The notes under the pieces: generated by a model | What the model was told of the DNA's origin: nothing | Database searches by the model: none | The model's input: the letters and a program-made list of their open reading frames with translations, nothing else | Shown: positions 1 through 64,000 of the stretch, one piece after another | How the letters are laid out: each line of letters begins with the position of its first letter | How positions within the stretch are numbered: position 1 is the first letter of the stretch | Translations under genes and position numbers: made by a program | NCBI GenBank assembly: GCA_963663235.2 | Contig: CAXXNO010000004.1 | Span: forward strand, 96,001 to 160,000 | Length of the DNA stretch: 64,000 bases | Reading direction: 5' to 3' | Source: Dehalococcoidia bacterium | GTDB lineage: Bacteria > Chloroflexota > Dehalococcoidia > Bin125

Positions 1-630
1 CTCCCGCTCAATCGTCAAAACGTCGGTGAGGTTCTGAACGCGATCGAGAAGCGCAAGCAGGCGCACCTCCTCCTGCTCCGCGGTCCGCAGGCGCGCCTCA
101 AGATCGATGAACTGTTCAGTCACGTCCTCGCTGCCGACGAACTCGTCCAGGACATCTCCCAGCGCCTCGATCCGCTCCAGCGCGGCGAAAAACCCATCCT
201 GCGGGACGCGGATCGTCAGCGTGGCCTGCTCCCGGTCCGCGCCGCCCGATCGCGATAGCTGCTCGACAAACCCCCCCGACGACTCCGCGATGCCCCGGAC
301 TTGCGTGACGGCACTCGCAACCGATTCGACGGCCACCGACACGGAAGCGATATTGATGACCTTCCGCTCGGTGATCTGCGCCGCATCAGCACCCTCGGCC
401 GCGAGTCCGCCCCCCGGCGCTACAGCGGCCACCGCGGCCTCGGCCGCCGCCTGATCGGCTGCATCCTCGAACTCTTCTCCGAAGTCGAAGTCCGGCACCA
501 GGGCTTCTTCGATCACCGACTCTGGGGCGAACTGCGGAATCGCCGAAGCATCGCCGTCACCGCCGCAGGCGGCCAGGGCCAGCGCCAGCGGCAGCACAGT
601 GAAGAGCAACGAGCGCGCGAGGAATCGCAT
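1..630 (-). CDS. DUF4349-domain lipoprotein (3' end outside window)
   Basis: Manual translation from ATG 630: MRFLARSLLFTVLPLALALAAC (lipobox), later SEDVTEQFIDLEARLRTAEQEEVRLLALLDRVQNLTDVLTIERE, typical of DUF4349. Not in the ORF track because it runs off the edge. Confidence 0.85.
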   Translation of the reverse strand, partial: MRFLARSLLFTVLPLALALAACGGDGDASAIPQFAPESVIEEALVPDFDFGEEFEDAADQAAAEAAVAAVAPGGGLAAEGADAAQITERKVINIASVSVAVESVASAVTQVRGIAESSGGFVEQLSRSGGADREQATLTIRVPQDGFFAALERIEALGDVLDEFVGSEDVTEQFIDLEARLRTAEQEEVRLLALLDRVQNLTDVLTIERE

Positions 631-730
631 CGGCGTGCCTCTCAAAGCCGCAGACCACCCCAGCATCGGCGCGTACCCGCCGAGCATAGGGCGTCCACTG
701 CCCAGCAATCTGGCCCGATCGAACAGTTAG

Positions 731-760
731 TTGACACTTACGTAATCCGATGCTTATCAT
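731..760 (+). promoter_or_regulatory. sigma70-type promoter of the arsR operon, probably leaderless
   Basis: TTGACA 731-736, 18-bp spacer, TATCAT 755-760; ATG follows 8 nt later with no Shine-Dalgarno. Confidence 0.65.
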
Positions 761-768
761 CCCCCCCG

Positions 769-1098
769 ATGAACAGCGCGATACAGGCCATCGCCGAGCC
801 GCGGCGGCGCGAAATCCTCCTGTTGGTCCGCGACGCGGAGCTCTCCGTCGGTGAGATCGCCTCCCACTTCGAGGTGTCCCGCCCGGCCATCTCGCAACAC
901 CTCCGGGTGCTCCGCGATGCCGGCCTCGTCACGCAGAGGAAAGCCGGAACGCGCCGCCTTTACCAGGTCCGACCAGAGGGGCTGGAGGAGGTGCGCGCTT
1001 ACCTGGACCAGTTCTGGGCCGATCATCTGCTACGCCTCAAGAAAGCGGCGGAACAAGAAGCGAGGAGAGAGACACTCCATGCCAGCGACCGAACCTGA
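769..1098 (+). CDS. ArsR/SmtB family transcriptional regulator
   Basis: AIAEPRRREILLLV...SVGEIASHFEVSRPAISQHLRVLRDAGLV wHTH; start reset to ATG 769. Confidence 0.92.
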   Translation: MNSAIQAIAEPRRREILLLVRDAELSVGEIASHFEVSRPAISQHLRVLRDAGLVTQRKAGTRRLYQVRPEGLEEVRAYLDQFWADHLLRLKKAAEQEARRETLHASDRT

Positions 1099-1555
1099 CG
1101 CCGTCCAGCAAGAGATCCGCATCGCCGCACCTCCGGAAACCGTGTTCCCCTTCTTCACCGATCCCGAGAAGATGCTCCGCTGGAAGGGGATCGAGGCGGC
1201 CCTCGACCCGCGCCCGGGCGGGATGTACCGCGTCAACATCACGGGCAAGGACGTCGCGCGGGGGAAGTACGTCGAGGTGGTGCCGCCGAGCCGCGTGGTG
1301 TTCACGTGGGGCTGGGAAGAGGAAGGGAATCCCGTGCCTCCGGGATCGAGCACCGTGAAAGTGACACTGACGCCCGACGGGGACGGCACGCTCGTGCGGC
1401 TGACGCACCGCGGCCTGCCGCCCGACGCGCGCGCTCCGCACGGCGAAGGCTGGGCGCACTTCCTGCCTCGCCTGGCGACGGTCGCGGCCGGTGGGGATCC
1501 CGGACCCGACCCTTGGGCCACCTCCGCGATGCGTGAGAGCGGACCGACGCGCTGA
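1079..1555 (+). CDS. SRPBCC/AHSA1 domain protein
   Basis: IRIAAPPETVFPFFTDPE...RVVFTWGW...TLVRLTH...HGEGW; overlaps the arsR end, a typical pair. Confidence 0.9.
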   Translation: MPATEPDAVQQEIRIAAPPETVFPFFTDPEKMLRWKGIEAALDPRPGGMYRVNITGKDVARGKYVEVVPPSRVVFTWGWEEEGNPVPPGSSTVKVTLTPDGDGTLVRLTHRGLPPDARAPHGEGWAHFLPRLATVAAGGDPGPDPWATSAMRESGPTR

Positions 1556-1602
1556 CCCCAGACGATCCACAGTCAGAAACGACGCCGAGAGGAGAGAGCA
1601 TC

Positions 1603-1950
1603 ATGCCGAATCCGGTCGTGCATTTTGAGATCATGGCCAAGGATGGCGCGAGAGCGGAGACCTTCTACTCCGAGCTGTTTGGCTGGAAGATCGACTCCAA
1701 CAATCCGATGAACTACGGCATCGTCGACAACGCCGGCGAGGGCATCAACGGTGGCGTCGGAAGCACGCCCGACGGCCAGGCGTTTGTCACCTTCTACGTC
1801 CAGGTGGACGATCTCCAAGCCTATCTCGACAAGGCCGTGAAGCTCGGCGGTAAGGTCTTGGTGCCCGTCACGGAGATCCCCAACATGGTGACCTTGGCGC
1901 AGTTCGAGGACCCCGACGGAAACCGGATCGGTCTCGTTAAGGAGATGTAG
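1603..1950 (+). CDS. VOC/glyoxalase family protein
   Basis: PVVHFEI...FYSELFGW...FYVQVDD...FEDPDGNRIGL; RBS GAGGAGAG. Confidence 0.92.
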   Translation: MPNPVVHFEIMAKDGARAETFYSELFGWKIDSNNPMNYGIVDNAGEGINGGVGSTPDGQAFVTFYVQVDDLQAYLDKAVKLGGKVLVPVTEIPNMVTLAQFEDPDGNRIGLVKEM

Positions 1951-2094
1951 CGGCGCACACGACGGGTGGCAGCGCGGCGCGAGGCGCTGGGGAGTGGAAC
2001 CGACGATCGAGTCCTGCTTCAATCACGTCGTCAGGCACTTCGCGGCGCACGCCAAGGCGTTCGCAGCGCGCTCGGCCGGATCTAGAGGCCGGCG

Positions 2095-3093
2095 TCAGCC
2101 CTCGGCGCTGAGCCGGATCAAGATCCGGCCCCGCACCTTGCCCGCGAGGATCGTGGACGTCGCCTCCGGCACGCCATCAAGAGTCGTCTCTTGCGCGATC
2201 GAGTCCAGCAGGCCCTTCGGCTTGAGATCCCCGGCGATCCGCGGCCACAACTCGCGCCGCAAGTCCATCGGCGCGTAGACGGATTCGATCCCGACCAGTT
2301 TGACGCCGCGCAGGATGAACGGCATGACCGTAGTCTGAAACGCGGTGCCGCCAGTCAGCCCAGACAGCGCCACGACGCCCCCGGACTTCGCGGCGCGCAA
2401 GAGGTACGCCGTCGTGTCGCCTCCGACGGGGTCGACCGCGCCCGCCCAGCGCTCCTTCTCCAGCGGGCGCTCGCTCGCAGCACTCGCCTCCTCGCGGGAC
2501 AGGATCTCGCTGGCGCCGAGGCCGCGGAGATACTCATGCTCCCCCGCTTTCCCGGTGCTCGCCGCCACCGTATAACCGAGCCCGGCCAGCATCGCCACTG
2601 CCGTACTGCCGACGCCGCCGGTCGCGCCCGTGACCAGCACCGGGCCGGCCTCCGGCGTTATGCCGTACCGCTCCAGTTCGTACACCGAGAGGGCGGCGGT
2701 GAAGCCCGCCGTGCCCATCGCCATCGCCTCCTTGGTGCTCAGGCCCGCGGGCAAGGGCACCAGCCAGTCCGCCGGAACGCGCGCCAATTCAGCGAAGCCA
2801 CCCGGATGGGAGACGCCCAGGTCGTAACCGGTGAGGAGGACGCCGTCGCCTTCCTTGAAGCGGGCATCGCTGGAGGCCGCGACGTGGCCAGCGAGGTCGA
2901 TCCCCGGCGTCATCGGGTAGTTGCGGATCACCCAGCTTTTGGGGATGCAGGCTAGGCCGTCCTTGTAGTTGATCCCGGACCACTCGACGCGGACCGTGAC
3001 CTCGCCCGCCGGCAACTGGGACTCGTCGAGCGCGGTCACCTGGGCTGTGAACTGGTCATCGGTCTTGTTCACAACGAATGCGCGGTACGTCAT
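2095..3093 (-). CDS. acuI: acryloyl-CoA reductase-like oxidoreductase (YhdH/AcuI, MDR family)
   Basis: SGINYKDGLA, PGIDLAG, GTAGFTAAL, VLVTGATGGVGS, VMPFILRGV. Confidence 0.85.
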   Translation of the reverse strand: MTYRAFVVNKTDDQFTAQVTALDESQLPAGEVTVRVEWSGINYKDGLACIPKSWVIRNYPMTPGIDLAGHVAASSDARFKEGDGVLLTGYDLGVSHPGGFAELARVPADWLVPLPAGLSTKEAMAMGTAGFTAALSVYELERYGITPEAGPVLVTGATGGVGSTAVAMLAGLGYTVAASTGKAGEHEYLRGLGASEILSREEASAASERPLEKERWAGAVDPVGGDTTAYLLRAAKSGGVVALSGLTGGTAFQTTVMPFILRGVKLVGIESVYAPMDLRRELWPRIAGDLKPKGLLDSIAQETTLDGVPEATSTILAGKVRGRILIRLSAEG

Positions 3094-3341
3094 GGCACTG
3101 CCTCCGGGCCGGGAGTTCCATCCTCACGCCGCCCCTGAGGCGGCGCCTGCGACCCTATCGCACGCGGGCACACCTGTCACGGGGGCACCCCCTGAGATGC
3201 GCATCGCGGGGACGGGCGGGCTGTGATTCCTCAGCAACGCCGACGATCGTCGCAGGACTTCTGCGCGCCGGGGGTCATTCCCTTTAGAATCGACATGCAG
3301 TCGGGGTAGCGGGTGCTCCGACCAGGACGTGGAGCGGGACG

Positions 3342-4280
3342 ATGAGTGGCGCCGATCCCGACGAGCTGGACCGACACCTGATCACGGAGCTGGCGGCGGA
3401 CCCGCGTCGCTCGTATGCCGATCTGGGCAAGCGGCTGGGGACCTCCGGCACCACCGTGTCCGCGCGGCTCGACCGGCTCCGCTCCACGGGCGTGATCACG
3501 TTCAAGGCGGCTCCGAATCTCGCAGCGTTCGGGCTCACGACCGAGATCATCGGCAACGTCGAGGCGGACGTCGGGCAGACGGCCGAGACCATCCGCGTGC
3601 TGGAGACCTCGCCCAACGTGTTGCGGATCGACCAGATCGCCGGCGAGTTCAACCTCCATTTCACGGCGGCGTTCCCCAATGACAGCGCCGTCGCGGACTT
3701 TCTGCGGAAGGTGCGGGCGACACCGGGCGTGCGGCGCGTAGCGGTGGAGCACGTCGTGGAGAACGTGAAGCAATCCGACGGGTGGAGCGCCGCCTTCGCC
3801 ACGACGGCACCCGGAGAGCCTCGCACTTACGAGGTCGCGGCCGGCACGCGGGTGCCCAGCCATCTCGAGCCCTTTCTGGACACCGTCGCGAAATGGGCCT
3901 ACGCCTACGTCGCGGGAGACCTTGAGCGGCTGCGCGACGTGTCCGATCCCCACCTGGTCCTCGAGATCATTCGGCCCCAGTCACACGCAGGGACGTTCGA
4001 GGGGCTGGAGGCTGTGGCCTTCGCTGGGCACAAGATCCGCGAGCTGTACCGGCGCTGGTGGTATCGCATCGTGGCCGTCAACGAAGCGGCGCCGCCGTTC
4101 ACCCTGGTCGTCGATGCCATGAGCCCCGCCGAACGTGACGACGGGCGGGTGACGACCATCTTCTCCCGCAACGCCTTCGCCATCGAGGGGGAGAAGGTCG
4201 TGCGGGTCACCGGCTTCGGCGCCGTGCCTCTAGAGGATCCAGCCGTCGAGCTGCCGCCGGAGGCGCAGCCGACTCGCTGA
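3342..4280 (+). CDS. Lrp/AsnC regulator fused to a C-terminal SnoaL/NTF2-like domain
   Basis: N-terminal DELDRHLITELAADPRRSYADLGKRLG HTH plus RAM domain; C-terminal YVAGDLERLRDVSDP...GTFEGLEAV...FAIEGEKVVRV. Confidence 0.75.
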   Translation: MSGADPDELDRHLITELAADPRRSYADLGKRLGTSGTTVSARLDRLRSTGVITFKAAPNLAAFGLTTEIIGNVEADVGQTAETIRVLETSPNVLRIDQIAGEFNLHFTAAFPNDSAVADFLRKVRATPGVRRVAVEHVVENVKQSDGWSAAFATTAPGEPRTYEVAAGTRVPSHLEPFLDTVAKWAYAYVAGDLERLRDVSDPHLVLEIIRPQSHAGTFEGLEAVAFAGHKIRELYRRWWYRIVAVNEAAPPFTLVVDAMSPAERDDGRVTTIFSRNAFAIEGEKVVRVTGFGAVPLEDPAVELPPEAQPTR

Positions 4281-4379
4281 CCGGTCCGTGTTTCCCGCAA
4301 TCCCAAACGTCCGAATCCGGCGGCGCAGCGTATGAATGGACATAGAGCGCCAGTCCGCTGGGTCGTGCCGGAGATGTGA

Positions 4380-5711
4380 GTGTTGCCGAGGCGCAGATTG
4401 TGGGCGATCGGCGGGATGCTAGCCGCGGGCGGGCTCGCCGCCGCAGCGTGTAGCGGGGGTGGCTCCGGCGACGAGAATGCCATCGAGACCACCGCAGAGC
4501 AATCGCAGCGCGACGGCGCCTCGCCCGCGCCCACAGAACCGGAGGAGGCGGGGGCGGACGCCGTCGAGCCGTTCCTGCCGCTGGATGTGACCACGACACC
4601 GGCGGGCGACCCGATCTTCCGCGACCCCACTGAGCCGCACCCCTCGGGAGTCCGATGGAACACGAACTGGGACATTCGCATCATCGATCTCCAAGAGCTG
4701 CTATCAGGCGGTCCGCCACGCGACGGCATCCCGCCGCTCGATGAACCAAAGTTCGTCGACATCACTACGGCCGACGAATATTACAAGGGCAATTCGCCGG
4801 TCATTCAATTCGAGGTGAACGGCGACGTCCGCGCCTATCCGCTGGCCATCATGACCTGGCACGAGATCGTCAACGACGTTGTCGGCGGCGTGCCGGTCTC
4901 TGTCACCTTTTGCCCCCTCTGCAACAGCGCCATCGCCTTTGAACGCACAGTAGGTGAGCGCGTGTTGACCTTCGGAACCTCCGGGCTCCTCCGCAGGAGC
5001 GACCTCGTGATGTGGGACCGCCAGACCGAGAGCCTCTGGCAGCAGATCGGCGCCAGAGCCCTCGTGGGCGACCTCGTCGGTGTGGATTTGACCCTCCTGC
5101 CGGCGCCCATCGTCTCCTGGCAGCAGTTCAAGGAGAACTTTCCGGACGGCCTGGTGCTCTCTCGGGACACCGGTTTCCGCCGCCAGTACGGCGCCAACCC
5201 GTACACCGGCTACGACGACATCAACGACAGCCCGTTCCTTTTCATCGGCGAGGTGGACGATCGGCTCAGCCCCTTCGAGCGCGTGGCCACCGTGCAGTTC
5301 GAGAGCGAAGTGGTCGCCTACCCATTCCCGCTCCTGCAGACCGTGCGGCTCTATGAGGACACGCGGGACGGCGACTCCCTCGTCGTCTTCTGGACGCCGG
5401 GGACATCCTCCGCTCTGGACACGTCCGTCATCGACCAAGGTCGCGAGGTCGGCTCCACCGGCGTCTTCTCACGCGAGATCGATGGAGAGACCCTCTCCTT
5501 CATGCCGAACCCAGACGACGATCAGACATTCCTCGACACCGACACCAGCTCGGCATGGAACATCTTCGGCACGGCCGTGTCCGGGCCGCGGGCCGGCGCC
5601 CAACTGACGCCGATCGTCCACGCCAACCACTTCTGGTTCGCGTGGGCGGCCTTCATGCCGGATACGGTGATCGTCACGGGGGCGGGGGACAACGACGCCG
5701 GAGCCGGATAG
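4380..5711 (+). CDS. DUF3179 domain lipoprotein
   Basis: Lipobox LAAAAC; GGPPRDGIPPLDEPKF, RAYPL..MTWHEIVND, TFCPLCNS, LVMWDRQTESLWQQ, FWFAWAAF. Confidence 0.9.
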   Translation: MLPRRRLWAIGGMLAAGGLAAAACSGGGSGDENAIETTAEQSQRDGASPAPTEPEEAGADAVEPFLPLDVTTTPAGDPIFRDPTEPHPSGVRWNTNWDIRIIDLQELLSGGPPRDGIPPLDEPKFVDITTADEYYKGNSPVIQFEVNGDVRAYPLAIMTWHEIVNDVVGGVPVSVTFCPLCNSAIAFERTVGERVLTFGTSGLLRRSDLVMWDRQTESLWQQIGARALVGDLVGVDLTLLPAPIVSWQQFKENFPDGLVLSRDTGFRRQYGANPYTGYDDINDSPFLFIGEVDDRLSPFERVATVQFESEVVAYPFPLLQTVRLYEDTRDGDSLVVFWTPGTSSALDTSVIDQGREVGSTGVFSREIDGETLSFMPNPDDDQTFLDTDTSSAWNIFGTAVSGPRAGAQLTPIVHANHFWFAWAAFMPDTVIVTGAGDNDAGAG

Positions 5712-6025
5712 CGACGGGCCGCTGGGGAACGCTCAGGCAGCCGGTAAGCACTCCAGCAGGCGTCCGGCGTGGGTTTCGCGCCGGGGGGCCAGACCACAAA
5801 GGTGAACCGGTAACTCAGCGCCACCGTGCCGTCTCGCTCGACGCACTGGAGAAGCCGCTCCCCCGTCGCGACTTGGCCGCGAGATCGCGCCCGCGCCTCG
5901 CTCTCCGTAAGCGCCCTTCCGAGCGATTGCACCTCCAGGATGGCGCCTCGGCGCTCCACATGCACGGGAGGGGGCGTGGACGCGAGCGTCGATTGCAGCA
6001 CGAAACCCGGTAGCCGGTCTGACAC
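5522..6025 (-). CDS. possible small hypothetical protein (3' end uncertain)
   Basis: GTG 6025 after GAAAGGG with coding-like codon usage to about 5735, then runs antisense into the DUF3179 gene. Confidence 0.3.
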   Translation of the reverse strand: MSDRLPGFVLQSTLASTPPPVHVERRGAILEVQSLGRALTESEARARSRGQVATGERLLQCVERDGTVALSYRFTFVVWPPGAKPTPDACWSAYRLPERSPAARRYPAPASLSPAPVTITVSGMKAAHANQKWLAWTIGVSWAPARGPDTAVPKMFHAELVSVSRNV

Positions 6026-6135
6026 AGCAGGCCCTTTCGTTTGATAGGGCCACTGTACCGGGGCCGGCTCGGCCCGCGTCATGGTGGAGTTTCCGAGCGC
6101 ACCGCGGAATCTCCCCTAATCACCCGCCCCACTCC

Positions 6136-6282
6136 CCGGCCGGCCCTTAGGTGGGGCGGGCAGCCCTGGAGCCTCACCCCCGAGCGAGACGAGCCATCGA
6201 GCCACCCTGAGACGCTTGAGCTAAAGCGCGTGGGTGGCGTACAACCTGTGCAGGCCATCCTGGCGCCGCCCTGATCGGCCGG
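6136..6282 (+). ncRNA. candidate structured RNA (rod with central bubble, 6S-like) or structured HU leader
   Basis: Nested complementary segments read by eye: CCGGCCG/CGGCCGG, GGGCGG/CCGCCC, GCCTCAC/GTG-C-AGGC, GCCACCC/GGGTGGC, CGCTT/AAGCG. Confidence 0.3.
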
Positions 6283-6307
6283 CAATCGCAGAAATGGGGA
6301 GGTACAT

Positions 6308-6643
6308 ATGGCGAAGCAGCAATATCGGATCGACGCCACGGACACTCCGCGGACCAAGACGGACATCCATCGGATTATCGCGGAGAACACCGACCTGTCG
6401 CGCAAGCAGGTCGGCGAAGTGTTCGAGACCCTGTCCGCCCTCATGAAGAAGGACCTCGGCCGGCGTGGGCCAGGCGTCTTCAACATACCGGGGCTGATGA
6501 AGATCATGGTCCAGCGCAAGCCCGCTACCCCGGCGCGGGAGGGAGTCAATCCCTTCACCGGCGAACAGACCGTGTTCAAAGCGAAGCCCGCCCGCAACGT
6601 CGTCAAGGTGCGGCCGCTCAAGGGCCTCAAGGACATGGTCTAG
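6308..6643 (+). CDS. HU family DNA-binding protein
   Basis: TKTDIHRIIAENTDLSRKQV...FNIPGLMKI...PAREGVNPFTGE...KAKPARNVVKVRPLKGLKDMV; RBS GGGGAGG. Confidence 0.92.
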   Translation: MAKQQYRIDATDTPRTKTDIHRIIAENTDLSRKQVGEVFETLSALMKKDLGRRGPGVFNIPGLMKIMVQRKPATPAREGVNPFTGEQTVFKAKPARNVVKVRPLKGLKDMV

Positions 6644-6743
6644 TCCGTTCCCCGTCCAGCGCCGCCCGCGCCGGATCCCTGCCGGGGCCGGGGCCCGGCG
6701 CTTCCGCTCTAGTACGCTAGGAGCGGAGACAAGGAGGGGCGCC

Positions 6744-7733
6744 ATGGGCGGAAGCGCGAAGAAGGAGCGGGTACGCGCCGCGCTGGCCGGTCGCCCGGTT
6801 GACCGCGTGCCGACATCGCTATGGGGGCATGATTTCCTCCGCGAATGGGAGCCGCGCGACCTGGCTGGGGCGACGCTAGAGGATTATCGCGCGCACGATT
6901 GGGACTTCATCAAGCTCAATCCGCGCTCCACGTACTTTGCCGAAGCCTGGGGCAATACCTACGATCGCCCCAGCGAGCAGCGGCAGCCGCGCCTCCTCCG
7001 GCCGGCTGTGCAGGGGATCGAGGACCTGGCCGCCCTGCGCGCCGTCGATCCCGTTGGTGGGGTATTCGCCGAGCATCTCACCGCTCTCCGCCTGGTGCTG
7101 GAGGAGGTCGGCGACGAAGTAGACGTGATCCAGACGATCTTTTCGCCGCTCGGAGTGGCTGGCGCGCTCTGCGGCGGCGAAGCGGCGTTTCGCGAGCACG
7201 CCGCCGCCGACCCGGCCGCCGCCCATCACGCACTCTCCGTGATCGGGGGGGTATTGGACGCCTACGCCGCAGCCTCGATCGACGCCGGATCGGCCGGGAT
7301 CTTCTACGCGCCTCTGGCGTGGGCCAGCCACGACACGTGCACGGAGCCGTTCTACCGAGAGTTCGGGCGACCTTACGACCTTCAGCTCCTCCACCGCGTG
7401 CGGGGCGCTCCGTTCAACGTTCTGCACGTCTGTCGCAACCACAACATGATCGATCTGCTGCTGGACTATCCTGTGGCGGCGCTGAACTGGGCCGATCGCG
7501 GAGTTGGCAACCCCAGCCTCGCGGACGTGAAGGCGCGCACGGCCAAGGCCGTGATGGGCGGCATCGACCAAACACGGTTGACGGAAATGGCGGACGACGC
7601 CGTAGCCGAGCAAGCTCGCTCGGCGCTGGCGGTGGGGCCGGAGCGCCTCTTCCTGACCGCCGGCTGCTCCATTCCTCCCGCCACATCGGCGGCCAATCGC
7701 GCCGTAGTCCGCCGGGCGGCGCGCGCGGACTGA
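6744..7733 (+). CDS. uroporphyrinogen decarboxylase-like (URO-D/MtaA superfamily) protein
   Basis: ERVRAALAGRPVDRVP, IQTIFSPL, FGRPYDL, LHVC, MGGID, LTAGCSIP. Confidence 0.85.
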   Translation: MGGSAKKERVRAALAGRPVDRVPTSLWGHDFLREWEPRDLAGATLEDYRAHDWDFIKLNPRSTYFAEAWGNTYDRPSEQRQPRLLRPAVQGIEDLAALRAVDPVGGVFAEHLTALRLVLEEVGDEVDVIQTIFSPLGVAGALCGGEAAFREHAAADPAAAHHALSVIGGVLDAYAAASIDAGSAGIFYAPLAWASHDTCTEPFYREFGRPYDLQLLHRVRGAPFNVLHVCRNHNMIDLLLDYPVAALNWADRGVGNPSLADVKARTAKAVMGGIDQTRLTEMADDAVAEQARSALAVGPERLFLTAGCSIPPATSAANRAVVRRAARAD

Positions 7734-7757
7734 GCCGCGCCGGAAAGGAGGCTGCAA

Positions 7758-8807
7758 GTGACCGAGCAGGAGATTCGTCTCTCTCAGTTGGCCGTTTGCG
7801 GCGGCTGAGGCTCCAAATACGGGGCTGAACCCCTGGCGCAGGTGCTGCGCCACCTCGCCGATTCGTTCCCTTCGGCCGACTTCCCCGCGCTGCTCGTGGG
7901 ACTGGACCGGCCGGACGACGCGGCTGTCTACCGGCTGAACGATGAGCAGGCCATCGTGCAGACGCTGGACTTTTTCCCGCCGTTCCTGGATGACCCCTAC
8001 ATCTATGGGGCGATCGCCGCGGCGAACGCCATGAACGACATCTATGCCATGGGGGGCGAGGTGCTCTTCGCCCTGAACATCGCAGGCTTCCCCGAGGACC
8101 TGCCGGTGCAGGTCGCGGCGCGCATCCTGGAGGGCGGCGCAGCCAAGGTGCGCGAGGCGGGAGGCGTCGTGGCCGGGGGGCACACGGTTATCGACATCGA
8201 GCCGAAGTACGGACTCTGCGTCACCGGCTTGGTGCACCCGCAGCGCATCCGGACCGTTGCCGGGGCCCGCCCAGGCGACATCATCGTGCTCACCAAGAAG
8301 CTGGGAACGGGTGTCCTGATCAGCGCGTTACAGAAGGGCCGAGCACAGGCAGAGCACGCCGAGGCAGCCATCCAGCAGATGCAGCAGTTGAACGCCGCCG
8401 CCGCCCGCGCCACCCACGACCTTGACGTGCATGCCATGACCGATGTCACTGGCTTCGGGATCGGCGGGCACCTGATCGAGATCGCACGCAGCAGCGGTGT
8501 GGAGATCCGGCTTGCGATCGGGGCGCTGCCCGTCCTGGACGGGTTCCTCGACTACGCGACCATGGGACTGACGACCGAAGGTCAGCGCCGGAACCAGGAG
8601 CACTTCGGCCGAGAGGTGTACGCCGAGGGTCCGCTCACCCCGGAGCAGGAGGCGCTGCTCTTCGACCCCCAGACGGCCGGCGGGCTCGTCATTGTGCTGC
8701 CGGAAGGAGAAGGCAGCCGCCTGCAGGAGCGTCTGGCGGATGCGGACGTCCCGAGCTGGCGCGTGGGCGACATCGCCGCGGGCAGCGGACTCTCCGTCTC
8801 GCCCTGA
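7758..8807 (+). CDS. selD: selenide, water dikinase (selenophosphate synthetase), selenocysteine-containing
   Basis: RBS AAGGAGG, GTG 7758; MTEQEIRLSQLAVCGG-U(TGA 7806-7808, codon 17)-GSK continues in frame into ORF 7842; DDAAVY, AANAMNDIYAMGG, GGHT, TDVTGFG, DPQTAGGL. Confidence 0.93.
7821..7852 (+). promoter_or_regulatory. putative bacterial SECIS element
   Basis: Hairpins GGGG-CTGAA-CCCC (7821-7833) and perfect 8-bp TGGCGCAG-GTG-CTGCGCCA (7834-7852) just 3' of the in-frame UGA. Confidence 0.6.
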
Positions 8808-8817
8808 CGCCCTGTCC

Positions 8818-10041
8818 ATGGCATCGATCCTCGACGTGGCGGTGATCGGCGGCGGCATCATAGGACTCGCGACGGCTATGGAGCTGACCGGCCGCTACTC
8901 GGGCCTGCACGTGGCCGTCCTGGAAAAAGAGCCTCGCACCGGCGCTCATCAGTCGAGCCACAACAGCGGCGTCATCCATTCCGGCCTGTACTACCGTCCC
9001 GGCTCTGCCAAAGCGGAGATGGCGGTCCGGGGTGCACGCGGCATGATGGCATTCTGCGACGAGCACGCCATCCCCTACGAACGCTGCGGCAAGGTGGTGG
9101 TTGCCACCTCGGCGCAGGAGATCCCGCGGTTGGAGGAGCTCGAACGGCGGGGGCGGGCCAATGGCGTAGCGGATCTGCGGATGATCGGCCCCGAGGAGCT
9201 ACGGACGCTGGAGCCGAACGCCGCCGGTTTGCAAGCCTTGCACGTGCCTGGCACCGGGATTGTGGAGTTCGCTGCGGTGGTAGACGCCTACCGCGCGATT
9301 CTGGAAGCGCGGGGGGGCGAGGTCCGCGTCCGCGCGGCGGTCCGCGCCGTTCGATCAATGGAGGACGGCCTCACAATCACGACTGCCGCGGGGCCGATCA
9401 ACGCGCGGTATGCCATCAACTGCGCCGGGCTCTTCGCGGACCGCATCAGCGCGCTCGCGGGGCGACCGCCGTCCCTGCGGATCGTGCCCTTCCGCGGCGA
9501 GTACTACAAACTCAAGCCGACGCGGCGCGCCCTGGTGCGAAACCTGATCTACCCCGTGCCGGATCCCTCGTTCCCATTCCTGGGGGTGCACTTCACGCGG
9601 CGGATCGACGGCAGCATTGAGGCCGGCCCCAACGCAGTGCTCGCGCTCAAGCGTGAGGGCTATCGCTGGCGCGACGTGGACCCGCGCGACACGCTGGAGA
9701 CGCTGCGCTACCCCGGCTTCTGGCGCCTTGCGCGGCGCCACTGGCGCCCCGGCATCGGCGAGGTGTATCGCTCACTACATCGGGCCGCACTCGTGGCGGC
9801 GCTGCGTAGGCTGGTACCGGCGCTGGACGCGGACGACCTGGTGCGCGCCGGTGCGGGAGTCCGGGCCCAGGCGCTCGACCGCGACGGCGGCTTGGTGGAC
9901 GATTTCCGGATCGTGGAGTCGGAGCGGATGATTCACGTGTTGAACGCACCCTCGCCCGGAGCCACGGCATCCCTGTGTATTGGCGGCGCCATTGCGGACA
10001 TGGCGGCGGGCTGGCTGGGGCCCGCCTCCCAGCGTCACTAG
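8818..10041 (+). CDS. lhgO: L-2-hydroxyglutarate oxidase family FAD oxidoreductase
   Basis: VIGGGIIG, HQSSHNSGVIHSGLYYRPGS, IVPFRGEYY, LIYPVPDPSFPFLGVHFTR, NAPSPGATASL. Confidence 0.9.
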   Translation: MASILDVAVIGGGIIGLATAMELTGRYSGLHVAVLEKEPRTGAHQSSHNSGVIHSGLYYRPGSAKAEMAVRGARGMMAFCDEHAIPYERCGKVVVATSAQEIPRLEELERRGRANGVADLRMIGPEELRTLEPNAAGLQALHVPGTGIVEFAAVVDAYRAILEARGGEVRVRAAVRAVRSMEDGLTITTAAGPINARYAINCAGLFADRISALAGRPPSLRIVPFRGEYYKLKPTRRALVRNLIYPVPDPSFPFLGVHFTRRIDGSIEAGPNAVLALKREGYRWRDVDPRDTLETLRYPGFWRLARRHWRPGIGEVYRSLHRAALVAALRRLVPALDADDLVRAGAGVRAQALDRDGGLVDDFRIVESERMIHVLNAPSPGATASLCIGGAIADMAAGWLGPASQRH

Positions 10042-10055
10042 CGCTTGACCACGCC

Positions 10056-11237
10056 ATGCACCTCACGACGCTCACGCTGGACCAGTTTCGCTCGTATCCG
10101 CATTGCTCGCTGACGTTACAGCCAGGGCTGACGCTGATCCTCGGCGACAACGCCCAGGGCAAGACCAACCTCCTCGAAGCGATTTACCTGCTCGCCGCGC
10201 TGCGCTCGCCGCGCGCCTCCAGTGACGGCGAACTCATCGCCTGGTCGGCGCCGCCCCCAGCCATCGTGCGGGTCGCGGGGACCGCGCAGGGTCGGGAGGG
10301 GAAGATCACGGTCGAGGTGGCCGCCGCTACCCGCACCGACGCGAATGGCGCCGTGCGGCGGTCGCAGAGCGGCGCACCGCTCGTGAGCAGGCGGGTGCGC
10401 CGCAACGGCATCGCCCGACGCGCCGCCGACGTCGTGGGCGCGATCAGCGCGGTGCTCTTCACCACGCTGGACATGGAGATCATCACCGGCGCACCATCGG
10501 CCCGGCGCCGCTTCCTGGACTTCACGATCGCGCAGAGCGACCGCGCGTATGCGCGCGCGAGCAGCGCGTATGAGCGGTCGCTGAGCCAGCGCAATGCCGC
10601 GTTGAAGCGGATCGCCCGCGGCGAGGGATCGGCGAGCGAGTTGGAGCCGTGGGACGATGCGCTGATCGCCGCGGGCAGCACACTCGTCGCGGGTCGGGCG
10701 GCCGCGGTGCGAGAGTTGACGGAATCGGCGGTGGGGCATCATGCGCGGCTCACGGGCGAAAGTGGTGAGCAGCTCCGCCTGGAGTACGCACCGGCGCTCG
10801 GCGGCCTGGACCTTCCGCCCCCCGCCGATGTGGAGCGCGTGTCCGACAGCCTCCGCGAGGCGCTGACCAGGCTGCGACCGCGCGAGACGGCCGCCGGCGC
10901 CACTCTGGCCGGGCCCCACCGTGACGATCTTCGCATCCTGCTGGACGGGCGGGCCGCGGCCATGTATGCGTCGCGCGCACAGCAGCGCAGCATCGCGCTC
11001 ACCCTGCGCCTGAGCGAGGCGGACTTGCTCCGCTCCCGGCGCGACGACGAACCGCTCCTGCTGTTGGACGACGTGTTCTCCGAGCTCGATCGGCACCGGC
11101 GGGCCGCCGTCGCCCAGGCCGTTGCCGGCAGTGAGCAGGTCATCCTCACGAGCGCCGACCCCGCCGCCGTACCGCCGGAGCTCCCGCCGCCCGTCGCGAC
11201 CTATCGCGTGGAGCGGGGACGGCTCACGCCCATCTAA
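10056..11237 (+). CDS. recF: DNA replication/repair protein RecF
   Basis: GDNAQGKTNLLEAI, GAPSARRRFLD, GPHRDDL, ASRAQQR, LLLLDDVFSELD. Confidence 0.93.
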   Translation: MHLTTLTLDQFRSYPHCSLTLQPGLTLILGDNAQGKTNLLEAIYLLAALRSPRASSDGELIAWSAPPPAIVRVAGTAQGREGKITVEVAAATRTDANGAVRRSQSGAPLVSRRVRRNGIARRAADVVGAISAVLFTTLDMEIITGAPSARRRFLDFTIAQSDRAYARASSAYERSLSQRNAALKRIARGEGSASELEPWDDALIAAGSTLVAGRAAAVRELTESAVGHHARLTGESGEQLRLEYAPALGGLDLPPPADVERVSDSLREALTRLRPRETAAGATLAGPHRDDLRILLDGRAAAMYASRAQQRSIALTLRLSEADLLRSRRDDEPLLLLDDVFSELDRHRRAAVAQAVAGSEQVILTSADPAAVPPELPPPVATYRVERGRLTPI

Positions 11238-12151
11238 GGCAGCGGCTGAAACACCGGCCGACCAGCCCGGGGGACGAGCATAGTGACCGCCGCCGGCTCA
11301 ACAGTGAAAGCCGTCGCGGCCTGCGGCACGGCATCGCCATCGAGCTGCATAGGCGGCGCAGCGCCCTCGATGACGATGCGGCGCGCGCGCCGATAGAGCA
11401 CGTGACGGGAGCGGAGATGGCGCCGCAGCAAGACCAGCGCCAGCATGCGCAGCGTGCCCGGCACGCCGCGGCCGCGAAAGACGACGCAGTCCAATAGTCC
11501 ATCCACCGCGGAGGCCTCTGCGGTGATCGTGGCCACGCCGCCATAGTTGCGCGTATTGCCCAAGACGATCATCGTCGCCTCCACGTTAACCGCGGGGTCG
11601 TCATCGAAGCGCACGGCCGCCTGGAATCCCGGATAGCGTGCGCCGACGCGCAGCCCCGTCCACGCATAGGCCAGCGGGCCGGTGCATCGCTTCAGGCCCG
11701 GGCGCACCGCGGCGACCGTCGCCGCGTCCAGTCCCAGACCGGCCATCAGCAAGAAGCGGCGTTCCGCCGCCCGGCCCAAGTCCAGGCGCACGGGGGTGCC
11801 GCTGAGCTGCGCTCGCAGTGCGCGGTCGGCGCGGCGCGGGATCCCCGCCTCCTTGGCCCACACGTTGGCTGTGCCTCCGGGAATCACGCCGATGGGCAGG
11901 TCGGGCCGCCGGAGCCCATTCAGGACCTCGTTGAGCGTGCCGTCGCCCCCGCACGCCACAATCAACTCCGCCCCGGCGCTCTCCGCTTCCGCCGCGATCT
12001 GGGTGGCGTGGAGGGGGCCGTCCGTCTCGCGGATTTCCGGCGCGATCGAGTGATCGCGCCCCGCCGCCTCGATGGCGGCGACCAACACTTCGCGGGAGGG
12101 AAGCGTCCGCGCCGCGGGATTCACAATGAAGACCGCTCGTCGCATCGGCAT
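11234..12151 (-). CDS. diacylglycerol/lipid kinase family protein
   Basis: FIVNPAA, GGDGTLNEVLNG, IPGGTANVWA, NTRNYGG, QLDGD. Confidence 0.9.
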   Translation of the reverse strand: MPMRRAVFIVNPAARTLPSREVLVAAIEAAGRDHSIAPEIRETDGPLHATQIAAEAESAGAELIVACGGDGTLNEVLNGLRRPDLPIGVIPGGTANVWAKEAGIPRRADRALRAQLSGTPVRLDLGRAAERRFLLMAGLGLDAATVAAVRPGLKRCTGPLAYAWTGLRVGARYPGFQAAVRFDDDPAVNVEATMIVLGNTRNYGGVATITAEASAVDGLLDCVVFRGRGVPGTLRMLALVLLRRHLRSRHVLYRRARRIVIEGAAPPMQLDGDAVPQAATAFTVEPAAVTMLVPRAGRPVFQPLP

Positions 12152-12294
12152 AGCAGTTGACTGGCTCCCAGTCCGGTGTAGCAGGGCCCGATCGGAAGGA
12201 AAAGGTACGGCAGATTGACCCAAGCCGCGCGCCCCGCCGATCATGGGGCGGCGTGGCGGCAAGGCCGCAGCTCGACCAACGGAAAGGGGAGTTC

Positions 12295-12756
12295 GTGCCA
12301 AAACGCCCAGGCGTCAAGCGACTCGACCACGTCAGCATCGCCACGAGTGATGCGAAGCAGACGCTCGCCTTCCTCAGCCGCTTACTGGGAGCGGAGATCG
12401 CCTGTCCCATTGCCGAGGAGGGCGAAGGGTACCGTGGCGCCTATCTCTATTTTGCCGACAGCCAGGCCCGCGTGGAGGTCCTGGAGCCCTGCGACGCGCA
12501 ATCCTTTCTCAGCAAGTTCATCGCCGAACGGGGTCCCGGCGTTCATCACATCACGTTTGAGGTGGACGATGTGGAGGAAACTGCGGCGTTCCTCAAGGAA
12601 GAGATGGGAATTGAGCCGTACCGCGGCGTCTGGTCGGATCACGAATGGAAACAAACCTTCGTGCACCCCAAGGATACCGGCGGCGTCCTGCTCCAGTTTT
12701 ACGAATGGTTGCCGGGGAAGCGTCCGGACAACGCCCCGAAGATCGAGGAGATCTGA
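12295..12756 (+). CDS. VOC family protein (methylmalonyl-CoA epimerase-like)
   Basis: RLDHVSIA, VEVLEP, GPGVHHITFEVDD, FVHPKDTGGVLLQFYE; GTG start after GGGGAG. Confidence 0.85.
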   Translation: MPKRPGVKRLDHVSIATSDAKQTLAFLSRLLGAEIACPIAEEGEGYRGAYLYFADSQARVEVLEPCDAQSFLSKFIAERGPGVHHITFEVDDVEETAAFLKEEMGIEPYRGVWSDHEWKQTFVHPKDTGGVLLQFYEWLPGKRPDNAPKIEEI

Positions 12757-12762
12757 TCCGCC

Positions 12763-13302
12763 ATGGCCGCGCGTCCGGACCTGCCACCGATCCACTACGT
12801 GGACGGCGAGTTTGTCTCCACGCGCGACGTCCCCTTTTCTCCCTCCCTGGACGAATTGATCGCGGAGATCCGCTCGGGCCAAGCGCCCAACCTGGGCCGC
12901 TTCTGCGGCTACTGCTGCACCCCGCTGGGCGCCGACAGTCAGCGCTGCGCGACCTGCGACACCCGCATCGACGACGTACCGCCGCGCAGCAAGATCCCAC
13001 GTCCCCTGGCCGCCGTCTATACGCGCAAGCGCAAGATTGAAGCGCGCATCATCCACAGCGCGGCCTGGCTGGGCATCGCCCTGGGCACGGGGATCGGAAG
13101 CGGGCTGATCCTGGCGCTCCCAAGCTGGACCAAGATCGTGGGCGTAATCTTCCTGCTGGCGGGGTCGTTCTACATCGCGTCGTACTTCGGTAATGTCCTG
13201 GCCCAAAACTACGCCTACCGCCGCGGCTTCAAGGCGTTTGCACAGCGCTGGCAGGAGTACCTGCGGGCGCGCGCGAGCGGAGCGGCCGAAGACGATGCCT
13301 AG
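12763..13302 (+). CDS. hypothetical membrane protein with zinc-ribbon-like Cys pairs
   Basis: CGYC...CATC followed by two hydrophobic helices. Confidence 0.75.
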   Translation: MAARPDLPPIHYVDGEFVSTRDVPFSPSLDELIAEIRSGQAPNLGRFCGYCCTPLGADSQRCATCDTRIDDVPPRSKIPRPLAAVYTRKRKIEARIIHSAAWLGIALGTGIGSGLILALPSWTKIVGVIFLLAGSFYIASYFGNVLAQNYAYRRGFKAFAQRWQEYLRARASGAAEDDA

Positions 13303-14482
13303 GCGCTGGGCGCCCGTGATCCTCGCCGCTGGAATCGCGCTCGCCGCGCTCGCCGCGGCCTGCGGCGGAGGCGAGGACAGCGACGAGCAAGCGGTTGACG
13401 AACTGCCAGTCGCTCAGAGCGCTGTTGAGCAAGTGGCCGACGAGCAAGCCTCCACGACGCCAGCCGAGCCCGCGCCTCCACCGCCCGCGGACCAGCTCGA
13501 ACCCGAAGTGCCGCCGCCGCCCGAAATCTCCGCCGAGGAACAGGGGGACTGGGTCCGCATCTCCCCCAGTGGGGACTTTGAGCGGATCGCCGTCGACGAG
13601 AGCGGACGCATCATCATCGCGGCCGGGCGCGGCGCGGGGATCATCTCCCGCGACGGCGGCGCCACCTGGGAGCTGCTGGACTGGCCGGGCGATCAGCGCT
13701 TCGGCGTCGCGGTATCACCGGATGGCCTCCAGATCCTCGTGAGTGGAATCGGCGCGCTCGCGGGTCAGGAGAACACGTCGCTGTGGAGTACGGATGGCGG
13801 CCTGACGTGGACCGACACCGGCCGCCTCGTCCAGACGGCCGTGGCGCAAGTGACCGACCTGTTCCTGGTTGGCTCCGCCGGAACCGGTCTCATCTCCACC
13901 AGCGACGGCGGAGCCACGGGCCCGATCCTCATTCGCCAGGGAGTCGATGGCGACGGTAACTTCGCGCCGGTGAATATCACTCTGAACGCGCGCCGCATCG
14001 ACGACATCGTCCTGATCAGCGCCAGCGAAGGGGGGAGCGTTCTGCTCACGCGCACCCGCGATCGCGGGGAGACCATCGAGTTGCTGGAGACCGGCTTCGA
14101 GCTCTCCGGCGCCACGGTAGTGAGCTTCTTCCCCGTCGGCTTCGTGCTCATGAGCCAGGGAAGCGGCGTCCTCCTCAGCTTTGACGATGGCGCTACCTGG
14201 TTCTCTCAGAATGTCGGCCTGGAGAAGTTCGATCAGAGTGGAGCCTATCCCGCTCTGGTCGACCTCGTCGTGATGCCGGGCAGCGCCCTGCCGATCCTCG
14301 CGTCCACTACGCTGTCGCTACGTTTCGACCCCGGCGGGTGGGAGGCTATCGGCCGGCCCGGCTCGCAGATCCGCGACCTGGTCGTACTCCCCGGTGCGCC
14401 ACCCGCCGTCCTGGCGGCGACCGCGGACGGCGTCTACCGCCTGGAAGATCCGGCGGCCGCGATAGTCACGCCCGGCCCCTGA
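13295..14482 (+). CDS. lipoprotein with BNR/Asp-box beta-propeller repeats
   Basis: Lipobox LAAAC, Pro/Glu linker, repeats SRDGGATW, STDGGLTW, TSDGGAT, TRDRGET, SFDDGATW. Confidence 0.8.
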   Translation: MPRRWAPVILAAGIALAALAAACGGGEDSDEQAVDELPVAQSAVEQVADEQASTTPAEPAPPPPADQLEPEVPPPPEISAEEQGDWVRISPSGDFERIAVDESGRIIIAAGRGAGIISRDGGATWELLDWPGDQRFGVAVSPDGLQILVSGIGALAGQENTSLWSTDGGLTWTDTGRLVQTAVAQVTDLFLVGSAGTGLISTSDGGATGPILIRQGVDGDGNFAPVNITLNARRIDDIVLISASEGGSVLLTRTRDRGETIELLETGFELSGATVVSFFPVGFVLMSQGSGVLLSFDDGATWFSQNVGLEKFDQSGAYPALVDLVVMPGSALPILASTTLSLRFDPGGWEAIGRPGSQIRDLVVLPGAPPAVLAATADGVYRLEDPAAAIVTPGP

Positions 14483-14526
14483 CGCCGGGGGGTTAGGGCT
14501 GGACACTCAAGAACTGTTCGATCGAC

Positions 14527-14646
14527 TCAGGGGCGCCCAGCACTTCGCCGGCCGGTGATCAACGTCGGCGAGATCATGCCGTCCGCGCCGGCCTGCCGCA
14601 GCTTCGGCTCGGAGCCGGGCTCGTTGAAGCGGACCACCACGTAGGG
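14527..14646 (-). pseudogene. remnant of a TrkA-N/RCK (K+ channel NAD-binding) domain
   Basis: Minus-strand translation YVVVRFNEPGSEPKLRQAGADGMISPTLITGRR resembles the RCK C-terminal KLxxAGADxVISP motif; no start or rest of gene. Confidence 0.55.
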
Positions 14647-14726
14647 GTATGGAAGCTGGCGCTGTGGAGGAAGCGCGCGCGACCGCCGTTCAGGGCTCGC
14701 TACCGTCTAACTCCTAGGCCGCGACC

Positions 14727-16874
14727 CTAGGCCCCACGGAGCGTCTTGCGACGGTTGGCCACGAAGTCCACTAACAAATACTCGCCCAGATTGTCGGGTG
14801 TGGTGTAGAAGACCCGCCCCTTGTTCATCTTCGCCATCTGGTTCACGAACTCTTTGAGGTAATAGTTGCGATCCAGCATGAACGTGTTGATCACGATGTC
14901 CTTTTTGGTGCAGCGCTTCACTTCGCTGAGCGTCTCGCGGATCGTGATGGGGCTGGGCGGATAGGCGAAATAGCTGCGACCGCGCTCAAGGTGAGCGGTG
15001 GGTTCACCATCGGAGATCATGATGATCTGGCGGCTGCCGACCTTGTGCCGGGCAAGCAAGCCCTGCGCGATCATCAGCGCATGGTGCATGTTGGTGCCCA
15101 GGACGGTTTCGTCCCAGCGCACATAGGGCAGCTCCTCCTGCTTGAGCTCGCGCGCATAGGCGCTAAAGCCGACGAGGTAAAGGCTGTCCCGGGGATAGAG
15201 TGTGCGGATCAGATTGTTCAGCGCCAGCGCGACCTTCTTGGCCGACTGGAAGGAGCCCCGCAGCGCCATGGACCAGGAGAGGTCCAGCATGAGGACAGTT
15301 GCTGTCTGGGTGATCAGCTCGGAACGAAACACCTCGAAGTCCTGGGGGGCCAGCTGCACTGGCACGGACGGCCCCGCGCGGTAGATGGAGTTCATCACCG
15401 TCTTTTCCAGATGGATGAGGAAAGGGTCACCAAACTCATAGAGCTTTGAATCGTCGGCACGCTCTCCGTAGCGCCCGTACTTCACTACGGGATGCTTGCC
15501 GAAACTTTGCTTCTTGAGATTGGCGTAGATCTCGATCAGCGCCTTCTGGCCAATGTGGCGCGTGCCGCGTGGCGTCAGCTCCCAAGTCCCGCCGCGCTTG
15601 CGAATGTAGCCGGCCTTCTCCAGGATCTCCAGGAAGGACCGCAATCGGTCCAGCGTCTCGCGCGCCTCGTCGCCCAGCAACTCCTCTACCTCGTCGGCGT
15701 CGATGTCCGACAGGTCGCCGCCATACTGCGTGCGCTCTAGTTGCCGTTCCAGCTCATCCAACCCCTGCATCTCGCCCATGAGGTGCATCGCCGCCTGGAG
15801 GTCCAGCTCCGCATCGCCGCGGAAAGGGTACTGGTTCCGCAGATCGCGCATGGGGTAGAGCCGCTCCAGATTGGCGCCCAGATCCGCCAGCTGGCCCCGG
15901 AACTCCTCGTCGCCGACTTTGTCGGCGAGCAGGTCTTGAAGTTGGGAGCGCATGTCGCCGGGCAGCGAGTCAAGCAGACTCTGCATCTGGGCGGCCTGGT
16001 GTTGCATCTGCTCGATTAGCTCGTCGAGCGACTGCGGCGGATTGTCGCCGAAGAGGTCGCCGTATTGATCCATGAAGGCGTCGAAGTCGGGTTCTTCGCC
16101 GACCAGTCGCTGCTGCAACATGGCGTTGAGATCGTGCACCATTTGCTGCATGCGAGACATGTCCTCCAGGGACATGTTCTGGATCATCTGCGAGAGATCC
16201 TTGAAGAACGTTTGCATCATGGCTTGCTTCAAGGATTCCAGCAGCTCTTGGAAGCGCTGATGGGCCTCAGGGTGCATGAACTCGTATTCCTGCAAAGCCC
16301 GCACCTGGCCGCCCGGATCTTCCGGGAGAGCGTCCAAGGCCCGCTGCTTGCGTTCCACAATGTCGCGCAGCATGCTCGCAAACTCGTTCGGTTCCGCGCC
16401 GGATGGCTGTGCGTCGGACTGTGCCTCAGCGGACTCGGCGTCGTCTCCGGCGGCGCTCTCTCCAGCCGACGTCTCGGCGTCGGCCTCCGGGGCGCCTCCG
16501 GCCTCCGCCGCGTCCGTCGGAGGCGCCGACTGCGGTTGTGCCTCCACTTCGTCCAGCCGCTGTTCCAGAGTGCCGCGTTCCAGATCCAGGATCTCGTCGA
16601 GCTTGCGCTGGATGTCGTCGAAGACGGACTGGAGGTTGAACTGTTCGAGGGCGTCGCGTCGCTGCTGCCGGAGCTTTTGCAGCAGATCCCGCAGACCATC
16701 CGTGCGGGACCCGTCCGCGTCGCGCAGGCCGCGCTGGAGCAGGTTGCGCAGAGCGTGCTGCAGGTCGCCGAAATTCATCAGGTCGTCGGTCAGACCGTCG
16801 AGCAGTTCGTCGGCATCGAGCGGTGCGACGTCCTGGGTGCCGTCCCATTCGCGGTAGCGAAGTCGCTCGGGCAT
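14727..16874 (-). CDS. VWA domain protein (Rv0959-like partner of a chelatase-type AAA+)
   Basis: RYREWDGTQ N-terminus, coiled coils, LTPRG.R.IGQKAL, MIDAS DLSWSM, ISDGEPTAH. Confidence 0.88.
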   Translation of the reverse strand: MPERLRYREWDGTQDVAPLDADELLDGLTDDLMNFGDLQHALRNLLQRGLRDADGSRTDGLRDLLQKLRQQRRDALEQFNLQSVFDDIQRKLDEILDLERGTLEQRLDEVEAQPQSAPPTDAAEAGGAPEADAETSAGESAAGDDAESAEAQSDAQPSGAEPNEFASMLRDIVERKQRALDALPEDPGGQVRALQEYEFMHPEAHQRFQELLESLKQAMMQTFFKDLSQMIQNMSLEDMSRMQQMVHDLNAMLQQRLVGEEPDFDAFMDQYGDLFGDNPPQSLDELIEQMQHQAAQMQSLLDSLPGDMRSQLQDLLADKVGDEEFRGQLADLGANLERLYPMRDLRNQYPFRGDAELDLQAAMHLMGEMQGLDELERQLERTQYGGDLSDIDADEVEELLGDEARETLDRLRSFLEILEKAGYIRKRGGTWELTPRGTRHIGQKALIEIYANLKKQSFGKHPVVKYGRYGERADDSKLYEFGDPFLIHLEKTVMNSIYRAGPSVPVQLAPQDFEVFRSELITQTATVLMLDLSWSMALRGSFQSAKKVALALNNLIRTLYPRDSLYLVGFSAYARELKQEELPYVRWDETVLGTNMHHALMIAQGLLARHKVGSRQIIMISDGEPTAHLERGRSYFAYPPSPITIRETLSEVKRCTKKDIVINTFMLDRNYYLKEFVNQMAKMNKGRVFYTTPDNLGEYLLVDFVANRRKTLRGA

Positions 16875-16897
16875 GCCGCCCCGTCCTCCGCGACGAA

Positions 16898-18295
16898 CTA
16901 GCCGCGGTACTGCGTCTGGGAGCCGACGCGGTCCCGGTTGAGCCGCTTGTTGAGGTGCAGGCCTTCCAGGACGAACTCGACGGCGCTGGCCGTCAGCGCG
17001 GCGTCGCCGTCCGTCCCGAGCGGATGGACAGCGTCGCTCATCCCCTCGATCTGGTCGAGTAGGTCTTGATAGTCACGGGCAGACATCCGGTCACTCACCT
17101 CGACAGAGAGGCCGGCCTTGAACTGGCTCACGATCTCTTCCAGGTCCACGACGTTAAAGCGTCGATTGAACACGGAGGCGACGGCCCCTTGGATCAGTTT
17201 CTCGACGATCTGATCCTCGCGGCCCTCCTCCACCATCTCCAACTCCAGCTTGCCCTGCACAGCCGGGTAGATCGACGGGAGATCGGTGATCCGGGGCACC
17301 ACGTGCTCCTCGCCCAAGCGGATCGCCCGCCGGGCCGCGTTGGCTACCACGGTTTCGTGCGCTGCGATGGAGGCGCGCACGGACACGCCAGAACGCTGGT
17401 TGACGTCCGGGCTCCGGCGGGCTAGACGGGAAACCTCTGTGACGATCTCCTCCACGTAGTCCGGCACGGTGATGCGCAGCCCCTCCAGGTTGAGCGGCGA
17501 CCGCTCCTGCCGGACGATCTGCACTTCGGTCTCGATATCAGTGGGGTAATGCGTGCGGATCTGGGCGCCGTAGCGATCCTTGAGTGGTGTGATGATCCGG
17601 CCGCGGTTGGTGTAATCCTCCGGATTGGCACTCGCCACGATGAGCACATCCAGCGACAGGCGGACACGAAAGCCCCGGATCTGGACATCGCGCTCTTCCA
17701 TCAAGTTGAGCAGTCCCACTTGGATCCGCTCGGCCAGGTCCGGGAGCTCGTTGATGCAGAAGATCCCGCGGTTGGAGCGTGGCACGAGGCCGTAGTGGAT
17801 CGTCATCTCGTCGGCCAGATACCGGCCCTCGGCGACCTTGATGGGATCAACCTCACCGATCAGGTCCGCGATGGTGATGTCCGGCGTGGCGAGCTTCTCG
17901 CCGTAGCGCTCCTCCCGGGACAGCCATCGGAGCGGTGCCTTGTCTCCCTGCTGTTCGACAAGCTCACGCCCAGCCTTGGAGATCGGCGCGAACGGGTTCT
18001 CGGGAAGCTCGACGCCATCGAGGATGGGGATTTCCTCATCCAGAAGGGTGGGGAGCAGCCGCATCAGGCGGCTCTTCGCTTGCCCGCGCTCGCCCAAGAA
18101 GATGATGTCCTGCCCCGCCACGATGGCGTTTTCCAGCGCGGGGAAGACGGATTCCTCGTAGCCCAGCACCTCCGGGAAGATCGGATCCTCGCTCCGGATC
18201 TTGGCGATCACATTCTTGCGTAACTCTTCCCGAACGGTAAGAACCGTGTAGCCGCTCTTGCGCAATTCGCGGACCGTGCGTGGTTTCGCTGCCAC
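16898..18295 (-). CDS. Mg-chelatase/MoxR-like AAA+ ATPase (Rv0958-like)
   Basis: GERGQAKS Walker A variant, EKLATPD, DPIKVAEGR, INELPDLAERIQV, ASANPEDYTNRGRIITPLKDR. Confidence 0.9.
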   Translation of the reverse strand: MAAKPRTVRELRKSGYTVLTVREELRKNVIAKIRSEDPIFPEVLGYEESVFPALENAIVAGQDIIFLGERGQAKSRLMRLLPTLLDEEIPILDGVELPENPFAPISKAGRELVEQQGDKAPLRWLSREERYGEKLATPDITIADLIGEVDPIKVAEGRYLADEMTIHYGLVPRSNRGIFCINELPDLAERIQVGLLNLMEERDVQIRGFRVRLSLDVLIVASANPEDYTNRGRIITPLKDRYGAQIRTHYPTDIETEVQIVRQERSPLNLEGLRITVPDYVEEIVTEVSRLARRSPDVNQRSGVSVRASIAAHETVVANAARRAIRLGEEHVVPRITDLPSIYPAVQGKLELEMVEEGREDQIVEKLIQGAVASVFNRRFNVVDLEEIVSQFKAGLSVEVSDRMSARDYQDLLDQIEGMSDAVHPLGTDGDAALTASAVEFVLEGLHLNKRLNRDRVGSQTQYRG

Positions 18296-18338
18296 TCAGG
18301 ATCCCCCTTACCCTCGCCCGCCAGCCAGACGGAGGCCG

Positions 18339-19346
18339 TCACGATTCCCGCGCCAGGATGCGTGCGACTTCATCCGGCTCGAAGCGCGGAAGTGGAGCAA
18401 CGCCTCCGTCTTGCACCAGTATAGCCGGATCTCCGGGCTGGCTCAGATGACCGATCTGCGCGGTCTCGACGCCAGCGCTCCGCAGTTGCCGTAGTGCTGC
18501 ATCGGCGTGCGCCGACGCCACAGTGATCAATAACGATCCCGACGCCAAGAGACCCATGGGATCGGCTGCGAGCGCGCCGCAGACCTGCCGCGTGAGCGAA
18601 TGGAGTAGGACGCGTGACGCGTCGACCACCACACCCAGCCCGGCTGCTTGGGCGATCTCCCAGCACCCAGTGGTGATCCCGCCTTCTGTCGGATCATGCA
18701 GCGCGTGCAAGCCGGGCAGCGTCCAAGCCATCCGGGCCACAGGAAGAACGCTGATGCCTGGGTCGAAGAGGAGCGCGGCGGCGGCGGAGACCGTCGCCTC
18801 CGAAACGCCGGCCGCCGCGAGCCGCTCCGGCGCCTCGCGCGCCAGCAGCGCCGTACCTTCGATGGCGGCCGAGCCCAGTTGGAAGAGTGCGTCCCCCGGC
18901 TGTGCGGCGTCGCTACGGCGCAGGCGATCGTGACGCACTTCCCCGGCCATGGTGCCGATCACGATCACCTGCGCCACAGCCGAGGTCACTTCGGTGTGGC
19001 CGCCGACCAAGATCGCGCCCACGGCGTCGCAGGCGGCGCGCAGATCGGCGAAGATCGCCGCGACGTCGTCCTCGTCGCTGGTGAGCGGCAGGAGAATGGT
19101 GGCGAGAAACCAGCGCGGCTCGGCGCCGAGGCAGGCCACGTCATTGGCGCTTACGTGCACGGCGTACCAGCCGGCCCGCTCCGCCGTAAACGAGACCGGG
19201 TCCGACGTCAGGACCAGCGCACGGTCGCCCAGGTCAATGACGGCGGCATCGCGGCCGATCCCCGGCCCGATCAAGAGGCGATCGTCGCTGGGGAGGCCGC
19301 GCAGGAAGCGGTCCAGGAGCTCTGGCGGAACCTTTCCCTCACGCAC
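18339..19346 (-). CDS. AIR synthase-related (HypE/ThiL/SelD superfamily) protein
   Basis: GKVPPE, GPGIGRDAAV, TSDP, SANDVA..GAEP, VGGHTEV, LHDPTEGG, LLASGSLL. Confidence 0.85.
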   Translation of the reverse strand: MREGKVPPELLDRFLRGLPSDDRLLIGPGIGRDAAVIDLGDRALVLTSDPVSFTAERAGWYAVHVSANDVACLGAEPRWFLATILLPLTSDEDDVAAIFADLRAACDAVGAILVGGHTEVTSAVAQVIVIGTMAGEVRHDRLRRSDAAQPGDALFQLGSAAIEGTALLAREAPERLAAAGVSEATVSAAAALLFDPGISVLPVARMAWTLPGLHALHDPTEGGITTGCWEIAQAAGLGVVVDASRVLLHSLTRQVCGALAADPMGLLASGSLLITVASAHADAALRQLRSAGVETAQIGHLSQPGDPAILVQDGGVAPLPRFEPDEVARILARES

Positions 19347-19369
19347 CTGGCGGGTCGATGACAGCCGGG

Positions 19370-20755
19370 CTAGCCGTTTTCCAACTCCGACGAATGCTGG
19401 AGACAGGACGGGCCGCCGTCCTCGTCGTCGTGCGCGTGAGCGCCCCCGGAGATCTGCGGCTCCGCGACAACGGCCGAGGGAAACTCCAACTCCGGACTGC
19501 GGCGGCGCACGCTCCCGGCGACGAGTTCGCCGCCCTTGTAGACCCGCTCCAGCCGCTCGTGTCGCTGCAGGATGCTGATGTCGGCCAGCGGGTCCCCATC
19601 GATGACCAAGGCATCGGCGTAGTAGCCGGGCGCGAGGCGGCCCACCTCGTCACCCATGTAGATGGTGTCCGCGCCCACGCGCGTGGCCGACTGGATCGCC
19701 TCCATGGGGGTGAAACCGGTCTCCGTCACCATCAGCTCCAGCTCGATCGCGATGACGGACTGGGGGTTGAAGCGATGTCCGGAATCGCTGCCGACCACCA
19801 TAGGAATGCCCTTGGCGCGGGCCAGCTTGACGCTCTCCATATGCAGAACCAGGTCGCCGCGGAACTTCTCCACCACCCACTGCGGGAAGCCGGCCTCGGC
19901 CCCCTTGTGGACGTAGAGGTAGAGCACCGAGATTGTGGGCACCAGGATGGTTCCCATGCGTAGCATCAGGTCGGCGCCTTCTTCGTCCAGGAACGAGCCG
20001 TGCTCGATGGTCCGGACCCCGGCGCGCACGGCGTTCTTGATCCCCTCCGTGGCCTGCGCGTGACAGGCGACTTGCACGCCGTTGCGCTTCGCCTCGTTCA
20101 CAACGACGGCCATCTCCTCCTCCGTCATGGTCTGCTTGGTGGACGAGGAGAAGGGGCTGATGCCGGTGCCGCTGGCCTCGACCTTGATGCAGTCGGCGCC
20201 GTACTTGATCTCGGCGCGGGTCGCCTTAAGCATCTCCTCCGGCCCGTTTACCACGATGCCCAGAGCCGTGCGGTTGTCCACCCAGTCGCCGTACATGTCG
20301 GCCAGCCCTCCGGTAGTGGTGAGGATGCGGCCGCCGGCCTTCATTCGTGGCCCTTTGATCACCCCCTCGTTGATCATGTCGCGCAGGGCGATCGAGATCA
20401 GGCCCCGGGCCCCGACGTCGCGGGCGCTCGTGAACCCGATCTCCAGCAGGGTCTGAGCGTTGCGCGCCGCGAGGATGGTGGAATGCTCCATGGGGCGGCG
20501 CAAGTCATAGTCTTCGAAGCAGGTGACATCCGTGTAGGTGGGATGAAAGTGACAGTCGATCATGCCCGGCATGATGGTGCGGCCCGAGAGGTCCACCGTC
20601 TCACCCTGGCCGTGGGGCGGCGCCTTCACCTGGTCCACCGGGCCAACGGCGGTGATGCGCTCGCCCTCGATGAGCACGCTGCCTCGATCCAGCGGCTCGG
20701 GGCTCACCCCATCGATGATGCGCCCGTTCTCCAGCAACAGATAAGCGTCCATCAC
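19370..20755 (-). CDS. metal-dependent amidohydrolase (Xaa-Pro dipeptidase-like)
   Basis: MPGMIDCHFH, GADCIKV, VACHA, TIEHG, GSDSG, GRLAPGYYADALVIDGDPL. Confidence 0.9.
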   Translation of the reverse strand: MMDAYLLLENGRIIDGVSPEPLDRGSVLIEGERITAVGPVDQVKAPPHGQGETVDLSGRTIMPGMIDCHFHPTYTDVTCFEDYDLRRPMEHSTILAARNAQTLLEIGFTSARDVGARGLISIALRDMINEGVIKGPRMKAGGRILTTTGGLADMYGDWVDNRTALGIVVNGPEEMLKATRAEIKYGADCIKVEASGTGISPFSSSTKQTMTEEEMAVVVNEAKRNGVQVACHAQATEGIKNAVRAGVRTIEHGSFLDEEGADLMLRMGTILVPTISVLYLYVHKGAEAGFPQWVVEKFRGDLVLHMESVKLARAKGIPMVVGSDSGHRFNPQSVIAIELELMVTETGFTPMEAIQSATRVGADTIYMGDEVGRLAPGYYADALVIDGDPLADISILQRHERLERVYKGGELVAGSVRRRSPELEFPSAVVAEPQISGGAHAHDDEDGGPSCLQHSSELENG

Positions 20756-20985
20756 GCCCTCCCGCGACGATCGTGGCGTCGGCGTTCACCGAGAGATCGC
20801 CAGTGTGTCTCGCTGATCTCCTCCTCGTCAACAGCAGCTGTTTTACACCATTCGATCAATCGCTTGACGCGCCCTTCACGTGCGCGGACGACCCTGGGAT
20901 CGGGGGTGGGCTGGAAACGGGCGGCATACAATGGCGTCACGACGTTGAGCCCGGGTTTCGCCCGACGAAGCGATGAGGACGTACC

Positions 20986-21672
20986 GTGAAGACCATCCTG
21001 ATTGCCGACGATGAGGAGCACATCCGCGAGTTGTGCACACTCTATCTGGAAAAGGAAGGCTATCGCGTCCTTGCCGCGGAGGACGGCGAAGCGGCGCTGG
21101 AAACGGCGCGCGCGAGGCGGCCGGACCTCATCGTCCTAGACGTGATGATGCCGAAGATGGACGGCCTGGAAGTGTGCCGCACCCTCCGCAAGGAGTCGGA
21201 GGTGCCGATTCTCATGCTCACGGCCCGCGCGGACGATATCGACCGCATCGTCGGGCTGGAGCTGGGTGCGGACGACTATGTGGGCAAGCCGTTCCACCCT
21301 CGCGAACTCGCCGCCCGCGTTAAGGCGATCCTGCGGCGCGCCGAGGGCGAGAGCCGATCGACGCACGGCGTCGTGCGTGCGGGACCGCTCACTATCGACT
21401 GGCAGCGGCGCGAGGCCACCGTCGACGGCGAGGCGATCTCGCTTCGCACCAAGGAGTTCGACCTGCTCCGGGCTTTGGCCGAGCACGAAGGCATTGTGAT
21501 GACGCGGGAACAGCTGCTGGAGCGCGTCTGGGGCTACGACTTCTACGGCGAGACCCGCACGGTCGACGTTCACGTCACGCAGGTGCGCCGCAAGCTCGGC
21601 GACCACGGGGTGAGCATCCAGACGGTGCGCGGCGTGGGCTACAAGCTAGTAGTCGACCCGGCGAAGCCGTGA
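20986..21672 (+). CDS. OmpR/PhoB family response regulator
   Basis: ILIADDE, LDVMMP, GADDYVGKPF, wHTH RTVDVHV...TVRGVGYK; -10-like TACAAT at 20927-20932. Confidence 0.95.
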   Translation: MKTILIADDEEHIRELCTLYLEKEGYRVLAAEDGEAALETARARRPDLIVLDVMMPKMDGLEVCRTLRKESEVPILMLTARADDIDRIVGLELGADDYVGKPFHPRELAARVKAILRRAEGESRSTHGVVRAGPLTIDWQRREATVDGEAISLRTKEFDLLRALAEHEGIVMTREQLLERVWGYDFYGETRTVDVHVTQVRRKLGDHGVSIQTVRGVGYKLVVDPAKP

Positions 21673-21700
21673 CGGTGGCGCCGGCGGAGCGGGAGTCGGC

Positions 21701-23131
21701 GTGATCCTGGCAAGCCTCCAGGCCCGCATCATCGGCGGATTCGCGCTGGTGATCCTGCTGACGCTGGTCGTCGCCGGCGTGGTCTTCTTTTCGCTGCTGG
21801 GCGGATACCGGCAGGCGATCGACCGCAACGCGCTGATTCCCCTGGCCGACCAGGTCACGTTCGGCTTGAGCCAGTTCGCCGCCCGGAACCTGCCGCCGGA
21901 CGCACTCGCCAGCTACGTGGCCGTCCAATCCGAGGAGACCGGCGTGCTGGTGTTCATCCTGGATTCGTCGGGCCGTGTCGTGCAGGATCTGTCGCCGGCC
22001 TCGGAGTACGAGCGCCTGCAACTGCCGGTCACGCTGGCCGACGTCCGCCGGAGCCCGACCCGCTACGTCGAGGGTGAAGTGGACACCGGTGATGGGCGGA
22101 TCTCCTTCCTGGCCCGCATGCTGCCGGTACGACCGTCGCAGCGCGGCTCCTTTGTGGCGATTGCGCTACCGGACACAGCGACCTCGGACATCATCGGCGA
22201 CCTCACGCCGCGGCTGCTGCTATCGGGCCTGATCGGCCTCGCGGTGGCCCTGGTGGTTGCATTCTGGGTCAGCCGGTCGATTTACAACCCTCTGGAGCGG
22301 GTCACCGCGGCCGTCCGGGCCGTGGGCGGCGGCCGCTACGAGACCCGCGTGCCGGAGAGCGGGACCGTAGAGGTTCGCGATCTGGCGCGCGCCTTCAACC
22401 GCATGACGACCCAGGTACAGACCAATCAGGAGACGCTGCAGAACTTCATGGCGGACGTGAGCCACGAGCTCCGCACGCCCCTGACATCGATTCGGGGCTT
22501 CACGCAGGCGCTGCTGGACGGGACCGTCCGGGACGAACCGCGCCGCGCCAGCTCCCTTGCGGTCATCGACGACGAAGCGCGACGCATGCTGCGCTTGGTG
22601 GAAGACCTGATGGACCTCTCGCGGATCCAGGCGGGCGAGCTCAACCTGCGCCCGGAGCCGGTGGACGCCGCCGAGTTGCTCACCCACGTCGCGGAGATCT
22701 TCCGGCAACGTGCGGCCCACAAGGGCATCGACTTGCGCGTGGAGAGCGCCCCGGACCTGCCACGCGCGCACTGCGACTACGATCGCATTGTCCAGGTCAT
22801 CACGAACCTCGTCGATAATGCGATCCAGTACACGGCGGTCGGCAGCGTGACACTGCGGGCCGGGCCCGGCGACGGATCGGTCGTTCTGATCGTTGAAGAC
22901 ACCGGCGAAGGGATCCCCGCCCAGGAGCTGCCGCAACTCTTCGATCGCTTCTTTCGCGGTGAGCGCTCCGAACGCCGCCGAGGCACGGGCTTGGGGCTGG
23001 CCATCGCTCGCGAGATCGTGCGCGCTCAGGGTGGCGAGATCGTCGCCACCAGCGATCCCGGCGTTGGCACCACGTTCCAGATCACCCTCCCCACCCACAT
23101 CCCCTCGTCGCCCTGGCAGGGCGGCTCGTGA
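21701..23131 (+). CDS. HAMP-domain sensor histidine kinase
   Basis: Two TM helices, HAMP, VSHELRTPLT, NLVDNAIQY, DTGEGI, GTGLGLAI. Confidence 0.95.
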   Translation: MILASLQARIIGGFALVILLTLVVAGVVFFSLLGGYRQAIDRNALIPLADQVTFGLSQFAARNLPPDALASYVAVQSEETGVLVFILDSSGRVVQDLSPASEYERLQLPVTLADVRRSPTRYVEGEVDTGDGRISFLARMLPVRPSQRGSFVAIALPDTATSDIIGDLTPRLLLSGLIGLAVALVVAFWVSRSIYNPLERVTAAVRAVGGGRYETRVPESGTVEVRDLARAFNRMTTQVQTNQETLQNFMADVSHELRTPLTSIRGFTQALLDGTVRDEPRRASSLAVIDDEARRMLRLVEDLMDLSRIQAGELNLRPEPVDAAELLTHVAEIFRQRAAHKGIDLRVESAPDLPRAHCDYDRIVQVITNLVDNAIQYTAVGSVTLRAGPGDGSVVLIVEDTGEGIPAQELPQLFDRFFRGERSERRRGTGLGLAIAREIVRAQGGEIVATSDPGVGTTFQITLPTHIPSSPWQGGS

Positions 23132-23223
23132 GGGTGCTCGTCGCGCGGACACGGCGCTGGTAGCATTCGGCTCGGCGGCCGTGCGCCGGCGCTCGTCCGC
23201 TTTTCGTCCGGAAAGGTACGGCC

Positions 23224-24174
23224 TTGGGGGACCCGAGCACACAGGTCGCGCAGGTCGCGGGCGAGCTCGTCGCCGAGTGGGCGGAGCGCGAGCGCGGCCT
23301 GACCGTGTCCACCGGCGGCTCCGAGCCCGTCGATGCCGGTCTGTCCCTTCTCTCCCTCAGCATCGACGGCCGCAGCCTGGCGCTCGCCGTGGTGCCGCTC
23401 TTTCCGGTACAAGCGACCGCCGACACGCTCCGCCGCAAGGCGGCGATTGAAGAGCGGTTGGCGCAAGTGGGCGCCGGCTCCGTGGTCGTCTGGGTTCCGC
23501 CCGGGGCCGAGGTCCCGATGGACGACGGGGACGCGTTCGTCTCGCGCGTCGCGGAGGCGGCGGCGGCCCTCGGGCCGGGCGAGCGCGGCGAGGTCAAGTT
23601 TCCCGTTCTCCTGGACCTGCGCAGGAACGACGACAACGGCACGTACCTGAGCGCGGTTGGGGGGCTAGCGCCCCATTGGGCGCGCTTCACGAACCGCGTG
23701 TTCGGCTACTACCAGCTAGACAGCAGCGCCATTCACCGCCTCCCGGAGGATCCGGAAAAGGTCACGCAGCTCATTGAATTCATCGTGCTGGTGGCCAACG
23801 GGATCCGGACGGTGGGGAAATCGGCGGAGGTGAAAGCGGAGGACACCTGGATCGTGCAGCGGCTGCGCTCATTGCCCGGCCCGGTTCTGCTCGCCGCCGC
23901 CCCCGACGCCGCCCCGGACGACGGCGCCATTGTCCGGCGGGCCCTACGGACGGGCGTCAAGCTGGCGGCGAGCAAGCTCTCCACGGTCCAGGCCGATACC
24001 AAGGCGCTGGCCTTCGTGGGGATCTATCGATCGCTGGCGGAGGAGAATGCGACCATCGCGTTGCGGGGAATGGATCCGTCCGTCTTCGCCCACTTCGACT
24101 TTGCCTGCCTGCTTGCGGACGGCAGGCTCAAGCCGCTCTTCGGCCCGAAGCCGGGAACGGCTCTCAGCGCGTGA
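23224..24174 (+). CDS. hypothetical protein
   Basis: 316-aa ORF with coding-like codon bias; no motif recognised. Confidence 0.75.
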   Translation: MGDPSTQVAQVAGELVAEWAERERGLTVSTGGSEPVDAGLSLLSLSIDGRSLALAVVPLFPVQATADTLRRKAAIEERLAQVGAGSVVVWVPPGAEVPMDDGDAFVSRVAEAAAALGPGERGEVKFPVLLDLRRNDDNGTYLSAVGGLAPHWARFTNRVFGYYQLDSSAIHRLPEDPEKVTQLIEFIVLVANGIRTVGKSAEVKAEDTWIVQRLRSLPGPVLLAAAPDAAPDDGAIVRRALRTGVKLAASKLSTVQADTKALAFVGIYRSLAEENATIALRGMDPSVFAHFDFACLLADGRLKPLFGPKPGTALSA

Positions 24175-24184
24175 GGACGGCTCG

Positions 24185-24373
24185 CTAGAGGGTCTTGCTT
24201 CGCCGCCGCCGCCGGGCCGCGCGGCGCTCCGCCTGTCGCTCTTTCTCACGGTTGGAGATGAAGTGGCGCCGGCGGCGCGCCTCCTGGAGGACGCCATCGC
24301 GCTGGATCATCTTGTTGAAGCGGCGCAGGAGCTGCTCGGAGTCCTCGCCGTCCCTCCTCGTAACCTGTAGCAA
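24185..24373 (-). CDS. rpsU: 30S ribosomal protein S21
   Basis: TTG 24373 after GGAGGGG; MLQVTRRDGEDSEQLLRRFNKMIQRDGVLQEARRRRHF. Confidence 0.92.
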   Translation of the reverse strand: MLQVTRRDGEDSEQLLRRFNKMIQRDGVLQEARRRRHFISNREKERQAERRAARRRRRSKTL

Positions 24374-24664
24374 AGGCCCCTCCGTGGGACGCTCCGCCGC
24401 CGGACGGCAGCGGGAAGCCCCACCCAAATACCAGCGACAGCCTAACACCGCGCCTGCGGAACGGACAATTGGCCAGCACGCACAGGAGCGGCGCGCCCCT
24501 CATGCCGGTTCACTTGTTGGATCCGGCCCTTCCCCTCATTTCGCGACGGATCGGCCCGGGTTCCGCATCGAAGTGAAAGGCTAGGGTTTCGTGGGGACGC
24601 CGGATAGGCGACGCGTCGATGGTAGACAGGCCGGGGGTAAGCGGTGGACGACTGATGGCGTGGG

Positions 24665-25222
24665 TCACTCCGCGTCGGGAATCACTCCGAGGAAGCGGAG
24701 GAATCCTGGCCGCGTGCCACGGACGTTCCGCCGACGATTCCAGCGCCGCACCTGCTCGGTGTACGCGTCGCTCTGACGCTCATTCCAACGGGAAAGCGAA
24801 GACACCTGGCGGCGCGTGTAGTCGCCATCCCAGTCGTGCGGGCACTCCACGATGCGGCTCAATGAGATGCGCTCGAGCGCGCCCGTGTCGGAGACGGTCA
24901 CGTTGAAGGGATGCTCGCGGCAGGTCACGGGCCGGTGGTCGTAAATCGTGCAACGGTTCTCGTCATCCAGGAAGGTGCAGCGGGGACCACGTTGCCAGCG
25001 GAGCGCCATGACGGCCCGCCGATCGCCGAAGCGGAGCCACCAAGGGCTGTCTTTGGCCAAGCTCACGCGCTCCGTGTCGAAGAAGCGGACGAAGTCCTGG
25101 GGGTCGCGGCCGGTCCCCTCGGCGATGCGCTGGACGTCGGTGTCGGTCAGCATCACCACCGTGCCACGACAACAGTTGCCGCAGCCGGTGCAGCGGAACT
25201 TGAGGTACTTGCGCCAGTCCAT
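24665..25222 (-). CDS. YkgJ family cysteine-cluster protein
   Basis: FRCTGCGNCC, CTFLDDENRCTIYDHRPVTCREHPF. Confidence 0.88.
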   Translation of the reverse strand: MDWRKYLKFRCTGCGNCCRGTVVMLTDTDVQRIAEGTGRDPQDFVRFFDTERVSLAKDSPWWLRFGDRRAVMALRWQRGPRCTFLDDENRCTIYDHRPVTCREHPFNVTVSDTGALERISLSRIVECPHDWDGDYTRRQVSSLSRWNERQSDAYTEQVRRWNRRRNVRGTRPGFLRFLGVIPDAE

Positions 25223-25268
25223 CCCCACCGCCGCGGACTTCCTCTCGCGAGCCGGATCGGCCCGGGCA

Positions 25269-25345
25269 TGGCGCGCCCGGAGGGATTCGAACCCACGGCC
25301 TTCAGATCCGAAGTCTGACGCTCTAATCCACTGAGCTACGGGCGC
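25269..25345 (-). tRNA. tRNA-Arg(TCG)
   Basis: GCGCCCG acceptor, TAGCTCAGTGGATTAGAGC D arm, TCAGA-CTTCGGA-TCTGA anticodon arm, GGTTCGAATCC, encoded CCA. Confidence 0.95.
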
Positions 25346-25428
25346 TCACTCGAAGTCTAGCATCACCGGGTGTAGCGTGAGAGCGATCGTCGCCCGACGC
25401 GCGCCGGCCATCGCCGTGGGGAAAGCGC

Positions 25429-26781
25429 ATGCGCGATGCGATCCGCAGCACGCTCTGGGAGGTCGCGGCCCGGCTCGACGCCGCGGACGTGGACAGCGCG
25501 ACTCAGTATTTTCTGACCCTGCACCCTGCGGACCAGGCCGACATCCTCACCGAGCTGAGTGCGGAAGAGCGCGACGCGCTGATGGCCAGCCTGGATCCCG
25601 AACAGCTGGCCGCGCTGCTGGAGCACCTGACGCCCCAGGAGCGGGCTGACGTCACGCCTCACCTCGAAATCGGCTCGCTGGCAGCGGCGCTGGACGAGGC
25701 GCCGCCGGAGACCGCCGCGGACGTTCTGCATGACCTGGAGGAGGAGGAGGCCGCCGGGGTCCTAAACGCAATGGAGGAGGCCAGCGCCGTCGAGCCGCTA
25801 CTCGCGCATGAGGACGAGAGCGCCGGCGGCATTATGACGCCCAACGTCATCGCCTTGCGCCCAGAAATGACCGCCGGCGGAGCCATCACCTATCTGCGCA
25901 CAGTGCAGCCGGCGGCCGCCGATGCCTACTACCTCTACGTCGCCGATGAAGGCTCTCACCTGCTGGGCGTGCTCAACATCCGGGAGTTAATCACCGCCGC
26001 ACCCGAGCGGCGCCTGCGCGACCTCATGGACCCGAACGTCATCTCCACGACGACCGACACCGACCAGGAAGAGGTGCTCCAGACGCTCCAGCACTACAAC
26101 CTTCGCGCCATCCCCGTGGTGGACGAGGACGGGCGCCTGGCGGGCATGACGACCGGCGACAACCTGATCGACGTCGCGCAGCAGGAGGCGACAGAGGACA
26201 TGTTCCGGATGGTCGGGTTGACGGAACGGGAGTCGTTCATTGGGCCGGTGGTGCCATCGGTCCGGCGCCGCCTCCCGTGGCTCAGCCTCTATCTGGGGAC
26301 GGTCTTCGTGGCCGCCGCCACCATCTCCGCCTTCGAGGGCACGCTGACGCGCGCGCCGCTGATCGCGATCTTCTTGCCGGTCGTTGCCGGGCTGGGCGGC
26401 AACGCGGGGACGCAGACGCTGACCCTGGTGGTGCGAGCCATGGCCCTGGGCGAATACGACCGGCGCCACTGGCGACGCGTCCTGCCGCGCGAGATCGCGA
26501 TCGCACTACTGAACGGCGCGGCGCTGGGGCTGCTGGTGGCGCTGGTGGCCGGCGCCTGGCAGAGCAACGTGTTCCTCGGGGTAGCCATCGGGGTCGCGAT
26601 GGTGGGCAATCTGGTGATCGCCGGGTTGGCCGGCGTGCTGGTGCCGACGACCCTCCGCCTAGCGCGCGCGGACCCCGCCTTGGGGAGCGGGATCGTCGTC
26701 ACGGCCGTGACGGACGTGATGGGCTTCTTCTTCTATTTGGGCATGGCCGCGCTGCTGATCGAGCGGATCGCCCCCGACTAG
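25429..26781 (+). CDS. mgtE: magnesium transporter MgtE
   Basis: LHPADQADIL, ESAGGIMTP, CBS pair, RRRLPWL, GGNAGTQ, DPALGSG...TAVTDVMG. Confidence 0.93.
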   Translation: MRDAIRSTLWEVAARLDAADVDSATQYFLTLHPADQADILTELSAEERDALMASLDPEQLAALLEHLTPQERADVTPHLEIGSLAAALDEAPPETAADVLHDLEEEEAAGVLNAMEEASAVEPLLAHEDESAGGIMTPNVIALRPEMTAGGAITYLRTVQPAAADAYYLYVADEGSHLLGVLNIRELITAAPERRLRDLMDPNVISTTTDTDQEEVLQTLQHYNLRAIPVVDEDGRLAGMTTGDNLIDVAQQEATEDMFRMVGLTERESFIGPVVPSVRRRLPWLSLYLGTVFVAAATISAFEGTLTRAPLIAIFLPVVAGLGGNAGTQTLTLVVRAMALGEYDRRHWRRVLPREIAIALLNGAALGLLVALVAGAWQSNVFLGVAIGVAMVGNLVIAGLAGVLVPTTLRLARADPALGSGIVVTAVTDVMGFFFYLGMAALLIERIAPD

Positions 26782-26796
26782 GCCAAGCTGGACCGG

Positions 26797-27333
26797 CTAG
26801 GGCAGGCTGCGTCCGCTCGGGGGCGGCGCTGGGATCTCTGGGGACGCCGCCAGCCGCTCTCGCGCGATGAGGAGAACTACGGCCTCTTCGTGCTCCTGTG
26901 CGATGCGCAACTCGCCCTCGAAGGCCGGGTTGTCGGCGTCCCGAAACGTGATGAAGTCTCTGAGCCGGATGCGGAAGTCAGTCTCAATGGACCACGGATC
27001 ACGGTCTAACGCCTCCCGATAGAAGTCGTAGATTGTGTCCGCGCTGGCGTCCGTCTCCCAGCCGACGATGAGCTCACGCATGGCATCGGTGTCCGTAAAT
27101 GCGGAGCCGAGCAGGGTGAGGCCGTCCGGAAGCGGGAAGTCCGGAGGCAGCGTGTCCACGAACAGCTCGATGCGGACATCGGCGGCAGCCGTGTCGTCCG
27201 GCTGCACGAGATAGTTGCGGAACAGCCGTTGGGCGGCGAGCCGATCTTCGTCGTCGGAGGTGTCGCAGGCCGCCAGAGCCAGACCGGCGACCGCCAGGAT
27301 CGCGGCGATGCCCCACCAGTGGACCCTTCCCAT
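26797..27333 (-). CDS. hypothetical lipoprotein
   Basis: ATG 27333 after GGAGGAGG; lipobox LALAAC; LPPDFPLPDG motif. Confidence 0.8.
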   Translation of the reverse strand: MGRVHWWGIAAILAVAGLALAACDTSDDEDRLAAQRLFRNYLVQPDDTAAADVRIELFVDTLPPDFPLPDGLTLLGSAFTDTDAMRELIVGWETDASADTIYDFYREALDRDPWSIETDFRIRLRDFITFRDADNPAFEGELRIAQEHEEAVVLLIARERLAASPEIPAPPPSGRSLP

Positions 27334-27404
27334 CCCCTCCTCCTCCTCGTACCCCCAGGGCCGGACCCGCAGCGACGGCGCGGCGCAAGACCGGGCGAGG
27401 GTGA

Positions 27405-27482
27405 TGGGGTGGACGGTGGGATTCGAACCCACGAATACCAGGGCCACAACCTGGCGCCCTAGGCCTCTAGGCGACGCCCACC
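27405..27482 (-). tRNA. tRNA-His(GTG)
   Basis: G-1 plus GTGGGCG/CGTCCAC acceptor with C73, CCAGG-TTGTGGC-CCTGG anticodon arm, GGTTCGAATCC, CCA. Confidence 0.93.
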
Positions 27483-27547
27483 ACGCTGCCGTCCGTTTGC
27501 GGCAGGTCAAGGCTAGACACGGGTACGCACGCGGGTCAATTCACCAT

Positions 27548-29971
27548 TCAGGGTGCCGGTTGCCGCCAGACCTGACGGCCATCAACGCGCACCCAGAGGA
27601 CGGCCCGAGGCTGGAGTTCCGAGGCGAGCCCGGCAATGGGCAACTCCGGAAAAACCGTGTCAAATTGCTTCCTCTCCGGATTCCAGCGCAAGACCGTCAC
27701 CACGGAATCGACCAGCGCAAAGAGCGCCTCACCCGCAGACGTGGGCGGCCCCGTCCACGTCACGAAGTTGAGCCCCGTCTGGAGCGAGAGAATCCGGGCC
27801 GCGTTCGAGCCCGTCGGCTGGGCCCAGACCACGGCCTCTCCGGGCGTCAGCAGCACCCAGAGGGCGTCGCCGCGGTCGAGCGCGACGAGCGTGCTCACGA
27901 TAGGCAGGCCGGGCCGGTAGGCGTCCCATTCTTGGCGGGACGCGTCATAGCGGAACGCCGCGACGAGCCGCTCCCCAAGCGAGGCGAAGGCGGCGGCGGC
28001 CGCGCTCTGCGGGCCGAACCAACCGGTGGGCGTGAAGCCCGCAGCCAGCACGATGGGGCGCTCCGGGACGAAAGCCTCGGAGAACTCCGAGGTGTCCCCG
28101 CTGGCAGCGATGGCGATCGCGCTCAGCCCTCCGCCCGGCGGCAGGGGCACGGTGGTGGTCCAAGCTCCCGAGTTGTCGGCACGCGCTGCGCCGACGAACT
28201 CGCCGGGGGCGATGCGGTAGATCTCAACCAGCGCGCGCGGTGGGGCGGTGCCCGTCACCGCGGCGCTCGTTCCGCCCTGGACGACATCCAGGATCACCGG
28301 GGCGTTGAAGAGCCCGTTGGGGCCGGCATCGGCATCGTCGGGGTCGTTGGGGGTGAGCCCGTCGCCGCCCAGGTCGATGGCCGGTCCGTCGTTATCGAGA
28401 AAAGCATTGCGGGTGATGCGGTTGCGCTGGGTGTTCGCGTCCAGGACGACGACGCCCGCACCTACACTGGCCGCGATGCGGTTCTCTTCGATGATGGCGC
28501 CGGTGGTTCCGCGCCGGAGGGTGATCCCGACCCCGTTGCCGGAGGAGACATCGTCGGGACGCAGCCCAATGCGGTTGCCCCGAATCCGCACCTCCGCGAC
28601 GGTCACGACTTCGATCCCGCTCTGCTCCGAGGCCACGATCACGTTCCCCTCACCGCGCTCTCTCCCGCCGATCTCCACATCATCCGCGTCCATCACGCGG
28701 ATCCCGATGGTATTCGGCAGCGGTGTCGTCTCGTCGAGGCCGAGCCCGATCACGTTGCCGGTCACCCGCACGTCGCGAGTACTGAAGCCTTCGATCACGA
28801 TGGCCATGCTGCTGCCGACGATCCAGTTGCCCTCGCCGTCGGCGGGCCCTCCGATCTGGACATCGCGCGCGCCCGCCACCACGGAGATCCCGTCCTCCCG
28901 GTTGGGCACCGCCCGCCGGCCGCTCACGTCAAGCCCGATCCGGTTTCCCTGCACGGTGATTGCCTGCGCGCGCCGCTCGATGGCGATGCCCACGCGGTTG
29001 CCGGCGATGACATTGGCGGCGCCGGGGCCGCCGATAAAGACGCCGCGGGCATCGCCGTGGACGAAGACGCCAACGTCGTTGGGGACCGCCTCCGTCCCGC
29101 TCTCGTCCAAGCCGATCAGGTTGCCCTCAATCCGCAGAGCCAAGGCGCCGGTCTCGCGCACCTCGATCCCGGCCACGGCATTGCCACTGAGGACATTGCC
29201 CGCGTTGGGCTCGCTTCCGCCGACTGTCGCGTGGGCGTCATCGACGATCAGGATGCCGTCGTCATTGGGCAGCGCCTCACCATCGATGTCGAGGCCGATG
29301 ACGTTGCCGACGATCCGGGCGCCGACCGAGCCCGACCCGGCGACCAGCACTCCGTGGCCCGTGCGCTCGGGACCCGCGTTGCCGGCGATCCGGTTCCCAC
29401 AACCCGTGCAGTCATCGCCGATCCGGGCATCGCCTGCGCCCAGCAGCACCGCGATCCCGCCTATCCGGTTGGGCGCAGCGGTCCGCCCATCGAGCGCCAG
29501 GCCGACCCAGTTGGCGAGAAAGCTATTCCGATCGGCGGCATCGCCGATCGCCGCCAGACCGTAGCGCTCGAAGTTTCCTACGGCGAGGCCACGAATCTGC
29601 ACGTCGGGCGCGGATGAGACCAGCCCGCTGGCGGGCCCCGCATCGCGCCCATCGAGCATGATGCGCGGCCGCGAGGGATCACCGGGCTGCGACGTCCCAT
29701 CGATGATGGTTCCCGGATCGTCAATCGTCGGCAGCGGCGTTGACGGCGCGATGATCACGGGCCCGCTGCCGATGGCGAACCGGATGAGGTCCGGGCCGGA
29801 GTTCGCGTTGGAGGCGAGCAAGGCGTCGCGCAAGGTGCAGGTCTGGCCGCAGACGCCATCGCCGTCGTCGGACGCGGAGTTCACCGTCAGCACGCGCGAC
29901 TGCGCCGTGGCGGGGGGGGGCGGGACCAACGCCAGCGCCGCCAGGACGACCAAGAGAAGGACAGGCCTCAA
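27548..29971 (-). CDS. secreted CSLREA-domain/parallel beta-helix protein with two copies of the shared C-terminal module
   Basis: Signal peptide, LTVNSASDDGDGVC..TCTLRDAL (CSLREA), repeated GNxIGL...GI.I beta-helix rungs, IDLGGDG.TPND.DDADAGPN, two CTD copies. Confidence 0.88.
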   Translation of the reverse strand: MRPVLLLVVLAALALVPPPPATAQSRVLTVNSASDDGDGVCGQTCTLRDALLASNANSGPDLIRFAIGSGPVIIAPSTPLPTIDDPGTIIDGTSQPGDPSRPRIMLDGRDAGPASGLVSSAPDVQIRGLAVGNFERYGLAAIGDAADRNSFLANWVGLALDGRTAAPNRIGGIAVLLGAGDARIGDDCTGCGNRIAGNAGPERTGHGVLVAGSGSVGARIVGNVIGLDIDGEALPNDDGILIVDDAHATVGGSEPNAGNVLSGNAVAGIEVRETGALALRIEGNLIGLDESGTEAVPNDVGVFVHGDARGVFIGGPGAANVIAGNRVGIAIERRAQAITVQGNRIGLDVSGRRAVPNREDGISVVAGARDVQIGGPADGEGNWIVGSSMAIVIEGFSTRDVRVTGNVIGLGLDETTPLPNTIGIRVMDADDVEIGGRERGEGNVIVASEQSGIEVVTVAEVRIRGNRIGLRPDDVSSGNGVGITLRRGTTGAIIEENRIAASVGAGVVVLDANTQRNRITRNAFLDNDGPAIDLGGDGLTPNDPDDADAGPNGLFNAPVILDVVQGGTSAAVTGTAPPRALVEIYRIAPGEFVGAARADNSGAWTTTVPLPPGGGLSAIAIAASGDTSEFSEAFVPERPIVLAAGFTPTGWFGPQSAAAAAFASLGERLVAAFRYDASRQEWDAYRPGLPIVSTLVALDRGDALWVLLTPGEAVVWAQPTGSNAARILSLQTGLNFVTWTGPPTSAGEALFALVDSVVTVLRWNPERKQFDTVFPELPIAGLASELQPRAVLWVRVDGRQVWRQPAP

Positions 29972-30170
29972 GCCGATCCCTTCGCCCCCGCCTCCCGGGC
30001 CACTCTATGGGGCACTTCGGCCAGGGGCCAGGCGCCCGCCCCAGTCTCAGGGAGATCACCGCTCCGTGATCAAGGCGTTGACGGCCGCTAATCCGGGGCG
30101 TCCCCGACCGCGGCGGTGGAGATGGGCGCGCAGGATGGAAGGAGGCGGGAGCCGACAGAACACCAGCAAC

Positions 30171-30858
30171 ATGGCAAATCCCCATCGACGGCGGCCGCAC
30201 GGGCCCGCAGCGGGTAGGGGCGTCCTGCGCGTCCTGCTCACCACTCTCGCCGTTGCCGTGCTTCTCGCGGTCAGCGGGGATCGTGTGGCGAGCCGAAGCG
30301 GCGCCCGCTCCTATCCTGCTCAGCGCCACCGCCAGCGACGCGTCCACAGGTGGCGCCGGCGTCCAGGCCGGCGATCAGGTGGTCGTTCGCTTCGACTCAT
30401 CGACGAACGCGGTGGCGATCACCGCCGCCAACATCGCTGCGGCCCTGCCGCTCAACAACGGGCATTCGTGGCTGGACGGGGCCGGCGCGATCGCAAGCGC
30501 GGTGTGGAGCACAACCACCTTCGCCAACGACACCCTGACGGTCACGCTCTCCGCCGGTACCGCGACACCGACGGTCGCCATCGCGGATACCGTCTCGACC
30601 GGCACGGTCATCGCCGACGTCAGCAGCGCGAATCCCGCCACCGGCACGGCGGCACTCGCCGGCTCCTTCGGCGTCGACAGGTTGACGGTAGCCGGCATCG
30701 ACCGGGCGCCGGCCTCGACAACCCTCGGCCGGCGACACGCCACCGTCGCCAACGGCGTGAAGGTCTACGACGACCTCAACGACGACGGTGTCCTCGACAC
30801 GGGAGAGCCGGCGCTCGGAAGCCGGAGGCGTCCCGGATGGTCCCAGCGGCGATGGTGA
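30171..30858 (+). pseudogene. frameshifted, truncated large secreted Ig-like protein
   Basis: Signal peptide from ATG 30171 (VLLTTLAVAVLLAVS), +1 shift near 30290 into AEAAPAPILLSATASD...GDQVVVRFD...DTLTVTLS...VKVYDDLNDDGVLDTGEP, then breaks off. Confidence 0.7.
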
Positions 30859-31047
30859 TCACGTCATCGGCCGCCACGGTGGGCGAGCCGCCGGCGGAAG
30901 CCGAGAGGGCGATATCGTGAGGTCCCTCACCGCGGCCCGGGCCGGCACGACCACCCTGTAGCGGCCGTCGCCCGACTCTAGGACGGTGTCGGCGCCGACC
31001 TGTGCCAGTGCCGTCGAGCCGCTCAGCGATGAGATGGAGGGCGTCGC
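30815..31047 (-). pseudogene. inverted fragments of a related secreted-protein gene
   Basis: Minus strand reads ...VGADTVLESGDGRYRVVVPARAAVRDLTIS and, in another frame, IALSASAGGSPTVAADDVITIAAGTIRDASG. Confidence 0.55.
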
Positions 31048-31048
31048 G

Positions 31049-32644
31049 TCAGCTCAGGGGCCACACGGTCGCCGTGCGGGCAAAGACCGATAATCGGTCG
31101 CCGGAGCGGATGGAGAAGTTGACCCCTAGAGCGAGCCCCGGGAAGTAGCCCTCCCAGCCCTGCTCGAGATCGAAGCGCCAGACCGCCACAATCGCCCCTG
31201 CGTGCGACTCTGTGGCCTGGCGCACGGAGATGGTGGCGCTGGGCCAGATCACGACATTCAGACCGGCGGAGAGCGCCAGGCCCTCCAGCGCCGTCGATTC
31301 CGGAAGCGCGACGCTGTCCTCTACCTCGGCGATGATGCCCAACACGACCGCGCGGACCGTCACACCAGCCCTAGAGCCCAGGAAGGTGAGCGTCGACTCC
31401 GCGACGCCGTCCCGTACCTCGGCGACGGAGGGGTCAAACGCCGCCTCCGCGTCGTCTGGGAGGCCTGAGGCGCTGTAGCGGACACGGATGCCGTCGGGCA
31501 CGTCGAAGCCGTCGGCGTCGGTCACGGTCGCGCGCAGGCGAAAGAGCCCAGGCCCGGCCGGCTCGACCGCCAAGGAGATGGCGGCCGCAGGGCCGGCCAC
31601 GCGCACCACGGCGCTGGCTTCCAGCCCGTTCACCCGCACCGTGACGGTGACCGGTCCGGCTTGTTCGGCGTCCGCCGCCGACAGGTGCCCGCTCGCGCGG
31701 CCGCCGGAGTCGGTCGTTGGGGACTCGCCGGCGCCGCTGTGGACCACGGCCACGCCGGGGACGTCCGTGCTGAAGTCCACGCGGACTCGGGGCACAGGGC
31801 GGCCACCGTCGTCAAGGAGGATGGCGACCAACGTGCTTTCGCCCGCCGCGATGGGGTCATCGCCGAGGCTGATGCTGGAGCGCAGCAGGAGCAGTTCCAG
31901 GTTGGCGGGGGGGCCGTGGATGGTGACGTCGATGGCCGCCGACACCTCACCCGCGGTGGCGCGAATGGTCACGGCGCCGGGCTCCGCTTCCAAAAAGGCG
32001 GAGACCTGGCCGCCGGCATCGGCATCGAGCCGGATCTCCGCGCCCACCACGTCGGCGGCGTCCGGCGCGTCCGGCGCGGCGGAGCGCAGCAGGCCGGCGC
32101 TGGTGGAGAGCGTGACCGCGACGCCGGGCACGGCTTCACGCTCGCTGTCGCGGACCTCGACGATCACGCGCGACGGGACCGCGGCGCTGAGGACGGCGCC
32201 GTCGCGGGGGGCATGGAAGCTGATGGCCGCCGGATTGCCGACCAGCGTGACGACGGTGGAGCGCACGCTCTCGCCGACGCGGGCCGTAACCGCCGCGGTC
32301 CCCTGCCGCCCGTCACCGACGAGCGTCGCCGTCGCCACGGCTTCGGAGCCGTCGGTTTGCTGCAGAGCCACGCTGATGCGGCTGGGCCCGTTGGGCGTGC
32401 CGAACGCGCCCAGGGTGGTCGTGAGCGTGAGCCGAGTCTCCGGCGTGACGTCGCCGCCGACCGTCACCTGGACGGTGCTCTCGCCGCCATCCGCGAGGAT
32501 CTTCGTCGGGCTGGCGGTGATCGCCCGGACTGTCGCGGTGCTACCGGCGTGGAGCGGCGGGGACCAAGTTCCGACCGCGCTCAGCGCCACCAACAGCGCA
32601 AGCACCAGGAAGAGCGACCGGGAGTGGCGGCTGGCAAAAGTCAT
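31049..32644 (-). CDS. secreted invasin/intimin-type Ig-domain protein with the shared C-terminal module
   Basis: ATG 32644, signal peptide, ASPTKILADGGESTV, VEVRDS...VPGVAVTLSTSAG, LLDDGGRPVPRVRVDF, VTDADGFDVPDG; one CTD. Confidence 0.85.
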   Translation of the reverse strand: MTFASRHSRSLFLVLALLVALSAVGTWSPPLHAGSTATVRAITASPTKILADGGESTVQVTVGGDVTPETRLTLTTTLGAFGTPNGPSRISVALQQTDGSEAVATATLVGDGRQGTAAVTARVGESVRSTVVTLVGNPAAISFHAPRDGAVLSAAVPSRVIVEVRDSEREAVPGVAVTLSTSAGLLRSAAPDAPDAADVVGAEIRLDADAGGQVSAFLEAEPGAVTIRATAGEVSAAIDVTIHGPPANLELLLLRSSISLGDDPIAAGESTLVAILLDDGGRPVPRVRVDFSTDVPGVAVVHSGAGESPTTDSGGRASGHLSAADAEQAGPVTVTVRVNGLEASAVVRVAGPAAAISLAVEPAGPGLFRLRATVTDADGFDVPDGIRVRYSASGLPDDAEAAFDPSVAEVRDGVAESTLTFLGSRAGVTVRAVVLGIIAEVEDSVALPESTALEGLALSAGLNVVIWPSATISVRQATESHAGAIVAVWRFDLEQGWEGYFPGLALGVNFSIRSGDRLSVFARTATVWPLS

Positions 32645-32745
32645 AACGGCCGCCAGATCAAGAGGCGGAGCAGCCGCGCCCCTGCGCAACTGCTCCGCCC
32701 CTCTGGGCGAATCCCCCAATGCGGGGGATTCGACGCTGCCTTCTG

Positions 32746-33288
32746 CTAGCGGACGCTCAAGGACGAGCGCCGCACCGCCGCGACGCCGCCCAGCGCGACG
32801 ATCGCCGCGATGGCCAGAGCCAGCGGCAGGGCCGGGAAGCCGCTGCCGGAGGAGTCTGCCAGGCCACCGCTACCGGTGTCCGGCAGGGCCGAGGGCGCAG
32901 CCATCGCCATCGACGCCGACTCCAGGTCAAGCGCGACCTCGGTGAGGTCACCGCTCACGATCGGGAAGGGGTCGCTCCTCGAGCCGCCGTCGATGCTGAA
33001 GACCACACTGGACGCCGCGTCCGCGTCCACCTGGATCAGCCAGGTGCCATCGGCGATTGCGCCGGTGCCGACCGCGTCCTCGGTGTCGGCGTTCCAGGCG
33101 GTGACGACCGCGTCGTCCGCCGCCGGCTCGCCGTCCAGGAGGGCGCCGGTGCCGGTTTCCACGCTGCCGAAGAACTGGTGCGGCGGCAAGGGCGGGGCCT
33201 GTGCGAACGCGCTCGTCACGAGCGCCAGCGCCAGCGCGGCGGCGCTCAATGCGACCGCCCAACGCCAGGCTTTGCGAGTTTTGGCCAT
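32746..33288 (-). CDS. small secreted protein with LPxTG sortase-type sorting signal
   Basis: Signal peptide ending AFA-Q, PPLPPHQFFG, C-terminal LPDTG + hydrophobic helix + RRSSLSVR. Confidence 0.85.
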   Translation of the reverse strand: MAKTRKAWRWAVALSAAALALALVTSAFAQAPPLPPHQFFGSVETGTGALLDGEPAADDAVVTAWNADTEDAVGTGAIADGTWLIQVDADAASSVVFSIDGGSRSDPFPIVSGDLTEVALDLESASMAMAAPSALPDTGSGGLADSSGSGFPALPLALAIAAIVALGGVAAVRRSSLSVR

Positions 33289-33372
33289 GAGTAATGGCTC
33301 CCTTTCTGCTTCTTTCTGCTGTTGCGTTGTGGGGGACCGCCGCGCTTGACGGCGGCCCCCCACCTCTCACGT

Positions 33373-33392
33373 CCTCCGCGTTCCCGCGGAGG
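33373..33392 (-). terminator. hairpin just downstream of the S-layer-like gene
   Basis: Perfect 8-bp stem CCTCCGCG-TTCC-CGCGGAGG, 11 nt after the stop; no U-tract. Confidence 0.45.
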
Positions 33393-33404
33393 TTCGATCC
33401 TTGC

Positions 33405-33476
33405 TACGCCTCGATGACGATGTCCTGCGCCATCTCGGAGTACGCCTCGATGACGATGTCCTGCGCCATCTCGGAG
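33405..33476. repeat. perfect 36-bp tandem duplication
   Basis: tacgcctcgatgacgatgtcctgcgccatctcggag x2 (33405-33440, 33441-33476). Confidence 0.95.
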
Positions 33477-33671
33477 ACGACCCACAGGATGGCGCCATCA
33501 TCTATGGCGAAGTCGACGGCGCCGAGCGCCGGGAAGAAGTTCGTGTCCCACTCGTTAATCGACGGGTTGAACAGCCAGGCGATCTTGACGGTGGCGAAGA
33601 CATTCGCGGCCGAGGCCGGGCCGAAGGCCCAGGAGACGAACTGCCCCCCCGCGTTCAGCGAGAGGACGTCG

Positions 33672-33775
33672 TCACCGTCCACGGCCTCGTCACCGTCCAC
33701 GGCGTCCTCACCGTCCACGGCGTCCTCACCGTCCACGGCGTCGTCACCGTCCACGGCGTCGTCATGCGTCCACGG
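33672..33775. repeat. 18-bp tandem repeat, 5 units plus 1 degenerate, encoding (D/E)AVDG(D/E)
   Basis: tcaccgtccacggc(g/c)tc(c/g) units at 33672, 33690, 33708, 33726, 33744; degenerate unit at 33762. Confidence 0.92.
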
Positions 33776-35753
33776 TTATGTGGTAGATCGCATTCTCCGA
33801 CCCCATGCTGACCACGATCTCCGTGGCCCCCTGGGACAGGCCGAACGCCGTAATCACGGCACGGCCACCAGCCGTGCCGCCGATGGTCTCGACAGGGGCC
33901 GCGAAGCCCGGCAAGGCCACTGGCGGTCCTGAACAGGATCCTCGTACTCGTCGAGATCCAGTGCGTGGCCGTGCCGTCCGCCACCGGGTCGCCGTCGAGG
34001 TCCCAACCGGACGCCGTGTACATAGCCGTCCATGCCGACGTCGATGTTCGCGGGACCGTCCACCGTGACATCCACGACCGGCCCGGCCGTCACGAACTCA
34101 TCCGTGTCGCTCGATCATCGTCGACACGCAGCCATCCGTGCAGGTCGCGGTGATGGTGAAGGTGTCCTTCACCAGCGTGTCGTCATCGAAGTTGATCACG
34201 CCCACGTGCGCGATGCCGCCAGCGTTCCCGGCTCCGAGCTTCGTCATACCCGCACACTTCTCGCCGCCGGCAACGCAACCGCTGCCGCCCGGCCCGGTGG
34301 GCAGACCATTTCCCTTCGGCGCCAGCTTCGCCAGCAACGAAGAGGCTCTGCGACACGCCCGCCGAATTCGTCACGGTGAAACTCAACTTGCGCCGGCCAC
34401 TTCCAGGCCAGCCGCGTCGAGCACGCGGCCCACAACGTAGACCTCATCGTTGGCCGTGCCGCCCATTCCGCCGAATCCTGGCCGAGGACGATGTCCTGCG
34501 GGACGTTCGGAACCCCCGCATCCTGCCGTGGTGCTAAAGGTGTCCACCTCAACGGTGACGCCCTCGCCGACGCAGTTACCGACGATCGTGTTACTGACGA
34601 CAGCGCCGACCCTCGCCGTGATCTCGAAGGGGCCGGCCACGCCGGCACACTCGAACGACACGGAGGCGACACCCTGCCCTCAGGCTCGGCCGCATTACTT
34701 CGCCGTCGTTAACGTCTCCGTGTTCCCGACGCAGGACTGCAGGGCCGCACACACCATTGGCGCAGCCGTCGCTCCCGCTCCGTTGCCGCGTCGGCGGCGG
34801 AATAGGCCAGCACCATTGAGGACCGCAGAGTTCACGACGTTAGCGGTGCCAAGAGTGTCCTGGAAGAGGCCCTGACCTATGACTTGGAACGTCGTCGGGG
34901 TTCCCGGGGCCGGTTCGCCATGGTGTCCCGCACGATCGCGCTCAAGACGATCTGATCGCCTGGCGCCGCAGCAGCTGTGAGCGGCAGGTTCACCAACGAG
35001 GGCGAGTCCGCCGCCTTCGGGTCTGCGGCTCGGCCCGGGTCAGGCCTCAGCGGTACCATTCGCCGCGACGAGCTTGAATGCTGGAGACCACCGCAATCTG
35101 CGTGTAGGCCACCTGGATCGGACTGGAATCTGCGCCCGGTCCGCCCTGGGTGATGTTGACCACGACGTTACCCGCGGTGCCTGTACCCGTCAGACCGACA
35201 GTAGTAGCTTCAGTTTACCTACTCCGCATCCTTCATCGATGTCACAGAGTGCCTCGTCATTGAAACAGATGAGGGACTGGCCGGCGTTGGCGGTGAACTG
35301 CGCCGAGCCTGTGCTGACCTCGTCGATGCTGGACACGTAGAAGGTCGTGCCATCGGCGTCGGGACGTATTCCCCATGATTTTCAATTCCGTGGCACCGTT
35401 GGCCGAGATATCGTCCGGCTCGAAACTCGCCGTGTGATCGGCCTCTGCCTGCCGGAACGGCAGCGCGGCAAACGCCACCGCGGCAAGCAGGGCCAACGCC
35501 AGCGCTACCAAGAGATAGTGCGGGCTAATTGTCAGAGCCCGCATCTGTGTTCTGCTCATTAATCTATGTCTCCATCTTCTCTTTCAGGAGTTTGAGAACG
35601 CTCCGTTTACCTGTTCGTTCGCTCGCTCGCGTCCTTCTCTTCCCCCTTCGCTTCCGCAAAGGTGGCGCGCGAAGGACTAGGGCCTCCTCTCCGTGCCGTT
35701 TCTCACCCGCGAAGGGTGAAGGATCGAATCCGCCTGACTAAGAGTCCTGGCCA

Positions 35754-35782
35754 ACGGTAGAAGGGGGCGGAGAGTGAGGCAA
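35754..35782 (-). promoter_or_regulatory. putative sigma70 promoter of the S-layer-like gene
   Basis: Minus strand TTGCCT-N17-TACCGT, about 190 nt upstream of ATG 35559. Confidence 0.5.
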
Positions 35783-35987
35783 TCACCTCCCGGCCGGTTT
35801 TACGGAGGCTTAACCAGATAGGCGAGGCATGTTATGTTATGCGCCCCACCCCACCAGACGAGGCGTCCGGGGCGGTCTTCTCAAGGCCCCGGGGGCGGAG
35901 GACCCATGGTACGCGCCCACAAGATGGACGCGGAGAATCCGGCGCTGATGGGAGCAGGGGATCAAGTAATTGAGCAAAGAGCCGAAC

Positions 35988-36902
35988 TCACTCTCCGCCC
36001 CCCTCTGCATCATCAGGCGATGCGGAGGGGGAGGCGGGGGCTGCGGGGTCGAACGCGGCGACCCGCGCCGCCAGACTCCGCACCAGCGCCTCGATGTCCA
36101 CGGCCTCGGGCGCCGGCACCTCCGCCCCGGCGTGCGCGAGCTCGCTGCGGGCGCTGAAAAAGACGCTGCCACCCACGCGCACCCAGATGACCGTCGTGTC
36201 CCGCGCCTCCGCCGGGCTCTGGCCCCTCACCTGGTGGCGGATGCGGTAGGCGAGCGATTCGTCGCCCAGCCCGGGGTCCGCCAACCGTTGGAACGCCTCC
36301 AGCTCCAGGTTGGCGTCGGTGATCGAGAGGATCTGCGCGCCGTCGGCTCGGCGGAGGCTCTCGAAGGCCGCGGCGGCCAGCTGCGCGTCGGCGGCCGGGT
36401 AGAGGGAGGTCGAGGCGAAGCCCGCCTCCACGCCTTCCCCTTCGCGCCAGCCCTGTAGCGCCAGCAGGCCGGGGACCTGCATGTAGTCGCTCCAGGCGTC
36501 GAAGTGCGGGTCGCGACTCACGAAGAGGAGCCCTAAAAAGGTGTGACTCCCCGCGGCCGCCGCCGACGGGGGGATCAGGCCCGGCTCCGGCTCCACCAGG
36601 GCGCCCAGCGCCCGCTCCAGGGGGTGCTCGTCCAGCGGCGAGGCGCCTGGTACGCCCGCACCGCCGTGGGGATGCGCTACCCCGTCCAGGTGCAGATGGA
36701 CGAACTGCCGCGCCTCCGGCGCGTCGTCGTCGTCGCCGCCCGCCGTCAGCACGGCCACGACAATAACGATCACGGCCCCGACCGGCAGCACCACCAGGTA
36801 GGGGAGCCAGTGGGCCCGCAAAAAGCGGAGCGGATGCCAGCGCGCTCGCACGCCGTGCCGGAGCGATGCGCGGCGCAACGAGCGAGTTTTGGGGCGCGCC
36901 AT
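35988..36902 (-). CDS. single-pass membrane protein with extracytoplasmic domain (paralog of 54829-55560)
   Basis: Basic N-terminus, TM helix LVVLPVGAVIVIVVAVL, RLADPGLGDESLAY...IWVRVGGSVF. Confidence 0.75.
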   Translation of the reverse strand: MARPKTRSLRRASLRHGVRARWHPLRFLRAHWLPYLVVLPVGAVIVIVVAVLTAGGDDDDAPEARQFVHLHLDGVAHPHGGAGVPGASPLDEHPLERALGALVEPEPGLIPPSAAAAGSHTFLGLLFVSRDPHFDAWSDYMQVPGLLALQGWREGEGVEAGFASTSLYPAADAQLAAAAFESLRRADGAQILSITDANLELEAFQRLADPGLGDESLAYRIRHQVRGQSPAEARDTTVIWVRVGGSVFFSARSELAHAGAEVPAPEAVDIEALVRSLAARVAAFDPAAPASPSASPDDAEGGGE

Positions 36903-37004
36903 TGCGCGCAGGATAGCGCACGCCCGCCTCTGCCTGCAGCGGCCCGCTCCGAGCGGCCGGCGAATTCCGCCGCCCCACGCTCCCTGCGACGGCAGCAGTT
37001 CTCG

Positions 37005-37870
37005 CTATGGGAGCGGCGGCGGCCAGATCACGGTGCGGCTGACCCGCACCCAGACGCCGTCGCCGTCGTTGAGCGTCCTCAGCGTGTTGAGGATGGCGAG
37101 ATCGCCGGGGCCGTAGCGGAGGAAGGCTTGCGCCTGGGCCTCCCACGTGAACATGGCGATCAGCGCCGTGCCCAGGTCGGCCGCGGCTTCCGCCACCACT
37201 GTGCCGTCGGGCCCGGTCCAGGCGACCAGGTTCCAGCCCCGCAGGCGCGTCACCTCGCGCACGACGGCCGGAGGCGGCACGGGCTCCGCCGGCGGGTCGC
37301 CGCTGACGACCACATTGTCGACGCGCGCCTCGTGGGTCCCCAGCGTGGTGTTGCCGGTGAAGCGGATCTCGATCAGCCCGCCCTCCGCGCCGGGCAGCAG
37401 CGCGTCAACCGTGTTGGCTGCAGGTCCGGTGGTCAGGTTGAGGGCCAACTCGTGCACCTGCACCGTGCTCCAGGTCCCCCCTCTCAGACGCCACTCGACG
37501 ACGAGCGAGCCAGGGTCGATGTTCCCGGCTGCGGTGCTCTGCCCCCAGGTGGACTCCAGGTGGACGTTCTGCAGGCCGCCCGTGTTGACCTCGCGGGACG
37601 CGCGCCCGCCCGTGACCAGCCGCAAGGAGCCGTCTCCGGCGCCTGTGAGCCGGATCGAGGCGTCACCAACCGCGCAACAGGGTCGAATTCCGCCCAGCCC
37701 GGTACGTCCCCACTGGAGGTCGTCCCGAAGTTGTCACTGAAGCGGATCTCCGCTTGGGTCGCTTCGGCGCCCCCGGCCTAGGGGCCAACGATTGCCACGC
37801 CCAGGGCACCCATCGGCCCGAGCGTCATCGTGCCGGCCAAGACCCAAATTCGGGACGGTCGTCCAGGCAT
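37005..37870 (-). pseudogene. secreted beta-sandwich protein with the shared C-terminal module; internal stop and frameshift
   Basis: RBS GGAGGG, ATG 37870, in-frame TAG at 37778-37780, FSDNFG..GW, shift near 37680 into ORF 37005-37625 ending in the CTD. Confidence 0.72.
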
Positions 37871-37891
37871 TCTCACCCTCCGTAGTCCGTA

Positions 37892-37921
37892 GCGTTGCTC
37901 GATGACGCGTTGCTCGATGAG
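37892..37921. repeat. 15-bp tandem direct repeat upstream of the pseudogene
   Basis: gcgttgctcgatgac gcgttgctcgatgag. Confidence 0.85.
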
Positions 37922-38149
37922 TAGTCGGTGTGCAGCCATACTTCGCGCGGGATAGGAGATTCTGACACAGACGATCGGAGCGAGGGCTCCCAGCGGGCGT
38001 GAACCGCCGGCAGGCGCGACGCGCTTGAGTCACGGCCATCGATCCGGGAACGACGCGAGCGTATAACGCCGGCATCAATAGACGCTGTACTCGGCGAGCG
38101 AAGTGAGCCTAACATAAGCGTGGTCGACGGGAAGAGACGGAAAACCGAC

Positions 38150-38675
38150 GTGACCACCGATCGAAATCTCGTGGCGAATCGTCGCAACGCGCTCCGCAGC
38201 ACCGGCCCGCGCACGGCGGAAGGCAAGCGGCGCGCCAGCCAGAACGCGCGCACGCATGGGCTCCTCGCGAGGACGCTCGTCGTGGACGGTGAGGACGCTG
38301 CCGCACTCGATGCCTTGGCAGGCAGCATACGGGACGCTCTCCTGCCGGAGGGCGAGCTCGAGGCGGCCCTGGTCGACCGGATCGTAGCCGCGCTCTGGCG
38401 GCTGCGGCGCTGCGGGCACGTCGAGACCGCGATCTTCGCACAGGATCTGGAGTGGATCACCGCGACCTCGCGGGAAACTGGACCTGGGCCTCCCCTTCAT
38501 CCGCGCCTCCGACGCGTTTTCCAAGCTGTCGCGATACGAGACGGCGATCGAACGAACTCTCTACCGGGCACTGCATGAGCTGGAGCGGCTGCAGGAAAAG
38601 CGCAAGGGGTTGGCCGTGCCGCCGCCGCTGGCCCGTGACGTCACGATCCGTGGGGAAACAGCCACAGGGTCGTGA
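38150..38675 (+). pseudogene. frameshifted hypothetical protein of the ANRRNA-STGP-HGL type
   Basis: ANRRNALRSTGPRTAEGKRRASQNARTHGL...WRLRR, +1 shift near 38475 to FSKLSRYETAIERTLYRALHELERLQ. Confidence 0.7.
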
Positions 38676-38904
38676 CCCCGGCGCGCCCCTGCCGCACGTC
38701 CGGCGCGCTCGTTCGGACGCCGCCGGCGCGCGATGGCCGCGGCCCCACGCCTCGCCCAATCGTCCAATCCCGAGGGCGCTCCCGATCCATGGCTTGATCG
38801 GCCAGGACGGCGGGAGCCGGGAAGAGACAGCGGGCCGATCCACTGCTCTTCCTGGATGAGCCAAGCGAACCGGTCTCCCTTGACCACTCCGGCGACGCCT
38901 CCGA

Positions 38905-39267
38905 TTGCTGCGCGAACGCGCGCAGCTCAATCAGTGGGAGGTCGCCAGGGAACTGGGCCGAACGGATACCCAGTTGAACCACATCGAAAACGGGCGGGGT
39001 GTCCCGGATGATCCCGATGAGTTTGGGCGGAATGACGGGATCGCCGTCGCGCGTTCGCTCATAGGGAAGACGGATGAATTGCAGGCCCTGCTTGGGGAAA
39101 TGGGGCGTCTCTCAAGTCGGGAGGCAGGCGAGCTGTCCCTGGCGCCTCGGCATCGTCGCGGCACGGGATTACGTATTACGCAACGGGGCATGCCCGCAGC
39201 TCGCGTCGACGAGGGCATCGAAGGAATCACCCGAACGATCGAGGGCTCGGGACAGTCGGCACGATGA
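38905..39267 (+). pseudogene. XRE/Cro-CI helix-turn-helix remnant
   Basis: LRERAQLNQWEVARELGRTDTQLNHIENGRGVP; the remainder is not recognisable. Confidence 0.55.
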
Positions 39268-40020
39268 ACCAAGCGGAGGGATGCAGGGAAGAACACCTAC
39301 CGAATCGTCATTGACTTCCTGGAGGAGGCAGAGGGATCCTCACGGGCGACCACGTGATCAGGTCCGCTTCGGCCACCGGTTCCAGAGATGGACGTGGTCA
39401 TCGACTCTCCGAAACGCCGCCGGCCCTTCCCCCGAGCGGAGATCGTAGACCGTGGCCGCCCGTCGGCCCCGCAACCACTGGCGACGGTGCCTTCGCCCGG
39501 CGACCCTGCTTCGCCGAGCAAGCCTGCTCGGCGGGACGGACGCGATCGACGCCCAGCGCTGCGATCCAGATGAACGGGACGCTCGCTCGCATCACTCCTC
39601 CTCACCGCGGTGCGCTCCGCCTCTTGGAAGCGTGCCGTCCGGCGGGCGTACCGATCCCGCAGGCCGGGACCGGACGAGCCGGCGCCGGTCATCGGTAGGA
39701 CAAAACTTACGAAACGAACCCCATGCTGTCTGGGATTCGTCCGCCGGATCCCGCGGCAGCGGGCGGTAGCGCGCCCGCGATTCTCCCGTATCGTTGGCGA
39801 CGATTCGCCGAACGAGGCCGCCGGATATGCGATGGAGCCCCCCAGGTGGCCGATTCCGCCGCCACGCCCGTATCGGCCGGGTCTGCCCCGGCGCCGCCCG
39901 TCCCCCCACGAGGGACAAGCGCTCTCCCGACACAGCCTCGGTGCGCCGTGGCTGGCGGCGCGGGCGCGTCCCAACCACGCCTTCTCCCAGCAGGAGGACA
40001 ATCGCGCGGGCGGCGCCGAG

Positions 40021-40893
40021 TCAGGCCCGCGGGTACTCGTAGACGCCGCGGCCACTCTTGCGACCGAGCCAGCCGGCCTCGACGTAGCGCCGCACGATAG
40101 TCGGCGGGACCAGACGCGGGTCGCGCAGCTCGTCGTACATGCTCTCCGCCACGTCGATGAGCACGTCGAGGCCGATGAGGTCGGCGGTGGCCAGCGGTCC
40201 CATGGCGTGGCTGAAGCCCAGGTGGCAGGCGTTATCGATGTCTTCCGCCGTGGCCACGCCGGACTCGAGCAAGCGGAGCGCGTCCAGCACGAAGGGGACC
40301 AGCAGGCGGTTGGAGATAAAGCCGGGCGTGTCCTTGGCGCGCACGGGCGTCTTCTCCAGGCTGCGCACGAACCTCTCGGCCAATTCCACGGCGTCGGGGT
40401 CGGCGGTGTAGGGCACGACGATCTCCACCAGGGGCAGCACCGGCGCCGGATTGAAGAAGTGCAGGCCCAATACCCGCTGGGGCGTCTGCGTCGCGCCGGC
40501 CAGGTTCTGGAGGGAGAGCGAGGACGTATTGCTGGCCAGCAGCCGCGCCGCGGGGCAAGCCTTATCCAGCTCCTCAAAGATGCGGCGCTTGAGATCGAGG
40601 CGCTCGCTGGCCGCCTCGATCACGACGTCGGCGTGAGCCAGGTCGCCTAGATCCGTGCTGCCGCGCAGACGGGCGAGGGCGGCGTCGCGGTCGGCGGCGC
40701 CCATGCGGTCACGCTGCACCAGCCGCTCCAGCCCGCGCGTGGCCGAGGCGATTCCCTTCTGGATCAGCGCGTCGTCGACATCCCGCAGCACCACGGCGTA
40801 GCCGCGCTGCACCGCGACCTGCGCGATTCCGGCGCCCATGGTCCCGGCGCCGACGACGGCGACCGTCTTGATCTCGGATAGCGCTGCGCTCAT
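40021..40893 (-). CDS. 3-hydroxybutyryl-CoA/3-hydroxyacyl-CoA dehydrogenase
   Basis: VVGAGTMGAGIAQ, VIEAASE, LASNTSSL, GLHFFNP, PGFISNRLL, MGPLATADLIGLD. Confidence 0.93.
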   Translation of the reverse strand: MSAALSEIKTVAVVGAGTMGAGIAQVAVQRGYAVVLRDVDDALIQKGIASATRGLERLVQRDRMGAADRDAALARLRGSTDLGDLAHADVVIEAASERLDLKRRIFEELDKACPAARLLASNTSSLSLQNLAGATQTPQRVLGLHFFNPAPVLPLVEIVVPYTADPDAVELAERFVRSLEKTPVRAKDTPGFISNRLLVPFVLDALRLLESGVATAEDIDNACHLGFSHAMGPLATADLIGLDVLIDVAESMYDELRDPRLVPPTIVRRYVEAGWLGRKSGRGVYEYPRA

Positions 40894-40926
40894 GTCGTCC
40901 TCGCTCTCGTGCGGGAGGCGGCGGCT

Positions 40927-42330
40927 TCAGGAAGCGGGCTCGCCCACCCCCTCCGGGATCGTGACCTCCGGATGCTGCGCCAGCGCGTCCCAGATAATCG
41001 CGCGGATGGCATCGTAGCGGTCGCGGCTCTGGGCCTCGATACGGACGGAGAGCACCGGGCCGGTGTTGGAGGCGCGCACCAGCGCCCAACCGTCGTCGAA
41101 GTCTATGCGCGCGCCGTCGATCTCCATGACGGAATAGAGGTCGCGGAAGTGCGCCGTGATCTCCGCGGCCACGCGAAACTTGGCCCGATCCGGGCAGGGC
41201 AGCTTCAGTTCCGGCGAGGTCACAAACGCGCGCAGCCCCTGGAAATGCGCCGAGAGGGGCTGGTCATCGGCCGCGAGCATGCGAGCGAACAGGCAGGCGG
41301 CGAAGACCGCGTCGTCGAGGCCGTAGTAGTCCTCGGCAAAGTAGTAGTGCGCGCTGCCTTCCCCCCCGAGGAGGATCCCCTCGTCGCGCATCTTGCGCTT
41401 CCCGAGGGAGTGCCCCGTTGGGGCGAAGACGGGAACGCCGCCCCGCGAGCGGATGTCGTCGACCGCGGTGAGCGAGGTCTTGACGTCCACCAGCACGCGC
41501 TCGCCGGGACGCCGCGCGAGCAGATCACGGGCCAGCACCGCCAGGATCTCGTCCGCCTGGTAGCGGACGCCGCGCTCGTTTACTAAGCCGAAGCGATCGC
41601 CGTCGCCGTCCCAGGCGACGCCGAGGTCGGCGCCATGTTGGAGCACGGCCGCGCGGAGCGCCGTCATCGTTTCCGCCACCTGGGGATCGGGCAGGTGATG
41701 GGGGAAGGTGCCGTCCAACTCGGCAAAGAGCTCGACCACGTCACAGCCGATGCGTCGCAACGCCTCCGGGCCCGTCAGGGTCGCGACGGCGTTGCCGGCG
41801 TCCGTGACCACTTTGATGCGCCGGGGCAAGGCAAAGCGTCGCGTGAGGAGATCCCAATACTCCGGCTTGGCGTCGCGCTCGCTGAGGGCGCCCCGGCCGC
41901 CCTCGAAATCGTCGCCCTGGGCGATCTCGCGCACCCGCTGGATCTCATCGGGGGCCAGGGGAATGCCGCGTCGCTCCAGCAGCTTCATGCCGTTCATATG
42001 GGTCGGATTGTGGCTGCCGGTCACGCTGACGCCGCCATCGAGGCCCCAGTGCGCGGCGGCGAAATAGAGCAGGGGCGAAGGCGCCAGCCCGATATCGACG
42101 ACCGAAACGCCCGCGGCGCGCACACCCTCGACGAAGCCATCGCGCAGCGCCACCGAGGAAGGACGGTTGTCCCGCCCGGCGACGATCTCATGCACATCGT
42201 ACTGGCGAACGAGGTAGGTGCCGTAGGCGCGGCCGATGCGCTCCGCCACCGCCGGTGTCAGATCGTCGCCCACTGTGCCGCGAATGTCGTAGGCACGGAA
42301 CATCAAAGGGTTCAAAGTGATCGGTGGCAT
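40927..42330 (-). CDS. phosphomannomutase/phosphoglucomutase, copy B
   Basis: FRAYDIRG, GRDNRPSS, TGSHNP, WDGDGDR, GGEGSAH, GWALVRASNT. Confidence 0.92.
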   Translation of the reverse strand: MPPITLNPLMFRAYDIRGTVGDDLTPAVAERIGRAYGTYLVRQYDVHEIVAGRDNRPSSVALRDGFVEGVRAAGVSVVDIGLAPSPLLYFAAAHWGLDGGVSVTGSHNPTHMNGMKLLERRGIPLAPDEIQRVREIAQGDDFEGGRGALSERDAKPEYWDLLTRRFALPRRIKVVTDAGNAVATLTGPEALRRIGCDVVELFAELDGTFPHHLPDPQVAETMTALRAAVLQHGADLGVAWDGDGDRFGLVNERGVRYQADEILAVLARDLLARRPGERVLVDVKTSLTAVDDIRSRGGVPVFAPTGHSLGKRKMRDEGILLGGEGSAHYYFAEDYYGLDDAVFAACLFARMLAADDQPLSAHFQGLRAFVTSPELKLPCPDRAKFRVAAEITAHFRDLYSVMEIDGARIDFDDGWALVRASNTGPVLSVRIEAQSRDRYDAIRAIIWDALAQHPEVTIPEGVGEPAS

Positions 42331-42387
42331 TGGCGTCCGTGATTGCGCGATTGGATCGAAGTCCGTGACGCCCGACCCGCTGCGATT

Positions 42388-43800
42388 CTATCCTCCCGAG
42401 GGCGCCGGTTCGCCGAAGTCCGGCGGCAGCGTCACCTCGGGATGCTCGGCCACCATCTGGAAGACGCGCGATCGGATCGCCTCGTAGCGGTCGCGATCTT
42501 CCGCCTCCATCCGGATCGAGAGGACCGGATTGGTGTTTGAGGCGCGCACGAGGGCCCAGCCATCGCCGAAGTCGATGCGCGTGCCGTCTGCATCGACGGC
42601 GACGGCGGCGGCGCGCAGGCGCTCCGTGATCGCCGCCGCGACGCGGAACTTGGCCTCGTCCGCGCAGGGCAGCATGATCTCGGGGGAGGTGACCAAGCGC
42701 TGCATGCCGGCGAGATGCGCGGAGAGCGGCCGGCTCTCCGCCGCCAGGATCTTGGCGGCCGCGCAGGCCGCGTACACGCCGTCGTCGATGCCGTAGTAGT
42801 CCTCCGCGAAGACGATGTGGCCGCTGGCCTCGCCGCCGAAGAGGATCTTCTCCGCCTCAATGCGCCGGCGGAGCAGCGAATATCCGGTTGGAGTCAGCAC
42901 CGGCTCGCCGCCGTGGGCGCGGACGTCCCGGATGGCGCTGAGCGAGGTCTTGGCATCGAGCAAGATGCGCGCACCAGGATGGCGCGTGAGCACGTCGCGC
43001 GCGAGCAGGGCCACGAGCCAGTCCGCGTCATAGCGGACGCCCCGCTCGTCCACCATGCCGACGCGGTCGCCGTCGCCGTCCCACGCGAAGCCCACATCGG
43101 CGGCGTGCTCTTGGACCGCCGCGCACAACTGCACCATGGTCTGCGGATCCTGCGGGTTCGGCACGTGGTTGGGGAACCCCTCCAGCAACTCCGTGTACAG
43201 CCCGATCACGTCACAGCCGATCCGCCGCAGCGCCTCCGGCCCAGTCAGCGTGGCGACGCCGTTGCCAGGATCGGCGACCACCGTGAGGGGGCGGGCGAGA
43301 CGAAAGCGCTCAGCCAGGAGCGCCAGGTATTCGGGTTTGGGATCGCGCTCGTCCAGGGCGCCGCGACCGTGGTCGAGATCGCCCGACTCGGCCAGCCGCC
43401 GGACCTCCTGGATCTCCTCGGGCAGCAGCGCCGACGCCCCGCGCTGCACGAGCTTGGCGCCGTTGAACTCGATCGGGTTGTGGCTGGCCGTGACATTCAC
43501 CGCACCGTCCAGCCCCCAGGCCGCCGCGGCGAAACCGACGACCGGGCTCGGACTCAGCCCCACGGCAGTGACATCGACCCCAGCGCCCCGCGCTCCCGCG
43601 ATCAGGGCGTCGTAGAGCGCGGGCGACGAGGGGCGGCTATCGCGGCCGACCGCGATGCGCCGGCCGTCGAATCGTCGTCGCAGATAGGTGGCGAACGCCG
43701 CTCCGAGTCGCTCGGCGACCGCAGGCGTGAACTCCTCAGCGGCGATCCCGCGGATGTCGTAGGCCCGGAAGATATGAGGATCGAGGGCGAGGTCCGGCAT
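42388..43800 (-). CDS. phosphomannomutase/phosphoglucomutase, copy A
   Basis: ATG 43800; FRAYDIRG, TASHNP, WDGDGDR, GGEASGH, GWALVRASNT. Confidence 0.92.
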   Translation of the reverse strand: MPDLALDPHIFRAYDIRGIAAEEFTPAVAERLGAAFATYLRRRFDGRRIAVGRDSRPSSPALYDALIAGARGAGVDVTAVGLSPSPVVGFAAAAWGLDGAVNVTASHNPIEFNGAKLVQRGASALLPEEIQEVRRLAESGDLDHGRGALDERDPKPEYLALLAERFRLARPLTVVADPGNGVATLTGPEALRRIGCDVIGLYTELLEGFPNHVPNPQDPQTMVQLCAAVQEHAADVGFAWDGDGDRVGMVDERGVRYDADWLVALLARDVLTRHPGARILLDAKTSLSAIRDVRAHGGEPVLTPTGYSLLRRRIEAEKILFGGEASGHIVFAEDYYGIDDGVYAACAAAKILAAESRPLSAHLAGMQRLVTSPEIMLPCADEAKFRVAAAITERLRAAAVAVDADGTRIDFGDGWALVRASNTNPVLSIRMEAEDRDRYEAIRSRVFQMVAEHPEVTLPPDFGEPAPSGG

Positions 43801-43887
43801 CTGGATCCATGCTAACCGGGCCGTAGCCGCTGCCATAGCGCACGCGCGACACGCGCCGAATCCGCCGGGCAACGCCGCGGGGGCTGA

Positions 43888-45321
43888 CTAGAGCTCTGCG
43901 AGAGCCGGACGGCTCGCGGCCCAGGCGAAGGCCTCCTCCAGGGCGGCGGCGGCGCGTATCGCCGTGACCTCCTCGCCGCCGCGGGCGACGATCTGGATCG
44001 CGGTGGGCAGCGCCTCGGGGCTGAACCCGGTGGGCACGGAGATTGCGGGCTGGAGGCTGAGATTGAAGGGCACGGTGAAGGGCGTGGCGCCCCAGAACTT
44101 GATCGCCGGCTTGCCCTCGATCTCCTTGACCCACTGGTGGTGCGGGAACGCCGGCACCGCGGTCCCCGGTGTGAGCAGCAGGTCATAGTCAAGGAAGAAG
44201 AGACGCATACGCGCCCGATAGTCCTCCAGGGTGGCGTACGCCTGCACGACTGTCGCGCCGTCCTGCGCGCGACCCTCCTCGACGGCGCGGCGGACGTAGC
44301 GGGTGAGACGGTCACCGTCGGAGTCGTAGAGCGCGCCGTGGTTGGCGGCGGCGCCGGCCATCGCGATCGGAGGGAAAATGTCAAAGGGGTAGGGGACGTC
44401 GGGGGTGGCGGCTTCGACGGTCGCGCCGCGCTCGCGTAGCTGCGCCAGGGCGCGCTCGCAGTTGGCCAAGACGGACGACTCGACCGTCGCGAAGCCGAGG
44501 TCCGGGCTCCAGGCGATGCGCAGGTCGCGCAGATCGGTGCGGTCGCAGGCGGCGAGGTAGTCGTCGGGGTCGTCGGGAAGGGCCGTGGGGTCTCGCGGGT
44601 CGGGCCCGGCCATCACTTGCAGCATCAGAGCGGCGTCGCGGACGGTGCGCGCCAACGGTCCCTCGGTGGAGATCCGCGGCATGCCCGCAGCGCGCGGGCG
44701 GGCGGTGGGGATGCGTCCTTGGGTGGGCTTGATCCCCACAACGCCGTTGAAGGCGGCCGGGAGGCGGATCGAGCCGCCGCCGTCGCTGCCATGCGCCAGA
44801 GGTCCGAGACCGGCCGCGACGGCCGCTCCGGCCCCACCGCTGGAGCCGCCGGCCACGCGCTCCAGATTCCAGGGCGTGCCGACGGGATCGCCGAGCAAGT
44901 TCTCGGTGACGGTGACCAGGCCGAACTCCGGCGTGTTGGTCTTGCCCAGGAGCACGGCGCCGGCCGCCTCCAGGCGCTCGTAGGGGATGCCGCTGGAGTC
45001 GGCGATGTGGTTTTCGAAGATCTTGGAGCCCTGCGTGGTGCGGACACCGGCAACATCGTGCAGGTCCTTGATGGAGACGGGCACCCCGAGCAGCGGCGGC
45101 AGCGCATCGAGGTCGCCGCGCGCGCGCGCATCGACGTAGCGCGCCTCCGCAGCGGCGGCCTGGCGGCGGGCGATATCAGCGGTGACGGTGAGAAAAGCGT
45201 GCAGGACCGGATTGAGCCGGTCGATGCGCTCCAGCACCTCGTCGACGACGTCGCGGGGTGAGGCATCGCCAGCACGGTAGAGCGCGACCAACTCCACAGC
45301 GGATCGAAAGGCGTGGGACAT
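43888..45321 (-). CDS. amidase-signature family protein
   Basis: LLGVPVSIKDL, GKTNTPEFG, GGSSGGAG, GSDGGGSIRLPA. Confidence 0.92.
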   Translation of the reverse strand: MSHAFRSAVELVALYRAGDASPRDVVDEVLERIDRLNPVLHAFLTVTADIARRQAAAAEARYVDARARGDLDALPPLLGVPVSIKDLHDVAGVRTTQGSKIFENHIADSSGIPYERLEAAGAVLLGKTNTPEFGLVTVTENLLGDPVGTPWNLERVAGGSSGGAGAAVAAGLGPLAHGSDGGGSIRLPAAFNGVVGIKPTQGRIPTARPRAAGMPRISTEGPLARTVRDAALMLQVMAGPDPRDPTALPDDPDDYLAACDRTDLRDLRIAWSPDLGFATVESSVLANCERALAQLRERGATVEAATPDVPYPFDIFPPIAMAGAAANHGALYDSDGDRLTRYVRRAVEEGRAQDGATVVQAYATLEDYRARMRLFFLDYDLLLTPGTAVPAFPHHQWVKEIEGKPAIKFWGATPFTVPFNLSLQPAISVPTGFSPEALPTAIQIVARGGEEVTAIRAAAALEEAFAWAASRPALAEL

Positions 45322-45436
45322 CGGGCACCCCCCAAATCTGAGGCAAGTCTGAGGCGACGCGTGGCGCGAAGCCGGGCGAGTATAACGCTGCGCGCATCGC
45401 GTCCGTCTGGACGCCACCAGGCCAGGCCCGGCTCCG

Positions 45437-47512
45437 CTAACCGGCGGCGGGCGTCCCCTCCGCGAGCAAGGCCAGCAGGGCGTCCGGCGTGGTCACGGGC
45501 AGGCTGCACGTGAAGCCGTGACAGACGTAGGCCGTGGCGACGCCATCGCGCGGCTCCTTGCCATCCAGTTGCGGCACCTGCGTCGGCGCGCCAGGCGCTC
45601 TCTGCGCCAGGGCGAGGGTGGGGAAATAACCGTCCCGGACCGCGCGCAGGAGGGCTTGCGTATCGGCGCTGTCGGGATCGCCGACTACGGTGACGGTCTG
45701 GTGTCGCTGGAGCCAGTCGAGCGTGGTGACCAAGAGCGGCATCATCGTGGGCGCGCGCGCCAGGATCAGGGCGTGCGCGCGCGCCGTGGCCTCCAAGCGG
45801 TCGGCGAACTTCCCCTCCCCGGTGAGCGCGTAGAGCCGGGCCAGCACCTTGGCGGCGTGGGAGTTGCCTGATGGGGTGGCGCCGTCGGAGGCGGGCTTGC
45901 TGCGCGTGATCAAGGCTTCGTTGTCACTGCCGGCGGTGAAGAAGCCGCCGTCGGCCTCATCCCAGAACTTCGCCAGCATCTCCTGCCCAAGCGAGAGCGC
46001 CTCGCCGAACCAGCGCTCGTCGCCGGTGGCCTCGTGGAGCGAGAGGAGAGCGTCGGCAAAGGCGGCGTAATCCTCCAGGAAGGCTGGCACCGACGCGCGT
46101 CCGCCCGCGTAGATGCGGAAGAGCCCGCCGTCGGGCCGCAACGTGTCGAGGAGGAAGGCGGCGGCCTGCTCGGCGGCTTCCAGGAAGTGCGGCGCGGCGA
46201 GCGTCGCGCCACCCTGCGCCAGCGCGTCGATCGCCATGCCGTTCCAGGCCACGATGATCTTGGTATCGGTCGCCGGCGGGATCCGGGTGGCGCGTTCGGC
46301 CAAGAGAGCCGCGCGCCCGCGCGCCAGGAGCGCCGCGACGTCCTCAGCGGACCGCCCCTGCCAGTTGGCGACGTCCTCCACACTCGCCGTCGGGTGCAGG
46401 ATGGACTTGCCCTCGAAGTTGCCGGGATCGGAGACGTCGTAATAGCGGTTGAAGACCGGCGCGTCGTCGGGGCCCAGCAGGCGCTCGGTGTCGGCCGGCG
46501 TCCAAACGAAGTACTTGCCCTCCTCGCCTTCGGAGTCGGCGTCGGTGCTGGAGTAGAAGGCGCCCTCGGGCGAGCGCATGTCGCGAAGCAGGTAGTCGAG
46601 CGTCTCCTCGGCAATGCGTGCGTAAAACGGGTCCTCGGTGAGTCGCGCCGCGTCGAGGTAGAGCGGCGCTAGGAGGGCGTTGTCGTACAGCATCTTTTCG
46701 AAGTGCGGCACCAACCACTCGGCGTCGACGGAGTAGCGGTGGAAGCCGCCGCCCAACTGGTCGTACATCCCGCCCTCCGCCATCTTGCGGAGCGTGAAGA
46801 GGGCCTGCTCCCGCGAGCGCTCGTCGGCGGCGGCGTGCGCGTAATGCAGGAGCAGGCGGGGGAAGAACGGCTGCGGGAACTTGGGCGCCCCGCCGAAGCC
46901 GCCGTCGCGCGGATCGTAGGCCTCCATGATCGCGGAGGCGGTGGTGCGCAGCGACTCGGTTGCGTCGGGCGTCGCTTCGGCGGGGGCGAGGGTCGTCGCC
47001 TTGCCCAAACTCTCGACGAGCTTGCCGGCCTGCTGCGCGATGTCTTCGCGGCGATCGCGGTAGGCGACTGCAACGGACTCCAGCACTTCGGTCCAGGACG
47101 GCATGCCCATTCGTCGGTCCGGCGGGAAGTAGGTGCCGCCGAAGAAGGGACGACCGTCCGGGAGGCAGAACACGTTCAGCGGCCAGCCCCCCTGCCCGCG
47201 CAGGAGCTGCACGGCCTGCATATAGATCTCATCGACGTCGGGGCGCTCCTCGCGGTCAACTTTGATGCTGACGAAGAGGTCGTTCTGGCGTTGTGCGGCG
47301 GCCGGATCCTCGAACGACTCGCGCTCCATCACGTGGCACCAGTGACAGGCGGCATAGCCGATGCTCACCAGCACGGGTTTGTCCTCCTGCCGCGCCTTCT
47401 CGAACGCCTCCGGACTCCAGGCGTACCAGTCGACGGGATTGTGGGCGTGCTGGAGGAGATAGGGGCTGGTCTCACGCGCCAGGCGGTTGGTATAGCTCGG
47501 TTCGTCGGACAC
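45437..47512 (-). CDS. YyaL/SSP411 thioredoxin-domain (DUF255) protein
   Basis: [55 protein letters not shown]. Confidence 0.93.
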
Positions 47513-47774
47513 GATCAGGCTCCCGTCCCAGGGCGCACCACCACCGAGGCAGCGGTTGGTCGGCTTCTTCAACCATATCGTTAACCATGTCGGCCTGGTT
47601 GGCATGGAGGGCGCCGTCGACGCGCGCCGCGCGCGTTCGTGGACACGGCGGCCGGCGCGGTCGTGGGGCTGCACGCCACCATCGCCGGGCGCGAACGCGA
47701 GCCGGAAGGTGGGCGGGGCTCTTAGCCGCACTGGTCCCTATACCTGATCTCACCGTCGCCGGAGGGCGGAGCCG

Positions 47775-48206
47775 TCAAGGTCGAAACGGGATCAACTCCG
47801 TGAGGATGCCGCCTACGTCGGTGGGAACGAAAAAGGCGGCGGGGAGGCGTGAGGGGTCATGGCTGGGGCCGAGGTCGATCTGCGTGACGCCGTTCTCGCG
47901 CAGGCGTCGGATCTCACCTTCAAGGTCGTGCACGCCGAAGCAGATGTGGTGCAGGCCGGGGCCGCGTTTGGCCAGGTAGCGGGCGATGCCGCTGGTTGTG
48001 TCCTGCGGGATCAGCACTTCGATGCGGGCCTCGCCGGAGCCGGGCCGAACGAAGTAGATGCGGGTGTTCTGCGGCTTGAAGAGCGTGCCCTCCGGGAGGG
48101 TGGTGCGGGTCTCATCGACCTGGAGGCCGAGCCGGCCGAGGAGGACCTCCGACGCCTCATCCCAGGTACGCGCGACGATGCCGACGTGGTCGAGTTTGTC
48201 CAGCAT
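47775..48206 (-). CDS. VOC family protein (methylmalonyl-CoA epimerase-like)
   Basis: KLDHVGI, IEVLIP, RGPGLHHICF, GGILTEL; RBS GGAGG. Confidence 0.85.
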   Translation of the reverse strand: MLDKLDHVGIVARTWDEASEVLLGRLGLQVDETRTTLPEGTLFKPQNTRIYFVRPGSGEARIEVLIPQDTTSGIARYLAKRGPGLHHICFGVHDLEGEIRRLRENGVTQIDLGPSHDPSRLPAAFFVPTDVGGILTELIPFRP

Positions 48207-48358
48207 GAAATCGCCACCTCCCACGGTCGCGGGCAATATAGCGGCCACGTCCGTGCGAACAAGGGAGCGTGAGACGTTCGTTCGTGCCGGTTCTCCGTTG
48301 AGGTGCCGCTGCGCGAGGACTAGACTCCGCGCACTTCGGTCGAGGGAAAGAGGCAGCA

Positions 48359-49276
48359 ATGGAGCAGGTACGAATCCCGAGCGGCGGGGTGCGCATCGCC
48401 GGCGACCTCCATATTCCGGAGGGGATGCGGGCGGGGGAGCGGCGCCCTGGGCTGGTGCTGGGACACGGCTTCGGGATCCTGAAGCAGTCGCTGGTGACGC
48501 CCGCGGAGCACTTCCGTCGGGCGGGGTACGTGACGCTGGCCATCGACTACCGGACCTTCGGCGAGAGCGAGGGGGAACCGCGGGGGCAGCTCTTTCCGCT
48601 CAACGAGGTGGAAGACTACCGCAACGCGATCAGCTACCTGCAAACGCGACCGGAGGTGGACCCGGAGCAAATCGGGATCTGGGGGGCGAGCTTCGGAGGG
48701 GCGGTAGTGATCTGGACGGCCGCGGTCGATCGACGGGTGAAGGCGGTGGTGTCGGAGGTACCGGTGGTCAACGGGCGGCGCTGGATGCAGGCGCTGTACA
48801 CGAGCGCGGGCTGGGAGGCGCTGCTGGACCGGTTGGAGGCGGACCGGGAGCGCCGCTACGAAACGGGCGCGAGCGAACGGGTGCCGCCGACGCAGCGCCT
48901 GGGGCCCGAGGGGATCATCCCGATGAACCCACGGACGATGGCGTTCTTCGACGCGTACGCGAAGACGACGGATGAGCCGCTGCTGGTGGCGGAGCCGGAG
49001 ATCACGCTGGAGTCGATCGAGAAAGTCATCGAGTTCAACCCGGAGAGCGTGATCCACCAGATCGGGCCGCGACCGCTGACCATCGTGACCACGGGCGGTT
49101 GGGACGTTATCCACCTGCTGGACCAGATCCAGGACGCATACAAGAAGGCCAACGAGCCGAAGCGGCTGGTGCTGATCCCCTGCGAGGCCTACGAGATCTA
49201 CCACGAGCCGGCGCAGACCTGGGCGCTGGACGCCGCGTTGCAGAGCTTCCGGGAGGCGCTCCCCGTCGGAACGTAG
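48359..49276 (+). CDS. alpha/beta hydrolase
   Basis: LGHGF, IDYRTFGESEGEPR, IGIWGASFGG. Confidence 0.9.
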   Translation: MEQVRIPSGGVRIAGDLHIPEGMRAGERRPGLVLGHGFGILKQSLVTPAEHFRRAGYVTLAIDYRTFGESEGEPRGQLFPLNEVEDYRNAISYLQTRPEVDPEQIGIWGASFGGAVVIWTAAVDRRVKAVVSEVPVVNGRRWMQALYTSAGWEALLDRLEADRERRYETGASERVPPTQRLGPEGIIPMNPRTMAFFDAYAKTTDEPLLVAEPEITLESIEKVIEFNPESVIHQIGPRPLTIVTTGGWDVIHLLDQIQDAYKKANEPKRLVLIPCEAYEIYHEPAQTWALDAALQSFREALPVGT

Positions 49277-49298
49277 GCGGACCGCGAAGGAGTGCAGC

Positions 49299-50072
49299 GT
49301 GGCGCGTCGCTTCGAGCAGAAGGTTGTCGTGATCACGGGCGCGGCCGGCGGCATCGGCCGGGCGACGGCGGAGCGGTTCGCGTCGGAGGGGGCGCGACTG
49401 GCGCTGGTCGACCTGGCGGGCAGCGCGCTGGACCAAGCGGCGGCGGCGATCGAACGGGCCGGAGGCGAGGTGATCGCGGTGGCGGCGGACGTGAGCGACA
49501 CCGCCGACGTGCAGCGCTACGTGGGCGAGGCGAGGAGCCGTTTGGGCGGGATCGACTGCTTCTTCAACAACGCGGCGATCGAGGGCGTTATCGCGCCGAT
49601 CGTGGAATACCCGGAGGAGACCTGGGAGCGGGTCTTCGAGGTCAACGTGAAGGGGGTGTGGCTAGGGCTGAAGCACGTGGTCCCGGCCATGCGGGAGCGG
49701 GGCGGCGGGGCGATCGTGATCACGTCGTCGACGTCGGGGCTGCGGGGCGAAGCGAACAACTCGGCCTACAACGCCAGCAAGCACGCGGTGCTGGGGCTCA
49801 CACGGACGGCGGCGCAGGAGTTCGCGGCGGACGGGATCCGGGTGAACGCGATCTGCCCCGGGCCGATCGAGACGGAGATGCTGCACCGGATCGAGCGGAT
49901 GATCGAGCCGGACCAGCCTGAGGCGGCGCAGGCCCGGCTCCAAGAGTGGCCGCTGCTGAAGCGCTACGGCGAGCCGCGCGAGGTGGCGGCGATGGTGGCG
50001 TTCCTGTGCAGCAAGGACGCGTCGTACGTAACGGGCGGGGTGTACGTGGTGGATGGGGGGACGGTGGCGTAG
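49299..50072 (+). CDS. SDR family oxidoreductase
   Basis: ITGAAGGIG, NNAAIEG, YNASKHAV, IRVNAICPG. Confidence 0.93.
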   Translation: MARRFEQKVVVITGAAGGIGRATAERFASEGARLALVDLAGSALDQAAAAIERAGGEVIAVAADVSDTADVQRYVGEARSRLGGIDCFFNNAAIEGVIAPIVEYPEETWERVFEVNVKGVWLGLKHVVPAMRERGGGAIVITSSTSGLRGEANNSAYNASKHAVLGLTRTAAQEFAADGIRVNAICPGPIETEMLHRIERMIEPDQPEAAQARLQEWPLLKRYGEPREVAAMVAFLCSKDASYVTGGVYVVDGGTVA

Positions 50073-50144
50073 GGGGAGGGAGCGACGCCGATTACGGCGG
50101 CTGCGCGTCGACTATCTCGATCACCCGGCGGGCAGCGCGCAGTC

Positions 50145-50768
50145 CTAGCCCTGGGCGGCGGTCACAATCAGATCGGCGGCTTGCTCCGAGCTGAGGATGT
50201 CGGTGTTGATGACGAGGTCGTAGTGAGTGGGCTGCTCCTCCTCGATCTGGTAGAAGCGCTTGAGGTAGCTGCGGCGGTCGCGATCGGAGGCCTTGACGGT
50301 CTTCTTGGCGTCACGCTCACTCATAGAGGCGGTGTGCACAAGGCGCTGCGCCCGCGTGTCGGGGGAGGCGGTGACGAGCACGCGCAAGCAATCGCTCTTG
50401 CCGGCGAGCGCCATGCTGGCCCCGTGCGCCGCGATGACGACCCGTCCTTCGTCCCCGACCTCGCAGATCACCTCTATGATCAGGGGCTCGTAGCTCGACG
50501 GTGGGGGGTTGGCCGCTTGGTGGCCGGCGAGGACGCCGGTGGGGTCGACGGTGGCGGTGGTGGTAATCGCTTGCACGATCCGTTCGATGAGCGGCCGCTT
50601 GCGCTCCGCGGCGACGACGTCGGCCGGGGAGACGTGCGCCTTGGCCGCCGCTTTCATGATGATGGCGCCGTCCATATAGCGATATTTGAGGCGGCGAGCG
50701 ACGCTGGCGCCGATCTCTTCTCCACCGGCGCCGAGCGAGCGGGAGATACAAACGACCGCAGTGGCCAT
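50145..50768 (-). CDS. cytidylate kinase-like family protein
   Basis: CISRSLGAGGEEIG, SDRDRRSY, YDLVINT. Confidence 0.85.
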   Translation of the reverse strand: MATAVVCISRSLGAGGEEIGASVARRLKYRYMDGAIIMKAAAKAHVSPADVVAAERKRPLIERIVQAITTTATVDPTGVLAGHQAANPPPSSYEPLIIEVICEVGDEGRVVIAAHGASMALAGKSDCLRVLVTASPDTRAQRLVHTASMSERDAKKTVKASDRDRRSYLKRFYQIEEEQPTHYDLVINTDILSSEQAADLIVTAAQG

Positions 50769-50957
50769 CGATCTCTCCTTCCGCGCTGATCGCTGAGGAT
50801 CCCTCGGGCAGGCCTGGGATAGCAGTTTCGAGCCGCCGGACGCAAGAGACAGGGGCAGGGTCGGCGGGGAAGGAGCCTGTAGCGGTGGTGACGTAGATGC
50901 GGCGATTGGCGGGCGGAGGGGACATGCGCCGATCGTCGCGTGGGGCGCGCGGCGCGT

Positions 50958-51626
50958 CTACGAGGCGCCCGCGCTCTTTTCTTTGTGACGCGCCACGAGG
51001 GCACGGAACTTGGGGCCGTGCGCATCGCTCGATCGGAGGTCGGCGAGGTCGTTGTCCGTCTCGGCGTAGCCGAAGCGGGCGAAGTCGAGATCGAAGGTGC
51101 GCTCGAGATCGGCGAGGGCGTCGTCGAAGCGTTCGAGGCGGCTGAGGGCGCAGGCGCGATCGTAGAGGACGCTGGGGACGTCCGCCTCGAGCTCGAGCGC
51201 TTGGTCGAGAGCGTCGAGTGTTTCGTTATAGCGGCCGATCATCAGCAGGAGGCTGCCGTGGATGCCGTGGATCGTTGCGCTCTTCGTATCGAGCTTGAGG
51301 GCGGCGTCGACCGCGCGCAGGGCGTGCATGCCGCGCTGCAACCCGGCGAGCGGCATGGCGCGGTGGGCCAGGGTGAGGGGGTCATCCGGCTCCAGCTCCA
51401 GGGAACGGTCGTAGGCGTCGAGGGCCTCCTGGTAGCGGAAGAGCTGCGCCAGGGCGAGGCCGCGCTTGGTGTGAGAGGGGGCGTGGTCGGGGCGGAGCTC
51501 CAGCGCGGCGTCGTAGGCCTGGAGCGCCTCCTCCCAGTGGGTGGTGACGGCGAGGCCGTCGCCGCGGGCGAGGAGGGCGTCCGCGTCTTCGAGGCCGGCG
51601 TCGGGGGCGCTGTCGGCGTCGGGCAT
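50958..51626 (-). CDS. tetratricopeptide repeat protein
   Basis: Repeats EALQAYDAALELRP, EALDAYDRSLELEP; C-terminal YDRACALS...DNDLADLR. Confidence 0.88.
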   Translation of the reverse strand: MPDADSAPDAGLEDADALLARGDGLAVTTHWEEALQAYDAALELRPDHAPSHTKRGLALAQLFRYQEALDAYDRSLELEPDDPLTLAHRAMPLAGLQRGMHALRAVDAALKLDTKSATIHGIHGSLLLMIGRYNETLDALDQALELEADVPSVLYDRACALSRLERFDDALADLERTFDLDFARFGYAETDNDLADLRSSDAHGPKFRALVARHKEKSAGAS

Positions 51627-51699
51627 GGGGCGGGCCTCTCGCTCGATGCGGGCGCGGAGGGTCGAGTATAGGAGGTGGCCGGAGCGTTAGGATCGGTGC

Positions 51700-52596
51700 A
51701 TGGCGCTGGACCTGACGGGGATCATGGTGGCGACGGTGACGCCGTTCACGGGGGGCGGGGCGGCGGTCGACCACGAGTGGATGGCCGGGCATCTGCGGTT
51801 CCTGGAAGACGCAGGGATCACATCGGTGTTTCCGCTGGGCACCAACGGCGAGGGGTCGTCGGTGGGGGTGGAGGAGCGCAAGCGGGTCATCGAGACGGCA
51901 GTGCGACACAAGGGCGGGATGGGGGTGGTGGCGGGGGCGGGGACGCCGTCGCTGCCGGACACGATCCGCGCGGCCAACGACGCGCTCGACGCCGGGGCCG
52001 ACGCCGTGGCGATCCTGCCGCCGTACTTCTACGCCGACGCCGACGCGGCGGGGCTGGTCGCCTACTACAGCGCGGTGATCGAGGCGCTGCCGTCGCAGGG
52101 CCGGGTGCTGCTGTACAACATCCCCTCCAAAGCGCAGGTGGACATTCCCGACGAAGTGGCGCTGGCGCTGCTGGAGCTGCACGGCGAGCAGGTGATCGGG
52201 ATCAAGGATTCGAGCGGGGAGGTGGAGCGGACGCGCCGGTACGTGGAGCTTTCGCCGGAGCTGGCCGTGCTGGCGGGGTCGGACCGGCACCACGCGGAGC
52301 TGTACGGCGTCGGGTGCGTGGGCGGCGTCACCGGGCTCGGGAACGCCGTGCCGCACCTGGTGCTGGCGATCCAGGCGGCGCACCGTCGTGGCGGCGACGC
52401 CGCGCGGGCGCAGGCCGAGCTGGAGCGGCTGCGGGCCGTGCTGGCGGGCTTTCCGGCGTTCGGCGCGCTCAAGCACCTGATCACCCTGACGGCACGGCTG
52501 CCTCTGACCCAGGCGCGGCCGCCGAACCGGGACCTGACGGAGGAGGAGCGTCGTGACCTGGAGACCGCGGTCGGCGCCTACCTGCGGGTTGAGTGA
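51700..52596 (+). CDS. dihydrodipicolinate synthase family aldolase
   Basis: TVTPF, LGTNGEG, LPPYFY, LLYNIPS, GIKDSSG. Confidence 0.9.
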   Translation: MALDLTGIMVATVTPFTGGGAAVDHEWMAGHLRFLEDAGITSVFPLGTNGEGSSVGVEERKRVIETAVRHKGGMGVVAGAGTPSLPDTIRAANDALDAGADAVAILPPYFYADADAAGLVAYYSAVIEALPSQGRVLLYNIPSKAQVDIPDEVALALLELHGEQVIGIKDSSGEVERTRRYVELSPELAVLAGSDRHHAELYGVGCVGGVTGLGNAVPHLVLAIQAAHRRGGDAARAQAELERLRAVLAGFPAFGALKHLITLTARLPLTQARPPNRDLTEEERRDLETAVGAYLRVE

Positions 52597-52638
52597 CCGT
52601 TATACTGCGCGCAGGCGGCGGACCCAGGAAGCGGCCCG

Positions 52639-53322
52639 ATGCGCATCCTTGTAGCGGACGACGAACCGCACATCCGTGAACTCATACGCATGTACCTCTC
52701 GAAGGAGGGGTACCAGGTTGAGAGCGCGGTCGACGGGCAGGACGCGCTGGACAAAGCGCGCCGGCTGCAGCCGGACTTGATCGTGCTGGACCTGATGATG
52801 CCCCGCGTTGACGGGTTTGAAGTCACCAAAGAGCTCCGCGAGGAGTCGGACGTCCCGATCCTGATGCTCACGGTGCGCAAAGAGGATGCCATCAAGGTGA
52901 AGGGGCTGGAGCTGGGCGCGGACGACTACCTCACGAAGCCGTTCAACCCCAAGGAGTTGGTGGCCCGGGTCAAAGCGATCCTGCGGCGGGCGGACGGCCT
53001 GCAGCGCTCGGGGGTGGACGTGCAGATGGGGAGCCTGCATCTGCATCGCAAGCGGCGGGAGGCCACGCTGGGCGCGCGCACGCTCAACCTTCGCACCAAA
53101 GAGTTCGACCTGCTCTTTTGCCTGGCGCAGAACGCGGGGGCCGCGCTCTCGCGCGAGCAACTGCTAGAGATCGTGTGGGGCTACACCTTCGCGGGGGAAA
53201 CCCGCACCGTGGACGTGCACGTGAACCACCTGCGCCAGCGACTCCAGGACAGCGACATACGCATCGAGACGCTCCGGGGCGTGGGCTACAAGCTAACGGC
53301 GGCCCCCAGTGGCGACGCTTAG
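52639..53322 (+). CDS. OmpR/PhoB family response regulator (paralog of 20986)
   Basis: ILVADDE, LDLMMP, GADDYLTKPF, RTVDVHV, RGVGYK; TATACT at 52601-52606. Confidence 0.95.
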   Translation: MRILVADDEPHIRELIRMYLSKEGYQVESAVDGQDALDKARRLQPDLIVLDLMMPRVDGFEVTKELREESDVPILMLTVRKEDAIKVKGLELGADDYLTKPFNPKELVARVKAILRRADGLQRSGVDVQMGSLHLHRKRREATLGARTLNLRTKEFDLLFCLAQNAGAALSREQLLEIVWGYTFAGETRTVDVHVNHLRQRLQDSDIRIETLRGVGYKLTAAPSGDA

Positions 53323-54832
53323 CGTCGGACTGCGGCGGCCGCGCGCCCGGCTGACGCGTCCGGGCCTGAAGCTGCTCTCGCCGCTGCAAGGGATCCGTGC
53401 GCGGGTCTACGCCACGCTCGCGCTGGTGATCGTGCTGACGCTCGTGATCGCGGGCGTGGTGCTGTTCTTCCTGCTGGGCGGCTATCAGGACCGGCTCGCC
53501 ACCTCCACGCTGCGCCAGATCGGCGGACCGGTGTATGAGTCGGTCGCGACGCTGGCGGATGCGAACTTCCGGGCCTTCGAGGTCAGCCGACAGTTGCAGG
53601 GGACCGTCGGGGGAGAATCCGACGTACTGATCCTGTTCGTCAACGCAGACGCGGTTGTGGTCAGCGAAGCCAGCCGCGACCCGCGCTTCCGCGGCGAGCG
53701 CCTGGAGATCGACCTCGCCAAGGTGGGCGTGGGCACGGACGGGTTTGCGGAAGGCAATCTGAGCAGCGCGGACGGCACGCGCCTGACCTACTTGGCCACT
53801 GGACTGGAAGCGGAGGCGGCGGAGCGGTTCAACGCGTCGCACATCATCTTCGCGCTGCCGAACGAGAACCGGCAGGCGGTGCTGGGCGATCTCACCCCGC
53901 GGCTGGTTGTGGCCGGGGGCATGGCCCTGGTGGTGGCGATCATCGCGGCGCTCCTGCTTTCGCGCTCGATTTATCGGCCGCTGGAGGCCACCACCGCGGC
54001 GGCGCGGAGCGTGGCGCGGGGCCGCTTCGATCACAAGGTGTCGGTGAGCGGCACGAAGGAGGCGCGCGAGCTGGCAGAGTCGTTCAACCAGATGACCGAC
54101 GAAGTGCAAAGCCAGCAGGCCGCCCTGCGCGACTTCCTGGCGAACGTCTCGCATGACCTGCAAACGCCGTTGACCTCGATCCACGGCTTTTCGCAGGCGC
54201 TGCTGGACGGCACCGTCGACGACGGCGCTGCGCAGGGCAACGCGTACCGCATCATCGAAGAGGAATCGCGGCGCCTGCTGCGGCTGGTAGAGGGGCTGCT
54301 GGACCTCTCTCGGATCGAGGCGGGGCAATTGGAGCTGGTCCTGCAGCCCGTCGCCGTCGGCGACTTGCTCCAGCACGTCCACGACCTGTTTGCGCTGCGG
54401 GCGGACGAGCTGAACGTGCAGTTGCGCCTCGAACCGACAGACGTGCCAGCCGTCATTGGCGACGTGGACCGGCTGGAACAGGTGCTCGCGAACCTAGTCG
54501 ACAACGCCTTGCGCCACACGCCGCCCGGCGGGCAAGTGCGACTCAGCGCCCGCCAGGAAAGCGAGGCCACGGCGAGCATCGAGGTGAGCGACACCGGATC
54601 GGGGATCGCCGCCGACGCCATCCCACACCTCTTCGATCGCTACTACCGCTCCGACCGCAGCGGCGCGCAGGGCGGGACGGGTCTGGGCCTGGCGATCGCG
54701 CGCGAGCTGGTGCGCGCCCAACGCGGGGAGATCCAAGTGGAGAGCGGGTCGCAGGTGGGGACCAGCTTCCGCATCCTCCTGCGCACCCCACGCGACAGGA
54801 ACACGACGAGCAGGCGCCGGAGCCTGGTGTGA
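53309..54832 (+). CDS. HAMP-domain sensor histidine kinase (paralog of 21701)
   Basis: Two TM helices, VSHDLQTPLT, NLVDNALRH, DTGSGI, GTGLGLAI. Confidence 0.93.
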   Translation: MATLSVGLRRPRARLTRPGLKLLSPLQGIRARVYATLALVIVLTLVIAGVVLFFLLGGYQDRLATSTLRQIGGPVYESVATLADANFRAFEVSRQLQGTVGGESDVLILFVNADAVVVSEASRDPRFRGERLEIDLAKVGVGTDGFAEGNLSSADGTRLTYLATGLEAEAAERFNASHIIFALPNENRQAVLGDLTPRLVVAGGMALVVAIIAALLLSRSIYRPLEATTAAARSVARGRFDHKVSVSGTKEARELAESFNQMTDEVQSQQAALRDFLANVSHDLQTPLTSIHGFSQALLDGTVDDGAAQGNAYRIIEEESRRLLRLVEGLLDLSRIEAGQLELVLQPVAVGDLLQHVHDLFALRADELNVQLRLEPTDVPAVIGDVDRLEQVLANLVDNALRHTPPGGQVRLSARQESEATASIEVSDTGSGIAADAIPHLFDRYYRSDRSGAQGGTGLGLAIARELVRAQRGEIQVESGSQVGTSFRILLRTPRDRNTTSRRRSLV

Positions 54833-55560
54833 CGGTGCGCAGCCCGGTCTCTCGTCGGGCGCGGCCAGCGCTCGCGCTGCTGGCCGCGCTAGGGTTGGTC
54901 CTGGCGGCCTGCGGGGGCAACGGCAGCGAGCCGGCCGTAGAACCCGCGCCCGAGCCCGAGCGCAACCCAGGTGTCATCGTCGAGGTGCTGGCGGAAGACA
55001 TCGCGGCGGGTTTCGAGGAGATCAACTTCTATCACGACATCCCTGGGCTGTTGCTGGAGAGCGACGATCCGGTCCTCTCGGGGCTGGGGAGCCTGGCCAG
55101 TGAGGCCGGCCGCTCCGACGGCCAGGGCTTCGCCAATCTCGAGACCGGCGAGTTGGTGTTCGTGATCACGGTGGTTCTCAACTCGCTTGACGACGCGCAC
55201 GGCGCGTTGGACTACATCGCGGCGCAGACGGTCGAAACCATCTTTCAGTTCATCAGCCCCGATGAGACGCTGTTCGATCGCGAACGACTGGCCGACCCTC
55301 GGATGGGGGAGCGGGCGGTCCGTTACTCCCTGCGATACGGATCCGAGGAGGGGGGGCGGCGCACGCGAGACGTGGCGACAGACCTGATCATCTTCACCAC
55401 CGGCGGCAGCCTGGTCTTCGTGCTGCAGTCCGTGACCACCGGCGACAAGGCGAGCGCGGCAGGACAAAGCGTGGATCTCGTGACGCTGAGCCGTACGATC
55501 AGCGATCGCATCGTGGACGAGCAGGCGGCGGCGCCAGAGCCCAGCGAGATGTCCCCCTAG
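54829..55560 (+). CDS. hypothetical lipoprotein
   Basis: Lipobox VLAAC; start overlaps the kinase stop (GTGA). Confidence 0.82.
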   Translation: MTVRSPVSRRARPALALLAALGLVLAACGGNGSEPAVEPAPEPERNPGVIVEVLAEDIAAGFEEINFYHDIPGLLLESDDPVLSGLGSLASEAGRSDGQGFANLETGELVFVITVVLNSLDDAHGALDYIAAQTVETIFQFISPDETLFDRERLADPRMGERAVRYSLRYGSEEGGRRTRDVATDLIIFTTGGSLVFVLQSVTTGDKASAAGQSVDLVTLSRTISDRIVDEQAAAPEPSEMSP

Positions 55561-57728
55561 CCCTGCGGCCAGGGACCGCCGCGCCCCTCCACCAGCACCC
55601 AGACGGCCTCAAAGTGGGGAAGTTCAGTGAGCGTCGGGGGCAGAGGGCTGCGCGAGATGTAGGCGCGGAAGCGCTGCCGCTCCTCGGCCCAGGCGTAGAC
55701 CGCCACGATCTCCGCAGTCGTTTGGGTGAGCGCCGTTTGTGGGTCGGTGGTGGGACCAGCCCAAACGACCAGTTGCCACCCTGGCTGTAACGTCGGTGCC
55801 TGGAAGAGCGCACGGAACTGCCGCCAGGGGACCGGAGGCGTTCGTCCCATGAAGATCCAGAGCCCCTGGCCGGTACGGATCTCGTCGATGGTGAAGAGGG
55901 GGTCACCGGGCACGGCCAGTTCCCACGCCTCCCCGTTGCGGGCGAAGACGCGGCGCGCGGCGGGGGGGAGATCGGCCAGCACGACGTCGCCGGGGCCGGT
56001 GGGGCCGGCCCAGCTCACCAGGTTCCAGCCGGGACGCAGCACCACATCACGCGGCAAGGCCACGGTCAGCGGCGTGGAAGGACGCGAGGCGCCACCGGCG
56101 CTCGTGGCGACGGCGGTGAGCGCGACCTGGGCGACCGTGCCATCGAAGCGCTGCAGCAAGACGCGCAGCGTGAAGTGGCCCGTCGCGTCGGCTTGGACAG
56201 TGGCGATCTGCTCGCCCGGCGGATCGGCGGAGACCGCCACGGCGCTGCCCACGGCGGCGGTCCCTTCCAGCTCGATGGCTGTGACGGCCACGAGCGCCTG
56301 GGTGATCGCCGGCGGCGCGGGCGCGCCGGCCTGGAGGGCCGTGAGCGTCGCGCCGAAGTGCAAGCGGCCGCTGCCGTCCCAACCAGGCGCCCCGGCGTCG
56401 GGGAGGTCCACGGCGCCGTCGCTGAGCAGGCGGCGCACATCATCGGAGGAGGCGGCGGGATCCAGGGCGCGGATCAAGACGACCGCGCCCGTGACGAAGG
56501 GAGCAGAGAAAGACGTGCCAGTGCCCGTGTCGAAGGTGGGCTCGCCGGTCAGCGCCTGCACGCTGGTGGACAGGACGTCTACACCGAGCGCCACGAACTC
56601 CACCTCGGGGCCTATCGGGGAGAAGAGCGGACGGACGTCCGGGGCCTGCTCCCCATCGTGCGAGCCCACGGCGATCACATCGGGCAACGCGGCGGGGAAG
56701 GTCACGTCGAACCCGGTATTGCCGGCGGCCCCCACCAGGATCAGGCCGGCAGCGGCTGCGGCCTCCACCGCGATCTGGGCCGACTGCGGGAGCACACTGG
56801 CCGCGAGGCTGATGTTGACGATGTCGGCCCCGTTGGCGATGGCGTACTCGAGGGCGGCGACGAGACCGGAGAAGAGGCCGTCGCCTTCCGGGCTGGTGAC
56901 GCGCAACGCCATGATCGACACCTGCCAGGCGGCGCCGGCGATGCCGAACTGATTGTTGCCCACCGCCGCGATGATCCCGGCAACCTGCGTGCCGTGCCCG
57001 ACGGCGCCGTCCGGGACGCCGTCCTGATCCTGGTCCTCGCCGTCCCCCAGGGCGGAGTCACCGGGCTTGGCGTCGGGGTCGTTGTCCTGGCCGGGCCGGC
57101 CCGAACCGCTGCCCTGCCAATCGCTGATGAAGTCGTAGCCGTTAATATCGTCGACGAAGCCGTTGCCGTCGTCATCGAGGCCGTTGCCGGGCACCTCGCC
57201 GAGGTTGGTCCAGATGTTGGAAGCGAGATCCGGATGGTCGAGGTCAACAGCGCCGTCGATGAGCGCGACCACCACGTCGGGGCGGCCGGTGGTGACGGCC
57301 CAGGCCTCGGGCCCGCCCATGAGGTCATAGAACCAAGCCTGGTCGGTAGCGTACTGGGGGTCGTCGGGCACCACCTGCGCCAGGCGCAGGCTGTAGTTCG
57401 GCTCCGCCAGGTCGACCAGACCGGCGGCCAAGAGGCGGTGGCGTGTCTCCTCCACGGTCCCGAGCGGCACGCGGAGACGAGTGATGCCTGTCAGGGGATA
57501 CTCATCGAGGATCTGGACGTCGAGGCGGTCGAGCGCGGCGACGCGCAGATCGGGCGTCGCCGCCGTCTTGAAGCGCACGAGTAACTCGCCGTCGAGAAAG
57601 CTTTCGGCCCCAGAGGACGGAGGCGGCGGCGCGGGAGCATCGGCGCGGAGGCCCCCCCCGGTCAGTACCGCGCCGGCAAGGACGAGGGCCACCCAGAGTG
57701 CGGGGAACAGGGAGCGGCGTCGCAGCAT
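55557..57728 (-). CDS. secreted S8 (subtilisin) serine protease with Ig-like domain and two copies of the shared C-terminal module
   Basis: Signal peptide, propeptide (GELLVRFK...AEPNY), triad VALIDG / GHGTQVAG / GTSFSAP, acidic insertion before His, two CTD copies. Confidence 0.92.
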   Translation of the reverse strand: MLRRRSLFPALWVALVLAGAVLTGGGLRADAPAPPPPSSGAESFLDGELLVRFKTAATPDLRVAALDRLDVQILDEYPLTGITRLRVPLGTVEETRHRLLAAGLVDLAEPNYSLRLAQVVPDDPQYATDQAWFYDLMGGPEAWAVTTGRPDVVVALIDGAVDLDHPDLASNIWTNLGEVPGNGLDDDGNGFVDDINGYDFISDWQGSGSGRPGQDNDPDAKPGDSALGDGEDQDQDGVPDGAVGHGTQVAGIIAAVGNNQFGIAGAAWQVSIMALRVTSPEGDGLFSGLVAALEYAIANGADIVNISLAASVLPQSAQIAVEAAAAAGLILVGAAGNTGFDVTFPAALPDVIAVGSHDGEQAPDVRPLFSPIGPEVEFVALGVDVLSTSVQALTGEPTFDTGTGTSFSAPFVTGAVVLIRALDPAASSDDVRRLLSDGAVDLPDAGAPGWDGSGRLHFGATLTALQAGAPAPPAITQALVAVTAIELEGTAAVGSAVAVSADPPGEQIATVQADATGHFTLRVLLQRFDGTVAQVALTAVATSAGGASRPSTPLTVALPRDVVLRPGWNLVSWAGPTGPGDVVLADLPPAARRVFARNGEAWELAVPGDPLFTIDEIRTGQGLWIFMGRTPPVPWRQFRALFQAPTLQPGWQLVVWAGPTTDPQTALTQTTAEIVAVYAWAEERQRFRAYISRSPLPPTLTELPHFEAVWVLVEGRGGPWPQG

Positions 57729-57844
57729 GGCCCTCAGTCTAGGGACAGCCGGGGCAACGAGCAGAATGCGACGCGCGGGCCGCGCCGGGACGCCCACCCA
57801 ACCCAGGCTGCGCCACGGGCGGGCATGCGCGATATCATGACGCC

Positions 57845-58945
57845 ATGGGCTGGCCGCGGCTGAGCGAGCGCAGTAGAACGTCCGTGGAGCACGCGGCGAC
57901 CTCCCTCCACGCCGGATGGCACCGACCAAAGAGCGCGCGAGACTGGGCGCGCCTGGCCGCCTGGGGGCTGTTGGCGTTTGGGCTGGCGGCGCCGATCATC
58001 CGCCTCACCGTGGGCTACGACAGCATCGGCCTGGCGTTCACGCTCCCGGTTGCGCTGGGGGCGCTGCTCTGGGTCACGCCGCGCCGCTATGAGCTGCGCA
58101 CGTGGCTGTTCTACGTCGTGGCCCTCTACTTCTTCACCCAACTCCGGGACGCGGCGGATGAAACCTCGATCAAGGCGAGCACCGGCTACGTCCTGGACTG
58201 GGAGCTGTGGATGTTCGGCGGGGACACCCCCTCCGCCTGGCTGCAAGCGCGCGCGGGCGGCGCACAGGGGGATCCGGGAGCGCTGGCGTTCTTCTCCGCG
58301 TTCGTGCATTGGAGCTGGTTCATCTTCCCGCACGCCGTGGTGGTGGCGACCTTCTTTTTCGCGCGGGCGATGTTCTTCCGGGTGGCGGTGATCATGGCCG
58401 GCACGTACTTCTTTGCGGTGGCGCTCTACTATCTCGTGCCCACCGTCCCGCCTTGGATGGCGGTGGAGCAAGGAGCACTTACGGGGATCCGGCGGATCAT
58501 GGAGGACGTGGGGCCGCAACTGGTGGGACAGAGCGTCTGGGACAGCGTGTTTGGCGTCTTCGCCGATCCCAACCCGCGCGCGGCGATCCCATCGCTGCAC
58601 TTTGCGGCGTCATTCACCGCGCTGATCGTGGCGGTGTTCCTGCGGGCCCCGCGGCTCTTCGCCTTCGCGCTGCTGTACTGCATTGTGCTCACGTTTGCGT
58701 TGATGTACTTGGGCGAGCATTACTTCGCCGACATTCTGGCCGGCGGGGCGGCGGCGCTGGCCTCCGTCTTTATCGTGGAGACGGCGCTGGGCAACGGCCC
58801 CGGCGTGGGCATCGCCCGGTGGGTGCGCACCCGTGTGGCCGCAACCGGAAGGGCCCCGCAACCGAGCGGCGCGGCGGGCGCTCCGGGCCGTGGCGGATTC
58901 CCCACCGCTCGTCATCGATGCCGTGGCACCCGCGCCAGGAGGTAG
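57845..58945 (+). CDS. PAP2-family membrane protein (AUR1/IPT1-like)
   Basis: Multiple TM helices, PTVPPW, AAIPSLH, GEHYFADI. Confidence 0.85.
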   Translation: MGWPRLSERSRTSVEHAATSLHAGWHRPKSARDWARLAAWGLLAFGLAAPIIRLTVGYDSIGLAFTLPVALGALLWVTPRRYELRTWLFYVVALYFFTQLRDAADETSIKASTGYVLDWELWMFGGDTPSAWLQARAGGAQGDPGALAFFSAFVHWSWFIFPHAVVVATFFFARAMFFRVAVIMAGTYFFAVALYYLVPTVPPWMAVEQGALTGIRRIMEDVGPQLVGQSVWDSVFGVFADPNPRAAIPSLHFAASFTALIVAVFLRAPRLFAFALLYCIVLTFALMYLGEHYFADILAGGAAALASVFIVETALGNGPGVGIARWVRTRVAATGRAPQPSGAAGAPGRGGFPTARHRCRGTRARR

Positions 58946-58949
58946 GGCC

Positions 58950-60047
58950 GTGCCCGTCCGCCTGATGCGACGCCTGCTGGGGCTCAGCGTGAGCCCGGTG
59001 GGGCGTCTGCTTCTGGGCATGGCGGTGAGCGCCGTTTTCGCGGTGCTGTTCCTGCGCGGCACGGACTTTGGGGCGGTGGGGAGGGCGTTCAGCGAGGCCG
59101 ACGTGCGCCTGATCCTTCTGGGGCTGGCGGCCTATTTCGCGGGCGTCTGGCTGCGCGCCGTGCGGTGGCACTACCTGTTCATGCCGGTGCGTCCGATACC
59201 GGCGCGACAACTGTTCCCCATTGTGGCCATCGGCTACGCGACCAACAACGTGCTGCCGGCGCGCACGGGCGAGGTGGTCCGCGCGCATGTTTTCGGACGG
59301 CGGTTCGGCGTCAGCCAGATGAGCGGCCTGGGCAGCGTGGCCATGGAGCGGCTGTTCGACGGACTCATGCTCACGATCTTTCTCTGCGTGGGCGTGGCGG
59401 CGAGCTTGGTGGGGATCTTTGGGATGGACTACGCCGGGGACGCCCTGGCCGCCGTCATGGGCTTCCTCATCTTCGGGGTCAGCATCGCGTTCGCGTTGAG
59501 CTACCGGATTGCGACGCACCCGGAGACGGCGGAACGGATGGTGCGGTGGGGCCTGCGGTTGGTGCCGTGGCTGCGCTCCCGCGACCACGGGTGGATCGGG
59601 GCATTCATCGCCGGGCTGGGGGCGTTGCGGAGCCGACGGCTGTTTACCTCCGCCCTCTGGACCAGCGCCGCGGCCTGGGGCTTCGAGGCGCTGATGTACT
59701 GGCTGGTGGGGGAGGGTTTCGGGCTGAATCAACCGTTCCCGGTGTATTTGCTGATCGCCGCTGCGGCCAACATCATCATCACGGCCCCATCAACCAGCGG
59801 CGGGATCGGCCCGTTCGAATGGGCGGCGAAATCCGTGCTCCTCATCTTCTTGGCCGGTGAAGTCCCAGATGCGGAGGAAAAAGCGATCGCCTACGCGGCG
59901 GCCCTGCACGGCTTAGTGCTAGTGCCGATCACGATCGTGGGGATGGCGTTCCTCTGGTACTACCACGTCCCCCTGGCGCGGCTGGCGCGCACCCGCACGC
60001 TGGAAACGCCCGAGGCCGAGTCCGGCGTGAAACCGTTGCCGCGCTAG
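58950..60047 (+). CDS. lysylphosphatidylglycerol synthase TM-domain (UPF0104 flippase-like) protein
   Basis: RBS AGGAGG, LRAVRW, NNVLPARTGEVVR, ERLFD, PSTSGGIGPFE. Confidence 0.88.
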   Translation: MPVRLMRRLLGLSVSPVGRLLLGMAVSAVFAVLFLRGTDFGAVGRAFSEADVRLILLGLAAYFAGVWLRAVRWHYLFMPVRPIPARQLFPIVAIGYATNNVLPARTGEVVRAHVFGRRFGVSQMSGLGSVAMERLFDGLMLTIFLCVGVAASLVGIFGMDYAGDALAAVMGFLIFGVSIAFALSYRIATHPETAERMVRWGLRLVPWLRSRDHGWIGAFIAGLGALRSRRLFTSALWTSAAAWGFEALMYWLVGEGFGLNQPFPVYLLIAAAANIIITAPSTSGGIGPFEWAAKSVLLIFLAGEVPDAEEKAIAYAAALHGLVLVPITIVGMAFLWYYHVPLARLARTRTLETPEAESGVKPLPR

Positions 60048-60060
60048 CAGCGCCAGGCTG

Positions 60061-61356
60061 CTAGGCGGCGCTCTCCGCGGGTACGCGGAGGGCGCCGGAG
60101 CGGTAGACGGCGCGCAGGTCGCCCTGCGCGAGCGACCAAGCCACCAGCACAAGCACAAAGACGATGGCGGGGCCGACCAAGAGCGGGCGCACGCCGATCA
60201 CGTCCGCCGCGCCGCCGTTGGCGAGCATCATCAGCGACATCACGCCACCGGCGGCGAGCAGGTAGAGGCTCATCACCCGTCCGCGGAGCGCGTCCGGCAC
60301 CACCGACTGGATCAACGTGAGGGCGAGCGCCATGAAGATCGCCTGCGAGGCTCCGATGACGACGACGGCGGCGATGGCGGCCGTCACCGTGGGGGCCAGT
60401 CCCAGCGTGAGCACCGCCAGCCCGGAGATGACGCCGGTCACGAGGAACAACGCGCCCCGGGAGGTCCCGCTGCCGATGGTCGAGAGGGCCAGCGTCCCGA
60501 TCAGAGCGCCGACGCCGATGCCGGTGATCATCCAGGCGAAGAGGCGCTCGCCGCCGGCCAGCTCGTCGCGGGCGAGGATGGGGAGGAGCGTGTCGAACGA
60601 CATGGTGAGCATGCAATGCAACGCGGTGAGGGCGAAGATCATGCGCACCTCCGGCACTCGTCCGACGTAAGCGAGCCCCTCCCGGAGGTTGTCCCGGACC
60701 TCCTCCACCACGCTCCCCTGCACCCCCTTGAGATCGCCCGTCGAGCGGACGCGCACGCGCGTCAGCGCCAGGATGGACGTGAACTGGAAAGCCGCCGCCA
60801 ACACGAAGACACCCCCGGCGCCGCCGCCAGCCAGCAGCGGCCCGCCGACTGCCGGGCCGATGGCGCGCGAGCCCCACATCGCGAGCGAAGAGAGGGCGAC
60901 GGCGTTCATCAGCGCGCTGGGCCGCACGGTGTTGGGAAGCAGGGCGAACTCCGCGGGCTTCTCGACGGAGCGGGCCAAGCCATCGCCGAAAGCCAGCAGC
61001 GCGAGTTGCCAGAAGGAGATGACGTCGGTGAAGGCGAGAACGGCCAGCGTCACCGAGAGGAGGAGTGAGATCGACCGGGCGCACTGCAAGATGCGGGCGC
61101 GATCGAAGCGATCGGCCAAGACGCCGCCCAAGGGCGAAAGCATGAAGGGCCCGATGGCGGCGAACGTGACCACGCCGATGGCGAGGCCGCTATCGGTCAG
61201 CTCCAGCGCCAGCCAGGCCCGGGCCATGATGGTGGACCAGAGGGCGACGGAGGAGGCGGCGGATGCGCCCCAGAGCCAGCGGTATTCCCGATGACCGAGA
61301 GCCGGGAAGCGGCCACCGGGCTCGGCGGTGTCCGGCGGGGCCGGAGTGTCGTCCAT
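60061..61356 (-). CDS. MFS transporter
   Basis: GGVLADRFDR, VPDALRGRVMS, about 12 TM helices. Confidence 0.9.
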   Translation of the reverse strand: MDDTPAPPDTAEPGGRFPALGHREYRWLWGASAASSVALWSTIMARAWLALELTDSGLAIGVVTFAAIGPFMLSPLGGVLADRFDRARILQCARSISLLLSVTLAVLAFTDVISFWQLALLAFGDGLARSVEKPAEFALLPNTVRPSALMNAVALSSLAMWGSRAIGPAVGGPLLAGGGAGGVFVLAAAFQFTSILALTRVRVRSTGDLKGVQGSVVEEVRDNLREGLAYVGRVPEVRMIFALTALHCMLTMSFDTLLPILARDELAGGERLFAWMITGIGVGALIGTLALSTIGSGTSRGALFLVTGVISGLAVLTLGLAPTVTAAIAAVVVIGASQAIFMALALTLIQSVVPDALRGRVMSLYLLAAGGVMSLMMLANGGAADVIGVRPLLVGPAIVFVLVLVAWSLAQGDLRAVYRSGALRVPAESAA

Positions 61357-61490
61357 ATTGGAGCGCAGTGTACTCTGCCGGATCGCGGCCGGCATCGGGC
61401 TGAAGGGGAGCGGCCGGTCCACTACCCTGGGCGGGCGCGGGCCGGCGGTTCGCGCTCGGCACTCCGATTCGACCGGCAGGAGGATCCCGC

Positions 61491-63164
61491 ATGCCTCTCG
61501 ACCCTCGTCACCGCAGCCACGTTCTCGTCGACGGGCCGGGCCGGGCGCCGGCGCGCTCCTACTTCAAGTCGGTCGGGTTCAGCAGCGAGGACCTGCGCCA
61601 GCCGCTGGTGATGGTGGCGCATAGCTGGATCGGCACGATGCCGTGCAACTACAGCCAGCGGGCCCTGGCCCAGGAAGTGATGGCCGGCGTGCGGGCGGCC
61701 GGGGGCACGCCGATGGAGGTGAACACGATCTCGATCAGCGACGGCATCGCCATGGGCACGGAGGGGATGAAGGCGTCGCTGATCAGTCGTGAGGTGATCG
61801 CGGACTCGCTCGAGTTGTGCGGCGTGGGGTATGCCTTTGATGCCGCGGTGATCATCGTGGGGTGTGACAAGACGATCCCGGCCGCCCCGATGGCGCTGGC
61901 GCGGTTGAACATCCCGGGGGTGGTGCTGTACAGCGGGTCGATTGCGCCGGGGCGGTACAAGGGGCACGACATCACCATCCAAGACGTGTTTGAGGGAGTG
62001 GGGCAGGAGGCCGCCGGCATCATCAGCGCAGCGGAGCTCACGGCGATCGAAGAGGTGGCCTGCCCAGGGGCCGGGGCGTGTGGCGCGCAGTACACCGCGA
62101 ACACCATGGCCATGGTGATGGAGTTCATCGGGATGGCGCCGCTGGGCAGCGGGAGCGTCGGCGCGACGGACCCGCGCAAGAACGAGGTGGGGCGGCGCAG
62201 CGGCGAACTCTTGATGCAGGCGCTGCAGCGGGGCACCCTGCCGCGGGAGATCCTCACGCGCAAGGCGATCGAGAACGGGATCATCTGCACCGCGGCGACG
62301 GGTGGGTCCACCAACGCCGTGCTGCACCTGCTGGCGATCGCCGCAGAGGCGGACGTGCCGCTGACCCTCGACGATTTCGACCGGATCAGTGAGCAGACGC
62401 CGATCATCGGCGACCTGCGGCCGGGCGGGCGCTACGTGGCGCTGGACGTCGATCGGGCGGGGGGGACGCCACTGCTGGCGAAACGGCTGCTGGAAGCGGG
62501 CAAACTGCATGGCGACGTCATGACGGTGACGGGGAGAACGATTGCGGAGGAGGCGGCCGAAGCGGTGGAGACGCCGGGGCAGGACGTGATCCTGCCCGTG
62601 GAGCGGGCGCTCAAGCCGACCGGCGGGCTGGTCATTCTCAAGGGCAACCTGGCCCCAGAGGGCTGCGTGATCAAGGTTGCGGGCCATGAATGGCTCACGC
62701 ACCGCGGCCCGGCGCGCGTCTTCGAGCGGGAGGAGGACGCCTTCCAGGCGGTCACGACGGGGCGGATCAAGGCGGAGGACGTGGTGGTGATCCGCAACGA
62801 AGGGCCGAAGGGCGGGCCGGGCATGCGCGAGATGCTGGGTGTCACCGCCGCGCTCGTCGGCGAGGGGCTGGGCGAGCGCGTGGCGCTGTTGACGGACGGC
62901 CGGTTCAGCGGCGCGACGCACGGGCTCATGGCGGGGCACGTGGCGCCGGAAGCGGCGGTGGGCGGGCCGATCGCCGCGGTGCGCGAGGGCGACATCATCA
63001 GTTTCGACGTGGCCAAGCGGCGGCTGGACATCGGGATCGACGAGGCGGAGATGTCGCGCCGGTTGGCGGAGTGGAAGCCGCCCGCGCCTCGCTACCCGCG
63101 TGGGGCGTTTGCGAAATACGCGCGCAGCGTGTCGAGCGCGTCGCAGGGGGCGATCACCGGTTAA
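61491..63164 (+). CDS. ilvD: dihydroxy-acid dehydratase
   Basis: MPCN, SDGIAMG, GCDKTIP, GACGAQYTANTM, GGSTNAVLHL, GPKGGPGMREM, TDGRFSG. Confidence 0.96.
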   Translation: MPLDPRHRSHVLVDGPGRAPARSYFKSVGFSSEDLRQPLVMVAHSWIGTMPCNYSQRALAQEVMAGVRAAGGTPMEVNTISISDGIAMGTEGMKASLISREVIADSLELCGVGYAFDAAVIIVGCDKTIPAAPMALARLNIPGVVLYSGSIAPGRYKGHDITIQDVFEGVGQEAAGIISAAELTAIEEVACPGAGACGAQYTANTMAMVMEFIGMAPLGSGSVGATDPRKNEVGRRSGELLMQALQRGTLPREILTRKAIENGIICTAATGGSTNAVLHLLAIAAEADVPLTLDDFDRISEQTPIIGDLRPGGRYVALDVDRAGGTPLLAKRLLEAGKLHGDVMTVTGRTIAEEAAEAVETPGQDVILPVERALKPTGGLVILKGNLAPEGCVIKVAGHEWLTHRGPARVFEREEDAFQAVTTGRIKAEDVVVIRNEGPKGGPGMREMLGVTAALVGEGLGERVALLTDGRFSGATHGLMAGHVAPEAAVGGPIAAVREGDIISFDVAKRRLDIGIDEAEMSRRLAEWKPPAPRYPRGAFAKYARSVSSASQGAITG

Positions 63165-63185
63165 GGGCGCAGAGAGGAGCGAGGC

Positions 63186-63611
63186 ATGGCCGAGGAGGAC
63201 AACCGCGCGATTGTGCGGCGCGCGATCGAGGCGTTCAACAAGCAGGCGGATCGCAGCGGCTACTTCGACATGTACGCGGCGGACGTCGAGCTGCACGGGT
63301 TTCCGCCGGGGCTGCCGCCGGGCCGTACGGGCCTGCAGGCGTTCTATGGACTGCTCTGGTCCGCCTTCCCGGACGGGGAAATCACTCTGGACGACCTGTT
63401 CGCGGAAGGGGACCGGGTCGCCGCCCGGTTTCACATGACGGGCACCCACAAAGGCGACTTCATGGGGCTGGCCCCGACGGGGAAGCCGGTGACGATCGAA
63501 GGGATCACTATCCTGCGCTTCACGAACGGTGAGTGCGTGGAGCGGTGGAACCGCATCGACGACATGGGATTGATGCAGCAGGTCCGCGCGCTGGCGGCGC
63601 AGGGCGGCTAG
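63186..63611 (+). CDS. SnoaL-like ester cyclase
   Basis: AFPD...EGDRVAARF...GTHKGDFMGLAPTGK. Confidence 0.9.
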   Translation: MAEEDNRAIVRRAIEAFNKQADRSGYFDMYAADVELHGFPPGLPPGRTGLQAFYGLLWSAFPDGEITLDDLFAEGDRVAARFHMTGTHKGDFMGLAPTGKPVTIEGITILRFTNGECVERWNRIDDMGLMQQVRALAAQGG

Positions 63612-63629
63612 CCGCCGCGGCCGCGAGCC

Positions 63630-64000
63630 GTGACGCTGCGCAGCGGGACCGCAGTGCGATGGGCGATCGTCGGGGCGGCATGCGCGCTGGCGGCGCTGGC
63701 CGCGGGCTGCGGAGGCGAGGCCGCAACGGACGGGGAGAGCGCGTCGCGCGCCGTCGTGGAGCCGGCGGTCGAGATGGCGGCGATCGAAGAGGTGGCGGCA
63801 GAGCCGGAAGTGGCGGCCCCCGAACCGCCCCCAGCGGAACCGCGCGCAGCCGATGACCCAGCGCCGAGGAGCGAGGCGCCGCGCCGACCGGTGGTTGTGC
63901 TGGACCCCGGACACGGGGGCACCGACGTGGGCGCGATGGCGCACGGGGTCACGGAGAAGCATTCCAACCTGGCGATGGCGCTGCGCATCAAAGCGCTGCT
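63630..64000 (+). CDS. N-acetylmuramoyl-L-alanine amidase (Amidase_3) lipoprotein, partial
   Basis: Manual translation from GTG 63630: lipobox LAAGC, Pro/Glu linker, VVVLDPGHGGTDVGA..GVTEKHSNL..AL. Confidence 0.85.
   Translation, partial: MTLRSGTAVRWAIVGAACALAALAAGCGGEAATDGESASRAVVEPAVEMAAIEEVAAEPEVAAPEPPPAEPRAADDPAPRSEAPRRPVVVLDPGHGGTDVGAMAHGVTEKHSNLAMALRIKAL

What the first reader, a model, noticed from the sequence alone, without database searches (positions are those of the whole stretch)
27548..57728. A shared ~75-aa C-terminal module on five different secreted proteins: candidate surface/S-layer anchoring or sorting system
Seen in sequence: the same module ends five proteins. CSLREA protein, 2 copies (~27551-28056): VLAAGFTPTGWFG..AFRYDASRQEWDAYRPG..RGDALWV..VWAQP and LSLQTGLNFVTWTG..LRWNPERKQFDTVFPE..VLWV..VWRQP. 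Invasin-like protein (~31052-31280): LALSAGLNVVIW..VWRFDLEQGWEGYFPG..SGDRLSV..VWP. S-layer-like gene (~33404-33668): LSLNAGGQFVSW..WLFNPSINEWDTNFFPA..DGAILWV. Pseudogene 37005: RLRGWNLVAWTG..FTWEAQAQAFLRYGPG..DGDGVWV..IWPPP. S8 protease, 2 copies (~55560-56048): VLRPGWNLVSWAG..GQGLWI and TLQPGWQLVVWAG..YAWAEERQRFRAY..AVWV..PWPQ. All five have N-terminal signal peptides and lack a TM anchor, lipobox or LPxTG. The module is always terminal, single or tandem. It does not resemble SLH, LysM, CWB2, PEP-CTERM or T9SS CTDs as I know them. Inference: a lineage-typical envelope-attachment domain that docks enzymes and adhesins on the S-layer or a wall polymer.
Basis: partly seen in the sequence, partly recalled or inferred. 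Interest (0 to 1): 0.85.

Follow-up and report, generated by a model that had tools for sequence, protein, structure and literature searches.

The report
Unnamed surface-protein module of a Chloroflexota order
Five secreted-protein genes in this window share a real, folded domain of about 75 residues that no protein database describes; it is very common in one order of Chloroflexota and probably holds enzymes and adhesin-like proteins on the cell surface, though this is untested.

Summary
The module is real. All 7 window copies score 49.5-76 bits against an HMM built only from 68 copies elsewhere in the genome; the best of 1,400 shuffles scored 13.8 bits.

It is not a window curiosity. The 2.75-Mb genome holds 82 copies in 61 open frames. 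All 65 of 65 genomes of the order have it. In the phylum sample, 23 of 301 genomes (own genome included) have it, and 0 of 121 in another phylum. It matches 12,148 cluster representatives in metagenome data.

Pfam, NCBIfam and PDB sequences give no family. The predicted fold is confident, but its best solved match, RCK_C at Z 5.7, lies within noise.

"Always C-terminal" fails genome-wide: only 28 of 61 frames end in it, so it is not a sorting signal. Two of the five window genes are broken, and "S-layer-like" has no support.

Best reading (about 0.45): a non-covalent module that retains proteins at the surface or binds a surface ligand. The usual unit is a tandem pair; a second, always-single subtype is under strong purifying selection.

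This scan noted what looks like the same domain before, on other DNA (e1-1509571, e1-1208937).

The parts
27548..29971 (-). Gene for a secreted CSLREA-N-terminal / right-handed beta-helix protein (807 aa) ending in a tandem module pair
   Evidence: Translation; TIGR04214, NosD and Beta_helix hits; leader MRPVLLLVVLAALALV...
27809..28057 (-). Module, type A, first of the tandem pair
   Evidence: 76.0 bits against the non-window HMM; alignments A1 and A2
27551..27796 (-). Module, type A, second of the pair; ends the protein
   Evidence: 70.6 bits; single-module model pLDDT 86.2; tandem model pLDDT 93.2, pTM 0.87
31049..32644 (-). Gene for a secreted Big_1 (invasin-type Ig) repeat protein ending in one module
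   Evidence: Translation; Big_1 at E 6.4e-10; leader MTFASRHSRSLFLVLALLVAL
31052..31285 (-). Module, type A, single
   Evidence: 50.5 bits
33404..33775 (-). 123-codon open frame: acidic 18-bp x6 repeat linker, a type-B module, and a perfect 36-bp x2 duplication of its last strand. It is the remnant of a larger broken gene
   Evidence: no Pfam family in the upstream fragments
33443..33670 (-). Module, type B (GGQF...KIAWLF...LWVV subtype)
   Evidence: 61.7 bits; alignment A4
37005..37733 (-). 242-codon open frame without a leader, 5'-truncated and frameshifted, ending in one module
37008..37253 (-). Module, type A, single
   Evidence: 72.1 bits
55557..57728 (-). Gene for a secreted subtilase (fervidolysin-like propeptide, Peptidase_S8, weak Big_6 hit below the Pfam cut-off) ending in a tandem module pair
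   Evidence: Translation; Pfam hits; leader MLRRRSLFPALWVALVLAGAV
55815..56048 (-). Module, type A, first of the pair
   Evidence: 49.5 bits
55560..55799 (-). Module, type A, second of the pair
   Evidence: 59.8 bits

Best explanation
The module is an autonomous, folded extracellular domain of about 67-80 residues, with strand and helix order beta-beta-alpha-beta-beta-loop-beta-beta. It belongs to a large family that has no name in the databases searched.

Proposed mechanism. Carrier proteins are exported through Sec or Tat leaders. The module then binds, without a covalent bond, to a component common to the cell's own envelope: a wall-associated polymer, or a surface protein or layer. This keeps proteases, wall hydrolases, oxidases and adhesin-like propeller, beta-helix and Ig proteins at the cell surface.

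There are two forms. Type A usually occurs as two adjacent copies that are predicted to pack into one rigid unit. Type B always occurs singly and is very conserved.

Shown here: the family, its size and spread, the secreted context, free position within proteins, purifying selection, and a confident predicted fold. Inferred: that it binds anything, and what the ligand is.
For: Secreted context. 39 of 61 carrier frames have a leader-like start, against 29 of 300 random long frames.

Many unrelated carriers. In this genome they include S8 and trypsin-like proteases, M23+SH3_3+DPBB wall hydrolases, amine oxidase, Kelch, CHRD, DUF11, CARDB, FG-GAP, MopE, TIG and Big_1. None is a glycoside hydrolase. 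The same picture holds in 89 of the top 150 metagenome representatives.

Free position, as for known non-covalent anchors. Of the top 150 representatives, 64 carry it at the C-terminus, 55 at the N-terminus, 24 internally, and 7 are modules only. In the own genome the split is 15, 12, 11 and 1.

One telling carrier. P0053 has a twin-arginine leader without Cys, then a tandem pair, then a Peripla_BP_6 solute-binding domain. Such a protein must stay at the cell.

Constraint. The 24 type-B copies sit on unrelated proteins and keep 14 invariant columns and 70% mean column identity. Their four-fold sites are nearly saturated: 0.50 identity against 0.42 expected. They are therefore old copies under one common constraint.

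Lineage-specific subtype. Type B at E<=1e-12 is found in 1 of 5 sister-genus genomes.

Exclusivity with LysM. LysM lies in 9 other frames of this genome and never together with the module.

The tandem unit. The model has pLDDT 93.2 and pTM 0.87, and 151 of 164 gaps between neighbouring copies are 25 residues or less.
Against: No ligand or binding is shown, and no solved wall-binding module resembles the model.

The genome already has other retention systems, so there is no gap to fill: two sortases and about 7 LPXTG proteins, LysM and Lgt.

Some carriers do not need the module for retention. One LPXTG protein, C4:30317-32509, carries two weak copies. C10:4778-5917 has an N-terminal membrane helix.

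Adhesin-like partners (FG-GAP, Kelch, beta-helix) fit binding to outside targets equally well.

The solute-binding fusion is a single case among the 89 representatives scanned.
Confidence: 0.45

Rival explanations
1. The module binds targets outside the cell, such as particles, polymers or other cells. It would be the adhesive or substrate-targeting part of exoproteins, like a carbohydrate-binding module.
For: Many carriers look like adhesins: FG-GAP, Kelch, beta-helix, Big_1, CARDB and DUF11. Type B keeps four invariant Trp and three invariant Phe in 75 residues. By recalled general knowledge, such aromatic richness is usual for sugar-binding surfaces.
Against: There is no glycoside hydrolase or lyase among the carriers of 56 own-genome frames or of 89 representatives. 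Wall hydrolases that act on the cell's own wall, and a solute-binding protein, carry the module. One uniform, strongly conserved subtype on 24 unrelated proteins argues for one fixed ligand.
Confidence: 0.2
2. The module is a protein-protein docking module. It would pair with itself or with a partner protein and so assemble secreted proteins into surface complexes, in the manner of cohesin-dockerin.
For: Two adjacent type-A copies are predicted to form one rigid unit (pTM 0.87), so the fold can pack against itself. Subtypes are lineage-specific and uniform within a genome, as expected for co-evolving partners. Proteins made only of modules exist: 7 of the top 150 representatives, and C4:655347-656015 in this genome.
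Against: No partner has been identified. There is no cohesin or dockerin signal in Pfam. Type B, the single form that would need a partner, has none predicted here.
Confidence: 0.15
3. The module is a passive structural domain, a spacer, stalk or folding aid, with no ligand.
For: It sits next to Ig-like spacers (Big_1, Big_6, TIG) in several carriers. No known binding fold matches it.
Against: Spacers tolerate change, yet type B keeps 14 invariant columns across 24 old paralogues. The module is often the very first or last domain rather than a linker. Proteins made only of modules exist.
Confidence: 0.12
4. The module is a C-terminal sorting or secretion signal that is recognised and processed by a dedicated machine. 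This is the 'sorting system' in the first reader's title.
For: In the window itself every copy or tandem pair is C-terminal.
Against: Genome-wide, 33 of 61 frames do not end in the module, and 55 of 150 representatives carry it at the N-terminus. It is a confident globular fold without a hydrophobic helix or basic tail. The genome's true LPXTG tails look quite different. No NCBIfam sorting-signal model matches.
Confidence: 0.03

Closest known systems
SLH (PF00395), CWB2 (PF04122) and LysM (PF01476): non-covalent wall- or S-layer-anchoring modules
   Same: A short module shared by many unrelated exoproteins of one genome. It is found at either end of the protein, often in fixed multiples, and its carriers include proteases and wall hydrolases.
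   Different: No HMM match. The predicted fold, ββαββ-ββ, differs from what I recall of these families: SLH helical, LysM βααβ. The unit here is a pair or a single copy, not a triplet. The ligand is unknown. LysM is present separately in this genome and SLH was not found.
RCK_C / TrkA_C domain (PF02080)
   Same: The best structural resemblance: Z 5.0-5.7, rmsd 2.6-2.9 A over 64-67 residues. Size and order of strands and helix are similar. By recall, RCK_C domains also work as pairs.
   Different: The Z score lies below the tool's stated noise level of 7-8. hhalign against 21 TrkA_C domains from this lineage gives a probability of 0.3%. RCK_C is cytoplasmic; this module is on exported proteins.
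C-terminal sorting domains and signals (LPXTG/sortase, PEP-CTERM, T9SS CTD)
   Same: A shared tail on secreted proteins within the window.
   Different: It is not restricted to the C-terminus and has no helix plus basic tail. The genome runs a separate LPXTG/sortase system.
Type I dockerin (PF00404)
   Same: A small module appended to diverse exoenzymes, with lineage-specific subtypes.
   Different: No HMM match. No partner of cohesin type is known here.

Membership tests
SLH (PF00395) | Match to the SLH profile | tested here: not met
   No PF00395 hit on the 5 window proteins (E<=0.1), the 56 other carriers or the 75 isolated copies (E<=5). No SLH hit anywhere in the genome, while the control genomes did hit.
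LysM (PF01476) | Match to the LysM profile | tested here: not met
   No hit on any carrier or copy, although the same genome gives 18 LysM matches in 9 other frames.
CWB2 (PF04122) | Match to the CWB2 profile | tested here: not met
   No PF04122 hit.
Tripartite C-terminal sorting signals (LPXTG, PEP-CTERM and the like) | Strictly C-terminal motif, then a hydrophobic helix, then a basic tail | tested here: not met
   33 of 61 frames do not end in the module. The model is globular without a terminal helix. No NCBIfam signal model matches. The genuine LPXTG tails of this genome are listed.
T9SS C-terminal domain | Match to NCBIfam/Pfam CTD profiles and strictly C-terminal position | tested here: not met
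   No such family. 55 of 150 representatives carry the module at the N-terminus.
RCK_C / TrkA_C (PF02080) | Profile similarity to TrkA_C | tested here: not met
   No PF02080 hit. hhalign of A2 against 21 TrkA_C domains gives probability 0.3%, E 0.22.
RCK_C / TrkA_C (PF02080) | Shared fold with solved RCK_C domains | tested here: inconclusive
   Top rows of VIA-align have Z 5.0-5.7, rmsd 2.6-3.3 A and 62-70 residues aligned. This is below the stated noise level. Foldseek gives no hit at E<=0.001.
Non-covalent surface-anchoring modules (a functional class, not a family) | Binding of the isolated module to the cell envelope | not testable with these tools
   Needs a binding assay.

The most novel reading that the evidence does not exclude
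The tandem pair, and its single type-B offshoot, could be the main protein-display system of a whole order of Chloroflexota. It would be a domain with no recognisable solved fold that recognises an order-specific envelope polymer or surface lattice. Genus-specific subtypes would co-evolve with their ligand, much as SLH domains pair with pyruvylated wall polymers in other phyla. It would then name the missing anchor for about 2% of the genes of these bacteria, and for some 12,000 protein clusters in metagenomes.
Probability: 0.3. Interest if true: 0.7.

Novelty: new variant of a known kind. Interest (0 to 1): 0.55.

Why it matters
Little is known about how Chloroflexota build their cell surface. 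This domain is present in every genome searched of one order, at up to 83 copies per genome, and it carries the secreted proteases, wall hydrolases and adhesin-like proteins.

It is invisible to Pfam and NCBIfam, so these proteins are annotated only in part. A profile for it would annotate thousands of metagenome proteins. The module is also a ready handle for finding the envelope component it binds, and a possible display tag for this lineage.

Tried and rejected
- Complex prediction on two copies of the type-B module (alignment A4) gave no verdict: score 0.00 and controls not run. It says nothing either way.
- The search for related loci with A2 failed because the alignment was too diverse. 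I then ran it with the whole CSLREA protein. That spent the only genome-contig scan and returned mostly beta-helix relatives, not the module.
The ESM Atlas was closed for the window sequence and for a stored homologue. No source names or Atlas clusters were therefore seen.
- The word-indexed protein search found only 29 hits ('longer') and 3 hits ('near'). None had a Pfam family on the module or a source name other than 'hypothetical protein'.
- Two literature searches found nothing on this domain: Chloroflexota / cell envelope / S-layer / surface proteins, and the motif strings GWNLV, GWNLI, GWNLL and GWNFV. Only listings and the starts of abstracts were seen; no paper was read.
- Lgt is present, so the idea that the module replaces a missing lipoprotein pathway was dropped.
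- The 'S-layer-like' label was dropped: 0 of 8 fragments had a Pfam hit.
- Rejected as family assignments: SLH, LysM, CWB2, dockerin, sorting signals and RCK_C (see Membership tests).
- Two genome-search runs used a wrong 'of' value and were corrected. One script error was corrected.
Full report
**1. The observation**

There are seven copies:
- 27809-28057 and 27551-27796, on a CSLREA/beta-helix protein;
- 31052-31285, on a Big_1 protein;
- 33443-33670;
- 37008-37253;
- 55815-56048 and 55560-55799, on a subtilase.

To avoid circularity I built an HMM from 68 copies that lie outside the window. The seven window copies score 49.5-76.0 bits against it (E 5.6e-13 to 3e-21 for 30,535 frames). The best of 1,400 shuffled versions reached 13.8 bits.

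The three intact proteins begin with Sec-type leaders without cysteine and end in the module. The other two are broken:
- The 37005 frame has no leader and is truncated and frameshifted upstream.
- The 33404 frame is 123 codons long. The stretch between it and a leader-like ORF at 35257-35559 is split over several frames and lacks normal codon bias.
- None of 8 fragments of that stretch hits a Pfam family, so "S-layer-like" is unsupported.

**2. Size of the family in this genome**

An HMM iterated over all six-frame open frames of the 2.75-Mb genome converges on 82 copies in 61 frames. The genome search gives 86 and 83 matches.

There are two subtypes:
- Type A (L.pGWNLV.W.G ... W ... P ... 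L..G..LWV) is about 75 residues long. It occurs 21 times as an adjacent pair and 13 times singly; some of the singles are gene fragments.
- Type B (AGGQFVFW.FGPA.AADVF..VKIAWLFD...W.SFIPALG..NFAL.DG.VLWIVSE) is about 67 residues long. It occurs 25 times singly and twice next to a type-A copy.

Only 28 of the 61 frames end within 15 residues of the module. Of the 39 frames with a recognisable leader, 15 carry the module at the C-terminus, 12 directly behind the leader, 11 internally, and 1 consists of modules only. A leader-like start was found in 39 of 61 carriers, against 29 of 300 random long frames. This is a crude heuristic.

**3. Carriers**

A Pfam scan of the other 56 carrier frames found no family on the module itself. 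The families elsewhere in these proteins are a broad extracytoplasmic set: Peptidase_S8 (3), trypsin-like, M23+SH3_3+DPBB and DPBB wall hydrolases, amine oxidase, Kelch propellers, CHRD, DUF11, CARDB, FG-GAP, MopE, DUF192, YHYH, Gmad2, PD40, TIG and Big_1. None is a glycoside hydrolase.

**4. Spread**

- Own order, which is one family in the collection: 65 of 65 genomes, with 4-83 matches each. This genome is the richest.
- Even sample of the phylum: 23 of 301 genomes at E<=1e-5, own genome included. At most 18 candidates per genome were scored.
- Other families of the class: 2 of 8.
- Five named MAGs: one weak match each in a Dehalococcoidia MAG and an Anaerolineae MAG, and none in two Chloroflexia MAGs or one Rubrobacteraceae MAG.
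- The phylum of that Rubrobacteraceae MAG: 0 of 121 genomes.
- 1.84 billion cluster representatives: 12,148 match at E<=0.001, 4,116 at 1e-10 and 240 at 1e-30.

The 150 best representatives are biased towards pairs, because scores add up. Among them 143 have two copies, and 151 of 164 gaps between neighbouring copies are 25 residues or less. By position, 64 are C-terminal, 55 N-terminal, 24 internal and 7 modules only.

None had a family on the module, and 55 had no family at all. Partner families were FG-GAP, Kelch, Trypsin_2, DUF6174, beta-helix, DPBB, Big_1, PEBP, a PHB-depolymerase-type esterase and one Peripla_BP_6.

That the genome is a Chloroflexota rests on an earlier unchecked note (e1-3029377). 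It is consistent with Chloroflexia and Thermoflexales MAGs heading the list of named records that encode relatives of the CSLREA protein. I did not verify the taxonomy.

**5. Is it a known family?**

No family covers the module in any of these searches:
- Pfam-A or NCBIfam on the whole window proteins;
- the 75 isolated copies scanned one by one. The family that recurs most is hit by 2 of 75 copies in Pfam and 4 of 75 in NCBIfam, all with E>0.004;
- PDB sequences, best E 0.047.

The precomputed Pfam columns of the database hits also list nothing that I recognise as covering the module, and four of the 29 hits have no family at all.

The predicted structures are confident. The single module has pLDDT 86.2 and pTM 0.76, with the order beta-beta-alpha-beta-beta-loop-beta-beta. 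The tandem pair has pLDDT 93.2 and pTM 0.87 over 172 residues. I read the high pTM as a fixed mutual arrangement of the two copies. That is an inference, because no PAE or coordinates were available to me.

Foldseek against the PDB gives nothing at E<=0.001 for either model. The full VIA-align scan puts RCK_C/TrkA_C domains on top (Z 5.0-5.7, rmsd 2.6-3.3 A, 62-70 residues aligned). The tool's own guidance is that Z under 8 may be only a common arrangement. A profile-profile comparison with 21 TrkA_C domains from this lineage gives a probability of 0.3%. So there is no demonstrable relative, and only a weak likeness of topology to RCK_C.

**6. What it most likely does**

A sorting signal is excluded by the free position and the globular fold. 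The genome's real sorting tails are different. About seven proteins end in LP.TGSGG, a hydrophobic stretch and a basic tail; one of them lies in the window at 32746-33363. There are two sortase genes at C12:460899-462399.

Several points favour one shared, fixed ligand:
- Type B sits on 24 unrelated proteins and keeps 14 invariant columns and 70% mean column identity.
- Four-fold degenerate sites of identical residues are 0.50 identical, against 0.42 expected from composition. Most copies are therefore old and held by selection, not recently copied. A few recent duplicates exist, for example one pair identical at all 44 such sites.
- The subtype is lineage-specific: at E<=1e-12 it is found in 1 of 5 genomes of sister genera.

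Two kinds of carrier point to the cell's own surface. One is the wall hydrolases (M23/SH3_3/DPBB with an internal pair). The other is a Tat-exported solute-binding protein with an N-terminal pair and no lipobox cysteine (P0053).

The genome makes peptidoglycan enzymes (4 transpeptidase matches). It has LysM on 9 other frames, never together with the module. SLH and PG_binding_1 were not found, in a genome that is 92% complete.

I therefore put non-covalent retention on the cell's own envelope first, at about 0.45.

**7. What speaks against this reading**

- Nothing shows binding.
- The genome already has sortase, LysM and Lgt, so the module fills no obvious gap.
- One LPXTG protein carries two weak copies, and one carrier has a membrane helix.
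- Adhesin-like partners fit binding to outside targets as well.

The rivals, with my estimates, are binding to external substrates (0.2), protein-protein docking (0.15), a passive structural domain (0.12) and a sorting signal (0.03).

**8. Novelty**

I found no description of the domain in Pfam-A (2025 copy), NCBIfam release 20 or two full-text searches, for which I saw only listings and the starts of abstracts. I could not see AlphaFold DB, InterPro or the ESM Atlas.

This scan's own notes describe what appears to be the same domain on other DNA: e1-1509571, also "five proteins, seven copies", and e1-1208937. A word-based sequence look-up found no look-alike window, so the identity with those notes rests on their wording alone.

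Functionally this would be a new, unrelated family within a known kind, the non-covalent surface modules.

Noticed in passing
window 32746-33363 (-): A 205-aa secreted protein with a classical sortase signal (ALPDTGSGG..., a hydrophobic stretch, RRSSLSVR) lies between two module genes. About seven such LPXTG tails occur in the genome. Two sortase genes lie at G000:C12:460899-462399, directly upstream of a module-bearing gene (C12:462484-464496).
   Followed up: partly
window 33405-33476 and 33667-33775: A perfect 36-bp x2 tandem duplication copies the last strand of the type-B module and the end of the frame. An 18-bp x6 repeat encodes the acidic DAVDG(D/E) linker in front of the module.
   Followed up: partly
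window 33776-35600 (-): This stretch has lower G+C, no long frame and no normal codon bias. Protein-like fragments lie in several frames behind a leader-like ORF (35257-35559). It looks like a decayed gene.
   Followed up: partly
window 37734-39300: Upstream of the truncated 37005 frame there is no ORF with normal codon bias. A short XRE-type helix-turn-helix-like frame (38884-39267, +) lies there. A rearrangement may have cut the gene.
   Followed up: no
G000:C12:49699-52254 and G000:C6:672-3800: Two pairs of module genes on different contigs look like duplicates. They have identical leaders (MKRRRGMSPMRLISV...), and one module pair is identical at all 44 four-fold sites. One copy lies at a contig end, so this is either a recent duplication or an assembly repeat.
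   Followed up: no
window 40930-43887 (-): Two adjacent paralogous phosphoglucomutase/phosphomannomutase genes.
   Followed up: no
G000:C11:121096-124346 and window 32746-33363: Several exported proteins share the motif QAPP(L)PPHQFFGS directly after the leader, which suggests another shared N-terminal element.
   Followed up: no
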